Shown here: positions 1 through 32,000 of the stretch, piece after piece
Layout: each line of letters opens with the position of its first letter
How positions within the stretch are numbered: the first letter of the stretch is position 1
NCBI RefSeq assembly: GCF_003966335.1
Contig: NZ_CP034549.1
Location: 450,001-482,000, forward strand
Direction of reading: 5' to 3'
Source of the DNA: Nonlabens ponticola
GTDB lineage: Bacteria > Bacteroidota > Bacteroidia > Flavobacteriales > Flavobacteriaceae
DNA: 32,000 nt
Made by a program: the position numbers and the translations under genes
The notes under the pieces: model-generated
The model's database searches: none
What the model was told of the DNA's origin: nothing
Seen by the model: the letters and a program-made list of their open reading frames with translations, nothing else

Positions 1-219
1 TCTCTCAAGTCTATCGCCTGCCAAATAACCGGTCACAAATTAGTAGTATCTGATCATGTGACAGATCGCGTGCAGGAACTATGTTGTAAAAATTGTGGCA
101 TACAAATGACCACAAACATTTATGGTGATATTGTACCACTTAACGACCGTTATTCAAGAATCAATCACAGTCTGCGACAGATAGCATCGCATAAAAAAGC
201 ATTGAAGATCGCTGGATAA
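1..219 (+). CDS. Hypothetical protein, C-terminal fragment (5' end outside window)
   Basis: Frame 1 is open from base 1 to TAA at 217-219 (SLKSIACQITGHKLVV...CCKNCGIQMT...KKALKIAG*). It contains a CCxxC motif. No family recognised. It converges on thiL with a 2-nt gap. Confidence 0.35.
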   Translation, partial: SLKSIACQITGHKLVVSDHVTDRVQELCCKNCGIQMTTNIYGDIVPLNDRYSRINHSLRQIASHKKALKIAG

Positions 220-221
220 TT

Positions 222-1268
222 TTACTCTGATTCAAAGCTGTTCCAACCCATGGCCTTTACTGCTATCTGCTCGCCACCACGAGTTATTAGATGTATGCCT
301 TCTCCTTCTGGAACCACGTGTCCTATTATTGACAAACTAGGATTTGCTTTGATTTTAGGAAAATCTTCTTGCTTTACGGTAAATAACAACTCATAATCCT
401 CACCACCACTCAATGCTACCGTGGTACTGTCCAGATTAAATTCCTCGCAGGCAGATATAACTGTAGGATCCAGCGGTATTTTATCCTCGTAAACCTTCAT
501 TCCTACCTTACTGTTTTTGCACAGGTGGATTATTTCACTACTCAAACCATCAGATAAATCAATCATGCTGGTAGGCTTGACTTCTAGATCTTCTAATAAC
601 TTAGGAATATCCTTGCGCGCCTCTGGTTTCAGCTGTCGTTCTATTAAATAGCTATAAGCCTCAATATCTGGCTGGTTATTAGGATTTGCCTTAAAAACCT
701 GTTTTTCTCTTTCAAGGATCTGCAACCCTAGGTATGCTGCACCTATGTCGCCGCTCACAACCAATAAATCACCATCGCTGGCGCCGTTACGGTAAACAAT
801 CTCTTTTTCTTTTTGCTCACCTATTGCCGTGATGGAAATAATTAAACCACTATTACTTGACGTGGTGTCGCCACCTATTAGATCGACTTGATAATTTTTG
901 CAGGCTAATTGTATACCGTCATACAATTCATCCAGCGCCTCGACAGGAAAACGGCTGGAAACTGCGATGCTCACAGTTACTTGGGATGCCACGGCATTCA
1001 TCGCATACACATCTGATAGATTGACCATGACCGCCTTGTAACCTAAATGTTTGAGCGGCACATAACTCAAATCAAAATGCACGCCTTCCACCAGCATATC
1101 GGTTGTGATGACTGTTTGTTTCTCATGATGTATCACAGCGGCGTCATCGCCTATAGCTTTGACCGTACTTGCCTGACCTATCTCAAAGTTTCTTGTGAGA
1201 TGATCAATCAAACCAAATTCACCTAATTGCTCTATCGGCGTGCGCTGCGGGTTTTTGTCTTCTATCAT
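222..1268 (-). CDS. thiL: Thiamine-monophosphate kinase (AIR synthase-related fold)
   Basis: 348 aa. N-terminus GEFGLIDHL...IGDDAAV...TTDMLVEGVHF...LGYKAVMVNLSDVYAMNA is typical of ThiL. Confidence 0.85.
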   Translation of the reverse strand: MIEDKNPQRTPIEQLGEFGLIDHLTRNFEIGQASTVKAIGDDAAVIHHEKQTVITTDMLVEGVHFDLSYVPLKHLGYKAVMVNLSDVYAMNAVASQVTVSIAVSSRFPVEALDELYDGIQLACKNYQVDLIGGDTTSSNSGLIISITAIGEQKEKEIVYRNGASDGDLLVVSGDIGAAYLGLQILEREKQVFKANPNNQPDIEAYSYLIERQLKPEARKDIPKLLEDLEVKPTSMIDLSDGLSSEIIHLCKNSKVGMKVYEDKIPLDPTVISACEEFNLDSTTVALSGGEDYELLFTVKQEDFPKIKANPSLSIIGHVVPEGEGIHLITRGGEQIAVKAMGWNSFESE

Positions 1269-1272
1269 GATG

Positions 1273-1280
1273 CAAAGCTA
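1273..1280 (-). promoter_or_regulatory. Candidate Bacteroidota -7 box (TAGCTTTG) for thiL
   Basis: The reverse complement reads TAGCTTTG, matching TAnnTTTG, 4 nt upstream of the thiL ATG. No clear -33 TTG. Confidence 0.3.
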
Positions 1281-1402
1281 CAATTATGATTCATAAAGCT
1301 GTAAAATTTAGACCCATTATACGACTGGAAAAGCTATAAGAAATGTACATACAAGCATGTGAGAAACTCATGTAAATGCGCCTTAAGCCGCGGTGTGTAT
1401 TG

Positions 1403-1410
1403 TATCTTTG
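1403..1410 (+). promoter_or_regulatory. Candidate -7 box (TATCTTTG) for the suf operon
   Basis: TATCTTTG matches TAnnTTTG and lies 28 nt upstream of the ATG at 1439. No convincing -33 TTG. Confidence 0.3.
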
Positions 1411-1438
1411 CACACATTTATTTAACGATAAAAGCATT

Positions 1439-1768
1439 ATGATAAACGTATCTGAAACAGCAAAAACAAGACTAAGCTCATTAATGAGCGAGGAAGGTTT
1501 TTCCATTGACAAAGACTACGTGCGCGTAGGCGTCAAGAGCGGTGGTTGTAGCGGTTTGTCCTATGATTTGAGTTTTGACAAGAATAGCGTCGAGACCGAC
1601 AAAGTCTTTGAAGCAAATGATGTACGCATCGTGGTGGACAAGCGCAGTTTTCTATACCTAGTAGGCACGACCCTAGAATTTAGCGGTGGTCTCAACGGCA
1701 AGGGATTTGTATTCAATAATCCTAATGCACAAAGAACCTGCGGTTGTGGTGAGAGTTTTTCCTTGTAG
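1439..1768 (+). CDS. sufA: Iron-sulfur cluster assembly accessory protein (HesB/IscA/SufA family)
   Basis: Internal ATG of ORF 1376..1768 gives a 109-aa protein (MINVSETAKTRL...). The C-terminal CGCGESF motif and GGCSG are typical of A-type carriers. It sits first in the suf cluster. Confidence 0.85.
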   Translation: MINVSETAKTRLSSLMSEEGFSIDKDYVRVGVKSGGCSGLSYDLSFDKNSVETDKVFEANDVRIVVDKRSFLYLVGTTLEFSGGLNGKGFVFNNPNAQRTCGCGESFSL

Positions 1769-1783
1769 AGAGGTTTTGTGTGA

Positions 1784-1805
1784 TTACGCTTTCGCGAAAG
1801 CGTAA
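1784..1805. repeat. Iterated palindrome copy 1 (perfect 22 bp TTACGCTTTCGCGAAAGCGTAA)
   Basis: Read directly. It lies in the sufA-sufB spacer and has no T-tract after it. Confidence 0.95.
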
Positions 1806-1932
1806 CTAAAGAAAACAGATGAACAGTAATACCTACACTGAGAATAATCAAAGTGAAGGAACAAAATTTAAACGGTAAGACAAACACTGCCAAAAGCGTT
1901 GAACTTGAAACCGTTAACATTGAACTAAGAAA

Positions 1933-3381
1933 ATGGCAAAATATACTGAAGAACAATTAGAAAAGGAACTCGAGAATAAGGAGTACGAGTATGGTTTTTA
2001 TACTGATATTGAGTCAGATACCATTCCTGTAGGTCTTAGCGAGGACGTTGTGCGCATGATCAGTGCCAAAAAGAACGAGCCGCAATGGATGACAGAATGG
2101 AGACTAGAAGCCTACCGCCATTTTGTATCGCTGCACGAGCCAGATTGGGCAAACGTCGCTTATGATAAGCCAGATCTACAAGCCATATCATACTACAGCG
2201 CGCCCAGTAATAAGCCCAAGTATGAAAGCCTAGATGAAGTTGATCCAGAGTTGTTGGAAACATTCAAGAAGTTGGGAATTAGCATTGACGAACAAAAGAA
2301 ACTTGCTGGCGTTGCCGTTGATATCGTAATGGACTCAGTATCTGTAGCGACGACCTTTAAAAAGACGCTAGCCGAAAAAGGCATTATTTTCTGTTCTATT
2401 TCTGAGGCTATTCAAGAGCATCCAGAACTCGTCAAGAAATATCTAGGAACGGTTATACCACAACAAGATAACTACTATGCGACGTTAAATGCTGCCGTAT
2501 TTTCTGATGGATCATTTTGCTACATTCCTAAAGGTGTGCGCTGTCCAATGGAATTGAGCACGTACTTCCGTATCAATCAGGCAGGAACCGGACAGTTTGA
2601 AAGAACGCTGGTAGTTGCAGATGAAGGTAGTTATGTAAGTTATCTAGAAGGTTGTACCGCACCATCTCGAGATGAGAATCAATTACACGCAGCATGTGTA
2701 GAACTTATCGCTCTCGATGGCGCAGAAATCAAATATAGTACGGTTCAAAACTGGTACCCAGGAAATGCCGAAGGTAAAGGTGGTGTTTTCAATTTTGTAA
2801 CTAAGCGTGGAATTTGCGAGAAAAACGCAAAAATCTCATGGACACAAGTTGAGACCGGTAGCGCGATTACCTGGAAATACCCTAGTTGTATTCTCAAAGG
2901 CGACAACAGCGTTGGTGAATTTTATTCGATTGCGGTAACTAACAATTTCCAGCAAGCAGATACAGGAACTAAGATGGTTCACTTAGGTAAGAATACTAAG
3001 TCCACTATCATCTCAAAAGGTATCAGCGCCGGTAAATCTCAAAACTCCTATCGTGGCCTTGTAAAAATAGGTAGCCGTGCAACAGGTGCACGTAACTTTT
3101 CACAATGTGACAGTTTGCTCATGGGTAATGAATGTGGTGCACACACGTTCCCATACATCGAGACTGGTAACAGCAGCAGCGTTGTTGAGCATGAAGCGAC
3201 CACGAGTAAAATAGGTGAAGATCAGATCTTTTACTGTAATCAACGCGGTATCGATACCGAAAAGGCCATTGCGCTTATCGTAAATGGTTTTTCAAAAGAG
3301 GTACTCAATAAATTACCGATGGAATTTGCCGTAGAGGCTCAAAAACTTCTAGAAATAAGTCTAGAAGGATCAGTAGGATAG
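1933..3381 (+). CDS. sufB: Fe-S cluster assembly protein SufB
   Basis: 482 aa with SufB-typical blocks ([46 protein letters not shown]). Confidence 0.95.
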
Positions 3382-3439
3382 AAAAATCAATAAGTCACTG
3401 AGCATAGACGCAGTGAATTTGAAATAATAAATTAACCAA

Positions 3440-4336
3440 ATGAAGAATATCATCTATTTATTAGCCTTGATCCTATCAATGGCTTCCTGTCAAGAATTCA
3501 AAAAAGGATTTGAGGATGGCTACAATGAAAAAACAGCTGAATTAAAAGCAAAGGATAGCCTAGAAAACTTACCAGAAGTAAAACTGCACATCTTTGATGG
3601 TGGTTCCATACTTGCTAAAAAGAAGGTGCTTTTTTCTGAAGGTGATCGATATGAAGGAGAAACGCAAGAGCTTGCCTCACCTTTCTACGTGATACAGCAT
3701 CCAGATGGTGTGTTGCTTTGGGACACTGGCTTACCAGAAGGATTAGTAGGTCAAGGAACCGTTACACCAGATGGAGATGCTTTTGAAATCTCAAGAGAAG
3801 AAAAAATAGAAAGCCAGCTGGCGGCAGTAGGTTTAGATCTAGGTGATGTCGATATGATTGCATTTTCACACGTACACTTTGACCATACGGGCGCCGCAAA
3901 TAATTTTCCAGCAGCGCAATGGCTAGTCCAGCAAACTGAAATGGATTTCATTAACAGTGATGCTATCAAGGGCAATGCTTTTTATGCGCCAGATTCTTTC
4001 AGCCAGTTGGCAGATGCTGAAATTCTTGACGGTGATCATGACGTTTTTGGTGACGGTAGTGTGGTGATCAAATACTATCCTGGTCACACGGCAGGACATC
4101 AGGCACTGTTTTTAAATCTTAAGGAATCTGGACCAGTGATGCTATCAGGAGACACCTATCACTTTGCTCAAAATCGTGAAGACAAGGTAGTACCGCAATT
4201 CAACCACGATATTCCAGAGAGCAAGGAAAGCCTAAAAGCCTTTGAGCAATTTGTAGATGAGACCAAAGCCATGGTCATCATACAACATGATCCGGTAGAT
4301 TTTAAAAACACCCTTGCTAAAACACCGCTCAAATAA
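3440..4336 (+). CDS. MBL-fold metallo-hydrolase, N-acyl-homoserine-lactonase-like, predicted lipoprotein
   Basis: 298 aa. Lipobox-like signal LALILSMASC. HxHxDH motif (SHVHFDHTG), with downstream PGHTAGH and SGDTYH metal-ligand-like motifs. Confidence 0.7.
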   Translation: MKNIIYLLALILSMASCQEFKKGFEDGYNEKTAELKAKDSLENLPEVKLHIFDGGSILAKKKVLFSEGDRYEGETQELASPFYVIQHPDGVLLWDTGLPEGLVGQGTVTPDGDAFEISREEKIESQLAAVGLDLGDVDMIAFSHVHFDHTGAANNFPAAQWLVQQTEMDFINSDAIKGNAFYAPDSFSQLADAEILDGDHDVFGDGSVVIKYYPGHTAGHQALFLNLKESGPVMLSGDTYHFAQNREDKVVPQFNHDIPESKESLKAFEQFVDETKAMVIIQHDPVDFKNTLAKTPLK

Positions 4337-4740
4337 TGAGATACCTATCTATCGTACTTATGGTGATTCTTCTTATTTCATGTAAAAATGAGGATAAAGA
4401 AGAACAATTAGAGCCAGTACAAGTTTCCGGAAACGTTTACCATGGTGAGTTCTTGCATCTTGATGGTCGTGCTTTATTTATGAATGATATGGAGACTTAT
4501 GCGGTCAAGGTTGATTCTACCATGAAAGAACTCGATCAACAGGCAGCACAATTCAAACGTAGCCAATACGATATGGTAGCGATCAAGGTTACTGGCGAAC
4601 TCATAGAAAATCCATTTAGAAAAGAAACAGGTACAGGCTGGGAAAAAATGCTGGTGATAAAAGATATCATCGAGGTACAGCCTGCAAAAACAAAATCGGT
4701 CATGCAAATGCCCGCAACAACAATTGAAGAGAACAACTAG
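4336..4740 (+). CDS. Hypothetical lipoprotein
   Basis: 134 aa with signal and lipobox (VILLISCKNE). TAATG overlap with the upstream MBL gene; its stop lies 2 nt before the sufC ATG. Confidence 0.6.
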   Translation: MRYLSIVLMVILLISCKNEDKEEQLEPVQVSGNVYHGEFLHLDGRALFMNDMETYAVKVDSTMKELDQQAAQFKRSQYDMVAIKVTGELIENPFRKETGTGWEKMLVIKDIIEVQPAKTKSVMQMPATTIEENN

Positions 4741-4742
4741 TT

Positions 4743-5495
4743 ATGTTAAAGATCAAAAATCTACACGCCTCTATCGAGGATAAAGAAATACTTAAAGGAA
4801 TTAACCTAGAAGTGAAGCCTGGTGAGGTTCACGCTATCATGGGACCTAATGGTTCTGGTAAGTCCACACTGGCAAATGTGATCGCTGGCCGTGAGGAATA
4901 TGAAATGACTGATGGTGAGATCTTGCTCAACGATAAGGATTTGACTGATCTTGATCCTGAAGAGCGTGCGCATGAAGGTGTATTCTTGTCGTTTCAGTAT
5001 CCAGTTGAAATCCCTGGTGTGAGCGTGACCAACTTCATGAAAACAGCCATAAACGAGACGCGCAAGGCTCAAGGAAAGGAGGAAATGCCTGCAAAAGACA
5101 TGCTCAAACTCATTCGTGAGAAGTCTGAGTTGCTAGAAATTGATCGTAAGTTCCTTTCTAGATCATTAAACGAAGGTTTTTCAGGTGGTGAGAAGAAGCG
5201 TAACGAGATCTTCCAGATGGCCATGCTAGAACCTAAGCTATCCATTCTTGACGAGACAGATTCTGGTTTGGATATCGACGCATTGCGCATCGTGGCAAAT
5301 GGTGTGAATAAACTGCGCAGCAAGGACAATGCAACAATTGTAATCACGCACTACCAGAGATTACTGGACTACATCGTACCAGATTTTGTACACGTATTGT
5401 ATCAAGGTCGCATCGTCAAATCTGGCGGTAAAGAATTGGCGCACGAGTTGGAAGAACGTGGTTATGACTGGATTAAGGAAGAAGCTGCCGTGTAA
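4743..5495 (+). CDS. sufC: Fe-S cluster assembly ATPase SufC
   Basis: 250 aa. Walker A GPNGSGKST, signature-like FSGGEKKRNEI, Walker B LSILDETDSGLD. Confidence 0.95.
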   Translation: MLKIKNLHASIEDKEILKGINLEVKPGEVHAIMGPNGSGKSTLANVIAGREEYEMTDGEILLNDKDLTDLDPEERAHEGVFLSFQYPVEIPGVSVTNFMKTAINETRKAQGKEEMPAKDMLKLIREKSELLEIDRKFLSRSLNEGFSGGEKKRNEIFQMAMLEPKLSILDETDSGLDIDALRIVANGVNKLRSKDNATIVITHYQRLLDYIVPDFVHVLYQGRIVKSGGKELAHELEERGYDWIKEEAAV

Positions 5496-5517
5496 ATAGG
5501 TAGTTGATTCTTGATGA

Positions 5518-5539
5518 TTACGCTTTCGCGAAAGCGTAA
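5518..5539. repeat. Iterated palindrome copy 2 (perfect 22 bp TTACGCTTTCGCGAAAGCGTAA)
   Basis: Read directly. It lies in the sufC-sufD spacer and is followed by an A/C-rich tract (CAACCACGAACATCACCACACAAAAC). Confidence 0.95.
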
Positions 5540-5573
5540 CAACCACGAACATCACCACACAAAACATTGATTT

Positions 5574-6887
5574 ATGAGTTTTAAAGACAATATTCTATCT
5601 TCTTTTATGGCCCTTGAAAATGAGGTCGATACAGATAGTTATGTCCACAGCATACGCAACAAGGCGCTGAATGATTTTGAGGAAAAAGGCTTGCCGCTGC
5701 GCAAAGACGAGGCTTACAAGTACACTTCTTTGAAGAAGGTTTTCAGCCAGGATTACACGCTGTTTCCTAAAAAAGAAGCAGGTATTGCATATCCTGAGAT
5801 CAAGAAGTACTTGATCCATCAAATTGATGCCTATCGCATCATTTTTATTGATGGTATCTACAGCTCGCACTTGTCTCAAACCACGCACGACAAATTTGAT
5901 GCTTGTTTGATGTCCAGCACATTGAGTAATCCCAAATATGCGAGCGTCATCGAGAATTATTATAACAAACTGGCAGGCGATGATAGCCTGACTTCTTTGA
6001 ATACAGCTTTTGCACGTGAAGGTGCTTACATTCACATAGGCGAGAATATTCAGGTTGAAAAACCTATTGAAATCGTCTATTTCTCGACGGGCAACGAGAG
6101 CGCACTTATGGTGCAGCCTCGTAACCTAGTGGTTGTTGGTAAAAACTCTCATGTTCAAATTATCGAGCGTCATCAAAGCTTGAGCGAGAATCCTGTACTG
6201 ACTAATGCAGTAACAGAGATCTATGCCGACCAACGTGCCAATCTAGACTATTACAAGATTCAAAACGATGTGGACACGGCATCATTGATTGATCACACGA
6301 GTGTGGAGCAGCAGTCAGATAGTGAGGTGCGCTTGCACACGTTCTCTTTTGGCGGTGCATTGACACGTAATAATCTGAACTTTTACCAGCGAGGTGAACA
6401 TTGTAATTCTTTGCTTAATGGTGTGACTATCATTGAAGGAAAGCAACATGTGGATCACTCAACTCTAGTACATCATACGCAGCCTAATTGTGAGAGTTAC
6501 CAGCAGTACAAACAAATTTTTGATGACAGATCAGTTGGTGTATTCAATGGTAAGGTTCTCGTGGACAAGATTGCGCAAAAAATCAACGCTTTCCAGCAGA
6601 ATAACAATATTCTAGTGAGCGATAAAGCGACGATCAACGCAAAGCCTCAACTAGAGATTTTTGCAGATGATGTGCGTTGTTCACACGGTTGTACCATAGG
6701 TCAGCTGGATGAAGATGCGCTATTCTACATGCAATCGCGTGGTATTGGTAAAAAAGAGGCACGAGCGCTGCTTATGTTTGCTTTTGCCAACTCAGTTCTT
6801 GAAAGCGTCAAGATTCCAGAAATCAAATCACGCATCACAAAACTGATCGCGATGAAATTACAAGTCGACATAGGTTTTGACCTATAG
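5574..6887 (+). CDS. sufD: Fe-S cluster assembly protein SufD
   Basis: 437 aa. The C-terminal half is SufD-like (HHTQPNCESYQ, PQLEIFADDVRCSHGCTIGQLDEDALFYMQSRGI). Confidence 0.9.
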   Translation: MSFKDNILSSFMALENEVDTDSYVHSIRNKALNDFEEKGLPLRKDEAYKYTSLKKVFSQDYTLFPKKEAGIAYPEIKKYLIHQIDAYRIIFIDGIYSSHLSQTTHDKFDACLMSSTLSNPKYASVIENYYNKLAGDDSLTSLNTAFAREGAYIHIGENIQVEKPIEIVYFSTGNESALMVQPRNLVVVGKNSHVQIIERHQSLSENPVLTNAVTEIYADQRANLDYYKIQNDVDTASLIDHTSVEQQSDSEVRLHTFSFGGALTRNNLNFYQRGEHCNSLLNGVTIIEGKQHVDHSTLVHHTQPNCESYQQYKQIFDDRSVGVFNGKVLVDKIAQKINAFQQNNNILVSDKATINAKPQLEIFADDVRCSHGCTIGQLDEDALFYMQSRGIGKKEARALLMFAFANSVLESVKIPEIKSRITKLIAMKLQVDIGFDL

Positions 6888-6908
6888 CATTTGAGATTAT
6901 AAAAACTG

Positions 6909-6940
6909 AAGCCCAATCTGTCGATTGGGCTTTTTTATTT
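6909..6940 (+). terminator. Rho-independent terminator after sufD
   Basis: 10-bp stem AAGCCCAATC / GATTGGGCTT, loop TGTC, then TTTTTTATTT. Confidence 0.75.
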
Positions 6941-6962
6941 TCTAGATAAGCCGCTTAGAGTA

Positions 6963-6991
6963 TTGCAGTTGGCGCCTACATCGTACCTTTG
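6963..6991 (+). promoter_or_regulatory. Candidate -33/-7 promoter for sufS
   Basis: TTG at 6963-6965 and TACCTTTG (TAnnTTTG) at 6984-6991, with an 18-nt spacer. The box ends 4 nt before the ATG at 6996. Confidence 0.4.
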
Positions 6992-6995
6992 TACC

Positions 6996-8210
6996 ATGCT
7001 AGATATCCATAAAATACGAGCTGATTTTCCCATACTCAACCGTGAGGTAAATGGTCATCCTCTGGTTTATTTTGACAATGCTGCGACCTCTCAAAAACCG
7101 CAACAAGTCATTGACAAAATCACAGAGTATTACACGCTTTACAATGCAAATATTCACCGTGGTGTTCATGCTTTAAGTCAGGAAGCAACAGATCTATTTG
7201 AAGCATCACGTGAGAAGTGCCGTGCCTTTTTCAATATTCCAGAAGCACGTCAATGCATATTTACCTCAGGCAATACGCACAGCATCAACGCAGTTGCTAG
7301 CGGTGCTCATGTTTTTGTCAAAAAAGATGATGAAGTTATCGTCAGTGCCGTAGAACATCATTCCAATATAGTACCATGGCAAATGCTATGTGAACGAGTT
7401 GGAGCGCAGCTTAAAGTGATACCTGTATTGGATAACGGCAAGCTAGATATGGATGCTTACCATGACCTACTTAATGACAAGACAGCCTTCGTGGTGGTGA
7501 ATCATATTTCAAATGCTTTAGGCGTTACGAACCCTGTAAAGGAGATCATCGATGCAGCCCATGAAGTGAACGCAAAAGTCCTTGTTGACGGCGCACAATC
7601 CTGCGGACACATGAAAGTAGATGTTCAGGCGCTGGATGTGGATTTTTACACCATGGCTGGTCATAAAATGTGTGGTCCAACAGGCATAGGTCTTCTATAC
7701 GGTAAAGAAGATGCGCTTAACGAACTGCCACCATATCAAGGTGGTGGCGAGATGATTGACCAAGTAACCTTTGAGGCAACAACTTACGCAGGCTTACCTC
7801 ACAAATTTGAGGCAGGAACACCAAATATTGCTGGTGGTATCGCATTGGGTGCTGCCGTTGATTACCTCAACGAGGTAGGTATGGAAAACATCGCCAGCTA
7901 TGAGAACGAGCTTTTAGAATACGGTACAGAACAATTGAAAAAAATCGATGGACTGCAGATCTATGGCGATGTTAAAGAAAAGGCTGCTGTCATCAGTTTT
8001 AACGTGGCGCAGATTCATCCTTATGACATAGGTACCATCGTCGACAAACTTGGAATAGCCGTGCGCACAGGTCATCATTGTGCACAACCAGTGATGGATC
8101 GCTATCAAATAGCAGGAACTATACGTGCGAGTTTTGCTTTCTATAATACCAAAGAGGAAATCGACATCATGGTACAGGCTTTGCAACGTGCTGTAATGAT
8201 GTTATCTTAA
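6996..8210 (+). CDS. sufS: Cysteine desulfurase SufS (class V aminotransferase)
   Basis: Taken from the ATG at 6996 (MLDIHKIRADFPIL); the track ORF starts earlier at a TTG. PLP-lysine region GHKMCGPTGIG and catalytic-Cys region RTGHHCAQP. Confidence 0.93.
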   Translation: MLDIHKIRADFPILNREVNGHPLVYFDNAATSQKPQQVIDKITEYYTLYNANIHRGVHALSQEATDLFEASREKCRAFFNIPEARQCIFTSGNTHSINAVASGAHVFVKKDDEVIVSAVEHHSNIVPWQMLCERVGAQLKVIPVLDNGKLDMDAYHDLLNDKTAFVVVNHISNALGVTNPVKEIIDAAHEVNAKVLVDGAQSCGHMKVDVQALDVDFYTMAGHKMCGPTGIGLLYGKEDALNELPPYQGGGEMIDQVTFEATTYAGLPHKFEAGTPNIAGGIALGAAVDYLNEVGMENIASYENELLEYGTEQLKKIDGLQIYGDVKEKAAVISFNVAQIHPYDIGTIVDKLGIAVRTGHHCAQPVMDRYQIAGTIRASFAFYNTKEEIDIMVQALQRAVMMLS

Positions 8211-8225
8211 ACCAAATCATTCATT

Positions 8226-8996
8226 ATGATCAAGTTTGTTAGCTTATTATCCGTTCTTGCGATCTTATTGCAAACCAATTCTTGTCAAGATCAGCAGGAT
8301 GCTGCTCAAAGTAATATCGTTGATAATTCCACAAGTATGAGTGTTGAACAAATGGAACCATCAGGATTTTATGATGTAGTCAGTATTTACGATAATGACT
8401 ATTCGCAATTAGATCTTAATATGCACTTTGAGGGCAATCGCCTTTCGGGTTATGCGGGTTGCAACAGTTATTCAACTACCATTAATTATGATGATGGCTT
8501 TTCATCAGGTCCAGTAATGGCGACAAAACGCTATTGCGATAAGGCAGATTATGAAACGCAGTTTTTTCAAGCACTGAGCGAGACTTCATATTTGACCTCA
8601 ACAAATGACGATCAACTTACCTTACACAACAGCGATGGTAAAGTGATAATGAAAGCTGTCAAGCCTAAATTGATAGGCAGTTATACTATTTCTAAAGTTA
8701 AAAGCAACGATCTTGAAGAAGCAGGTCTAACAATGAATATTTCTAAGGAAGATAACTACATTATCACAGGAAGCTCAGGCTGTAATAGATACAACGGCTC
8801 ATTTGATTTATTGCCAGATGGTATTGACATGGGAATCATTGCTTCTACCGAAATGGCTTGTACCGACAATCAGGAAATTGAAAAAGAGTTTATTACGGCT
8901 CTTTATGAGATCACAGGTCACAAGTTCACCACAAACGGTCTTCTATTCACAGACATGCAAGGCAACGAGATCATCACATTAAAGAGATCTAACTAA
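8226..8996 (+). CDS. META domain-containing lipoprotein (two META/HslJ-like repeats)
   Basis: 256 aa. Signal ending LQTNSC. Two GCNxY-type motifs (GYAGCNSYS, GSSGCNRYNGSF). Confidence 0.65.
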   Translation: MIKFVSLLSVLAILLQTNSCQDQQDAAQSNIVDNSTSMSVEQMEPSGFYDVVSIYDNDYSQLDLNMHFEGNRLSGYAGCNSYSTTINYDDGFSSGPVMATKRYCDKADYETQFFQALSETSYLTSTNDDQLTLHNSDGKVIMKAVKPKLIGSYTISKVKSNDLEEAGLTMNISKEDNYIITGSSGCNRYNGSFDLLPDGIDMGIIASTEMACTDNQEIEKEFITALYEITGHKFTTNGLLFTDMQGNEIITLKRSN

Positions 8997-9422
8997 ATGG
9001 CACAGATTAAAGAAATACAAGAAGAAATCGTTGACGAGTTCGCCATGTTTGACGACTGGATGCAACGCTATGAATACATGATAGATCTAGGCAAAAGCCT
9101 ACCAGTTATTAAGGAAGAGTACAAAGACGACGATCACATTATTAAAGGCTGCCAGTCTAAAGTCTGGGTACATGCAGATCTAGATCAGGATAAAGTTATC
9201 TTTACCGCAGACAGCGATGCGATTATAACCAAAGGTATCATTGCCATATTAATAAGAGCATGGTCAGGTCAAAAACCAGCCGATATCATTGAGGCAGACA
9301 CAGGTTTCATAGACGAGATAGGCTTGAAAGAACACCTATCACCTACTCGAGCAAACGGCCTGGTATCCATGATCAAACAGCTCAAAATGTATGCACTGGC
9401 ATACCAATCACAACTCAACTAG
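8997..9422 (+). CDS. sufE: SufE family sulfur acceptor protein
   Basis: 141 aa with IKGCQSKVWV active-site Cys context. The ATG directly abuts the upstream stop codon. Confidence 0.9.
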   Translation: MAQIKEIQEEIVDEFAMFDDWMQRYEYMIDLGKSLPVIKEEYKDDDHIIKGCQSKVWVHADLDQDKVIFTADSDAIITKGIIAILIRAWSGQKPADIIEADTGFIDEIGLKEHLSPTRANGLVSMIKQLKMYALAYQSQLN

Positions 9423-9424
9423 TT

Positions 9425-9745
9425 ATGGAAGAAATCAACGGACAAGAAATAGGAGAAAAAGTAGTACGCGTGCTTAAGACCATCTATGATCCAGAAATCC
9501 CAGTAGATATCTATGAGCTGGGCTTGATCTATGACGTGATGGTAAGCACCGATGCAGACGTCAAAATCCTCATGACCCTAACCTCACCCAACTGCCCTGT
9601 AGCCGAAACGCTGCCCGTAGAAGTTGAGGAAAAAGTAAAGTCACTCAAGGAAGTCAACGATGCCGAGGTCGAGATCACTTTTGATCCACCATGGAATAAG
9701 GACTTGATGAGTGAAGAGGCCAAACTAGAACTAGGAATGCTGTAA
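9425..9745 (+). CDS. DUF59/MIP18-family Fe-S assembly protein (SufT/PaaD-like)
   Basis: 106 aa. IYDPEIPVDIYELGLIY and LTSPNCPVAE are typical DUF59 motifs. Confidence 0.85.
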   Translation: MEEINGQEIGEKVVRVLKTIYDPEIPVDIYELGLIYDVMVSTDADVKILMTLTSPNCPVAETLPVEVEEKVKSLKEVNDAEVEITFDPPWNKDLMSEEAKLELGML

Positions 9746-9746
9746 C

Positions 9747-10262
9747 ATGCGTGAAGAAATCATCAATAGAGTCGCACAATCAAAACTGCAAACGCTGGAC
9801 TTAGAAGACTACTACGTTCCAGGAACACGCAGCCAGATTGATATTGCACCATGGCTGTTAGATGGTATGGTGTTGGTAGAATCACGCTTTCGCGAAAGCG
9901 TAAAAACCACAGACTTTACTGCATATCAAGATCACCACGTTGCCCTACACTGCAGTACAGATGCGATCATACCGCAATGGGCATGGATGCTGGTTCAAAG
10001 CGAGCTTACTGGTGTAGCCAAAACCGTTATTCACGGCTCGCTGGAAGATCTTGAAATTCACCTTTACAATAAAGCTCTGGAAAATATAGATTTAGAGGCA
10101 TATCAAAATGTTCCTGTAATTGTCAAGGGTTGTAGTAACAAACCAGTGCCTACCAGTGCCTACATTTCCATTACAGGAAAGCTGCAGCAAGTGGCTAGCA
10201 GTCTGATGTTTGGCGAGGCCTGTAGCGCTGTTCCTGTTTACAAAAAACCTAAGGCTCGATAG
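9747..10262 (+). CDS. DUF2480 family protein
   Basis: 171 aa. Recognised from memory of the flavobacterial DUF2480 pattern (LEDYY...HCSTDAI.P.WA.ML...KGCS.KPVP..AY...GEACS.VP). It starts 1 nt after the DUF59 stop codon and contains palindrome copy 3. Confidence 0.65.
   Translation: MREEIINRVAQSKLQTLDLEDYYVPGTRSQIDIAPWLLDGMVLVESRFRESVKTTDFTAYQDHHVALHCSTDAIIPQWAWMLVQSELTGVAKTVIHGSLEDLEIHLYNKALENIDLEAYQNVPVIVKGCSNKPVPTSAYISITGKLQQVASSLMFGEACSAVPVYKKPKAR
9882..9903. repeat. Iterated palindrome copy 3 (TCACGCTTTCGCGAAAGCGTAA, 21/22) inside the DUF2480 CDS
   Basis: Read directly. It is translated as SRFRESV. Confidence 0.95.
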
Positions 10263-10314
10263 CCCACCTGAGCATTTATTAAGCTTATTGCGTGGCAGAC
10301 TAGTTTAAGATTAC

Positions 10315-10322
10315 TAATTTTG
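10315..10322 (+). promoter_or_regulatory. Candidate -7 box (TAATTTTG)
   Basis: Matches TAnnTTTG, 20 nt upstream of the ATG at 10343. Confidence 0.3.
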
Positions 10323-10342
10323 GTTTTCTTAACACTTCAGCC

Positions 10343-11251
10343 ATGAAAAAACTCATCCTACTTTTATTTGTCATTACCGCAGTAACTGCTCAAGCACAAG
10401 ATGCAGAAGAGCAGCCACAAGGCTGGTCTAACGGCGGTATTTTCCAACTGCTATTCAATCAAAGTGCCTTTAATGCCGAGTGGCAAGGTGGTGGTACCTC
10501 AAGTCTTGCAGGCAACCTAGGATTGAATTATGACATCAACTATTTGATGGATCGCACTTCTTGGGATACCAAAATCATTGCAGAATATGGTATCACGCGT
10601 CAGGATGGCGATGAGTTTACTCGCAAGACTAATGACCGTCTAGAACTCAACACCGTTTATGGTTACAAGATCGCTGAAGACAGCGCATGGTCCTATTCAT
10701 TCTTTTTAAATGCGCTGACGCAGTTTACCAAGGGTTACAATTTTGGCGAGGATGAAGATGGTAACGTCACCAGAACCGAGCGTACCAATTTCCTATCGCC
10801 AGGTTACTTTCAGGCCGGTCCTGGCATGTTGTACAAAAAGGGTGATAACCTATCGGTAAACATTGCTCCAGCAACGGCACGATTGATCGTTGTCGATGGT
10901 CAATTTACTGATGGTCCTGATTATGTCGATGGCGCTTATTTTGGTGTAGATGCAGGTGAGACCACTAGATTTGAACTGGGTGCTTCCATCAATGCGCTAT
11001 ACAACTTCCAGATTGCCGAAAATGTGCGCATGGACAACGTGCTACTACTCTACTCTAACTACCTGGACAAGCCAGGAAATATTGACATCAATTACAGCAC
11101 AAACATCAACATGAAAATCAACGAGTGGTTAAGTGCCAACTTGATTTTCCAAGCGATTTATGACGACAACGCCGTTGGTGCGTTCCAGATACGTGAGGTT
11201 TTTGGCTTGGGTCTTAATTACAAGCTAGGCGACGCTAGAGAGGTGCAGTAG
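10343..11251 (+). CDS. Outer-membrane beta-barrel-like protein (DUF3078-like)
   Basis: 302 aa. Signal peptide ending AQAQD, alternating aromatic/hydrophilic pattern. The WSNGGIFQLLFNQSAFNAEWQGGG opening recalls DUF3078. Confidence 0.55.
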   Translation: MKKLILLLFVITAVTAQAQDAEEQPQGWSNGGIFQLLFNQSAFNAEWQGGGTSSLAGNLGLNYDINYLMDRTSWDTKIIAEYGITRQDGDEFTRKTNDRLELNTVYGYKIAEDSAWSYSFFLNALTQFTKGYNFGEDEDGNVTRTERTNFLSPGYFQAGPGMLYKKGDNLSVNIAPATARLIVVDGQFTDGPDYVDGAYFGVDAGETTRFELGASINALYNFQIAENVRMDNVLLLYSNYLDKPGNIDINYSTNINMKINEWLSANLIFQAIYDDNAVGAFQIREVFGLGLNYKLGDAREVQ

Positions 11252-11264
11252 GTTTGTTTTTATT

Positions 11265-11284
11265 TTACTTTCGCGAAAGCGTGA
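11265..11284. repeat. Iterated palindrome copy 4 (degenerate: TTACTTTCGCGAAAGCGTGA)
   Basis: Perfect 12-bp core CTTTCGCGAAAG at 11268-11279. The left arm lacks 2 nt. It lies between convergent genes. Confidence 0.9.
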
Positions 11285-11315
11285 CAAGAAAATTGCTATT
11301 CTGCAACTAGATAAT

Positions 11316-12857
11316 CTATGTCATCGTCTTAATCAATGCAGATAAAATACTCAACCAGATGAAGTTGAAGATGCTTTTTGAGGTGTCGCGTTCTGCCTCG
11401 CCAGTTCCCGTGCGGTAATCGTCGTCGCCGTTGTTGGAATTTTTGGGAACAAATATGTTAGCAATACCGCTGGCAATCTTACTAAAGATATTGTCTTGAT
11501 CTTCCAGCAATTCTACCTTGAACTCATTAAATGACATTTTCATATTGGTGATAGAATTGATGTTGTCACCGTCAATGTCAAAATAGATCTCATCAAGATC
11601 ACCCTTGAAACCTATATTCAAATTAGGTTGCGTGAATCTATTGATATTGCTGGCTGGCAAATTGAAAATATGACCGCTAAACCGAAACGTTTCCTGATCA
11701 TCATTTACATCAAAAGTCCAGTCTGCATGCAGGTCGCCAGCATCTTGAAAAATACCATCGGCCGTGATGTTTGTTTTGACACCTGATTCTTGAGTATTAC
11801 CTACGGTAACCATGGTCAGATCCATTTGAGAAAACTTGATCTCACCTGGTGGCCTGTCGGCTTTCATTTTTTCTTGATAGATGACTTGCGCTTGCTTGAT
11901 GAGTATGGTGTCCATTTGCATGTCAAACGACAGCTTGCGCAGCATCTCGCTATACAGTGGCTTGTAGCTCAAGTCATCTGGTAAGGACTTGCTGCGGTGC
12001 AGGAAAGCATCTGGCTGGAAGATTTCAATACGATCTGCTCTTACCAGTAATTTATCTTCTAGCTGGACATCATAGTTGCGTATTTGCAAACTATCTACAT
12101 CCATCTTGATGTAATCGCGCTCTCTATCTAGTTGCCTATTATACTCGCCTATAGAGTAATCTGGAACGATCCTAAAGTCAATGACATCGATTTGATCTTT
12201 ACCTAATCTAAAGTCACGCACCTGAACGTGCTCTAGGTTATTCAACTTGTAATACAGTGAGTCTGTAGTGATACTTACATCATCATAGGTAACAGGAATC
12301 TTCTTAGCAATTTGTAAACTGTCTGTAGCAAGATTGACGAGGCTCAATTTCCCATCATAAATGGACATGATGAGCGAGTCAGCCTGTTTATTATACATAT
12401 CAAAACTAGAACTACCTATCTCAAATTTCTTGATTAAGATATCCTTATTGATTTCCGCCAGCGGATTTCTCTTAGAACCCGATGAGTCGGCAGGTTTTTG
12501 ATATCTGTTTTGGTAATACTTGACCGCATTCCTATCAACGCGTATCAAATCAATCTTAATCTGATCCTTGAAGAAGTATTCCCAATAATCCACACCTTCA
12601 ATGTCCAGGTAATTAAAATAACCTGAGGTATGAACCTCATCATCCTGCTGATTTGAAAGCGCTACCTGAATACTGTCAATCCTTATACTACCAGACCACA
12701 AACTCATGGAAAGATCTTCATACTTGAGATCCACATTATCTGCCAGACCATTTTCTAGAAAGTTGACAACCTTGCCTTTAATGATGGTGTTTGCAGTAAT
12801 CAAACCGATTACAAAAATGGTAGCTAGTATTCCTATAACAATCAGTAGCTTTTTCAT
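11316..12857 (-). CDS. Hypothetical N-terminally anchored protein (possibly AsmA-like)
   Basis: 513 aa with a single N-terminal TM (LLIVIGILATIFVIGLITA). It starts 9 nt downstream of the hflX stop codon. No firm family call. Confidence 0.6.
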   Translation of the reverse strand: MKKLLIVIGILATIFVIGLITANTIIKGKVVNFLENGLADNVDLKYEDLSMSLWSGSIRIDSIQVALSNQQDDEVHTSGYFNYLDIEGVDYWEYFFKDQIKIDLIRVDRNAVKYYQNRYQKPADSSGSKRNPLAEINKDILIKKFEIGSSSFDMYNKQADSLIMSIYDGKLSLVNLATDSLQIAKKIPVTYDDVSITTDSLYYKLNNLEHVQVRDFRLGKDQIDVIDFRIVPDYSIGEYNRQLDRERDYIKMDVDSLQIRNYDVQLEDKLLVRADRIEIFQPDAFLHRSKSLPDDLSYKPLYSEMLRKLSFDMQMDTILIKQAQVIYQEKMKADRPPGEIKFSQMDLTMVTVGNTQESGVKTNITADGIFQDAGDLHADWTFDVNDDQETFRFSGHIFNLPASNINRFTQPNLNIGFKGDLDEIYFDIDGDNINSITNMKMSFNEFKVELLEDQDNIFSKIASGIANIFVPKNSNNGDDDYRTGTGEAERDTSKSIFNFIWLSILSALIKTMT

Positions 12858-12866
12858 GACATAGAA

Positions 12867-14078
12867 TTATTCTTCTTCACTGATATCTGGATAGAGAAAC
12901 GCATTGTACGGGAATCTGGAAACATGAATTTCGCGCACTTTGTCATAAACCTTCTTGCGGAAGGCTTTCATGTTTTTCTTCTCTAACGCACTTATAAAAA
13001 GCACATCATCACCACTGCGTGACATCCATGTTTTTTTAAGTTCATCCAGCGTGTAGTGTTCCATACCACGCTCAATCATGAGATCAGTCTCGTCATAGTC
13101 AACAGGCGTGTATTGATCAATTTTATTGAACACCATAATCGTTGGTTTATCTATAGCATCAATCTCATCCAGAATCTTGTTTACTGATGCTATGTGATCT
13201 TCAAAAGACTCATGAGAAATATCCACGACATGCAAAAGCAAATCAGATTCACGCACCTCATCCAAGGTTGATTTAAATGACTCTACCAGTTGTGTAGGTA
13301 GTTTGCGTATAAAACCAACAGTGTCTGTCAATAAAAATGGTAGATTACCTACCACGACTTTACGTACGGTAGTATCTAGCGTTGCAAATAGTTTATTCTC
13401 TGCAAACACGTCACTTTTTGAAACCACATTCATGAGCGTACTCTTACCAACATTGGTGTAACCTACTAACGCAACACGCACGAGTTTACCACGATTACCG
13501 CGTTGGGTAGCCATTTGCTTATCGATCTTCTTGAGTTTGCCTTTGAGAAGTGTGATGCGATCGCGCACAATACGTCTATCGGTCTCAATCTCTGTCTCAC
13601 CAGGACCGCGCATACCTATACCACCTTTTTGACGCTCAAGGTGCGTCCATAGTCCAACTAGTCTTGGTAGTAAATATTCGTACTGCGCCAATTCTACCTG
13701 AGTGCGTGCATAACTGGTTTGCGCTCGTTGTGCAAAAATGTCCAGGATCAAATAGGTCCTGTCAATGATCTTGACTTCTAGTAATTTTTCAATATTGCGT
13801 TGTTGCGCTGGTGATAATTCATCATCAAAAATGACTGTATCAATATCACGAGACTTGATATATCCAGCAACTTCTTCCATCTTACCGCTACCTATAAAGG
13901 TTTTAGGATTGGGCTTGGACATCTTCTGGCTAAAACGTTTTTTCACGCTCGCGCCAGCGGTAAAAGCTAGAAACTCTAGCTCATCCATATACTCGTTCAG
14001 TTTTTCCTCGTCTTGTTCCTGAGTAATGACACCTATAAGAATGGCGCTCTCATACTCATGATTTTCAATTTCTAGCAT
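12867..14078 (-). CDS. hflX: GTPase HflX
   Basis: 403 aa. G1 GYTNVGKST, G3 DTVGF, G4 NKID, plus an HflX-type N-terminal domain. Confidence 0.93.
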   Translation of the reverse strand: MLEIENHEYESAILIGVITQEQDEEKLNEYMDELEFLAFTAGASVKKRFSQKMSKPNPKTFIGSGKMEEVAGYIKSRDIDTVIFDDELSPAQQRNIEKLLEVKIIDRTYLILDIFAQRAQTSYARTQVELAQYEYLLPRLVGLWTHLERQKGGIGMRGPGETEIETDRRIVRDRITLLKGKLKKIDKQMATQRGNRGKLVRVALVGYTNVGKSTLMNVVSKSDVFAENKLFATLDTTVRKVVVGNLPFLLTDTVGFIRKLPTQLVESFKSTLDEVRESDLLLHVVDISHESFEDHIASVNKILDEIDAIDKPTIMVFNKIDQYTPVDYDETDLMIERGMEHYTLDELKKTWMSRSGDDVLFISALEKKNMKAFRKKVYDKVREIHVSRFPYNAFLYPDISEEE

Positions 14079-14097
14079 ATAAAAAAGTGGCTTATTT

Positions 14098-14105
14098 CAA
14101 ATATA
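14098..14105 (-). promoter_or_regulatory. Candidate -7 box (TATATTTG) for hflX
   Basis: The reverse complement reads TATATTTG, 19 nt upstream of the hflX ATG. Confidence 0.3.
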
Positions 14106-14154
14106 CCCGATATGCCATAAGGCTAGACAGGCTTTGAGATAAGGTTATGAAATT

Positions 14155-14694
14155 CTAGTGGTCGTGATTATGATCGCCGCTACCATCATGTTGATGATCG
14201 TGAGCTGGCTCTACTTCACCTTTGGCCTGTATTTGCGGGAACGCTTCCATTTCTTTTTTGGCGGCAGCAAGAGCCTCATCCGTCATTTTTTTTACATTAT
14301 TGACCTCTTCAAATTCTTCCTGAAGCAGTTCCATTTTTTCGTTCAAGGCCTCGATAGTAGCTGGAGCGTCCTCGCCATACGGGAACTTTTCAGAATAGTC
14401 GCGCATCCATTCCATCATGGACTCGTGTGCGGCGTCAACGTTTTCCTGCACTTCAACTAATTGCTCACGGCTAGAAGCACCATCTGTAATACTGTCCAGT
14501 CCAGATTCTAGTACGGTTGTGAGCTCATAGTTAAGCTCCATGAGTTCGCTGGTCTTGGGCATGATATCATCATGAACTTCTAGAGTTTGTTCTTTCAAGT
14601 CATTGAATTCCTGCTGCAATTCTTCTAGTTCCTTATTGGTTTCATTGCAGGAAATCAATAAGAGAGCGATGATTAGTGTTGATAGATATTTCAT
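14155..14694 (-). CDS. Acidic coiled-coil lipoprotein with His-rich C-terminal tail
   Basis: 179 aa. Lipobox LLLISC, E/L/K-rich helical sequence, C-terminus HDHQHDGSGDHNHDH. Confidence 0.65.
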   Translation of the reverse strand: MKYLSTLIIALLLISCNETNKELEELQQEFNDLKEQTLEVHDDIMPKTSELMELNYELTTVLESGLDSITDGASSREQLVEVQENVDAAHESMMEWMRDYSEKFPYGEDAPATIEALNEKMELLQEEFEEVNNVKKMTDEALAAAKKEMEAFPQIQAKGEVEPAHDHQHDGSGDHNHDH

Positions 14695-14830
14695 AGTAAT
14701 TTTTTAGAATTTTAAAAATACTAGCTTGCTTGTAAATATGCGATAGCACTTCTTTTTTTATGCGGCGCTTTGGGTAAATTATAACGTTAATCGGTTCTGG
14801 CTGATTAAAAATTTAAGTTCAGTCAAGGCA

Positions 14831-14857
14831 TTGTATCACGCTCGACTTGTAGTTTTG
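14831..14857 (+). promoter_or_regulatory. Candidate -33/-7 promoter for the HDAC-family gene
   Basis: TTG at 14831-14833 and TAGTTTTG at 14850-14857. The box ends 5 nt before the ATG at 14863. Confidence 0.4.
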
Positions 14858-14862
14858 CGAGT

Positions 14863-15786
14863 ATGTTCCCGATTGCCTTTCATCCCATTTACAAACACCC
14901 GTTACCAGAAGGTCATCGTTTCCCAATGATCAAGTACGAGCTATTACCACAGCAGCTGTTGCTCGAGGGAACCGCTAGTAAGTCAGACTTTTTTGAGCCC
15001 AGCAAACTGGCTGCAGATGTTGATGTACTGCGCGTTCATGATCAAGCATATCTAGATGATTTGAAGAACTTGACGCTTGAGCGTCGTGCTGCGCGCAAAC
15101 TGGGTTTCCCGTTAAGTAAAATACTGGTAGAACGCGAGCTGCGCATCGCTCAAGGAACCATTGAAGGCTGCCTAAAAGCCATGAATTACAAGGTCGCTAT
15201 GAACATCGCTGGCGGCACGCACCATGCCTATACAGATCACGGTGAGGCTTTTTGTTTACTCAACGATCAGGCAATTGCGTCTAGATACTTACAACAACAC
15301 GGTCATGCAGAAAAAATTCTTATAGTAGATCTAGATGTGCATCAAGGAAACGGCACCGCGCAAATCTTCCAAAAAGATGACAGTGTCTTCACCTTTAGTA
15401 TGCATGGCGCTGGTAATTATCCTTTCAAGAAAGAGCAATCTGATCTTGATATTGCGCTGCCAGATGGCACAAATGACGATACCTTTCTGAGTGAACTACG
15501 CAACACGCTACCTGATCTTATTCATGAGCAACGACCCGATTTTATATTCTATCTCGCTGGTGTTGACGTTTTAGCCACTGATAAGCTAGGTAGGTTAGGA
15601 ATGACACTGGATGGTTGTCGTATGCGAGATGAGTTTGCTTTTTCCGCTTTCGCGAAAGCGGAACATAAATCAAAACCATTCATACCAGTACAATGCAGTA
15701 TGGGCGGCGGCTACTCACCTGAGATCAAGGTCATCATCGATGCACACAGCAATACCTACAAGGCAGCGCGAGATATCTTGATTTAG
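14863..15786 (+). CDS. Histone deacetylase family protein (acetoin utilisation/HDAC-like amidohydrolase)
   Basis: 307 aa. GGTHHA, DLDVHQGNGT and MGGGY motifs are typical of the arginase/deacetylase superfamily. Contains palindrome copy 5. Confidence 0.9.
   Translation: MFPIAFHPIYKHPLPEGHRFPMIKYELLPQQLLLEGTASKSDFFEPSKLAADVDVLRVHDQAYLDDLKNLTLERRAARKLGFPLSKILVERELRIAQGTIEGCLKAMNYKVAMNIAGGTHHAYTDHGEAFCLLNDQAIASRYLQQHGHAEKILIVDLDVHQGNGTAQIFQKDDSVFTFSMHGAGNYPFKKEQSDLDIALPDGTNDDTFLSELRNTLPDLIHEQRPDFIFYLAGVDVLATDKLGRLGMTLDGCRMRDEFAFSAFAKAEHKSKPFIPVQCSMGGGYSPEIKVIIDAHSNTYKAARDILI
15642..15663. repeat. Iterated palindrome copy 5 (perfect 22 bp coding variant TTCCGCTTTCGCGAAAGCGGAA)
   Basis: Read directly. 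It lies inside the HDAC-family CDS and is translated SAFAKAE. Confidence 0.95.
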
Positions 15787-16215
15787 TTAGACAATCCATC
15801 GCTTGCGAGAGGCGTGAACGGCAAAAAGTACGAGCACCACATCCATCAAAAGCACCATGTAAAACAAGGTTTGCTCACTCATGCCAACGGCGTCCAGCTC
15901 ACCTGAGCTATACGTATACACACTACTTATCATGATGGATACCAGCGATACCACAGCCAGTGTAACGGCAAACTTCCTGCGAGCCAGCAATAAAACGCAA
16001 GACAACGTGCCAGTAAAAACGGCAAGGCCAAAGTTGAATAGATACCATCCTGGTCGCGCATTGTATAATTCCATTTGTTTCTCGTCGTATGCCTGGGTCA
16101 CTAATTCTGGTGCAAAAGCCTCAGTTAAGAAAGCAGTAAGGCCTATGAGATTCCATAACAATAAAATCACTGAAAGTATCCAGAACCAGACGGCCGGTTT
16201 GATGCGCGTTGTCAT
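15787..16215 (-). CDS. Hypothetical integral membrane protein (about 4 TM)
   Basis: 142 aa with four hydrophobic segments. Its stop codon directly abuts the HDAC stop codon (convergent, 0-nt gap). Confidence 0.6.
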   Translation of the reverse strand: MTTRIKPAVWFWILSVILLLWNLIGLTAFLTEAFAPELVTQAYDEKQMELYNARPGWYLFNFGLAVFTGTLSCVLLLARRKFAVTLAVVSLVSIMISSVYTYSSGELDAVGMSEQTLFYMVLLMDVVLVLFAVHASRKRWIV

Positions 16216-16340
16216 AATGGTGGTTGTTTAAATGACCAAAGTAATAATTTCTTAATGATCAAGGTATCATAAAATTGCGATCAGCGCGTTTTTCTTTGGC
16301 ATTATATTGGTTTATCCTGTTGCCGTAACTTGCGATAATT

Positions 16341-16880
16341 ATGAAATACTTTTTGATTTTGGGATTGGTTTTTGGGTTTCAGCAGTCATTTGCTCAAGGC
16401 AAAGTGAGCGCACAAATGACTGACTCTTGTGAGACTCAAAAACAGGAAAAGCTTACGTTTTTATCTGATGGCTCTTTTCAGGATCCCAGCGCGGTACAGC
16501 GAGAAATGTCAAAACTAAAACCTTGCGGACTCGACGATTATGATATACAATTTTTTGGTAAGATCGATGTGCTTTCCAGCATGCTCAAGAAATTGACTGA
16601 AAGTAAAGACATAAGCATGGTAACCTATGGCGACATGCTGGCAGCAATTGAAAGAGTGAAGAAAAGTCCTAATTACCAACAGTTAAAAAAACTAGCGCTA
16701 ATAAGCCAAAAACTCGCTGCCACTAGAGCCAATATCAGAACCTGGGAACAGGATCGATTACTTTTTCTCGAGCTAGGATCCAGCGAAAAGGTCATGACCA
16801 AAGTCTATGAATACCTGCGACAAAATCCTGACAACACTTTGACCTATCAAGCACTGTTGATGGAGTTGAAAGAGAAATAA
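16341..16880 (+). CDS. Hypothetical secreted protein
   Basis: 179 aa with signal peptide ending SFAQG. No family recognised. Confidence 0.55.
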   Translation: MKYFLILGLVFGFQQSFAQGKVSAQMTDSCETQKQEKLTFLSDGSFQDPSAVQREMSKLKPCGLDDYDIQFFGKIDVLSSMLKKLTESKDISMVTYGDMLAAIERVKKSPNYQQLKKLALISQKLAATRANIRTWEQDRLLFLELGSSEKVMTKVYEYLRQNPDNTLTYQALLMELKEK

Positions 16881-16901
16881 TTATTATTTTCAAGGACACT
16901 T

Positions 16902-18371
16902 ATGCTTTTCAAAATGAGATATACTGTTCTTGCTACTATAATTTTTGCCTTTTTAGTATCATGCGATAAAAAAAACCATAAAACAGAACTGATTGAACAA
17001 ACTGAGATTGTTCTTGAACTTGAGGGCTTTGATATTGATAGTGACAAAAGATTTATTCAAATCAGTATTGAAAACGGACTACAGCCAATCAAGGAACAAC
17101 TAGATATCAATGCTCAGGGCAAAGTAAATTTTAATTTTTTTACCAAAAGAAAAAGAGAGGTGCTGTTCACGTATGAGGGCTATAGATTTAAAGCTTTCGT
17201 ATCTCCTGGAGAGAGCTTTCACGCAATCATTCCATTTGATGAACTAACTGATTATACGTCATACTACCCAAATTTGAAAATTGAGCCAAGCGAGAATTCA
17301 AACTTGAACTATCAAATAATTAAATATGGCAATCATATAGACAGCTTAATCAACACTTCCACCAACGGATTCTCGAATGACGGTAATGTGAACGAATTAG
17401 ATTATGCAAACCTTCGAATACGCGAGATGAATAAGCAAATTGCTGATTTGAAATCGCATTTTAATGAGGTTGATAATTCTGAATTTATTTCGTGGGCAGT
17501 TTCAGAAATAAAAAATTATGCTGGAAACGATTTGAGCTTATATCCTTTTGTTAATGGAATCAATGAAGAGGTACACGCTGATCATACATACTTTAAGTTT
17601 ATCTCGAAGGTTGAAGATGACCTTTCTTATCTAACGCATTCGAAGTTAAATTACTTAGAAAGTTTATCAACTTCTCATATGATTATGAGCAATGTTTCAA
17701 ATAAATATAAAGAGAAGAGAGAAGAATTAGAAAATAAGGGCTTAAACAATTTTCCTATTGCTTACGATAAAATCAAAACATATTTGAATAAAAAGGATGG
17801 AGAGATAATGATGGCAAGCTTATTTATGGATACTTATCGAGTTCCAAAATCATATGCAGACAGTCTCAATGGATTGGTTGATGGTAAGCTTATTAACCAA
17901 GTTCATTCTATTCAAGAATCTGAGAATATAAATATTATAAATGCATTGAAATCTTTCAAGCTCACTGACCAAGAGCGAGAACCACTATTAAAAATATACG
18001 ATAACGCAGATGGAAAAGTCATTTACCATGATTTTTGGTTCTCAACCTGTGCACCATGCATGATGGAAATGCCTTATTATAACAAATTTATTGAATCAGC
18101 TGACGACACGGTAGTTGAATTTGTCTTTTACGGTGTCTACATGGAAGAGGAACAGTGGCAGAAAACAATTGAACAATTTGATTTACAAGGAAGGCACCTT
18201 TTATTAAATAAGAATCAATTAGCCTTCTTCGAAAAATATTTCGATGTATATGGCTATCCTCATCACCATTTTGTTCTCTCAAACGGAACAATCGGTGATA
18301 AAACCAATTTAGGACCAGGCAGCCCGAAAGGACTAAGCGAGCTGATAGAGAATGCTTTAACTATAGAATAA
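16902..18371 (+). CDS. Lipoprotein with C-terminal thioredoxin-fold (TlpA/ResA-like) domain
   Basis: 489 aa. Lipobox FLVSC. WFSTCAPCMMEMP carries a CxxC motif near residue 383. The N-terminal ~370 aa are unrecognised. An alternative ATG lies at 16914. Confidence 0.65.
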   Translation: MLFKMRYTVLATIIFAFLVSCDKKNHKTELIEQTEIVLELEGFDIDSDKRFIQISIENGLQPIKEQLDINAQGKVNFNFFTKRKREVLFTYEGYRFKAFVSPGESFHAIIPFDELTDYTSYYPNLKIEPSENSNLNYQIIKYGNHIDSLINTSTNGFSNDGNVNELDYANLRIREMNKQIADLKSHFNEVDNSEFISWAVSEIKNYAGNDLSLYPFVNGINEEVHADHTYFKFISKVEDDLSYLTHSKLNYLESLSTSHMIMSNVSNKYKEKREELENKGLNNFPIAYDKIKTYLNKKDGEIMMASLFMDTYRVPKSYADSLNGLVDGKLINQVHSIQESENINIINALKSFKLTDQEREPLLKIYDNADGKVIYHDFWFSTCAPCMMEMPYYNKFIESADDTVVEFVFYGVYMEEEQWQKTIEQFDLQGRHLLLNKNQLAFFEKYFDVYGYPHHHFVLSNGTIGDKTNLGPGSPKGLSELIENALTIE

Positions 18372-18411
18372 AATTTCTTGATAAATTCTTGAGAGAATTG
18401 AAACCAACTAT

Positions 18412-18708
18412 ATGAACCACGTTCGTCTCAAATTATGGTTTAGCTATAGAGTGCTCTTTACGGCGGTATTGGTCTCGCTGCCCGTATTAGTCACTTCATC
18501 TTTCTACTTATTCTTTTTGATGATTGCCACAGCTGGATTTTTGATAGGAATCCTAGGTTATCATCAATTCTATAAAGCCGAGAATTATGTGTTTCACAAC
18601 CTAGCCATTTCCCGCTCTAGCCTGTATATTTTTTGTGGCGTTTTTATTTGGATTACTGTTTTGATTTGTTGCGCTTTAACCTTTGCCATAAATCTTATCA
18701 TGTCATGA
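18412..18708 (+). CDS. Small hydrophobic membrane protein (about 3 TM)
   Basis: 98 aa. Its stop overlaps the next ATG (ATGA at 18705-18708). Confidence 0.5.
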   Translation: MNHVRLKLWFSYRVLFTAVLVSLPVLVTSSFYLFFLMIATAGFLIGILGYHQFYKAENYVFHNLAISRSSLYIFCGVFIWITVLICCALTFAINLIMS

Positions 18709-19361
18709 CGCAAACACTCAGCATCCAGAATTTGTGTTTGGATTATGGTAACAATTCTATTCTCAATAATATCGAGTTGAAAATAGAAACCGGTAACATT
18801 TACGGATTATTAGGCCTTAACGGTGCTGGCAAGTCCAGTATGATGAAAGCGCTTTCTGGATTAAATAAAAAAGCTAGTTTTCGAGCACATCACAATGACA
18901 AGGCCATTGACCTCAACAATCATAAGCTGCAAACTGTAGGTTACTTGCCACAAGATCCATTCTTGATGAAGTCGCTTAGTGTGGTTGATACAGTGGCTTA
19001 CTGGTATCCAGATTATGAGATTCAGGATCAAATATTATACGATCCCATGATCCATCAATTTCATAAAACCAAAGTGGGTAAATTATCCATGGGCGAGCAA
19101 CGTTTTCTAGAACTATCGCTTATCATGCAACTACCGCATCCTTTCCTAATGCTGGACGAGCCTTTTTCTGGTCTCGCACCGCTGCAAATTGAACGCAGTC
19201 AAGAATTGATTAAGGTGGGCAGCAAGGATAAAGGAATCGTTATTTCTGATCATTACTACGATAACGTGATCCAGATTACTCATATCAATTGGATGCTGCG
19301 TGACGGTAATCTCAATCTCGTGGATAAAGAGAATGTTGAAACAGCTTATCGTATAAAGTAG
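18705..19361 (+). CDS. ABC transporter ATP-binding protein
   Basis: Taken from the internal ATG at 18705 (MTQTLSIQNL). Walker A GLNGAGKSS, Q-loop LPQD, signature variant LSMGEQR, Walker B FLMLDEP, H-loop SDH. Confidence 0.85.
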   Translation: MTQTLSIQNLCLDYGNNSILNNIELKIETGNIYGLLGLNGAGKSSMMKALSGLNKKASFRAHHNDKAIDLNNHKLQTVGYLPQDPFLMKSLSVVDTVAYWYPDYEIQDQILYDPMIHQFHKTKVGKLSMGEQRFLELSLIMQLPHPFLMLDEPFSGLAPLQIERSQELIKVGSKDKGIVISDHYYDNVIQITHINWMLRDGNLNLVDKENVETAYRIK

Positions 19362-19431
19362 ATCAGTTGTAACATCGTAGTACAATCCTAGTTCCCTTGG
19401 TTGCTTTCCTTCTTAAATTGAAGTTTGGCAA

Positions 19432-20307
19432 TTATCCTGCAGTAATATATTTTTTAGGCGTGGTGCCGTATTTCTTTTTAAACGCACTGATAAAATGGCT
19501 TCCAGTGCTGTAACCTACTTTTAAACCTACTTCGTTTACATTGTGCTGGCCGCTGTCCAGCAATTGGCGTGCATATTCCATCTTGTGATCCAACAGGAAA
19601 CCGTAGACCGTATCGCCATAGACTTCCTTAAAGCCTTCCTTTAATTTCTTGAGCGGTAGCGCAATTTCTTTAGCAAGATCTGCCAGTGATGGTGGATCGG
19701 TCATGCGCTGGATGATGATGTCTTTAGCCATCTTTATTTTGGCCATGTTTTTCTCGTCCACTAGGAATGGGCACGCCTCAATATCAGGATCGTCCTTAGT
19801 ATTAAAATAGAGCGACAGCAATTCATACGCCTTGCCTTTAAAGTACAATCGCTTGATGGCATCATTGAGGTTGTAATTCATTAATTGGTGCAAGGCTACT
19901 GCCATAGACGGCGATACCTTACCATCCACATAATATTTTTTATCTCGGTTGTCATCACTTAAAAAACTCACATGATCTGCGTCAGGAGAGAAAAGCGAGT
20001 GAAATTTTTTGATGGAAACCAGTAATACAACGACCCAGCTATTAGCTGCGATATCTAGATTTACTGGCAGGTCTCGCATGGGATTGTACAGCAAATAGGA
20101 GTTTTGTTCCATGAGCGGCAACTTATAATTGCCCTCGTTAAATGCTAGTTGCACGCTGCCTTTCAAACAAAAGTGGAACTGGATAAAAGTGCGATCTACT
20201 GCGTGTTCAAAATGCTCGTTGTCAGCCGTTTCGTTCTTGATGCGCACCACTTGAAATCCATCTTCCATCTGCGTCACCTCGGCGGCACTTGTAGCGATAT
20301 TTATCAT
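19432..20307 (-). CDS. AraC family transcriptional regulator
   Basis: 291 aa. C-terminal double HTH (LADLAKEIALPLKKLKEGFK...VNEVGLKVGYSTGSHFISAFKKKYGTTPKKY). Confidence 0.88.
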   Translation of the reverse strand: MINIATSAAEVTQMEDGFQVVRIKNETADNEHFEHAVDRTFIQFHFCLKGSVQLAFNEGNYKLPLMEQNSYLLYNPMRDLPVNLDIAANSWVVVLLVSIKKFHSLFSPDADHVSFLSDDNRDKKYYVDGKVSPSMAVALHQLMNYNLNDAIKRLYFKGKAYELLSLYFNTKDDPDIEACPFLVDEKNMAKIKMAKDIIIQRMTDPPSLADLAKEIALPLKKLKEGFKEVYGDTVYGFLLDHKMEYARQLLDSGQHNVNEVGLKVGYSTGSHFISAFKKKYGTTPKKYITAG

Positions 20308-20338
20308 AGCTCATTTTATTTGTAATGATTATAAATAG

Positions 20339-20360
20339 TTACGCTTTCGCGAAAGCGTAA
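20339..20360. repeat. Iterated palindrome copy 6 (perfect 22 bp TTACGCTTTCGCGAAAGCGTAA)
   Basis: Read directly. It lies in the divergent araC-like/hemA intergenic region. Confidence 0.95.
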
Positions 20361-20468
20361 TACCAACAAACACCTGTAAACACTAGAACTGCTTGTAAAG
20401 TGACCTAAAAGTAGCACATACCGACGAAAATGAAACCTACAGCGTTATTTTTAACGTTAAACCGAGAC

Positions 20469-20476
20469 TAATTTTG
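20469..20476 (+). promoter_or_regulatory. Candidate -7 box (TAATTTTG) for hemA
   Basis: Matches TAnnTTTG, 22 nt upstream of the ATG at 20499. It is followed by the inverted repeat TTGCA-N6-TGCAA. Confidence 0.35.
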
Positions 20477-20498
20477 CACAACATTGCAAAAGCAATAC

Positions 20499-21755
20499 AT
20501 GACCAGGTCAACGGGCACACCACACAATTTTTACAGCATAGGTATAAGCTACCGCAAGGCAGACGCAGAGACACGTGGCGCCTTTGCGTTGAGCGATACA
20601 GCCATTGTAAATCTGCTCAACGAGGCCAAGGATAACGGCATCAACTCTCTTGCCGTGATCTCTACGTGTAATCGTACAGAGTTATATGGATTTGCCCGCA
20701 GCTCGCAGGATCTAATTAAATTACTTTGCGTGCACTCGCACGGCAGTATTGAGGAGTTTGACAAGATTGCCTATGTGTACGAGAATGAACAGGCGCACCA
20801 GCATCTTTTTAAAGTAGGTACAGGACTGGATAGCCAGATCTTGGGAGATTTTGAGATTATAGGCCAGCTTAAAATAGCCTTTAAAAAGTCTAAAAAGCTA
20901 GGCATGATCAATGCCTACATGGAGCGGTTGTTAAACGCCGTGATCCAGGCCAGCAAGCGCATCAAGACCGAAACGCAATTGAGTAGTGGCGCTACCTCAG
21001 TATCCTTTGCGAGTGTTCAATATATTTTGAACCAGGTTGAGAACGGTGATGATAAACGCATACTACTTTTTGGCACTGGTAAAATAGGTCGTAATACCTG
21101 TGAGAACCTCATCAAGCACACGCATAATAAAAAGATCACGCTCATCAATAGAACAAAAGATCGAGCAGAAAAAATTGCTGGTAAGTTTGATCTTGAAGTA
21201 AAAGATTATGCCCAACTAGAAGAAGAAATTGCTCAAGCCGATATCATGATCGTCGCCACTGGCGCTCACAATCCTACAGTTTCTAAAAACTTGATCGTTA
21301 CCTCAAGGCCTATTCTGATTCTTGACCTATCCATACCTCGCAATGTTGATCCAGATGTGCGCGACCTGGATAATGTCACACTAGTCCACCTAGATGAGCT
21401 GTCCAAAATCACTGATGCCACGCTACAAAACAGGGAACACTTTATACCACAAGCACAAGGCATCATCGAGGAAATCATGACAGACTTTGACACCTGGCGC
21501 GAGTCTAGAAAATTTGCGCCTACCATGCAGGCGCTTAAATCCAGACTATCAGAACTTAAGGAAGCGGAAATCAAAAGCAACCGCACTAAGATCGATAACT
21601 TCAATCAAGAGCAGGCAGATGTGCTGGCAGATCGTATTATCCAGAAAATCGCAGGGCACTTTGCCAACCATTTGCGCAATGAGGACGAGAATACGCAGGA
21701 AGCCATCGAGCTGCTCAATAAGGTCTTCAAGTTAGAAAATGCCGTGCATGAGTAA
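20499..21755 (+). CDS. hemA: Glutamyl-tRNA reductase
   Basis: Active-site ISTCNRTELY and NADPH-site GTGKIGR. Start taken at the ATG at 20499; the track ORF begins at a TTG at 20484. Confidence 0.92.
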   Translation: MTRSTGTPHNFYSIGISYRKADAETRGAFALSDTAIVNLLNEAKDNGINSLAVISTCNRTELYGFARSSQDLIKLLCVHSHGSIEEFDKIAYVYENEQAHQHLFKVGTGLDSQILGDFEIIGQLKIAFKKSKKLGMINAYMERLLNAVIQASKRIKTETQLSSGATSVSFASVQYILNQVENGDDKRILLFGTGKIGRNTCENLIKHTHNKKITLINRTKDRAEKIAGKFDLEVKDYAQLEEEIAQADIMIVATGAHNPTVSKNLIVTSRPILILDLSIPRNVDPDVRDLDNVTLVHLDELSKITDATLQNREHFIPQAQGIIEEIMTDFDTWRESRKFAPTMQALKSRLSELKEAEIKSNRTKIDNFNQEQADVLADRIIQKIAGHFANHLRNEDENTQEAIELLNKVFKLENAVHE

Positions 21756-22695
21756 GCAAATACGAATAGGTACTCGCGACAGCGAGCTGGCCATGTGGCA
21801 AGCGCGCACCGTACAGTCACTACTTGAGGCAAACGGCCATCAAACACTACTCGTTCCCGTAAAATCGCAAGGCGACCTCAATCTAGATGAGCCACTATAT
21901 GAGATGGGCATTACAGGGATTTTTACCAAAACACTTGACGTTGCCCTGGTCAAAGGCGAGATTGATATTGCAGTGCACAGTCTTAAGGATGTGCCTACTC
22001 AATTACCTAAAGGCATGATACAGGCAGCAGTCTTGCCACGTGCAGACCATCGCGACATTCTCGTTTTCAAAAAGAACTTTAATCCAGACGACCAGATGAC
22101 GATCGCTACTGGTAGTTTGCGTCGCAAGTCGCAATGGCTGGATATGTATCCGCAGCACAAGGTGGTTGACCTGCGCGGTAATGTAAACACCAGACTGGCA
22201 AAACTGCAAAATAATGAGGATTGGAACGCAGCGATTTTTGCCAAGGCTGGATTGGAACGAATCAATATCCTGCAGAATTTACGCGGTAATTATGGCCTGG
22301 AATATTCCAATCTGGACAGCTTTATTCCTGCACCTGCACAAGGTGCAATGATGATTGCCTGTATGCAGAAAAATGAAGCAATTGTCAAAGCTACCGCTGC
22401 ATTGAACGATCTGGAAACCCAAAAATGTGTTGATGTAGAGCGCCTGTTCCTGCGTCGTCTAGAAGGTGGTTGTACCGCACCCATAGGTGCTTTTGCAAGT
22501 ATTCACAATGATAGCATGCATTTTCAAGGCTGTTTGTTATCACTGGATGGCTCGCAGCGCATTAGTGCAAATGGTACTATCGACAGTCTGGACTGGAAAG
22601 ATTTAGAAAATTTTGCTTTCGCGAAAGCGGAACACATATTAAACAATGGTGGCACAGAATTAATGACTTCCATTAAACAGTCCTTACAACAGTAG
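21748..22695 (+). CDS. hemC: Hydroxymethylbilane synthase (porphobilinogen deaminase)
   Basis: IRIGTRDSELAMWQA, GNVNTRLAKL and cofactor-Cys LEGGCTAPIGA. The ATG at 21748 overlaps the hemA stop by 8 nt; an alternative ATG lies at 21739. Contains palindrome copy 7. Confidence 0.92.
   Translation: MSKQIRIGTRDSELAMWQARTVQSLLEANGHQTLLVPVKSQGDLNLDEPLYEMGITGIFTKTLDVALVKGEIDIAVHSLKDVPTQLPKGMIQAAVLPRADHRDILVFKKNFNPDDQMTIATGSLRRKSQWLDMYPQHKVVDLRGNVNTRLAKLQNNEDWNAAIFAKAGLERINILQNLRGNYGLEYSNLDSFIPAPAQGAMMIACMQKNEAIVKATAALNDLETQKCVDVERLFLRRLEGGCTAPIGAFASIHNDSMHFQGCLLSLDGSQRISANGTIDSLDWKDLENFAFAKAEHILNNGGTELMTSIKQSLQQ
22611..22632. repeat. Iterated palindrome copy 7 (core GCTTTCGCGAAAGC, 22615-22628) inside hemC
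   Basis: Read directly. It is translated FAFAKAEH. Confidence 0.93.
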
Positions 22696-22778
22696 GATTT
22701 TGTATTTTTTTAGCCATTCAAAGTGTTTTGTGTAAGTTTATGAATGTATTCACCTACAAAGAGATTAATTTTTAAGAT

Positions 22779-23945
22779 TTGAACAAGACCGCCGAGATCC
22801 TGAGAAACAGTGTTCCTGAAATCATGAACACATGGAAAAGAGAGGTGATTAATGAAGTTCCCGCAGCCCAAGAGGCTGGGACGATGGCACTTTTTGACCA
22901 CTTGCCCAATATCATCACCGATATAGCAGACTTGCTGGATCGACACAGCAATCTATCTGATATCAAAGAAGATGAAAACTACAAGGAGATTATAGTAAAT
23001 AGTAAACATCATGGACGCCATCGTGCCAGTAGTGAGAGTTATACGGTAGAACAAGTCGTACAGGAATATATCATTTTTCATCGCACCTTAAGCGAGTTTA
23101 TCAATGAGCGCGATGCCTATGACCAGCAAATTTCAGACTTGGTTAAGTATGTGATTGAAACCTCGATTCTTGAGTCTGTAGGTACTTTCTCAAAGTCGAT
23201 TCAAGAAATGCAGGAAAAACTGATTGGGACACTGGCTCATGACATACGCAATCCGCTTGCTGCTGCGCGACTATCCCTACAAATGATACAGGAAGATAAG
23301 GATGGCAGCTGGACAGAACGTGCTTTAAACGCTGCTACACGCAGTGTTAATCATGCGCTTGACCTTATAGAAGGCTTGATGAATGGTATCACGGTAAAAG
23401 CTGGAGAAGGTCTATTGTTGTCATTTGAAGAAACAGATCTCAAACATAATATCGACCTCGTATTTAATGAGAGTAAGGATTTGTATACTCACGATCTCGT
23501 ACTTAAATGTGAGGCTAAAGCTATACACGGTGTTTTTGATAGTACCGCGGTACGCCGCATGATCGATAATCTTATAGGAAATGCGATCAAATATGGTGAT
23601 AGCAATCAAGAAGTAACGCTTACCATTCAAGATGATGATGACAGCGTACAAATCTCTGTTCATAATCACGGTAATCCAATACCTGAGGACCAACAGGAAA
23701 AGATTTTTGATTTCATGAACACGTCCATAGAAGATCAGGACACTCCAGCTAAAAGTTGGGGCATGGGCCTAACGCTTGTACAAATCGTGGCAGATGCTCA
23801 CGGTGGTGACATCAAATTGACGAGCTCAGTAGATCATGGAACCACTTTTGAAGTTACTTTACTTAAACATGTCAACAAACCTGGCAAACGACGCGCAAAA
23901 CTGATATACGACGCGCATGAAATAGTAGATGAGCACATCCAGTAG
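22779..23945 (+). CDS. Sensor histidine kinase (cytoplasmic, no adjacent response regulator)
   Basis: 388 aa. H-box HDIRNPLAAA, N-box GNAIKYG, G-boxes HNHGNPIP and WGMGLTLV. It apparently starts at a TTG; the next ATG is at 22824. Confidence 0.88.
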   Translation: MNKTAEILRNSVPEIMNTWKREVINEVPAAQEAGTMALFDHLPNIITDIADLLDRHSNLSDIKEDENYKEIIVNSKHHGRHRASSESYTVEQVVQEYIIFHRTLSEFINERDAYDQQISDLVKYVIETSILESVGTFSKSIQEMQEKLIGTLAHDIRNPLAAARLSLQMIQEDKDGSWTERALNAATRSVNHALDLIEGLMNGITVKAGEGLLLSFEETDLKHNIDLVFNESKDLYTHDLVLKCEAKAIHGVFDSTAVRRMIDNLIGNAIKYGDSNQEVTLTIQDDDDSVQISVHNHGNPIPEDQQEKIFDFMNTSIEDQDTPAKSWGMGLTLVQIVADAHGGDIKLTSSVDHGTTFEVTLLKHVNKPGKRRAKLIYDAHEIVDEHIQ

Positions 23946-23962
23946 CAGGTGGTTTATTAGAA

Positions 23963-24004
23963 TTACGCTTCCCTGCCTGTCCGGCAGGCAGGCGCGAAAG
24001 CGTG
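23963..24004. repeat. Iterated palindrome copy 8, split by a nested GC-rich hairpin
   Basis: TTACGCTT (23963-23970), then CCCTGCCTGTCCGGCAGGCAGG (23971-23992), then CGCGAAAGCGTG (23993-24004). Inner stem CCTGCCTG/CAGGCAGG with loop TCCGG. Confidence 0.9.
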
Positions 24005-24192
24005 CTTCTCAAAAGACATTTAATTAGTACACTAAGTTTTCTTTTCCTATTGATCATGATGACAATTTGGATTAAAGGAAATTAAAAGTGCTCCCGCAAA
24101 CTCACCTAACGATACAATTTGGCGGGTGACCCAGCGAGTTGCCAACGGCGATTTGGAATTTGTGACCGTTTTGAACTTCTTATCTTAGCTTT

Positions 24193-24756
24193 ATGAATTG
24201 GTTAGATATAGTATTGCTTATCCTATTGCTTATAGGATTCTGGCGTGGATTTTTAAACGGCTTTTTTGTTGAACTTACTTCATTAATTGCGCTAGTCGCA
24301 GCAATCTATGGCTCCATTTATTTTTCAAATTATGCTGGCGACTGGTTGATGTCCAATACTGACTGGTCAGAAAGCACCATTACCATTGCTAGCTTTATCA
24401 TTACGTTTGTAGTGATTATTCTAGTGATTACCTATGTAGGCAAACTAATTACCAAATTGGTAAAAACCGCACAGCTCAATTTTCTCAATAAAATAGCTGG
24501 TGGTGCCTTTGGACTGGTAAAACTAGCATTCATTGCTAGCGTGATCTTGATGTTTGTAAACACGGCAGCTGGCGAGTTTGACATCATTGATCCAGAAACG
24601 AAAGAGAGCAGCATGGTCTATGAATATGTAGAGCCAGTAGCGCCATACCTACTACCAAGAATCCTTGCCGAGGCTGATAAGGTAGATCGACAGCTGCGTG
24701 GTATTCCTGAAGACGAACAGGAAACTATGGAACTAGAACGCGATACAATTAATTGA
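24193..24756 (+). CDS. cvpA: CvpA family membrane protein
   Basis: 187 aa. N-terminus MNWLDIVLLILLLIGFWRGFLNGF and four TM segments are typical of CvpA. Confidence 0.8.
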   Translation: MNWLDIVLLILLLIGFWRGFLNGFFVELTSLIALVAAIYGSIYFSNYAGDWLMSNTDWSESTITIASFIITFVVIILVITYVGKLITKLVKTAQLNFLNKIAGGAFGLVKLAFIASVILMFVNTAAGEFDIIDPETKESSMVYEYVEPVAPYLLPRILAEADKVDRQLRGIPEDEQETMELERDTIN

Positions 24757-24771
24757 TTTGCGATATAACAT

Positions 24772-24807
24772 ATCAAAAGCGGCGGAATTAGTTCCGCCGC
24801 TTTTGAT
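24772..24807. terminator. Bidirectional rho-independent terminator between cvpA and sulP
   Basis: Perfect 16-bp stem ATCAAAAGCGGCGGAA / TTCCGCCGCTTTTGAT with loop TTAG. The A- and T-runs allow function in both directions. Confidence 0.8.
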
Positions 24808-24827
24808 GTCAATTTAGTTGTGTTCTT

Positions 24828-26684
24828 TTAAACCTCTTCTGGCGCCACAGTATCTTCCACATTTTGCTCTACCCAACTCACGCACTGCGTGTAGCTTTCA
24901 AACAAATGCTCTTCCTTGATCAAGTCTGGTATGATATCAATTGCTTCTAGTCTATAGCGAGGCTGTTCCTTTAGACCTGATATAAGTGGTGTCACACCTT
25001 GCTGCACCAAATATTGCGCAACGTCTTCAAAAGCAAACAGTCCTGACTGATCCATAAAAGGTACCTTCTCCATCCTGATGATGACGTGCGTGGCTTTCGA
25101 CGGAATGTTCTGTGACATGGCCTGGAAATCCTTTGTAGAACCAAAGAACAAAGGACCATCGATCTCTTTGATAAATACTTCTTCGCGCAAGTCCAGCGGA
25201 ATCAATGAGTAATCCTCATCGCCGTAATCATCCTTGCGTGATAGTGTCTTTACTTGGCTCTTGGCAGCATTTGCATCGCCCATTTTTTTCATGAAAATCA
25301 AGCTGGCTATCACAAGACCTATTCCTACCGCATAAACCAGATCCCAAGTCACGGTCAAAGTGAGTACCACAAACATGATGACTACATCACTTTTTGGAAT
25401 GGATCTCAAGGCTTTTAATCCTTTATAATCCATCACACCAATACCTACCGTAATTAATATACCTGCGAGAACAGCGCTAGGAATCTCGCTGGCAAAACCA
25501 CCCAAAGCAACTACAATGATCAGCAGCAACACTGCTGCGATCATTCCTGATAGTTTTGTTTTACCACCAGAATCGATGTTGACAACAGTTCTAATCGTCG
25601 CTCCAGCACCTGGAATTCCGCCAAAAATGGAAGCGATACTGTTACCAATTCCTTGACCTACCAGTTCTTGATTTGGATTGTGTCGTGTTTTGGTCATGTT
25701 ATCTGCTACCACACTGGTAAGTAACGAGTCAATCGCACCTAGAAGTGCTAATGTAAGAGCCGTAAATATGTACGGCGACACGGCTCCAAAACTAAAGCCT
25801 GTGATGATCTCTAGATTAGGAATAGGCAATCCTGTTGGGATCTCACCCAATTTTCTAGCATCAATGTCTAGCAAAAATACGCCTAATGTGACACCTAGCA
25901 ACGCAACCAGTGTTGACGGAATGCTCGTCGTGATTTTCTTAAATCCAAAGATCACGACGATGGTTATCAACGCAATAATCAACTCGGTAAAATCAATATT
26001 TTGAAAGGCTCGTGGCATGGTCTTGATAGATCCCACCACACCGCTACTGGCGCTTTTGGCTAGAGCAGTAGCTTCCTTATTGATTTGTTCTTGGGTGATG
26101 TTCTGCGCCTTGACGATGCTCTGTTCAAAATCTTGAAGTACCAACACGTCATCGGCAACTTCTTCTTCGAGAATTCCGTTGAGAATGAGCTCTTGTGCTG
26201 CTGGCTCAAAGGTTTTTACAAACTCCTCATCTTGAGATGGTATGTATCCTATGGCTGGTAATATTTGAGTAATCAAAATAATGACCCCAATTCCCGTCAT
26301 AAATCCTGAAACTACTGGATAAGGTATGTATTTGATATACTTACCCAATTTCATAGCTCCCAAAGCTATTTGCATAATTCCAGCCATGAGAAATACGGCA
26401 AGAATTGCTGGTAAGGCGTTTTCAAGCGAGCCTTCATTGGTTTGAATGATTCCTGCGATGATGACCATACTTACAGCAGTCATGGGCGCGGTAGGTCCAG
26501 AGATCTGAGTATTCGTTCCGCCAAAAAGCGAAGCAAAAAAACCAATAAAGATAGCACCGTACAATCCAGCAACAGCACCCATTCCTGATTGTACACCAAA
26601 GGCTAGTGCCAGCGGCAAAGCCACAATACCTGCGGTAAGACCGCCAAATAAATCTCCTTTAATGTGCTTGAATGTAAAAGTCAT
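24828..26684 (-). CDS. SulP family inorganic anion transporter with C-terminal STAS domain
   Basis: 618 aa. N-terminal SulP motifs (GDLFGGLTAGIVALPLALAFG, GGTNTQISGPTAPMTAV), many TM segments, STAS-like C-terminus. Confidence 0.88.
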   Translation of the reverse strand: MTFTFKHIKGDLFGGLTAGIVALPLALAFGVQSGMGAVAGLYGAIFIGFFASLFGGTNTQISGPTAPMTAVSMVIIAGIIQTNEGSLENALPAILAVFLMAGIMQIALGAMKLGKYIKYIPYPVVSGFMTGIGVIILITQILPAIGYIPSQDEEFVKTFEPAAQELILNGILEEEVADDVLVLQDFEQSIVKAQNITQEQINKEATALAKSASSGVVGSIKTMPRAFQNIDFTELIIALITIVVIFGFKKITTSIPSTLVALLGVTLGVFLLDIDARKLGEIPTGLPIPNLEIITGFSFGAVSPYIFTALTLALLGAIDSLLTSVVADNMTKTRHNPNQELVGQGIGNSIASIFGGIPGAGATIRTVVNIDSGGKTKLSGMIAAVLLLIIVVALGGFASEIPSAVLAGILITVGIGVMDYKGLKALRSIPKSDVVIMFVVLTLTVTWDLVYAVGIGLVIASLIFMKKMGDANAAKSQVKTLSRKDDYGDEDYSLIPLDLREEVFIKEIDGPLFFGSTKDFQAMSQNIPSKATHVIIRMEKVPFMDQSGLFAFEDVAQYLVQQGVTPLISGLKEQPRYRLEAIDIIPDLIKEEHLFESYTQCVSWVEQNVEDTVAPEEV

Positions 26685-26794
26685 AATTGTAAAGTTGGTA
26701 TAGCAGAGTTTGAGCTGTTATCAATTACAACTTTACCATTTTACATCAGTAAATAGTTACAAAGACTTTATAAAGTTTGATTTGGATCGCTAAA

Positions 26795-28387
26795 TCAACT
26801 CGCCTTTTGATGCTTTGGCAATACGATATCCTTTTTAAAGAACTTGCTGTAGCTCTCAGGATTCTTTTCAGTACCACGTTGCGAGACTAGCGTTATATCA
26901 ATGTCTCGAGCCGCTGCCTTGACTTTAAACTCGTCCAAGATCTCTATGATATCAAAGTCCATAAAGGTCGTTTTGCGCACGTCAAGTTCCAACTGAGTTC
27001 CTTCTGGCAATTCGTCTAGCTCACGCTTTATAGCAGCTTTATTGAAGAACGTTACTTCTTCTGCTAGGGTCATTTTTACTTTAGGGCCACCATGATCTGG
27101 ATCTTCTTTATGTAAGAAGTGGCTGTTTCTATAACTCTGGTACAAGGTGATCAGAATACCTAGGGCTAAACCAATGCCAATACCCCATAATAGATCCTTA
27201 AAGACAATAACTAGAACAGTAACGATAAATGGCACGAACTGCTGAAATCCAGCTTTCCACATGGCCTTGAAAGTTGCTGGTTTTGCCAGTTTATACCCTA
27301 CAATGAATAATACTGCGGCCAATACACTCAGCGGTATCATATTGAGCACTGTTGGAATCAAAATCACTGATATCAACAAAAAGAAACCGTGAATAATCGC
27401 ACTCATCTTAGTTTTACCACCAGATTGTATGTTGGCACTACTACGTACAATTACCTGAGTTACAGGGATACCACCTACAAGTCCAGAAAGTATATTACCA
27501 GTACCTTGAGCAAACAGCTCGCGATTAGTTGGTGTTACTCTTTTCTCAGGATCTAATTTATCGGTAGCTTCCACACATAATAGTGTTTCAAGACTGGCTA
27601 CTAGAGCAATGGTAAAGGCTGTTATCCAAACTTCAGCAGATCCTATGACACTGAAATCTGGAAACGTAAACTGACCTATAAATGAATCAAATCCATCAGG
27701 AACTGGAACATTTACTAGGTGTGAATTGAAAATCTCCAACGATGTGTCAACGGTGCCCAAGTAAAAAATAATACCAAAAACCACTGCTACTAGCGGCCCT
27801 TGTATCAAGGTGAAAATCTTACCTTTTTTGGAAAGAACATTTGACCATACAATCAGAATCGCCAAAGAGATAAATGCTACGATCGTGCTACCCCAACCAA
27901 TGCTCTCACCTATGTTGAGCATCTCAGAGAATGTGGTCTCTCCATCAGTCTGATAGTAACTAAAATCACCTTCTGGATCTTTATCCACACCAAAAAAGTG
28001 TGGTATCTGCTTCAAAATGATGATGATACCTATACCAGTAAGCATTCCTTTGATCACCGATGATGGAAAGTAATATCCAATAACTCCAGCACGCAAAAGG
28101 CCAAAAACCAATTGTATCACACCACCCAGAACAACAGCAACAAGAAATTGTTCGTAACCTAAAGAAGCAATAGCTGCGAGTACTATGGCTGCAAGACCAG
28201 CCGCTGGTCCACTAACACCTACCTGTGATCCACTTATAGATCCTACCACGATACCACCTATAATACCAGCAATCAATCCAGCAAATGGTGGCGCGTCACT
28301 AGCTACGGCAATACCTAGACATAGTGGTAACGCAACAAAAAATACAACTATACTGGCTGGAAAATCCTTGGATAAATATTTGAACAT
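26795..28387 (-). CDS. SulP family inorganic anion transporter with C-terminal STAS domain
   Basis: 530 aa. VALPLCLGIAVASD, GSQVGVSGPAAGLAAIV, STAS-like tail (LELDVRKTTFMDFDIIEILDEF). Confidence 0.88.
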   Translation of the reverse strand: MFKYLSKDFPASIVVFFVALPLCLGIAVASDAPPFAGLIAGIIGGIVVGSISGSQVGVSGPAAGLAAIVLAAIASLGYEQFLVAVVLGGVIQLVFGLLRAGVIGYYFPSSVIKGMLTGIGIIIILKQIPHFFGVDKDPEGDFSYYQTDGETTFSEMLNIGESIGWGSTIVAFISLAILIVWSNVLSKKGKIFTLIQGPLVAVVFGIIFYLGTVDTSLEIFNSHLVNVPVPDGFDSFIGQFTFPDFSVIGSAEVWITAFTIALVASLETLLCVEATDKLDPEKRVTPTNRELFAQGTGNILSGLVGGIPVTQVIVRSSANIQSGGKTKMSAIIHGFFLLISVILIPTVLNMIPLSVLAAVLFIVGYKLAKPATFKAMWKAGFQQFVPFIVTVLVIVFKDLLWGIGIGLALGILITLYQSYRNSHFLHKEDPDHGGPKVKMTLAEEVTFFNKAAIKRELDELPEGTQLELDVRKTTFMDFDIIEILDEFKVKAAARDIDITLVSQRGTEKNPESYSKFFKKDIVLPKHQKAS

Positions 28388-28464
28388 AAGGCAGTGCTAT
28401 AAGAATATTGGGAAAGATAAAAATAAAGCAACTCATATCGAGACATTGCCTCAAAACAAAATAC

Positions 28465-29220
28465 TTACAATTCTTTATAACTGTCCTGTGGCACCCATGC
28501 CTTCTCACCGTTGGCGATGCGGACTTTGCTCCAGTCCTCATAGGATTCCAGTATCTCAACTTTGGTTCCAGCATGCAGTGTAAAGGTAGATTGAGAGCTG
28601 TTATTAGGTTCACTTCTGGAAATAACCTCTTGATCATAGATAATGGCAGTATTGCTACTGACCATCAAGTCGTTTGACCTGAATGCCGCATAAATCGATA
28701 AACCCATCACGAGTAAAAAGACGATGAAAAACGTGAAAAACAATCGCTTCTTGCCACTTGTTGCGGCGTAATGATATAGCACAAAACACAAAACGGCCAG
28801 TATCGCTAGCATGATGCTCAAGTAAGCCCAACTATCGGTTGACATGGATTTCACCAGAGACGTCATCGCATCTAGAAAGGGATTACCACCTAACGACTCT
28901 ATGCGATCTACCGTCATTTGTTGCGCAAACTTTAAATTGTTCCGTACGTCTTCATTATCTGGATCCATCATCAAGGCTTTTTCATAGTGATAGATGGACG
29001 GTGCGACCTCATTCAACTTATAGTATGTATTACCCAGATTGTAATAGACCTGCACGCTGTGCTTTCCAGATTGCAGGATGCTTGAATACAACTCTTGAGC
29101 CTCTTGATAATTACCATTGGTGTATGCGTTATTAGCTTTCGCGAAAGCTGAATCATCAACATCTTCCTGCGAAAAAAGAAGTGCAGGAATAAGTAGCAAA
29201 ATCATAAACAGGTTTCTCAT
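28465..29220 (-). CDS. batE: TPR plus SH3 domain protein, BatE-like
   Basis: 251 aa. Signal peptide, TPR repeats (YYNLGNTYYKLNE), two TM segments, SH3-like C-terminus (WSKVRIANGEKAWVPQDS). TAATG overlap with batD. Contains palindrome copy 9. Confidence 0.7.
   Translation of the reverse strand: MRNLFMILLLIPALLFSQEDVDDSAFAKANNAYTNGNYQEAQELYSSILQSGKHSVQVYYNLGNTYYKLNEVAPSIYHYEKALMMDPDNEDVRNNLKFAQQMTVDRIESLGGNPFLDAMTSLVKSMSTDSWAYLSIMLAILAVLCFVLYHYAATSGKKRLFFTFFIVFLLVMGLSIYAAFRSNDLMVSSNTAIIYDQEVISRSEPNNSSQSTFTLHAGTKVEILESYEDWSKVRIANGEKAWVPQDSYKEL
29134..29149. repeat. Iterated palindrome copy 9 (AGCTTTCGCGAAAGCT) inside the BatE-like CDS
   Basis: Read directly. On the coding strand it is translated SAFAKAN. 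Confidence 0.93.
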
Positions 29221-30971
29221 TATCTTCTATGAATTTGTTTGTCCAAAGCATTGATCACGCGGCTCGCCTTATCATAATCCTGTTGCATGCTGGTTTCCGA
29301 TGACGGCGCATATCTCGCAAACTCTGCACTGCTAAGTAGTTCCATAAATTCCTTGCGTGGCTCTTCCTGGACTTGTCGTTGTTGCAATAATTGATCGATG
29401 CGCTCCTTGGACATTTCGGCGGTTGGAATGTTCAATTTTGCCTTAAGGAAGTTGTGCAGCGCACGTTCCAGACTTTCATAAAATGCCTCTGGATCATCGA
29501 GTTTGCGGCTCGCATCGCTTAGGTATTTCTTACTTAGCTTATTGGCTTTTTTGATCTTCTGTCCTTTAACATCTGCAGCGGTTTGATCTCTCTTTCTAGC
29601 AACAAGCAAGAAGAGTGGTATCAATAAAAAGCTGCCGCCTAGAATAGTCCAGTAAGCAGTGCTGCCAAAAAATGTTGAACCGTCAATGTCTTCAAGATCG
29701 GTACTGGTAGCGATAAAGGCAAACGTATCACTGGCCGTCAACACATTGGTACCACCTGGCGTGGCAGCCGTAACAGCTGGACCAGTCACCACAATTTCTT
29801 GAGCATCGCTATTGATCGTGACATACTGCTTTTTCTTAGGATCAAAGTAGCTGAATTCCACCGCTGGGATCTCATAAGTACCACCAAATTGCGGCACGAT
29901 GGTGTAATTATCTTCAATAGAACCTGTAATGCTATTCACACTGCGATCGGTATTATCAATGCGCTCTGGTTCAAAGACCTCAAGACTTTGCGGCACCTCA
30001 ATTTCTGGCAACTGCATGAGCTGCAGATTACCTGTTCCTTCTACCACGACTGTTGCATTAAGGCTTTCACCAGCTTCCAACTGTGATCTGGTAACATCTA
30101 CATTAAAATCAAACTGACCTACCGCACCTGTAAAACTCGCTGGCCTGCCATCTTGTGGTAAATCCTTTACATTAAGTGTTCTAGCACCAGCCGTGACACG
30201 TAATTTTTCAAGAACATTTTGTTGACGGCCAAAGAAACTGCGCCTACCTGAAGGCACTAGCACATTCACATCCATCACCAGTGGTTCCATGGTCACGCGA
30301 CCCGTTTTCTGCGGATATAAAATGGCATCACGTAATACAAGATATCGGTAAGGCTCGCCCTTGTAGGTGCCATCACGTACAGGTTCATCGCGTCTATCCT
30401 TAGTCAATGACCAGAAGTCTTCATATTTAGGCGTCTCGACATCTGTCCAGCCGCGTATGCCAGTATTGTTTGAGACATATAATTTATAAACGACCCGTAT
30501 GGCTTCATTGAGGTAAGGTGATGCGTTAGAAACCTCAGCGACTAGATGGACATTGAGTTCTGGTAGCGGTTGCTGGCTGTCCATTTCTCGCGGTCGCTCA
30601 ATAGCTTTGGTCACCTGAATATTGAAAGGATCTGACGTATAAGTTGTGCCTTGATAATCCATGGTAGCACTACCTATGGTCTTAGTACCTGTGCTTTCTG
30701 GCGCTAATATGTAAGTATAGGTTTTGGCAAACGAACCTACTCCATTGATATATCGCTGTGAGACGCCAGTCACTGGTCCAGTTGCTACTTTAAAACCTCT
30801 AAAATCTGGTGGTGTAAAATTGTCACCATCAGCATTCATCTTGAATTCTACTCGCAGCCGTTCATTGAGTGCGATGTTATCTCGTGTTGCGGTTGCTGTA
30901 AACGTTGTTTGCGCAGCGGCCACCGCTGCACTCATCCATAAAAACAAAAAAAGCAGTTGTTTCATTACCAA
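29220..30971 (-). CDS. batD: BatD family protein (oxygen tolerance)
   Basis: 583 aa. Signal peptide, long extracytoplasmic region, single late TM (YWTILGGSFLLIPLFLLVA), cytoplasmic tail. It occupies the bat operon position. Confidence 0.75.
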   Translation of the reverse strand: MVMKQLLFLFLWMSAAVAAAQTTFTATATRDNIALNERLRVEFKMNADGDNFTPPDFRGFKVATGPVTGVSQRYINGVGSFAKTYTYILAPESTGTKTIGSATMDYQGTTYTSDPFNIQVTKAIERPREMDSQQPLPELNVHLVAEVSNASPYLNEAIRVVYKLYVSNNTGIRGWTDVETPKYEDFWSLTKDRRDEPVRDGTYKGEPYRYLVLRDAILYPQKTGRVTMEPLVMDVNVLVPSGRRSFFGRQQNVLEKLRVTAGARTLNVKDLPQDGRPASFTGAVGQFDFNVDVTRSQLEAGESLNATVVVEGTGNLQLMQLPEIEVPQSLEVFEPERIDNTDRSVNSITGSIEDNYTIVPQFGGTYEIPAVEFSYFDPKKKQYVTINSDAQEIVVTGPAVTAATPGGTNVLTASDTFAFIATSTDLEDIDGSTFFGSTAYWTILGGSFLLIPLFLLVARKRDQTAADVKGQKIKKANKLSKKYLSDASRKLDDPEAFYESLERALHNFLKAKLNIPTAEMSKERIDQLLQQRQVQEEPRKEFMELLSSAEFARYAPSSETSMQQDYDKASRVINALDKQIHRR

Positions 30972-31807
30972 TCTTTCTCTGTGCGCACGCCCTTGCCTTT
31001 TTGCTTGCGTGCATTGATTTTATCTTGAATTTTCTGTTCCTCGTTATTCATGGCCTCTAGGATCTGGCGTATTTGCTGCGGTGTCATCTGACCTTCTTGA
31101 CGTGGTCGCTGTTCGTTGCCGCCTTGCTCTTTAGGTTTGCCATCACCGTTGTCACCTTCGCTATTCTCGCCTTTGTCGTTCTCCTTTTCCTTGCCGTCAT
31201 CGCCTTCTTTATCATCACCATCTTTCTCTTTGTCACCATCTCCTTTACCATCAGAATTTTCATCTTGGTCGCCTTCCTTGTTCTGATTCTCGTCCTTGTT
31301 GTCGCCTTGCTCTGGCTGGTCTTTATCATTACCGCCACCACCGCCTTGATTCTCTTCTTCTTGCTTGGCAAGTGCTAGGTTGTATCGCGTCTCATCATCG
31401 GTTGGATCGTTGCGCAGTGCATTTTTGTAGGCCTCAACCGCTTCTACATACTGCTTGTTTTCCATAAAGGTGTTACCCAGATTATGGAAGATTTTATGCT
31501 TTTCTTCTTTAGTTTTAGCGCTCAATGCAGCGTCTCTATAATTCTCCACAGCACTGTAGCCTTTCTTATTGTTATAGTAAACGTTCCCTAGATTATAGCT
31601 AGCCTCAGCACTTGACGGATTGATAGCTTTAGCTTTTCTATAGGCTGCTTCAGCTTCCACAAAGTCGCTGCTTTGAGCTGCAGACTGACCATTGGCCATT
31701 GCGGTCTCATAATCTTGTTGTTGGACTTCTGATAATTGCGCTTTCGCGAAAGCGGAACACATCAAAACCAAAACCAAAGCAACTATGTTTTTCATGTACC
31801 TATTCAT
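30965..31807 (-). CDS. batC: TPR repeat protein, BatC-like, with long acidic low-complexity linker
   Basis: 280 aa. Signal peptide, TPR repeats (YNLGNVYYNNKK, FHNLGNTFMENKQY), G/D/E/K/N-rich tract. An alternative ATG lies at 31795. Contains palindrome copy 10 in the signal-peptide region. Confidence 0.7.
   Translation of the reverse strand: MNRYMKNIVALVLVLMCSAFAKAQLSEVQQQDYETAMANGQSAAQSSDFVEAEAAYRKAKAINPSSAEASYNLGNVYYNNKKGYSAVENYRDAALSAKTKEEKHKIFHNLGNTFMENKQYVEAVEAYKNALRNDPTDDETRYNLALAKQEEENQGGGGGNDKDQPEQGDNKDENQNKEGDQDENSDGKGDGDKEKDGDDKEGDDGKEKENDKGENSEGDNGDGKPKEQGGNEQRPRQEGQMTPQQIRQILEAMNNEEQKIQDKINARKQKGKGVRTEKDW
31736..31757. repeat. Iterated palindrome copy 10 (TTGCGCTTTCGCGAAAGCGGAA; perfect 16 bp at 31739-31754) inside batC
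   Basis: Read directly. On the coding strand it is translated CSAFAKAQ, at the predicted signal-peptide cleavage region. Confidence 0.93.
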
Positions 31808-32000
31808 TGAACAAGTTTAATTTCTTGATCCACGGCGTCTTGCGATTGCTATAGAAAATTTCTAATATCAAAAACAGCAATCCTAATGCCAAAAACCACT
31901 GGTACTGTGAGGCAAAGTCTGCATATTGCTGTGAGTCAAAAGCGACCTTGTCCACGCCAGAAAGCTCGTCCTGTAGCTCTTCAATGGCATTTGCCGTGAT
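31800..32000 (-). CDS. batB: VWA domain protein BatB-like, C-terminal fragment (5' end outside window)
   Basis: My translation of the minus strand gives ...QQYADFASQYQWFLALGLLFLILEIFYSNRKTPWIKKLNLFNE*. This is a typical BatB C-terminal TM plus tail. The stop at 31800-31802 overlaps the batC ATG by 8 nt. Confidence 0.6.
   Translation of the reverse strand: MTANAIEELQDELSGVDKVAFDSQQYADFASQYQWFLALGLLFLILEIFYSNRKTPWIKKLNLFNE

Follow-up and report, generated by a model that had tools for sequence, protein, structure and literature searches.

Introduction

Among the closest described systems is HIP1 (GCGATCGC) of cyanobacteria, an 8-bp palindrome that is hyper-abundant in genes and spacers across its clade and whose sites owe their conservation to selection (PMC5861425). 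HIP1 raises transformation in a manner that depends on homology and methylation (bioRxiv 10.1101/2024.09.10.611283), and it includes the sites of two orphan methyltransferases (PMC4390886). The uptake sequences of Pasteurellaceae (USS) and Neisseriaceae (DUS) are asymmetric words of 9–12 nt that occur hundreds of times per genome, are common to related genera and are enriched in spacers after genes. They are frequent in open reading frames also: In three species, 65%, 49% and 34.5% of USS lie in ORFs, where they double their encoded tripeptides and favour poorly conserved positions (PMC2817400). REP elements are short hairpin-capable palindromes that lie behind stop codons or in the spacers within operons; they are extragenic and imperfect with an asymmetric head, often form BIME clusters and are probably spread by a RAYT transposase. 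Chi is an asymmetric site of 5–8 nt that is recognised in single-stranded DNA and whose orientation follows replication; its density in E. coli is about 1 per 4–5 kb, and phages with their own recombination functions lack it. The parS and Noc-binding sites, finally, are perfect palindromes of 14–16 bp that are read by dimers, carry TTTC...GAAA half-sites with 4 bp between TTTC and GAAA in the consensus, and number few to tens per genome, near the origin.

Here we describe a palindrome from a 32-kb window (the whole stretch of Nonlabens ponticola DNA that was analysed), which seems to be new: The literature open to searching yielded no description of it.

Results

A perfect palindrome in ten copies

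The 12-mer CTTTCGCGAAAG occurs nine times exactly in the window, where 0 occurrences are expected, with starts at 1789, 5523, 9887, 11268, 15647, 20344, 22616, 29136 and 31741. None of 100 dinucleotide-preserving shuffles of the window contained a match, which bears out the claim of the initial annotation that the word is highly iterated and not a product of chance; the element starts given there are those of the 22-mer, 2–5 nt upstream of the 12-mers. Eight window copies share a 14-mer and six the 16-mer CGCTTTCGCGAAAGCG, and allowing up to three mismatches to the 16-mer yields no extra sites in the window. The repeated unit, CGCTTTCGCGAAAGCG, is a perfect palindrome of 16 bases that is frequently extended as TTACG...CGTAA, the extended form of the word being T-N-core-N-A. 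The copies are as follows (coordinates within the window; no strand assigned):

Copy 1, 1784–1805: perfect 22-mer TTACGCTTTCGCGAAAGCGTAA in the sufA–sufB spacer; 12-mer core starting 20 nt past the sufA stop
Copy 2, 5518–5539: perfect 22-mer in the sufC–sufD spacer; same place in N. antarcticus and N. ulvanivorans, centre split by a 30-nt insert in N. agnitus
Copy 3, 9882–9903: within the DUF2480 gene, in the frame RFRES
Copy 4, 11263–11284: 16-mer TACTTTCGCGAAAGCG between the convergent DUF3078 and DUF748 genes; common to N. agnitus and N. antarcticus
Copy 5, 15642–15663: within a histone-deacetylase-family gene, in the frame AFAKA, 128 nt ahead of the stop; 16-mer identical in three species with differing flanks
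Copy 6, 20339–20360: perfect 22-mer in the divergent AraC-regulator/hemA region; common to N. agnitus and N. antarcticus
Copy 7, 22611–22632: within hemC, encoding FAFAKAE
Copy 8, 29131–29152: AGCTTTCGCGAAAGCT, within a minus-strand TPR/SH3 bat-operon gene, encoding SAFAKAN, 73 nt from the gene start; common to N. xiamenensis
Copy 9, 31736–31757: within a minus-strand TPR bat-operon gene, encoding CSAFAKAQ in the signal-peptide region, 55 nt from the gene start; same position in N. xiamenensis
Copy 10 (split), 23963–24004: TTACGCTT and CGCGAAAGCGTG around the 22-nt hairpin CCCTGCCTGTCCGGCAGGCAGG; starting 18 nt past the histidine-kinase stop and folding at -28.7 kcal/mol

Most of what had been noted about these copies holds. 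The three intergenic copies at 1784, 5518 and 20339 are identical over the 22-mer; the tenth, split copy is real, with a G+C-rich hairpin between its halves; and within the window there is no transposase or cas gene near the copies. The gene contexts are likewise correct for the five intergenic copies (two suf spacers, DUF3078/DUF748, AraC/hemA and behind the histidine kinase) and for the five in coding sequences (DUF2480, the histone-deacetylase-like gene, HemC and two bat-operon TPR genes). The proposed extended dyad symmetry of the flanks survives in part, as a skew in composition: For about 25 nt on either side each strand is C-poor 5' and G-poor 3' of the word (upstream flank T 47%, C 8%; downstream flank A 43%, G 10%), a DNA-level property that is seen at third codon positions too. 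Base-pair-specific symmetry was not found in the flanks beyond the 22-mer, where the copy-specific complementarity ends and only the compositional skew continues.

A word of Nonlabens and Dokdonia

The copies are not restricted to the window. When 185,579 species genomes were scanned for the 16-mer, almost all of the matches listed belonged to Dokdonia or Nonlabens, and these were dispersed along the chromosomes. At loci picked by hflX, without regard to the motif, five other Nonlabens species and Dokdonia 4H-3-7-5 contain 31 copies in 127 kb (0.24 per kb), and in both genera the word recurs once per 3–4 kb or so, in genes and also in spacers. No copy occurs in 851 kb of suf loci from other Flavobacteriaceae or in Aquimarina brevivitae, which brings the sequence of other Flavobacteriaceae without the word to ~870 kb. 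The word is genome-wide, lineage-specific and common to two genera of marine flavobacteria.

Phage sequences were also inspected. Contigs with portal, head and tape-measure genes carry at least three copies, some of them within structural genes, and the prophage of an isolate genome carries at least three, as expected under several models. The lytic Nonlabens phages P12024S and P12024L contain 0 copies (P = 1.9e-4 at host density, a value that covers one phage, the two being close relatives). Both encode Erf and a YqaJ-like exonuclease, and P12024S avoids CGCG (9 observed, 34 expected).

Placement within genes and along the chromosome

About two thirds of the copies (~66%) are intragenic, and the spacer copies (14 of 41 by database gene calls) represent an enrichment (P = 1.4e-4). 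In the spacers of tandem genes, 23 of 43 copies lie no more than 29 nt past the stop codon. Genic copies use the three reading frames unequally (68/19/21, P = 5e-10), the commonest frame being AFAKA. This peptide reaches 110 per Mb in the ingroup compared with 1.1 per Mb in the outgroup, a difference of ~100-fold, and it is encoded by the motif codons in 98 of 104 cases.

Copies avoid each other and are spaced more evenly than chance, typically 2–5 kb apart: Only 4 gaps below 1 kb were observed where 26 are expected, a deficit reached in none of 5000 simulations, and the coefficient of variation of the gaps is 0.52. The shortage of close pairs could reflect the instability of nearby 16–22 bp repeats instead of a need for coverage.

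Origin and conservation of the sites

Genic copies were formed in place by point substitution and not by insertion. The FAFAKAE of HemC (copy 7), which lies in a poorly conserved C-terminal helix, aligns without gaps to FAFDQAE, FANQQAQ and LGKFCAQ. At the DNA level GCT TTC GCG AAA GCG is matched by GCA TTT GAT CAG GCA, and the comparison with the FAFDQAE of N. antarcticus comprises three synonymous and two replacement differences; the HemC of other Nonlabens has an AFAKA two residues off this position. The RFRES of DUF2480 (copy 3) likewise aligns without gaps to EFRAH, and at this site Dokdonia genika and members of further genera show EFRAH, EFRKS or similar peptides without an indel. New copies arise where they are tolerated, namely in spacers just past stop codons and in codons spelling AFAKA, RFRES or LSRK.

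Once a copy exists, selection keeps it near-invariant at orthologous positions in the different Nonlabens species. Of 43 comparisons of orthologous sites, 32 show a core that is identical at 15–16 of 16 positions, with flanks that are 69% identical; the remaining comparisons match at 6–13 of 16, mostly 8–12, so that the distribution is bimodal. The mismatch spectrum is equally sharp, with 40 perfect copies, two that are one-off and two-off copies at background level. Copy 3 is kept in essentially all Nonlabens-like DUF2480 homologues: RFRES is present in 95 of the best 120 homologues, and in all but one of those among the best 120 with at least 62% identity.

Discussion

Comparison with described systems

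Of the analogies drawn initially, those to HIP1 and to USS/DUS have gained ground, the word being abundant in genes and spacers, biased in frame, enriched in its peptides, formed by substitution in place, conserved by site across species and spread over two genera. Like HIP1, it is palindromic and clade-wide, and in both cases sites are more conserved between genomes than their surroundings, which argues for selection. It differs from HIP1 in length (16–20 bp), sequence, phylum (Bacteroidota), lower density, strand-symmetric skewed flanks and short-range mutual avoidance of copies; HIP1 itself occurs once in the window. With USS and DUS the word shares the enrichment in spacers after genes, a large intragenic fraction (about 66%, against 34.5–65% for USS), biased frames, inflated peptides, poorly conserved protein positions and the origin by substitution, whereas its perfect symmetry and the near-absence of one-mismatch relatives set it apart.

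The analogy to REP/BIME fails on the features compared, despite the shared hairpin-capable palindromes behind stops and in intra-operon spacers: The word is mostly genic, perfectly symmetric without an asymmetric head, self-avoiding and formed without an insertion footprint, although it may have a REP-like function (mRNA stabilisation, gyrase binding). REP, MITE, terminator and regulon operator were all rejected as identities, given copies that are genic, substituted in place, conserved and evenly spaced. Chi resembles the word in density, in its occurrence in genes and spacers and in its absence from phages that carry their own recombination functions, and the G/T-rich 5' side of the word on each strand recalls the composition preferred by RecA; unlike Chi, the word has no orientation because it is a 16-bp palindrome. 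From the parS and Noc sites it is distinguished by a TTTC–GAAA spacing of 2 bp instead of 4 and by hundreds of copies throughout the genome.

A candidate lineage tag and its alternatives

The element behaves like a selected genome word of the USS/DUS/HIP1 class that is putatively read by a protein. From the perfect 16–20 bp palindrome, the lack of tolerated variants and the lack of covariation we infer a symmetric protein that reads double-stranded DNA as a dimer; two half-sites of 8–10 bp would fit a sequence-specific reader of this kind. As to function, our best guess, tentative at a probability of about 0.4, is that the word tags DNA by lineage for uptake or recombination. It could take the form of an uptake signal like USS/DUS or of a recombination/repair signal that, like a bidirectional Chi, would be readable from either side. 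Natural competence occurs in some members of the order, and Riemerella columbina favours its own DNA (PMC7965970). Several points weigh against this reading. The word is a long perfect palindrome, and the USS/DUS and Chi sites known so far are neither long nor symmetric. USS genomes hold numerous one-mismatch copies; their near-absence here fits strong direct selection or active correction better than a weak uptake drive, and the genus-wide conservation of single sites is stronger than the USS model needs. Moreover, we know of no competence, uptake bias or reader protein in Nonlabens or Dokdonia.

The alternative that survives best, which we nevertheless consider unlikely, is that an abundant nucleoid protein, condensin loader or topoisomerase binds or cleaves the palindrome, with sites required at regular intervals of the chromosome. 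Such a role would be akin to the gyrase-binding role of REP/BIME and has been proposed for HIP1 too, for which a part in nucleoid structure was deduced from selection and periodicity (PMC5861425). The even spacing with its strong deficit of gaps below 1 kb, the strong conservation of every site in gene and spacer alike, the dimeric double-strand reader implied by the perfect palindrome, and the contrast between resident prophages, which carry the word, and lytic phages, which lack it, all agree with it. However, with ~800 sites the loss of a single one should hardly matter, and still there are almost no one-off copies; the present data show no tie of copies to domain boundaries. To our knowledge, no nucleoid protein has an exact 16-bp site used hundreds of times per genome.

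A hairpin acting at the RNA level, whether by stabilising mRNA between cistrons, by directing processing or as a non-canonical terminator, appears improbable as the general explanation. Because the word is palindromic, transcripts of either strand fold into a 9–10 bp stem with a CGCG loop (about -10 to -15 kcal/mol in context), and both centre-split copies retain or lengthen this hairpin. The spacer enrichment, the intra-operon suf copies and the fact that other Flavobacteriaceae have hairpins, of unrelated sequence, in these suf spacers point in the same direction; together with the preference for the first 30 nt behind stop codons, these hairpins leave room for an RNA-level role of the intergenic copies. 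Against it stand the two thirds of copies inside genes, a sequence that is invariant including the loop with no compensatory variants seen, flank complementarity that ends at the 22-mer, and the absence of an Rfam match. The 3' flank is A/C-rich instead of U-rich and no copy scored as terminator-like, canonical terminators of the window lying at 6908–6933 and 24772–24807.

We give as little credence to a model that resembles one view of HIP1 and makes the word a by-product of methylation or repair: An orphan methyltransferase or a sequence-specific mismatch-repair/nicking activity at TCGCGA/CGCG would restore mutated copies and push near-matches to the full word. The all-or-none spectrum (40 perfect, two one-off), the NruI-type TCGCGA centre, the CGCG avoidance of P12024S and the two orphan methyltransferase sites in HIP1 (PMC4390886) are in its favour. 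In the hosts, however, TCGCGA/CGCG is of normal frequency outside the motif (12 observed, 15–20 expected), so the short sub-words are not driven, and neutral replenishment does not predict even spacing. We know of no methyltransferase or very-short-patch-type repair enzyme with a specificity of 16 or more bases, and the at least 16 specified bases of the word go far beyond what such enzymes are known to recognise.

A mobile miniature element (a RAYT-mobilised REP, a MITE, or the target or footprint of an insertion sequence) is very improbable and already largely refuted: Numerous identical short palindromes, two copies with an insertion exactly at a centre that could be an insertion target, and copies bracketing a histidine-kinase gene that two sister species lack are outweighed by point substitutions without indels in genic copies, the ~66% of copies in genes, self-avoiding and unclustered copies, old orthologous sites with diverged flanks, 0 transposase genes in the window, and the want of terminal repeats, target duplications and internal sequence in a unit of only 16–22 bp.

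In our view the most likely role is that of a word which would mark own-lineage DNA for homologous DNA exchange. Uptake or recombination would require about one site per fragment of a few kb, which would explain both the even spacing and the intragenic copies; it would also explain why resident prophages carry the word and recombinase-carrying lytic phages do not.

The palindrome in the window

In the k-mer spectrum of the window no rival comes close to one word, the perfect 16-base palindrome CGCTTTCGCGAAAGCG. Its 12-mer core CTTTCGCGAAAG is matched exactly nine times, against 0 matches in 100 dinucleotide-preserving shuffles, which upholds the abundance beyond chance claimed by the initial annotation; eight of the copies extend to the 14-mer and six to the full 16-mer, and allowing up to three mismatches to the 16-mer yields no extra site in the window. 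The coordinates and gene contexts assigned earlier to the copies proved correct on recheck, as did the identity of three intergenic copies over 22 bp (TTACGCTTTCGCGAAAGCGTAA) and the lack of transposase genes, none of which is encoded in the 32-kb window. The tenth copy, previously described as split, is real.

Copies of the palindrome and genes in the window (window positions; the word reads the same on both strands)
1789, 5523, 9887, 11268, 15647, 20344, 22616, 29136, 31741: nine exact copies of the 12-mer (copies 1-9)
23963-24004: copy 10, two arms set apart by a 22-nt G+C-rich hairpin
Intergenic copies (five): sufA/sufB spacer, sufC/sufD spacer, convergent gap, divergent promoter region, after the kinase
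Genic copies (five): DUF2480, deacetylase-like gene, HemC, two bat-operon TPR proteins
Genes, first part: thiL; sufA-sufB, MBL-fold hydrolase, small gene, sufC-sufD-sufS
Genes, second part: META-domain gene, sufE-sufT; DUF2480, DUF3078, DUF748, hflX
Genes, third part: histone-deacetylase-family gene, AraC regulator, hemA-hemC, histidine kinase, cvpA
Genes, fourth part: two SulP transporters, bat-operon genes

The lengths of the five motif-holding genes agree with those of annotated homologues. Within the suf operon, an MBL-fold (lactonase-like) gene and a 134-aa gene lie between sufB and sufC (3440-4740); in N. ulvanivorans this interval holds the small gene only, and the MBL gene of N. agnitus contains an additional copy of the motif that is missing in N. 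ponticola. In N. ponticola the histidine-kinase gene (22779-23945) has copy 7 (22616) on one side and the split copy (23967) on the other; N. agnitus and N. antarcticus have no such gene between hemC and cvpA, and alignment of the spacers left the junctions of this insertion undefined, the sequences being too diverged.

Distribution in Nonlabens, Dokdonia and their phages

A scan of 185,579 species genomes (596 Gb) with the 16-mer matched at least 120 stretches. About 109 of the 120 listed belong to Dokdonia, Nonlabens (including BBFL7) or unclassified Flavobacteriaceae, and among the matches listed those in Dokdonia and Nonlabens are scattered along the chromosomes; the remaining ones listed fall one each in unrelated taxa, with about 139 chance matches expected in 596 Gb under a uniform model. 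The few listed matches beyond the two genera include contigs of 'uncultured Aquimarina sp.' (L045, L070) and Saprospiraceae MAGs (L055, L094, L119). The two 'Aquimarina' contigs have their copies at orthologous positions within genes, and one contig has two copies; it is uncertain whether such records reflect the clade boundary or their own binning and taxonomy.

Density was assessed in loci picked by hflX and not by the motif, from N. agnitus, N. antarcticus, N. xiamenensis, N. ulvanivorans, N. spongiae and Dokdonia 4H-3-7-5. These hold 31 copies in 127 kb (0.24 per kb), the window 0.31 per kb, so that the range of 0.24-0.31 per kb covers seven genomes of two genera; extrapolation from the locus densities gives an inferred ~700-900 copies per genome. 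As negative controls served metagenomic Flavobacteriaceae suf loci found via SufC (77-89% identical to the window SufC), all of them motif-free (0 copies in 851 kb), and with Aquimarina brevivitae, likewise devoid of copies, the outgroup without the motif totals ~870 kb. The initial annotation had proposed a genome-scale element and a search for the same word in sister genomes: the word is present in five other Nonlabens species and in Dokdonia 4H-3-7-5, and 31 copies in 127 kb elsewhere against 0 in 851 kb of outgroup DNA means that a reading of the element as confined to the window, or as present at chance density, fails. Samples of ~20 kb from other Flavobacteriaceae contain no equivalent iterated palindrome, only local hairpin repeats.

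The word also occurs in phages. In IMG/VR the 16-mer is found in 40 contig stretches, several contigs having 3-6 copies; one motif-bearing contig encodes portal, major head, protease, adaptor and tape-measure proteins, a prophage with head protease and endolysin in an isolate genome carries copies as well, and in both contigs the copies fall within phage genes. The motif-bearing phage lineages are few, each recurring: The same ones appear in many metagenomes with copies at conserved positions (e.g. ...GVRFRESE...), and the phage or prophage contigs L237, L219, L215, L244 and L227 (~36-48% G+C) show host-like motif density, with copies also within head-protease and other structural genes. The lytic Nonlabens phages P12024S and P12024L, close relatives of ~35.7 kb annotated with Erf and YqaJ-like recombination proteins, contain no motif copy, an outcome with a probability of 1.9e-4 for one such phage at host density. 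Hence not every DNA replicated in these hosts acquires the word, but long-term resident DNA carries it.

Anatomy and exactness of the word

In a profile of 200 copies the 12-mer is invariant and bordered by G/C (99%) and then by C/G (~88-90%), values for the outer bases that are inflated because the profile loci had been selected with the 16-mer. The base outside the 16-mer is variable (A-rich in Dokdonia, mixed in Nonlabens), followed by T on the left and A on the right. Over ~25 nt on each side the flanks are skewed in composition, C being low on the left (7-12% vs 19% background) and G low on the right (8-12%), with maxima of T (left) and of A (right) at every third base. The same skew is seen in intergenic copies and in genic copies of all reading frames; at third codon positions of copies read as AFAKA, T reaches 47% and C 8% upstream, A 43% and G 10% downstream. 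Since it extends to intergenic copies, to every frame and to third codon positions, the skew is a property of the DNA or RNA level, and it is symmetric about the word and independent of gene direction. Against shuffled-partner controls, the flanks pair in excess as far as the 22-mer only (z=2.9-3.0); past that point neither all copies together nor the intergenic subset has an excess of complementarity, which rejects an extended hairpin or long dyad. The weak extended dyad symmetry described initially is thus retained as far as the 22-mer but not as copy-by-copy complementarity beyond it. Half-sites are not units of their own, as lone GCTTTCG and CGAAAGC occur at chance level only.

In the split copy of the window the centre of the palindrome is interrupted exactly by the hairpin-forming insert, no repeat of which was found in any compared locus. 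The N. agnitus ortholog of window copy 2 (sufC/sufD spacer, L201 ~19189-19290) is likewise split at the centre, by a 30-nt hairpin-forming insert, and both split copies keep their outer arms, giving a longer hairpin. Split copies do not form a general class: a scan for arms 8-60 nt apart returned the window copy alone, having overlooked the N. agnitus copy with its degenerate arm.

Individual sites are strongly conserved. In local pairwise alignments among N. ponticola, N. agnitus, N. antarcticus, N. ulvanivorans and N. xiamenensis, 32 of 43 orthologous comparisons have 15-16 of the 16 positions identical, with 69% identity in the 30-nt flanks on each side and a chance probability of 0.003-0.005 for 16/16 identity. 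The distribution is bimodal, the remaining comparisons reaching 6-13 of 16, mostly 8-12, which corresponds to absence of the site. Among the 120 best homologues of DUF2480 the site is present in 95, which include all but one of those with at least 62% identity, and it is absent from Dokdonia genika and other genera. Sites therefore persist within the genus and turn over between genera, the word itself being shared. The mismatch spectrum is equally sharp: 159 kb of unbiased ingroup DNA (Nonlabens and Dokdonia) contain 40 perfect 12-mers and 2 with one mismatch, and sites with two mismatches lie at the outgroup background level. Consequently, either strong purifying selection acts on each site or an active process restores it.

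Spacing, RNA and methylation

Adjacent gaps below 1 kb number 4 vs 26 expected, a deficit reached in 0 of 5000 simulations conditional on the sites per locus, and gaps of 2-5 kb are in excess (coefficient of variation 0.52 in the unbiased loci). By the Greenwood statistic, P is 0.002 when the data are pooled, 0.027 in the window by itself and 0.086 in the four loci that share no sites. Copies thus avoid one another, the opposite of BIME-like clustering. This even spacing fits a function that requires one site per few kb, as a site of chromosome architecture or topology might; it equally fits selection against close repeats of 16-22 bp, which could promote deletions. We regard an architectural or topological role as unlikely, if credible.

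That the intergenic subset of copies acts as an RNA hairpin is improbable. The word can fold, as RNA or DNA, into a hairpin of 9-10 pairs with a CGCG loop, and spacers are ~three-fold enriched in copies (P=1.4e-4 by database gene calls and 1.5e-14 with a crude caller). An intrinsic terminator, i.e., a G+C-rich stem-loop with a U-tract, is nevertheless rejected: no terminator-like call coincides with a motif copy in the scanned window positions 1-20000, which include five copies, and the 3' flank is A/C-rich (T 22-30%), with no T-tract after the hairpin. A known RNA family is rejected by the absence of any Rfam family at gathering score in the window. Canonical bidirectional intrinsic terminators, each with a G+C-rich stem and A and T tracts, lie at 6908-6933 (after sufD) and 24772-24807 (between cvpA and a SulP gene); the genome therefore has ordinary terminators that differ from the palindrome. 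An operator of a transcription-factor regulon is also rejected, with ~1 site per 4 kb and most sites genic or just after stop codons; divergent promoter regions hold just 6 of 165 copies.

Other hairpins were encountered at corresponding positions. The suf operons of other Flavobacteriaceae bear unrelated hairpin repeats (comparison locus L172, 9505-10830 and 14657; L128, 12166-12203 and 19797-19837): L172 has inverted arrays of the heptamer AACTTTA directly before and after sufC, L128 twice the hairpin AAGTTCGCAAAG...CTTTGCGAACTT. Such intercistronic suf-operon hairpins may matter in their own right. The hemC-cvpA spacer of N. antarcticus (L202 2869-3313) contains further G+C-rich perfect hairpins, e.g. 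AAGGGTAGGCTTAAGCCTACCCTT, which are unrelated to the palindrome and could be terminators or another small repeat family.

A third possibility is that the word is a by-product of methylation or repair. Palindromes of the HIP1 type embed recognition sites of orphan methyltransferases and are methylated, and the Nonlabens/Dokdonia word is centred on TCGCGA/CGCG. Outside the motif, TCGCGA and CGCG occur in the hosts at normal counts, neither avoided nor enriched, which speaks against a methylation or restriction signature at the motif centre; we consider a by-product of this kind very unlikely. Biases do exist in other base words. TTCGAA is scarce (5 observed vs 44 by composition in the window and Nonlabens loci L201-L204 and L207), CCGG is low (10 in the window) and GATC is over-represented (186 in the window; 723 vs 498 in pooled loci), a pattern suggestive of restriction-modification pressure, past or present, that has nothing to do with the palindrome. 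Phage P12024S strongly avoids CGCG (9 vs 34), CCGG (2 vs 34) and GGCC (0 vs 34), and DNA methyltransferases are encoded by both P12024S and P12024L.

Origin in place and effect on proteins

Copies within genes can be followed at the protein level. HemC reads FAFAKAE in N. ponticola and N. agnitus, aligned without gaps to FAFDQAE and FANQQAQ and to LGKFCAQ in other genera; the underlying hemC DNA, GCT TTC GCG AAA GCG, differs from GCA TTT GAT CAG GCA of N. antarcticus by three synonymous and two replacement differences. In many other Nonlabens HemC proteins AFAKA lies two residues off in the same helix, and decayed variants (AFAKT, AFAKE, FAFAEAE) exist. In DUF2480, RFRES aligns gap-free to EFRAH, EFRKS or DFREQ of other genera. 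From such gap-free alignments with differences by substitution only, it follows that copies form in place by substitution. A MITE or small mobile insertion, which would appear as an indel with terminal repeats and a target-site duplication, is thereby rejected, the HemC and DUF2480 copies having no indel relative to motif-free homologues.

REP/BIME elements associated with RAYT are extragenic, imperfectly palindromic with an asymmetric conserved head, and often clustered in alternating orientation; the genome also has a cognate RAYT gene, for a Y1 transposase, which REPs as a rule flank. The word departs from this type in location, about two thirds of copies lying inside genes (27 of 41 when genes are taken from database calls and from ORFs of the window that match annotated homologues, 108 of 165 with a crude gene caller), in structure, the 16-mer being perfectly palindromic with symmetric flanks, and in arrangement, since copies keep apart. 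A mobile element has next to no probability.

The genic copies favour one reading frame (AFAKA 68, LSRK 19, RFRES 21; P=5e-10), and AFAKA occurs in open frames 110 times per Mb in the ingroup vs 1.1 per Mb in outgroups, a 100-fold enrichment. In 98 of 104 cases it is spelled by the motif codons, that is, by one or two of 256 possible spellings. Several signal peptides end in residues that the word encodes (...SAFAKAQ...): Of the 68 copies in the AFAKA frame, about 12 fall in the first 30 codons at such a position (e.g. VLMCSAFAKAQ, LLFMTAFAKAQ), including those at 29131-29152 and 31736-31757 of the window; the Ala-x-Ala-Gln context would suit a signal-peptidase site. For uptake sequences a doubling of tripeptides, a bias in frame and a tendency towards poorly conserved positions have been described (PMC2817400); the protein-level pattern of peptide inflation and frame bias is the same for the Nonlabens/Dokdonia word, and stronger.

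Class and possible function

We conclude, with a probability of about 0.8, that the palindrome is a selected, lineage-specific genome word of the USS/DUS and HIP1 kind that is read at the DNA level. Like USS/DUS, it has hundreds of copies (here extrapolated) in genes and spacers, is common to related genera, and shows genic copies formed by substitution, frame bias, inflated peptides and no indels. USS/DUS form a graded family with many one-mismatch copies, as weak drive would give; unlike them, the word lacks a graded one-mismatch family (40 perfect, 2 one-off). Hosts of USS/DUS are naturally competent and favour motif-bearing DNA in uptake. With HIP1-type words the palindrome shares its palindromic form, a strong excess throughout a clade in both genes and spacers, and conservation of sites between genomes above background. 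HIP1 proper (GCGATCGC, cyanobacteria) is a different word, with one copy in the window and a flavobacterium as host. Where the initial annotation had left a choice between REP/BIME, HIP1 and DUS/USS, REP/BIME thus falls away on the features tested, and both HIP1-type and USS/DUS agree in genomic signatures. The word belongs phenomenologically to the USS/DUS/HIP1 class and stands apart from its other members by its length, perfect palindromy, skewed flanks, mutual avoidance, sharp mismatch spectrum and phylum; by the features tested it lies outside HIP1 proper, REP/BIME, MITEs, terminators and ParB-type sites.

Exactness, perfect symmetry including the centre, and the absence of covariation point to a putative symmetric dimeric protein as the reader, which would contact two half-sites of 8-10 bp on duplex DNA. 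What such a protein would read the word for is more tentative: At somewhat less than even odds, judged from sequence and analogy, it may tag own-lineage DNA in homologous exchange, be it uptake, recombination/repair or both. In favour of such a tag are the full set of USS-like genomic signatures, the recent link of HIP1, the closest palindromic analogue, to transformation (bioRxiv 10.1101/2024.09.10.611283), the competence of some relatives such as Riemerella, of which R. columbina favours self DNA (PMC7965970), and the density of one site per few kb, which suits fragment-wise processes. Counting against it are that the word is palindromic and long, that one-off copies are nearly absent and that each site is strongly conserved. 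Speculatively, the G/T-rich strand that enters the site 5'-to-3' from either side might resemble a bidirectionally readable recombinase-loading signal. A more specific scenario, which we consider distinctly unlikely as a whole, is that the dimeric reader would mark 'self' DNA in Nonlabens/Dokdonia through an orientation-independent bidirectional signal and thereby control DNA uptake, double-strand-break processing or self/non-self defence; the skewed G/T-rich 5' flanks would be the preferred recombinase-loading strand, and ~800 sites would be kept exact, near-cognate sites being harmful.

Among the papers that could be searched, none has the 14-mer and no relevant one the 10-mer, and no description turned up for Nonlabens, Dokdonia, Bacteroidetes or Flavobacteria. 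DNA words that are both hyper-abundant and under selection are rare, and every one of them has started a field of its own: USS/DUS led to work on DNA uptake specificity, Chi to work on recombination control, and HIP1 is, to our knowledge, unexplained after 30 years. The palindrome adds a new and clean case in abundant marine flavobacteria that is unusually long, exact and evenly spaced, and its strand-symmetric flanks hint at a mechanism. It overrides synonymous-codon drift and has visibly reshaped the proteome, as seen in the 100-fold enriched AFAKA and in a Glu-to-Arg change fixed genus-wide in DUF2480. The word can be used as a taxonomic marker for binning contigs of Nonlabens/Dokdonia and their temperate phages, and it may offer a handle for genetic tools in these genera. 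Should the self-marking reader prove true, it would represent a novel type of genome-wide signal and, within Bacteroidota, the first one of the uptake-sequence/Chi class.

Follow-up and report, generated by a model that had tools for sequence, protein, structure and literature searches.

A stop-free palindrome recurring within and between genes of Nonlabens and Dokdonia is probably a DNA-level recognition motif

The window analysed here (the whole stretch of Nonlabens ponticola DNA, 32 kb) contains nine copies of the palindrome GCTTTCGCGAAAGC, eight of them exact and one with a single mismatch (at 11267), against 0.07 expected; at least nine copies were found in 0 of 100 shuffles. Five of the copies lie inside protein-coding genes, four read as AFAKA and one as RFRES, as the original prediction stated and as the reading of the open reading frames bore out. 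The copies and their host genes are as follows.

1784–1805, intergenic copy, perfect 22-mer TTACGCTTTCGCGAAAGCGTAA, 19 nt beyond the stop codon of the iscA-like Fe-S biosynthesis gene and upstream of sufB
5518–5539, intergenic copy, perfect 22-mer, in the sufC-sufD spacer
9747–10262, plus strand, DUF2480 family protein (Pfam PF10652, E = 4.9e-69)
9882–9903, plus strand, DUF2480 coding copy S-RFRES-V with flanks TCAC..GTAA, position 9886, read CGC TTT CGC GAA AGC GTA AAA (RFRESVK)
11263–11284, intergenic copy with one mismatch, ACTTTCGCGAAAGC, between the convergent DUF3078 gene and ORF 11316–12857
14863–15786, plus strand, histone-deacetylase-family (HDAC-family) protein (Pfam PF00850, E = 1.3e-50)
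15642–15663, plus strand, HDAC-family coding copy S-AFAKA-E, position 15646, next codon GAA; TTCC..GGAA makes it a perfect 22-bp palindrome
20339–20360, intergenic copy, perfect 22-mer, separating the divergent AraC-family gene and hemA
21739–22695, plus strand, hydroxymethylbilane synthase (HemC; Pfam PF01379 and PF03900; 100% identity to the N. ponticola protein)
22611–22632, plus strand, hemC coding copy F-AFAKA-E near the C-terminus (residues 293–297 of 318), position 22615, next codon GAA
28465–29220, minus strand, BatE-like TPR and SH3 protein, whose relatives carry the name BatE
29131–29152, minus strand, BatE-like coding copy S-AFAKA-N, position 29135; only the 14-mer is kept, followed by GCT AAT
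30965–31807, minus strand, BatC-like TPR protein upstream of BatD, in a bat operon context
31736–31757, minus strand, BatC-like coding copy LMCS-AFAKA-QLSE closing the N-terminal hydrophobic segment, position 31740, next codon CAA

The core of the motif is the 16-bp palindrome CGCTTTCGCGAAAGCG, and tGATTAC-GCTTTCGCGAAAGC-GTAATCa is the unconstrained consensus; the 22-bp palindrome is perfect at the intergenic copies 1788, 5522 and 20343. The palindrome is common to Nonlabens, Dokdonia, related uncultured Flavobacteriaceae and some of their phages, and its density in Nonlabens and Dokdonia is about one per 3–4 kb, both within and between genes. The first 120 genome chunks listed for the 14-mer included 33 from Dokdonia, 24 from Nonlabens and 26 from uncultured Flavobacteriaceae, many of them with 2–3 copies per 8 kb, and the other phyla were represented by single matches. 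In the phages, copies occur in portal, head, protease, terminase and tape-measure modules at a spacing like that of the host. An Rfam search with the palindrome gave no match.

The sample comprises about 1 Mb of sequence in 8-kb chunks, each picked because it holds a copy, and its syntenic loci are mutually non-independent. Its copies fall into 181 exact, 19 one-mismatch and 15 two-mismatch cases. Single mismatches are most often C>T changes, at the central CpGs (GCTTTTGCGAAAGC, for instance, occurs three times), and no two-mismatch copy among the 15 is symmetric (compensated). A strand-symmetric G+T / A+C skew extends over about 18 nt to either side, at intergenic copies and in all three coding frames, and no mirrored pairing was found in the flanks beyond position ±2. 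The flanks also form "dialects": TAC in Dokdonia, and TCC, TTC or TAC in Nonlabens. The hexamer TTCGAA is strongly avoided in Nonlabens (7 occurrences against 51 expected).

About 99 exact coding copies were seen, against 0.0016 predicted from codon usage (184k codons), and the codons of the palindrome include TTC and GCG, both of which are rare. Frame usage, which the original prediction had proposed to tabulate, is non-random, and the two main frames track codon usage (61/22/16 observed, against expected shares of 0.66/0.32/0.02); the gene calls in the sampled chunks are crude, so that the LSRK frame may be inflated through miscalls. No frame of the core contains a stop codon, as had been noted, and the flanking codons were also read correctly in the original prediction (GCG GAA twice, GCG CAA and GCT AAT in the AFAKA copies, with GCGTAA kept in DUF2480). 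The claim that the AFAKA copies lose exactly the base that would make a stop holds in part: the AA of GTAA is mostly kept and the T replaced, the codon after AFAKA in 61 AFAKA-frame copies of related genomes being GAA in 18, CAA in 13 and TAY in 9 (GAA or CAA, 51%; TAY, 15%). It does not hold for the copy at 29135, where the AAT is AAY in all Nonlabens and N in the outgroups; this asparagine is conserved, and thus the codon is not derived from GTAA. Coding copies also depart from the consensus at the mirror position, where there is no stop to avoid (TAC to TCC at 15646 and 31740; TCC in 15 and TAC in 4 of the 61 copies). Selection against the stop is a correct description, though an ordinary one, and the absence of in-frame stops is partly tautological, since a copy counted as lying inside a CDS cannot hold one. 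Purifying selection on the host protein would decide which frame and flank bases survive, giving GCG GAA, GCG CAA or GCG TAY from GCG TAA in the AFAKA frame and the retained GCGTAA in the RFRES frame.

The main suggestion, that element copies had been inserted into genes and then tolerated or exapted, failed the comparison with orthologues for four of the five coding copies in the window: there is no indel in hemC, BatE, DUF2480 and probably BatC, and only the HDAC-family copy looks inserted. In DUF2480, F48 and R49 are invariant across the family, and the outgroups have [DE]FR[EDKQ]x in the same columns without a gap; every named Nonlabens DUF2480 protein retains the copy, and the site reads GAG TTT AGA AAA AGC in D. 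genika. The BatE outgroups read xF[AEDQ]K[AG]N, again without a gap; xFxK[AG]N is ancestral, and N. ulvanivorans encodes HFAKAN through other codons (CAT TTT GCT AAA GCT). The hemC copy is common to N. ponticola and N. agnitus only: N. antarcticus and N. sp. 105-3Z have unrelated codons at equal length, in N. sp. Ci31 and N. ulvanivorans the palindrome lies 6 nt further upstream, in a different register, and no gap was found at the site in the outgroups. In BatC, 18 nt (GCT TTC GCG AAA GCG CAA) are identical in five Nonlabens species while the flanks diverge, and Arenibacter has SFIHAQ there, at the end of the signal peptide, without a gap. Lactamase_B, SufS and sulfate permease also show substitution without indel, and for LSRK one species has the codons CTA TCA CGC AAG and another CTT TCG CGA AAG. 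The HDAC-family copy, however, lies within a Nonlabens-specific insertion of six codons (18 nt; TCC GCT TTC GCG AAA GCG) that is present in six of six Nonlabens, metagenomic relatives included, and missing from the Dokdonia ponticola orthologue (L024) and from about 75 others, whose length is invariant there; its gap placement is ambiguous (AFAK + PF is another possibility). Seven of the eight informative coding genes are thus free of indels, and these alignments favour what the original prediction had offered as its alternative, a sequence-directed process acting on pre-existing codons. Coding copies arise mainly by nucleotide substitution at nearly matching codons (those of xFAKx, xFREx and LSRK, and those at the AxA terminus of signal peptides).

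Up to seven Nonlabens species, whose proteins are 50–85% identical, have copies at the same sites, and so does Dokdonia. Every synonymous site is frozen in the orthologous copies: all five palindrome codons are single in the HDAC-family gene (four species) and in BatC (five species), whereas only 89 of 564 amino-acid-invariant degenerate columns have one codon in all species. Between genes, the copy at 1784–1805 has orthologues in the same spacer of N. agnitus (L246:2456) and Dokdonia genika (L245:1830), the spacer being otherwise unalignable. For the copy at 20339–20360, seven Nonlabens species were compared: six have the exact core at the orthologous position, N. sp. Ci31 (L125:8001) has it with two mismatches, and the flanks vary among species. 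The copy at 11263–11284 has exact orthologues both in N. agnitus (L121:556) and in N. antarcticus (L122:1319), so the N. ponticola copy is decaying. Copies are also lost and replaced nearby in a turnover that preserves spacing: N. agnitus and D. genika lack the copy in the sufC-sufD spacer (5518–5539) and have one 1.2 kb upstream, inside the Lactamase_B gene, a copy that N. ponticola has lost. The intervals are far more even than random placement would make them (coefficient of variation about 0.9): the coefficient is 0.36 in the window (P = 0.007), 0.24 in the locus from Dokdonia (P = 0.002) and 0.41 across 21 intervals (P < 1e-4). Of 124 copies, just 2 lie within 1 kb of another, where a Poisson process would give 21–28%. 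About 65–70% of the copies are intragenic; the non-coding 12% of the sequence nevertheless holds 17 of 48 copies (P = 2e-5), an enrichment of about 4-fold, without any preference for convergent or terminator spacers.

Judged from these sequence comparisons, the palindrome is probably a DNA-level recognition motif, neither a peptide motif nor a conventional mobile element. Selection, or a process of biased fixation, would maintain about one copy per few-kb segment of the genome, and a symmetric (dimeric) protein may read the motif as duplex DNA, with a footprint or action extending about 18 bp to each side. That recognition would be of a specific sequence and not just of a hairpin is supported by the absence of compensated variants and of flank pairing beyond ±2. 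Against the recognition motif, the copy in the HDAC-family gene has the look of a genuine insertion of 18 nt, for which substitution does not account, and copies in phage structural genes would also fit a mutational or repair bias acting throughout the host.

The nearest known analogues are USS/DUS and HIP1. Like the USS of Pasteurellaceae and the DUS of Neisseriaceae, the motif occurs in hundreds to thousands of copies (about one per 1–4 kb), is clade-restricted with flank dialects, lies in genes and, enriched, between them, and has positions conserved across species and a strict core in weaker compositional flanks. Its coding copies likewise arise by substitution in codon-usage-fitting frames at tolerant residues, as USS frames track codon preference at poorly conserved residues (PMC2817400). 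Like the cyanobacterial HIP1 (GCGATCGC), it is a hyper-abundant palindrome in and outside genes, spread by nucleotide substitution, conserved beyond codon constraints and non-randomly distributed (PMC5861425, PMC4390886); selection conserves HIP1 sites, which are quasi-periodic (PMC5861425), and HIP1 is stated in a preprint to increase transformation efficiency (bioRxiv 10.1101/2024.09.10.611283). By these analogies, the most likely role, offered tentatively and as speculation, is that of a self-DNA tag for DNA uptake and recombination. One member of the Flavobacteriaceae is transformed preferentially with its own DNA, and a search there for a DUS at k <= 10 found none (PMC7965970). However, a perfect palindrome in strictly single-copy spacing is unlike USS and DUS, which are asymmetric and often form inverted pairs; the copies here avoid each other strictly, are never paired as inverted repeats or terminators, and are also found in phage structural genes. 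The motif differs from HIP1 in sequence and phylum, is far longer (16–22 bp, with a core of 16, against 8), has a density about tenfold lower, and is regular on a kb scale where HIP1 has a period of 10–90 kb.

The next most likely role is that of a nucleoid or chromosome-organising binding site; the same DNA-level motif, differing in function only, would then bind or load a nucleoid-structuring, segregation or topoisomerase-type protein, a reading to which we give a minor but appreciable probability. The sites parS, Noc/NBS and SlmA/SBS are perfect palindromes of 12–16 bp, often intragenic and read by dimeric proteins, and the 14–16-bp motif resembles them in its perfection and its frequent position within genes. 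Regular spacing, conserved positions and freedom from orientation would also suit such a site, the wide flank footprint suggests wrapping or melting of DNA, and HIP1 periodicity has been given this interpretation (PMC5861425). However, known parS, NBS and SBS sites number 1–100 per genome, against an extrapolated 700–1000 here, a count higher by one to two orders of magnitude; the motif bears no relation to parS in sequence (6 of 16 matches), the copies are unclustered, and the restriction of a housekeeping site to two genera would have no explanation.

It is unlikely that the palindrome is a functionless by-product regenerated by sequence-biased mutation or repair (VSP-repair-like or methylation-linked), although the origin of copies by substitution, their presence in phage genomes replicating in these hosts and the C>T variants at the central CpGs, which would fit cytosine methylation, are in its favour, and the avoidance of TTCGAA in Nonlabens implies that restriction-modification pressure exists. 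Such a bias would not give the 4-fold intergenic enrichment and would leave unexplained the mutual avoidance, the one copy per few kb and the 18-nt flank skew; near-misses are greatly outnumbered by exact copies, and we know of no repair bias with a specificity of 14–16 bases.

Slightly less probable still is a tiny mobile palindromic element, comparable to Rickettsia palindromic elements (RPEs) or MITEs, that inserts in frame and is then tolerated or exapted. The HDAC-family copy, an apparent in-frame insertion adding loop residues as in RPEs, argues for it despite the ambiguous gap, as does a D. genika copy in the spacer that separates sufE from the gene after it; this spacer, about 77 nt long, is absent from Nonlabens. 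However, the seven other coding families have the palindrome over homologous, often similar residues, hemC gained it in two registers, 6 nt apart, the copies are old and orthologous rather than polymorphic, and they lack terminal repeats, target duplication or a nearby transposase; RPEs are units of 100–150 bp that make indels in many genes, against 16–18 nt here.

A REP-like hairpin serviced on single-stranded DNA by a RAYT or IS200-IS605-type Y1 transposase is very improbable. REPs have a 5' GTAG, and IS608 cleaves at TTAC. The intergenic copies resemble REP/BIME in their number (hundreds), in a 9-bp stem (-7.3 kcal/mol as DNA) and in TTAC, a tetranucleotide conserved on the 5' side of the hairpin in both strands, and their positions ±2 covary (28 complementary pairs against 19 expected). 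But the coding copies do not show this covariation, for which species-specific preferences in the flanks can account; most copies are intragenic, whereas REPs are extragenic by definition, and they are single, never doublets or BIMEs, with a perfect, sequence-specific palindrome. No compensated double variants occur, and no RAYT was seen, nor any Y1 transposase near close pairs of copies. Selection on the peptide (AFAKA or RFRES) rather than on the DNA can practically be dismissed: about one-fifth of the AFAKA copies fall where an N-terminal hydrophobic segment ends in AxA and the peptide is useful, but the same 14-mer in three frames and between genes refutes it, rare codons are used with all synonymous sites frozen, and orthologues encode the same residues through other codons once the palindrome is absent.

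Eight exact copies of the 14-mer GCTTTCGCGAAAGC and one copy with a single mismatch were found in the 32-kb window, where 0.07 are expected, and nine copies were reached in none of 100 shuffles of the window. Based on ORF positions and Pfam matches, the five coding copies and their reading frames were confirmed as originally predicted, and three of the intergenic copies were read, with their flanks, as perfect 22-bp palindromes.

Copies of the palindrome listed by position in the window
1788, intergenic, perfect 22-bp palindrome TTACGCTTTCGCGAAAGCGTAA
5522, intergenic, perfect 22-bp palindrome TTACGCTTTCGCGAAAGCGTAA
20343, intergenic, perfect 22-bp palindrome TTACGCTTTCGCGAAAGCGTAA
9886, plus strand, DUF2480 gene, read as RFRES with GCGTAA kept
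15646, plus strand, HDAC-family gene, read as AFAKA and followed by GAA
22615, plus strand, hemC, read as AFAKA and followed by GAA
29135, minus strand, BatE-like gene, read as AFAK and followed by GCT AAT
31740, minus strand, BatC-like gene, read as AFAKA and followed by CAA

The original prediction also held that coding copies lose exactly the base that would create a stop codon, and this pattern extends beyond the window. Among 99 confidently coding copies (by our own crude gene calls), 61 are read as AFAKA, 22 as xFRES and 16 as LSRK, the peptides encoded by the three frames of the palindrome. The T of the GTAA following AFAKA is typically replaced and its AA retained, the next codon being GAA in 18, CAA in 13 and TAY in nine of the 61 copies, and in none of these copies does the flanking TAA serve as the gene's own stop. 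However, an in-frame stop is impossible inside any CDS by definition; the BatE flank does contain GCT AAT, but this AAT encodes a conserved Asn of the protein and is not an altered GTAA; and coding copies show a further departure from the consensus, TAC to TCC, at the mirror position, which has no bearing on a stop. In-frame, stop-free coding copies are by themselves the expected result of purifying selection, and the data fit a model in which purifying selection at the level of the host protein has shaped the flank bases, the predicted stop avoidance being that same effect. From codon usage alone, the predicted frame shares are 0.66 for AFAKA, 0.32 for xFRES and 0.02 for LSRK, and 0.0016 exact copies are predicted in 184k codons, the motif using the rare codons TTC and GCG. 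About one-fifth of the AFAKA copies, including the BatC copy of the window, lie 33–135 nt past the start behind a hydrophobic stretch (e.g. LFVSAFAKAQQ), where they form the AxA end of a signal peptide, as judged by inspection rather than by a predictor.

The main reading proposed at the outset, namely that copies were inserted into genes and exapted as coding sequence, may hold for the HDAC-family gene alone; no indel was found at the palindrome in hemC, BatE, BatC, DUF2480, Lactamase_B, SufS or sulfate permease. The HemC encoded in the window is 100% identical to the N. ponticola protein. The hemC genes of N. ponticola and N. agnitus contain the palindrome, and the same length without it is occupied by GCA TTT GAT CAG GCA in N. 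antarcticus and GCG AAC CAG CAA GCA in N. sp. 105-3Z; in N. sp. Ci31 and N. ulvanivorans the palindrome lies 6 nt upstream in a different register, and in the outgroups Christiangramia and Flavobacterium the site aligns without a gap to LGKFCAQE-like residues. For BatE, xF[AEDQ]K[AG]N is ancestral, with HFAKAN written as CAT TTT GCT AAA GCT in N. ulvanivorans, and for DUF2480, F48 and R49 do not vary within the family, the outgroups having [DE]FR[EDKQ] and Dokdonia genika GAG TTT AGA AAA AGC. BatC of Arenibacter reads SFIHAQ without a gap. Lactamase_B has EAFAKA in N. agnitus and D. genika versus EQFVDE in N. ponticola, SufS has DAFAKAL in D. genika versus DAYHDLL in Nonlabens, and TLSRK of the sulfate permease is encoded by ACG CTT TCG CGA AAG in N. 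agnitus and ACA CTA TCA CGC AAG in N. ponticola. Copies are mainly made by substitution where codons already nearly match, and the motif would be maintained by selection or biased fixation at about one site per few kb.

The HDAC-family gene contains six extra codons (TCC GCT TTC GCG AAA GCG) in all Nonlabens, including five metagenomic relatives, which are absent from Dokdonia ponticola (66% identical) and from about 75 further orthologues showing no length variation there. Judging from these alignments, in which the exact gap placement is ambiguous, this copy is the strongest candidate for a genuine insertion. In D. ponticola, the adjacent gene holds a copy about 0.5 kb from there. At the insertion position, the metagenomic orthologue L298 (65% identical) reads ACG TTT CGC GAA AGC GGA (TFRESG), which matches the motif at 12 of 14 positions in the other frame; it lacks the insertion, and its relatives have TGC CAT GAC TCG there.

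Syntenic loci were compared around hemC in six further Nonlabens species and around DUF2480 in N. agnitus and D. genika. The core in the spacer upstream of hemA is exact in six of seven species and has two mismatches in N. sp. Ci31. Orthologous copies are present in the HDAC-family gene (4/4), in BatC (5/5), in BatE (three exact and one with a synonymous mismatch) and in the spacer after the DUF3078 gene, and the copy upstream of sufB is common to Nonlabens and Dokdonia, the rest of that spacer not being alignable. Only 89 of 564 amino-acid-invariant degenerate columns in four host genes use one codon in all species, whereas all five palindrome codons are unchanged across species in both the HDAC-family gene and BatC, so the constraint acts on DNA. 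The sufC-sufD spacer of N. agnitus (L246:6103-6206) is longer than the N. ponticola spacer that holds the palindrome at 5522, and has inverted flanks TTTGATGATTT...AAATCATCA around a different central hairpin (GCTGTCTACCAACAGC); from its sequence, it may be a disrupted or replaced copy.

Among 149 copies in the flavobacterial chunks, the 14-mer is preceded by C in 120 and followed by G in 121, so the strict core is the 16-bp perfect palindrome CGCTTTCGCGAAAGCG, which intergenic copies extend as tGATTAC ... GTAATCa. The preference at position -2/+2 depends on the genus or species (TAC in Dokdonia; TCC, TTC or TAC in Nonlabens overall). About 18 nt upstream of the motif are C-poor and G+T-rich, and about 18 nt downstream are G-poor and A+C-rich, in intergenic copies and in every coding frame. 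An extended hairpin formed by these flanks was rejected, as pairing between the two flanks of one copy (5.76 pairs) does not exceed that with the flanks of other copies (5.95), the minimum free energies being -11.25 and about -11.2, respectively. Across 820 kb, 181 exact, 19 one-mismatch and 15 two-mismatch copies were counted (1.3 two-mismatch copies are expected by chance), and the 15 include no symmetric (compensated) variant; the sequence itself is recognized, not just its ability to fold. The half-site GCGAAAGC, a very stable DNA mini-hairpin, was rejected as a functional unit, since over 158 kb all but 11 of its occurrences belong to exact palindromes, and most of those 11 are in degenerate copies.

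When one genome per species was scanned in 8-kb chunks, at least 120 chunks matched the 14-mer. The 120 listed comprise 33 from Dokdonia, 24 from Nonlabens (including strain BBFL7), 26 from uncultured Flavobacteriaceae, nine from other Bacteroidota, two from low-GC 'uncultured bacterium' and 26 from unrelated, mostly high-GC genomes with single matches, and many of the listed Dokdonia and Nonlabens chunks hold two or three copies. The total sequence examined is about 1 Mb, in which the 8-kb chunks were chosen for holding a copy and their gene calls are heuristic. Unselected sequence (199 kb from eight species) contains 48 exact copies, and one copy per 3–4 kb is present in every locus read; by extrapolation, a genome would hold about 700. 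The literature search yielded no paper containing the 14-mer or 12-mer, and nothing on palindromic sequences in Nonlabens or on HIP in Flavobacteria; look-ups of N. xiamenensis HemC and Salegentibacter BatE found no record. In a search for outgroup 'dialects', no other over-represented 12-mer was found in the Arenibacter locus, and Flavobacterium psychrophilum has only a local 97-bp tandem array. This array (L328:5486-6001, period about 97 bp) lies between batD and batE, is unrelated to the Nonlabens motif and includes the palindrome CACAAAGCTTTGTG, with one further copy at 698.

The copies are spaced more evenly than under random placement, for which the coefficient of variation of the intervals is about 0.9: it is 0.36 in the window (P = 0.007), 0.24 in the Dokdonia locus (P = 0.002) and 0.41 for 21 intervals from four loosely related loci (P < 1e-4). 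In the 8-kb chunks, a neighbour lies within 1 kb for 2 of 124 copies (21–28% under Poisson) and within 3 kb for 24 of 80 (50–63%). Turnover keeps the spacing: N. ponticola has gained an intergenic copy 1.2 kb downstream of its lost Lactamase_B copy, and D. genika, without the DUF2480 copy, has one 0.5 kb upstream. Most copies are inside CDSs (31 of 48 in the unselected 199 kb and about 70% of 154 in the chunks), with an approximately four-fold enrichment between genes, where 12% of the sequence contains 17 of the 48 (P = 2e-5, the loci not being fully independent). A terminator or RNA element was rejected because intergenic copies fall in tandem, divergent and convergent spacers (31/13/3) in proportion to spacer length (70/20/10%); no T-run 3' of these copies and no Rfam match were found. 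The second-longest palindrome-free stretch of the window (15800-20300; 4.7 kb) coincides with the lowest G+C content (0.355 at 16–18 kb) and with ORFs without Pfam matches, and its gene content varies among Nonlabens species. An island of integrase, HTH_17 and ParD-ParE genes replaces the syntenic genes in N. sp. 105-3Z (L123:1-7000) and contains no copy in about 8.5 kb, as expected if copies accrue slowly in resident DNA (P about 0.13, not significant alone).

Mobile-element insertion, a REP/RAYT system, neutral repair bias and selection at the peptide level were considered as rivals, and each is weakened by specific tests. An RPE- or MITE-like element is expected to leave an indel relative to orthologues, which is seen here in the HDAC-family gene alone. 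REPs are extragenic, form doublets or BIMEs and conserve their structure via compensatory changes, whereas the copies here are solitary and mostly inside CDSs, with 0/15 symmetric variants; the loci read contained no RAYT gene, which in REP/RAYT systems is flanked by the repeats, and the genes between the rare close pairs encode DUF2461, OmpA and OEP proteins, not a transposase. The parS, NBS and SBS sites number a few to about 100 per genome and are regionally clustered, unlike one copy per 3–4 kb everywhere read.

The findings fit a DNA-level recognition motif of the USS/DUS–HIP1 class. As with USS/DUS, copies are far more numerous than chance in both coding and non-coding DNA, and coding copies arise by substitution, except in the HDAC-family gene, at tolerant residues and with frame use that tracks codon usage, a coding behaviour paralleled by USS (PMC2817400). 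USS/DUS, however, are asymmetric and form inverted pairs as terminators, whereas this motif is a perfect, solitary palindrome without an excess in convergent spacers. HIP1, a cyanobacterial sequence (GCGATCGC) different from the flavobacterial one, is likewise a short palindrome that selection conserves and that is hyper-abundant both within genes and in spacers, and its conservation and periodicity have been described (PMC5861425); a preprint reports that HIP1 affects transformation (bioRxiv 10.1101/2024.09.10.611283). Sub-sites within HIP1 are recognized by orphan methyltransferases. In USS/DUS systems, motif-bearing DNA is preferred for uptake by competent cells via a cognate receptor. Competence with a preference for own DNA exists in some Flavobacteriaceae, with no known DUS in the member concerned (PMC7965970).

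Among possible functions, a self-DNA tag for uptake and recombination would rank highest, followed by a site for a nucleoid protein. Tentatively, and with the odds against it, the motif could be the first uptake-signal-like or self-recognition DNA tag in Bacteroidota: a 16-bp dyad-symmetric site with strand-symmetric flanks of about 18 bp, maintained once per 3–4 kb or so in Nonlabens and Dokdonia, found in their phages too, and read by a dedicated dimeric protein in DNA uptake, recombination or chromosome handling. A functional tag would offer a handle on gene exchange or chromosome organization in abundant marine Flavobacteriaceae, a genetically poorly tractable group for which no uptake signal is known. 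Alongside HIP1 and USS/DUS, it would also serve as another independent system for studying how a DNA-level signal and protein coding coexist. The signal rewrites five codons and biases about six on each side (V/G/F/L/D-type before, Q/T/K/P/N-type after). Possible applications of the motif are the flagging of recently acquired DNA, phage-host assignment and better transformation constructs.

Matches in IMG/VR were mostly due to chance, and a few low-GC viral contigs, among them L179, L215, L148 and L162, have two or three copies with typical flanks and at host-like spacing. By PHROGs, these contigs encode portal, major head, protease, terminase and tape-measure proteins, and some of those genes have a copy inside. 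No match of at least 17 nt to the consensus was found in 50,697 cultured-phage records, a search insensitive to 14–16-mers.

The commonest one-mismatch variants in the flavobacterial chunks are C>T, or the mirror G>A, at the central CpGs, and one example, GCTTTTGCGAAAGC, was seen three times. Cytosine methylation at the motif centre could account for such variants, though they are only a hint of it. In 158 kb of Nonlabens sequence (the window and the hemC loci L121-L126), TTCGAA occurs seven times against about 51 expected from base composition, and TCGCGA and CGCG are not depleted, a pattern that suggests that these genomes avoid a restriction site of the AsuII/BstBI type. Inserting CG into TTCGAA gives the palindrome centre TTCGCGAA, which may be a coincidence.

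Follow-up and report, generated by a model that had tools for sequence, protein, structure and literature searches.

A perfect 14-base palindrome, highly iterated in Nonlabens, Dokdonia and related Flavobacteriaceae, is probably a genomic signal

The window analyzed here, a stretch of 32 kb from Nonlabens ponticola, contains an HDAC-family gene, hemC, and batC, which share short blocks of identical nucleotides. The HDAC-family gene and batC have 21 nt in common (CGCTTTCGCGAAAGCGGAACA, at 15645-15665 and 31739-31759), and hemC and batC 23 nt (GCTTTCGCGAAAGCGGAACACAT, at 22615-22637 and 31740-31762); in two of the loci ATCAAAACCA follows within 1-3 nt. These matches had been reported in a first-pass annotation, and they are present as described: the block is translated as AFAKAEH in the HDAC-family gene and in hemC, and in batC it is read from the minus strand as LVLVLMCSAFAKA. 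The annotation regarded the block as common to just three genes. Instead, its motif is repeated throughout the sampled genomes, and the block in the three flagged genes is one type of copy of GCTTTCGCGAAAGC, a perfect 14-base palindrome. Because the core is a perfect palindrome, reading it in the same phase from either strand necessarily gives AFAKA.

In the window, GCTTTCGCGAAAGC occurs eight times exactly and once with a single mismatch (Table 1). Of these nine copies, four lie between genes and five within them, where four read AFAKA and one RFRES. By dinucleotide shuffling, about 0.07 matches with no more than 2 mismatches would be expected, and nine was not reached in any of 100 shuffles. 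A perfect palindrome that lies far above compositional expectation in both coding and non-coding sequence corresponds to what defines the HIP class. Apart from a second, local one in Nonlabens sp. Hel1_33_55 (L242), GCTTTCGCGAAAGC is the only palindrome of at least 10 nt repeated across loci. The half-site GCGAAAGC was considered as the actual unit and rejected, as it occurs 13 times outside full copies, compared with 3 expected, mainly in decayed copies. No avoidance or enrichment of the restriction type was seen for TCGCGA and CGCG, which occur outside the copies at the expected frequency.

Table 1. Copies of the palindrome in the 32-kb window of Nonlabens ponticola
Position	Match	Location	Reading	Other features
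1788..1801	exact	intergenic, 20 nt past the stop of an Fe-S biosynthesis gene (1376-1768), upstream of sufB (1933-3381)		extended palindrome TTAC-core-GTAA
5522..5535	exact	intergenic, between ORF 4743-5495 and SufD-like gene 5574-6887		extended palindrome TTAC-core-GTAA
9886..9899	exact	within DUF2480 gene (9747-10262, +)	phase 1, R-F-R-E-S	present in N. agnitus and N. antarcticus; 1 mismatch in Nonlabens sp. Hel1_33_55
11267..11280	1 mismatch (ACTTTCGCGAAAGC)	intergenic, convergent neighbours DUF3078 10343-11251 (+) and 11316-12857 (-)		exact at the orthologous site in 3 other Nonlabens species
15646..15659	exact	within HDAC-family gene (14863-15786, +)	phase 0, A-F-A-K-A, residues 262-266	C-terminal end of helix 249-265; G-poor 3' flank codes for variable loop EHKSKPF; flagged copy 1
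20343..20356	exact	intergenic, between divergent AraC-type regulator gene (19432-20307, -) and hemA (20484-21755, +)		orthologous copies in N. agnitus, N. antarcticus and N. tegetincola; 1 mismatch in Hel1_33_55
22615..22628	exact	within hemC (21739-22695, +), close to the C-terminus	phase 0, AFAKA	found in 4 of 5 Nonlabens hemC genes; flagged copy 2
29135..29148	exact	within TPR/SH3 (Bat-cluster) gene (28465-29220, -), directly past the signal peptide	phase 0, AFAKA	orthologous copy exact in N. antarcticus
31740..31753	exact	within batC (30965-31807, -), signal-peptide end	phase 0, AFAKA	flagged copy 3

Most matches in a genome scan came from Nonlabens, Dokdonia, and uncultured Flavobacteriaceae, and stretches of 8 kb often contained 2-3 copies. 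The window and the loci fetched via the HDAC gene together contain 43 copies in 178 kb; overall, one copy occurs about every 4 kb in Nonlabens, Dokdonia, and the uncultured Flavobacteriaceae related to them. Tiles with the motif lie at far-apart positions on large scaffolds. A figure of several hundred copies per genome is extrapolated from sampled loci totalling about 0.9 Mb, the majority of which were picked for containing the motif. Among 152 copies, 33% are intergenic, compared with 12% of the sequence; the coding copies are distributed over phases 0, 1, and 2 as 60, 22, and 20, with those in phase 0 enriched within the first 20% of genes. A copy number of this order, in ORFs as well as in spacers and with enrichment in the latter, is as expected for an uptake sequence (DUS/USS). 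Divergent, tandem, and convergent spacers carry 0.84, 0.62, and 0.63 copies per kb, respectively, and several intergenic copies lie 5-30 nt downstream of stop codons.

The copies are evenly spaced. None of the 43 intervals is shorter than 1 kb (11 expected), with a CV of 0.45 compared with 0.88 (P<0.001), and in the 8-kb tiles only 2 of 53 intervals are that short (14.5 expected). Copies are never paired and keep a distance of at least about 1 kb. Degenerate copies are rare, with about 8 one-mismatch copies for 43 exact ones. Even with 2 mismatches allowed, no copy is present in the Nonlabens phage P12024S (35.7 kb). Viral contigs in IMG/VR mostly have one match each, probably by chance or through a prophage; a few low-GC contigs hold 2-3 copies, and these may be phage, prophage, or host DNA.

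Copies occupy orthologous positions across Nonlabens species. In the HDAC genes of 7 Nonlabens species, only 14 of the 161 degenerate codons of invariant residues are identical in all seven, and five of them form a single run, the motif codons GCT TTC GCG AAA GCG. The synonymous sites of the motif are thus frozen, although mean pairwise codon identity in this comparison is 44%, and the conservation of sites between genomes exceeds what codon preference explains, as in the HIP class. These five codons contradict the idea, raised in the first-pass annotation as one that would weaken its case, that the shared nucleotides simply follow conserved residues and preferred codons. In batC, the signal peptide ends in ..AFAKAQ in nearly all orthologues of the Nonlabens clade.

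Sites that lack the motif indicate how it arises. The hemC gene of N. antarcticus has GCA TTT GAT CAG GCA at the corresponding site, with equal length and no indel, and DUF2480 proteins from other genera have ExFRxx there, again at equal length. As is known for uptake sequences, copies in these two genes thus arose through point substitution in pre-existing sequence, and presence or absence of the motif does not coincide with an element-length indel in the host protein, which distinguishes it from RPE-type elements. Copies appear and decay through base substitution, not through indels. Genic copies occupy tolerant places, namely helix ends, loops, and signal-peptide ends, where they read AFAKA, xFRES, or LSRK.

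The HDAC protein does show a difference in length. The first-pass annotation stated that flavobacterial homologues are a few residues shorter, and this holds: Nonlabens homologues have 307 aa, compared with 299-301 aa in other Flavobacteriaceae. The extra 6 residues fall exactly in the loop flanking the motif; relative to other genera and to the closest solved structures, this loop is extended by 6-15 residues. The small insertion suggested on this basis is nevertheless separable from the motif. One MAG (P0071) has the long loop without the motif, and Flavimarina has a one-mismatch motif in the same loop, in phase 1 (CFRES), without the long loop.

The palindrome is the center of a larger unit of about 54 bp. 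Around the 14-bp core, a weaker palindromic extension with the pattern [T][T/C][A/C]C-core-G[T/G]A[A/C] reaches about 22 bp. Some 20-25 nt on each side of the core show a mirrored skew, the 5' side being G/T-rich and C-poor and the 3' side A/C-rich and G-poor. The skew affects both flanks in 69% of copies, compared with 16% of random positions (P ~1e-53); it fades out by about 25-30 nt and is the same in Nonlabens and Dokdonia. It lies on the transition axis, with the gain of A equal to the loss of G and the gain of C equal to the loss of T. A one-sided skew derived from the direction of replication or transcription can be rejected, as there is skew on the left as well as on the right, with no correlation between the two. 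The same applies to an extended hairpin: pairing between mirrored flank positions does not exceed the level given by composition, and the core with its 25-nt flanks has the same folding energy as arm-shuffled controls (z ~0). The 22-nt extended palindrome itself folds stably and could form a hairpin. A master element with subfamilies was also considered, but flanks of different copies are barely more alike than column shuffles, and most of the traceable top pairs in flank similarity are orthologous sites in different species. Either a putative reader protein would require skewed flanks, or the skew would be a footprint of mutation, left by repeated strand-specific processing initiated at the core.

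The proposal in the first-pass annotation of a common origin at the DNA level is upheld in part. The identity is indeed one of DNA, not of protein convergence or codon preference, as the intergenic copies, the three reading frames, and the frozen codons attest; descent from a shared insertion is what fails, since flanks that are unlike between copies imply that there was no master element.

Several known classes of iterated sequence invite comparison, and the closest is HIP1 (GCGATCGC) of cyanobacteria, which is conserved by selection and quasi-periodic, and whose function was long unknown (PMC5861425). Recent work indicates that HIP1 enhances natural transformation (bioRxiv 10.1101/2024.09.10.611283; 10.64898/2026.06.24.733823). 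Both sequences are perfect palindromes, vastly over-represented and located in genes as well as in spacers. Both often give peptides of the Ala-x-Ala type, have a CG-containing center that is a potential methylation site, and display regular spacing and orthologous conservation beyond codon effects (PMC5861425). However, the flavobacterial motif is neither GCGATCGC nor a close variant and belongs to another phylum, high abundance of HIP1 being reported solely in cyanobacteria (PMC5861425). It measures 14 nt (up to 22) instead of 8 nt, occurs about once per 4 kb instead of once per 0.35-1.2 kb, and has skewed flanks of about 20 nt, none of which have been described for HIP1. A further trait of the HIP class is recognition of the core by cognate orphan DNA methyltransferases, of which none is known to be linked to the motif. 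The periodicity reported for HIP1 is 10-90 kb, whereas the even spacing of the motif was observed at the kb scale in sampled loci.

Uptake sequences, i.e. the DUS of Neisseria and the USS of Pasteurellaceae, evolve through point mutation and are found at even intervals, for the most part within ORFs (PMC1939737). They resemble the motif in having many copies per genome in ORFs and spacers, specificity for a genus or family, origin by point substitution in tolerant segments, even spacing, and an extended flank signature (PMC1939737, PMC2817400). Possible dialects are a further likeness, the Flavimarina variant being a candidate in the case of the motif. An example of such a possible dialect is GCTTCCGCGRAAGC. 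By contrast, DUS and USS are asymmetric, 9-12 nt long, and, at about 1 per kb, some 4 times denser; they often form inverted pairs acting as terminators, whereas the motif is its own inverted repeat and is never paired. Uptake bias has been demonstrated for DUS and USS. Within the Flavobacteriaceae, Riemerella columbina is competent and prefers its own DNA, and Riemerella is the only member of the family reported to be competent (PMC7965970).

Resemblance to other systems is more limited. REP/BIME elements are short hairpin-forming repeats with hundreds of copies, some of them intragenic (PMC3733652). Yet REPs, whose palindromes are imperfect and bear a GTAG or CGTC tag, flank RAYT genes, vary between strains, and are mostly extragenic, downstream of genes, and often paired, whereas the motif has a perfect, tag-less core, is fixed at orthologous sites, is genic in two thirds of cases, and is as frequent in divergent spacers as in others. 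parS and Noc-binding sites are perfect TTTC...GAAA dyads of 14-16 bp, located in genes and spacers and read by dimers. The motif is also such a dyad, but with TTTC-GC-GAAA instead of TTTC-N4-GAAA, and whereas sites of the ParB family number from a few to about 70 and are regional, the motif is estimated at several hundred copies and its tiles are widely separated. Chi sites have a similar density (about 1 per 4-5 kb) and, like the motif, mark the host chromosome while being absent from a phage; they differ in being 5-8 nt long, asymmetric, strand-oriented, and only modestly over-represented. In the comparison with Chi, the G/T-rich 5' side of each strand is, speculatively, where RecA would load. 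The keto/amino-skewed flanks are predicted by nothing known of DUS, USS, HIP1, parS, or NBS.

The motif is thus probably a palindromic signal, highly iterated in the genomes of Nonlabens, Dokdonia, and their relatives, and not a gene fragment or a mobile insertion. Its best reading is a sequence held exact by selection on DNA, as a signal of the HIP1/DUS kind. Convergence of proteins on AFAKA with preferred codons, for example at the A-x-A site of signal peptidase, can be practically dismissed. The peptide would suit signal-peptide ends and helix ends, and phase-0 copies do concentrate early in genes, but a third of all copies are intergenic and 42 of the 102 coding copies are in other frames; this frame distribution, the different frame used in the same loop of Flavimarina, and synonymous sites frozen despite low codon identity refute it. 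An RNA hairpin, i.e. a transcription terminator, attenuator, or mRNA stabilizer, is highly improbable as well. Despite the stable 22-nt palindrome and the copies shortly past stop codons, divergent, tandem, and convergent spacers are populated equally, two thirds of copies are genic and in either orientation, and the exact sequence is kept beyond what pairing needs; Rfam gave no match in the window. An intrinsic terminator in particular was rejected, the 3' flank being A/C-rich without a U-tract and copies occurring in divergent spacers and within genes. It is very unlikely that a miniature mobile palindromic element of the REP, MITE, or Rickettsia-palindromic-element type was inserted in frame in genes and in spacers. 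The lengthened HDAC loop and the hairpin-forming capacity of the sequence are what such an element would bring, REPs are sometimes intragenic (PMC3733652), and the genus has a RAYT-type Y1 transposase. However, the only Y1_Tnp gene seen, the RAYT-like gene of Nonlabens sp. Hel1_33_55 (L242:19117-19521), is bordered by CATCAYAAGGTGCGGAATTAATTCCGCACCTTGTGATG and not by the motif, its flanking 38-nt palindrome being a different one. Nor would such an element leave motif-less hemC and DUF2480 sites without an indel, a long HDAC loop without the motif and a near-motif without the long loop, unrelated flanks, sites fixed across species, copies never paired and at least about 1 kb apart, and so few degenerate copies.

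Two further alternatives are somewhat less unlikely. The motif could be a functionless by-product, regenerated by sequence-biased repair or nicking akin to very-short-patch hypercorrection. Repeated nicking with short-patch resynthesis, or single-strand exposure, is expected to produce a skew such as the one observed, exactly on the transition axis and, on either strand, restricted to the first 25 nt or so 3' of the core, and neutral replenishment through biased repair has been discussed for HIP1 (PMC5861425). This explanation is nonetheless improbable, as single sites persist over deep divergence without turnover, even spacing is unexpected under mutational drive, and TCGCGA and CGCG are not depleted or enriched elsewhere. 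Moreover, we know of no repair enzyme with a specificity of 14 bp. Alternatively, the copies may be binding sites for a putative chromosome-organizing or nucleoid-occlusion protein (ParB/Noc/SlmA-like), with one dimer per 14-22 bp palindrome acting over a few kb, so that evenly spaced sites would cover the chromosome. The perfect dyad of the xxTTTC..GAAAxx type found in parS and Noc-binding sites speaks for this, together with the even spacing, the location in genes and spacers, the orthologous conservation, and a phage without copies; the periodicity of HIP1 has been given a like interpretation (PMC5861425). Against it, several hundred sites per genome would be about ten times the number in any known such system, the flank skew is left unexplained by this proposal alone, and no candidate protein was found. 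Such a role is rather unlikely; a Pfam scan of the other genes in the window gave no candidate DNA-binding or methyltransferase gene.

If the motif is a signal maintained by selection on DNA, its exact dyad symmetry points to a dimeric, sequence-specific protein that probably reads it as double-stranded DNA, and the central TCGCGA/CGCG may be methylated. The mirror-image G/T-rich and A/C-rich arms could be pads for RecA loading or for contact with the reader or, alternatively, the footprint of repeated strand-specific nicking and short-patch processing starting from the palindrome. By analogy with DUS/USS and with the recent work on HIP1, the foremost, though tentative, candidate role of the motif is to mark self DNA for uptake and/or recombination. 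That marine Flavobacteriaceae have a palindromic self-DNA tag directing these processes is conceivable but doubtful. The remaining probability lies with functions other than those named.

The literature searched contains no prior description of the motif, and the 14-mer appears in no paper; nothing relevant was found with TTTCGCGAAA, no link was found between iterated palindromes or uptake sequences and Nonlabens or Dokdonia, and no description of a hyper-abundant short signal of the HIP1, Chi, or uptake-sequence kind was found for Bacteroidota. A self-DNA tag, if real, would be the first that could be found for this phylum, and would mean that these bacteria are naturally transformable with sequence-specific exchange, involving a DNA-processing activity new to science. 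USS/DUS, Chi, and HIP1 are hyper-abundant signals that each led to a piece of DNA-handling machinery. The exact motif is common to cultivable model flavobacteria (Dokdonia and Nonlabens), which makes the proposal directly testable, and if the motif promotes uptake or recombination, constructs carrying it could ease the genetics of marine flavobacteria, as HIP1 does in Synechococcus. For annotation, it would follow that in hundreds of proteins the segments reading AFAKA, RFRES, or LSRK, and the low-complexity loops next to them, owe their form to a constraint at the DNA level and not to the function of the protein. The mirrored flank skew, for which there is no ready explanation, may record a strand-specific process.

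Two minor observations can be added. The second, locally repeated palindrome of Nonlabens sp. Hel1_33_55 (L242) is a REP-like element. Finally, the three copies flagged in the first-pass annotation share a further 6-9 nt of identity (GGAACACAT) that is peculiar to those sites; it is explained partly by a flank consensus of G-[G/T]-A-A followed by G-poor sequence, and occasional copy-to-copy conversion may lie behind it.

The first-pass annotation had reported a block shared by the HDAC-family gene, hemC and batC, and the three copies do lie where it placed them, with 21 and 23 identical bases and with the translations that it gave. The identity is real, but nothing sets these three copies apart: across the window the 14-nt core GCTTTCGCGAAAGC occurs eight times exactly and once with a single mismatch, whereas 0.07 matches at up to two mismatches are expected from dinucleotide shuffles. 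The core is a perfect palindrome, which is why the batC copy gives the same peptide, AFAKA, from the other strand. Four of the nine copies are intergenic, four are coding and read AFAKA, and one reads RFRES (DUF2480 gene). The table below collects the coordinates.

Motif copies and other features located in the window and in the fetched loci
Feature	Sequence	Position	Strand	Remarks
Exact motif copies (n=8)	window	1788, 5522, 9886, 15646, 20343, 22615, 29135, 31740		HDAC-family gene, 15646; hemC, 22615; batC, 31740
Single-mismatch motif copy	window	11267		
Flagged copies with shared flank	window	15645-15677, 22615-22637, 31739-31772		GGAACA
G-poor flank of the HDAC copy	window	15660-15690		
DUF3078 gene	window	10343-11251		
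489-aa ORF	window	16902-18371		no Pfam match
Histidine-kinase gene	window	22779-23945		
cvpA-sulP spacer	window	24757-24827		
Sulfate transporter gene	window	24828-26684		
Two GCTTCCGCGAAAGC and one GCTTCCGCGGAAGC	L123 (Flavimarina sp. Hel_I_48)	6552, 10782, 13279		GCTTCCGCGGAAGC a perfect palindrome
One-mismatch variant CCTTTCGCGAAAGC	L121; L242	18119; 20180		sulfate transporter gene
IS200-like Y1 transposase gene, 134 aa	L242 (Nonlabens sp. Hel1_33_55)	19117-19521	minus	Pfam Y1_Tnp, E=1e-27
Transposase gene with flanking palindromes	L242	18826-19723		

The HDAC-family protein of the window matches the Nonlabens ponticola protein at 100% identity. When one genome per species was scanned in tiles of up to 8 kb, at least 120 tiles matched the 14-mer. 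Among the matches listed, about 90 were from Nonlabens, Dokdonia or uncultured Flavobacteriaceae, often with two or three copies per tile, and the others were single, scattered matches in unrelated high-GC genomes, which fits the chance prediction. The window and seven 21-kb loci fetched via the HDAC gene add up to 178 kb and contain 43 exact copies, a density of roughly one per 4 kb; this extrapolates to several hundred copies per 3-Mb genome, a figure drawn from sampled loci that were mostly picked for containing the motif. In these sequences the motif is the only repeated palindrome of at least 10 nt, to which locus L242 adds a second, locally repeated and REP-like one. Near-copies with one mismatch are few there (about eight), and perfect copies therefore dominate the motif family. 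The literature search, which was incomplete, found neither the 14-mer nor any such motif in Nonlabens, Dokdonia or Flavobacteriaceae, and an earlier description is possible.

By the crude gene calls available for the tiles, 33% of 152 copies are intergenic, compared with 12% of the sequence, and the called genes of the HDAC-centred loci give a similar fraction (about a third of 44 copies). Coding copies fall in phase 0 (60 copies, AFAKA), phase 1 (22, xFRES) and phase 2 (20, LSRK), those of phase 0 being enriched in N-terminal regions. Spacing is even: of 43 intervals in eight long loci, not one falls below 1 kb, where random placement predicts 11, and the interval CV is 0.45 against 0.88 at random (P<0.001). 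The same evenness is seen in a less redundant subset and in the 8-kb tiles.

All seven Nonlabens species examined have an exact HDAC copy. The DUF2480, hemC, AraC/hemA-spacer, post-DUF3078-spacer and TPR/SH3 copies are likewise found again at orthologous positions, here and there decayed by one base. Among the 161 degenerate HDAC codons for residues invariant in the seven species, mean pairwise codon identity is 44%; only 14 codons are identical in all seven, and five of these are the consecutive GCT TTC GCG AAA GCG. In Flavimarina sp. Hel_I_48, the same HDAC loop carries GCTTCCGCGAAAGC, one mismatch from the motif and in a different frame (CFRES), a near-match to which we assign a chance probability of about 1e-6. 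Conserved residues written in preferred codons thus do not account for the shared bases, given the HDAC codon counts and the different frame in Flavimarina, and the view that the identity arises at the DNA level is borne out. The frozen codons, the orthologous copies and the other-frame near-motif place the signal in the DNA; protein convergence is rejected by the synonymous codons, by the Flavimarina frame and by the presence of copies in several phases. The 21-kb Flavimarina locus has no canonical copy and its flanks look unskewed; its variants may represent a neighbouring genus's 'dialect' of the motif.

A small insertion had also been suspected in the HDAC gene. The loop is indeed six residues longer than in other genera and in the closest solved structures (9rje, 9gkv), but the motif itself is not the insertion: protein P0071 has the long loop without the motif, with five motif copies nearby in the same genome, and Flavimarina HDAC has the near-motif without the long loop. 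About 70 of the 73 Nonlabens-clade HDAC proteins (P0001-P0073) read SAFAKA and then continue into a tail of 6-15 residues that is hypervariable and rich in T, N, K, Q, H and S, the composition that a G-poor flank encodes; across these proteins that flank behaves as an indel-prone low-complexity segment. In the AlphaFold model of HDAC (mean pLDDT 85), the variable tail forms a loop before strand 276-279, and AFAKA itself is the C-terminal end of helix 249-265. At the hemC site the motif-less N. antarcticus gene reads GCA TTT GAT CAG GCA with length unchanged, and DUF2480 proteins of other genera have E-x-F-R-x-x at equal length, Nonlabens differing by substitutions only. In batC the motif supplies the signal-peptide end ..AFAKAQ across nearly the whole Nonlabens clade; signal peptides of other genera end in ..LFAQ or ..SAQ. 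The motif therefore settles where proteins tolerate it, as has been reported for uptake sequences (PMC2817400, PMC1939737).

Alignment of 151 copies (302 flanks, two per copy) shows the palindrome continuing weakly for another four bases, as core-G(81%)-[T/G]-A(71%)-A(60%) with the mirrored sequence on the other side. Past this extension, complementarity between the two flanks is no higher than composition predicts, and core plus flanks fold no better than separately arm-shuffled controls (z ~0). Over about 20 nt 3' of the core, G drops to 2-10% from a background of 19%, with a gain in A and C; the 5' flank shows the mirror image, poor in C and rich in G and T, and the skew fades by 25-30 nt. 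The shift lies on the transition axis, A gaining what G loses and C what T loses. Intergenic copies show it, as do coding copies in all phases; it is equal in Dokdonia and Nonlabens, and is two-sided in 69% of copies versus 16% of random positions (P ~1e-53), left and right skews being uncorrelated. Flanks of different copies are unrelated beyond this composition, and there is therefore no master element.

Pairing, a shared ancestral arm and gene orientation are all ruled out as causes of the skew, and two readings remain. The skewed arms may be a selected requirement of the reader, speculatively RecA loading pads. After a Chi-like event, RecA would, again speculatively, load where each strand is G/T-rich, 5' of the site. 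The skew may instead be a mutational footprint: the core would be nicked repeatedly, with 5'->3' resection or resynthesis of some 20-25 nt per strand, and the complementary strand so exposed would suffer C>T and A>G deamination, which would yield exactly the G>A and T>C shift seen 3' of the core.

Set against the properties of REP sequences (PMC3733652), the copies lie mainly inside genes, never come in pairs, are perfect and fixed between species, and are just as frequent in divergent spacers, and an REP/RAYT origin is rejected; the palindrome flanking the RAYT-like gene of Nonlabens sp. Hel1_33_55 is another one, 38 nt long. The absence of length change in hemC and DUF2480 disposes of an in-frame mobile element. 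Spacer densities are equal (0.84 divergent, 0.62 tandem and 0.63 convergent copies per kb) and the 3' flank is A/C-rich, which rules out a terminator role; an RNA hairpin is rejected by the same densities, by flank composition and by the lack of any Rfam match in the window. A pure by-product of biased repair fits poorly with the persistence of the sites and with their even spacing.

The observed abundance, range, conservation, mode of origin, spacing and anatomy match selection-maintained genomic signals and not copy-spread repeats. In anatomy the closest analogue is HIP1, a hyper-abundant palindrome whose conservation, inside ORFs as well as between them, exceeds codon effects and whose spacing is non-random; its high abundance is stated to be absent outside cyanobacteria (PMC5861425). 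HIP1 was recently reported to increase natural transformation in a way that depends on methylation, and an uptake or Chi-like role was proposed for it (bioRxiv 10.1101/2024.09.10.611283; 10.64898/2026.06.24.733823). In evolutionary behaviour the closest analogues are the DNA uptake sequences (DUS/USS), which originate by point mutation, have the majority or a large minority of copies in ORFs and are evenly spaced (PMC1939737). Competence with a preference for own DNA is known from at least one member of Flavobacteriaceae, Riemerella columbina, for which no uptake sequence has been identified yet (PMC7965970). We read the motif as a double-stranded-DNA signal recognized by a dimeric protein. 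It might tag self-DNA for uptake and/or recombination, a role suggested tentatively by these parallels; a binding site that organizes the chromosome seems rather unlikely, and the remainder of our estimate goes to another or unknown function.

In the one phage compared, the cultured Nonlabens phage P12024S (35.7 kb), no match appears even when two mismatches are allowed, about nine copies being predicted at host density. Some low-GC IMG/VR viral or proviral contigs (L176, L212, L237, L240, L201) carry two or three copies, partly with typical flanks, and may be prophages, host contamination or true phages. The Y1 transposase gene of L242 is flanked by three copies of a 38-41 nt palindrome, CATCAYAAGGTGCGGAATTAATTCCGCACCTTGTGATG, an arrangement classic for REP/RAYT that the N. 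ponticola window lacks, the site there being the short cvpA-sulP spacer. Variant CCTTTCGCGAAAGC occupies the same sulfate transporter gene site in two species, and the N. ponticola orthologue has no copy within two mismatches. N. ponticola has the 489-aa ORF and the histidine-kinase gene, which N. agnitus, Hel1_33_55 and N. antarcticus lack at their syntenic loci, and neither contains a motif copy. N. ponticola has a single DUF3078 gene versus two tandem paralogues in three syntenic Nonlabens species, and only in N. ponticola does the motif copy after it carry one mismatch. Finally, the three flagged copies have 6-9 further bases in common (GGAACA), an identity that extends to GGAACACAT in hemC and batC, and two of the three share ATCAAAACCA. 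Such sharing is improbable under the general flank profile by a rough estimate, and no other case of it was seen; coincidence or a rare conversion between copies could explain it.
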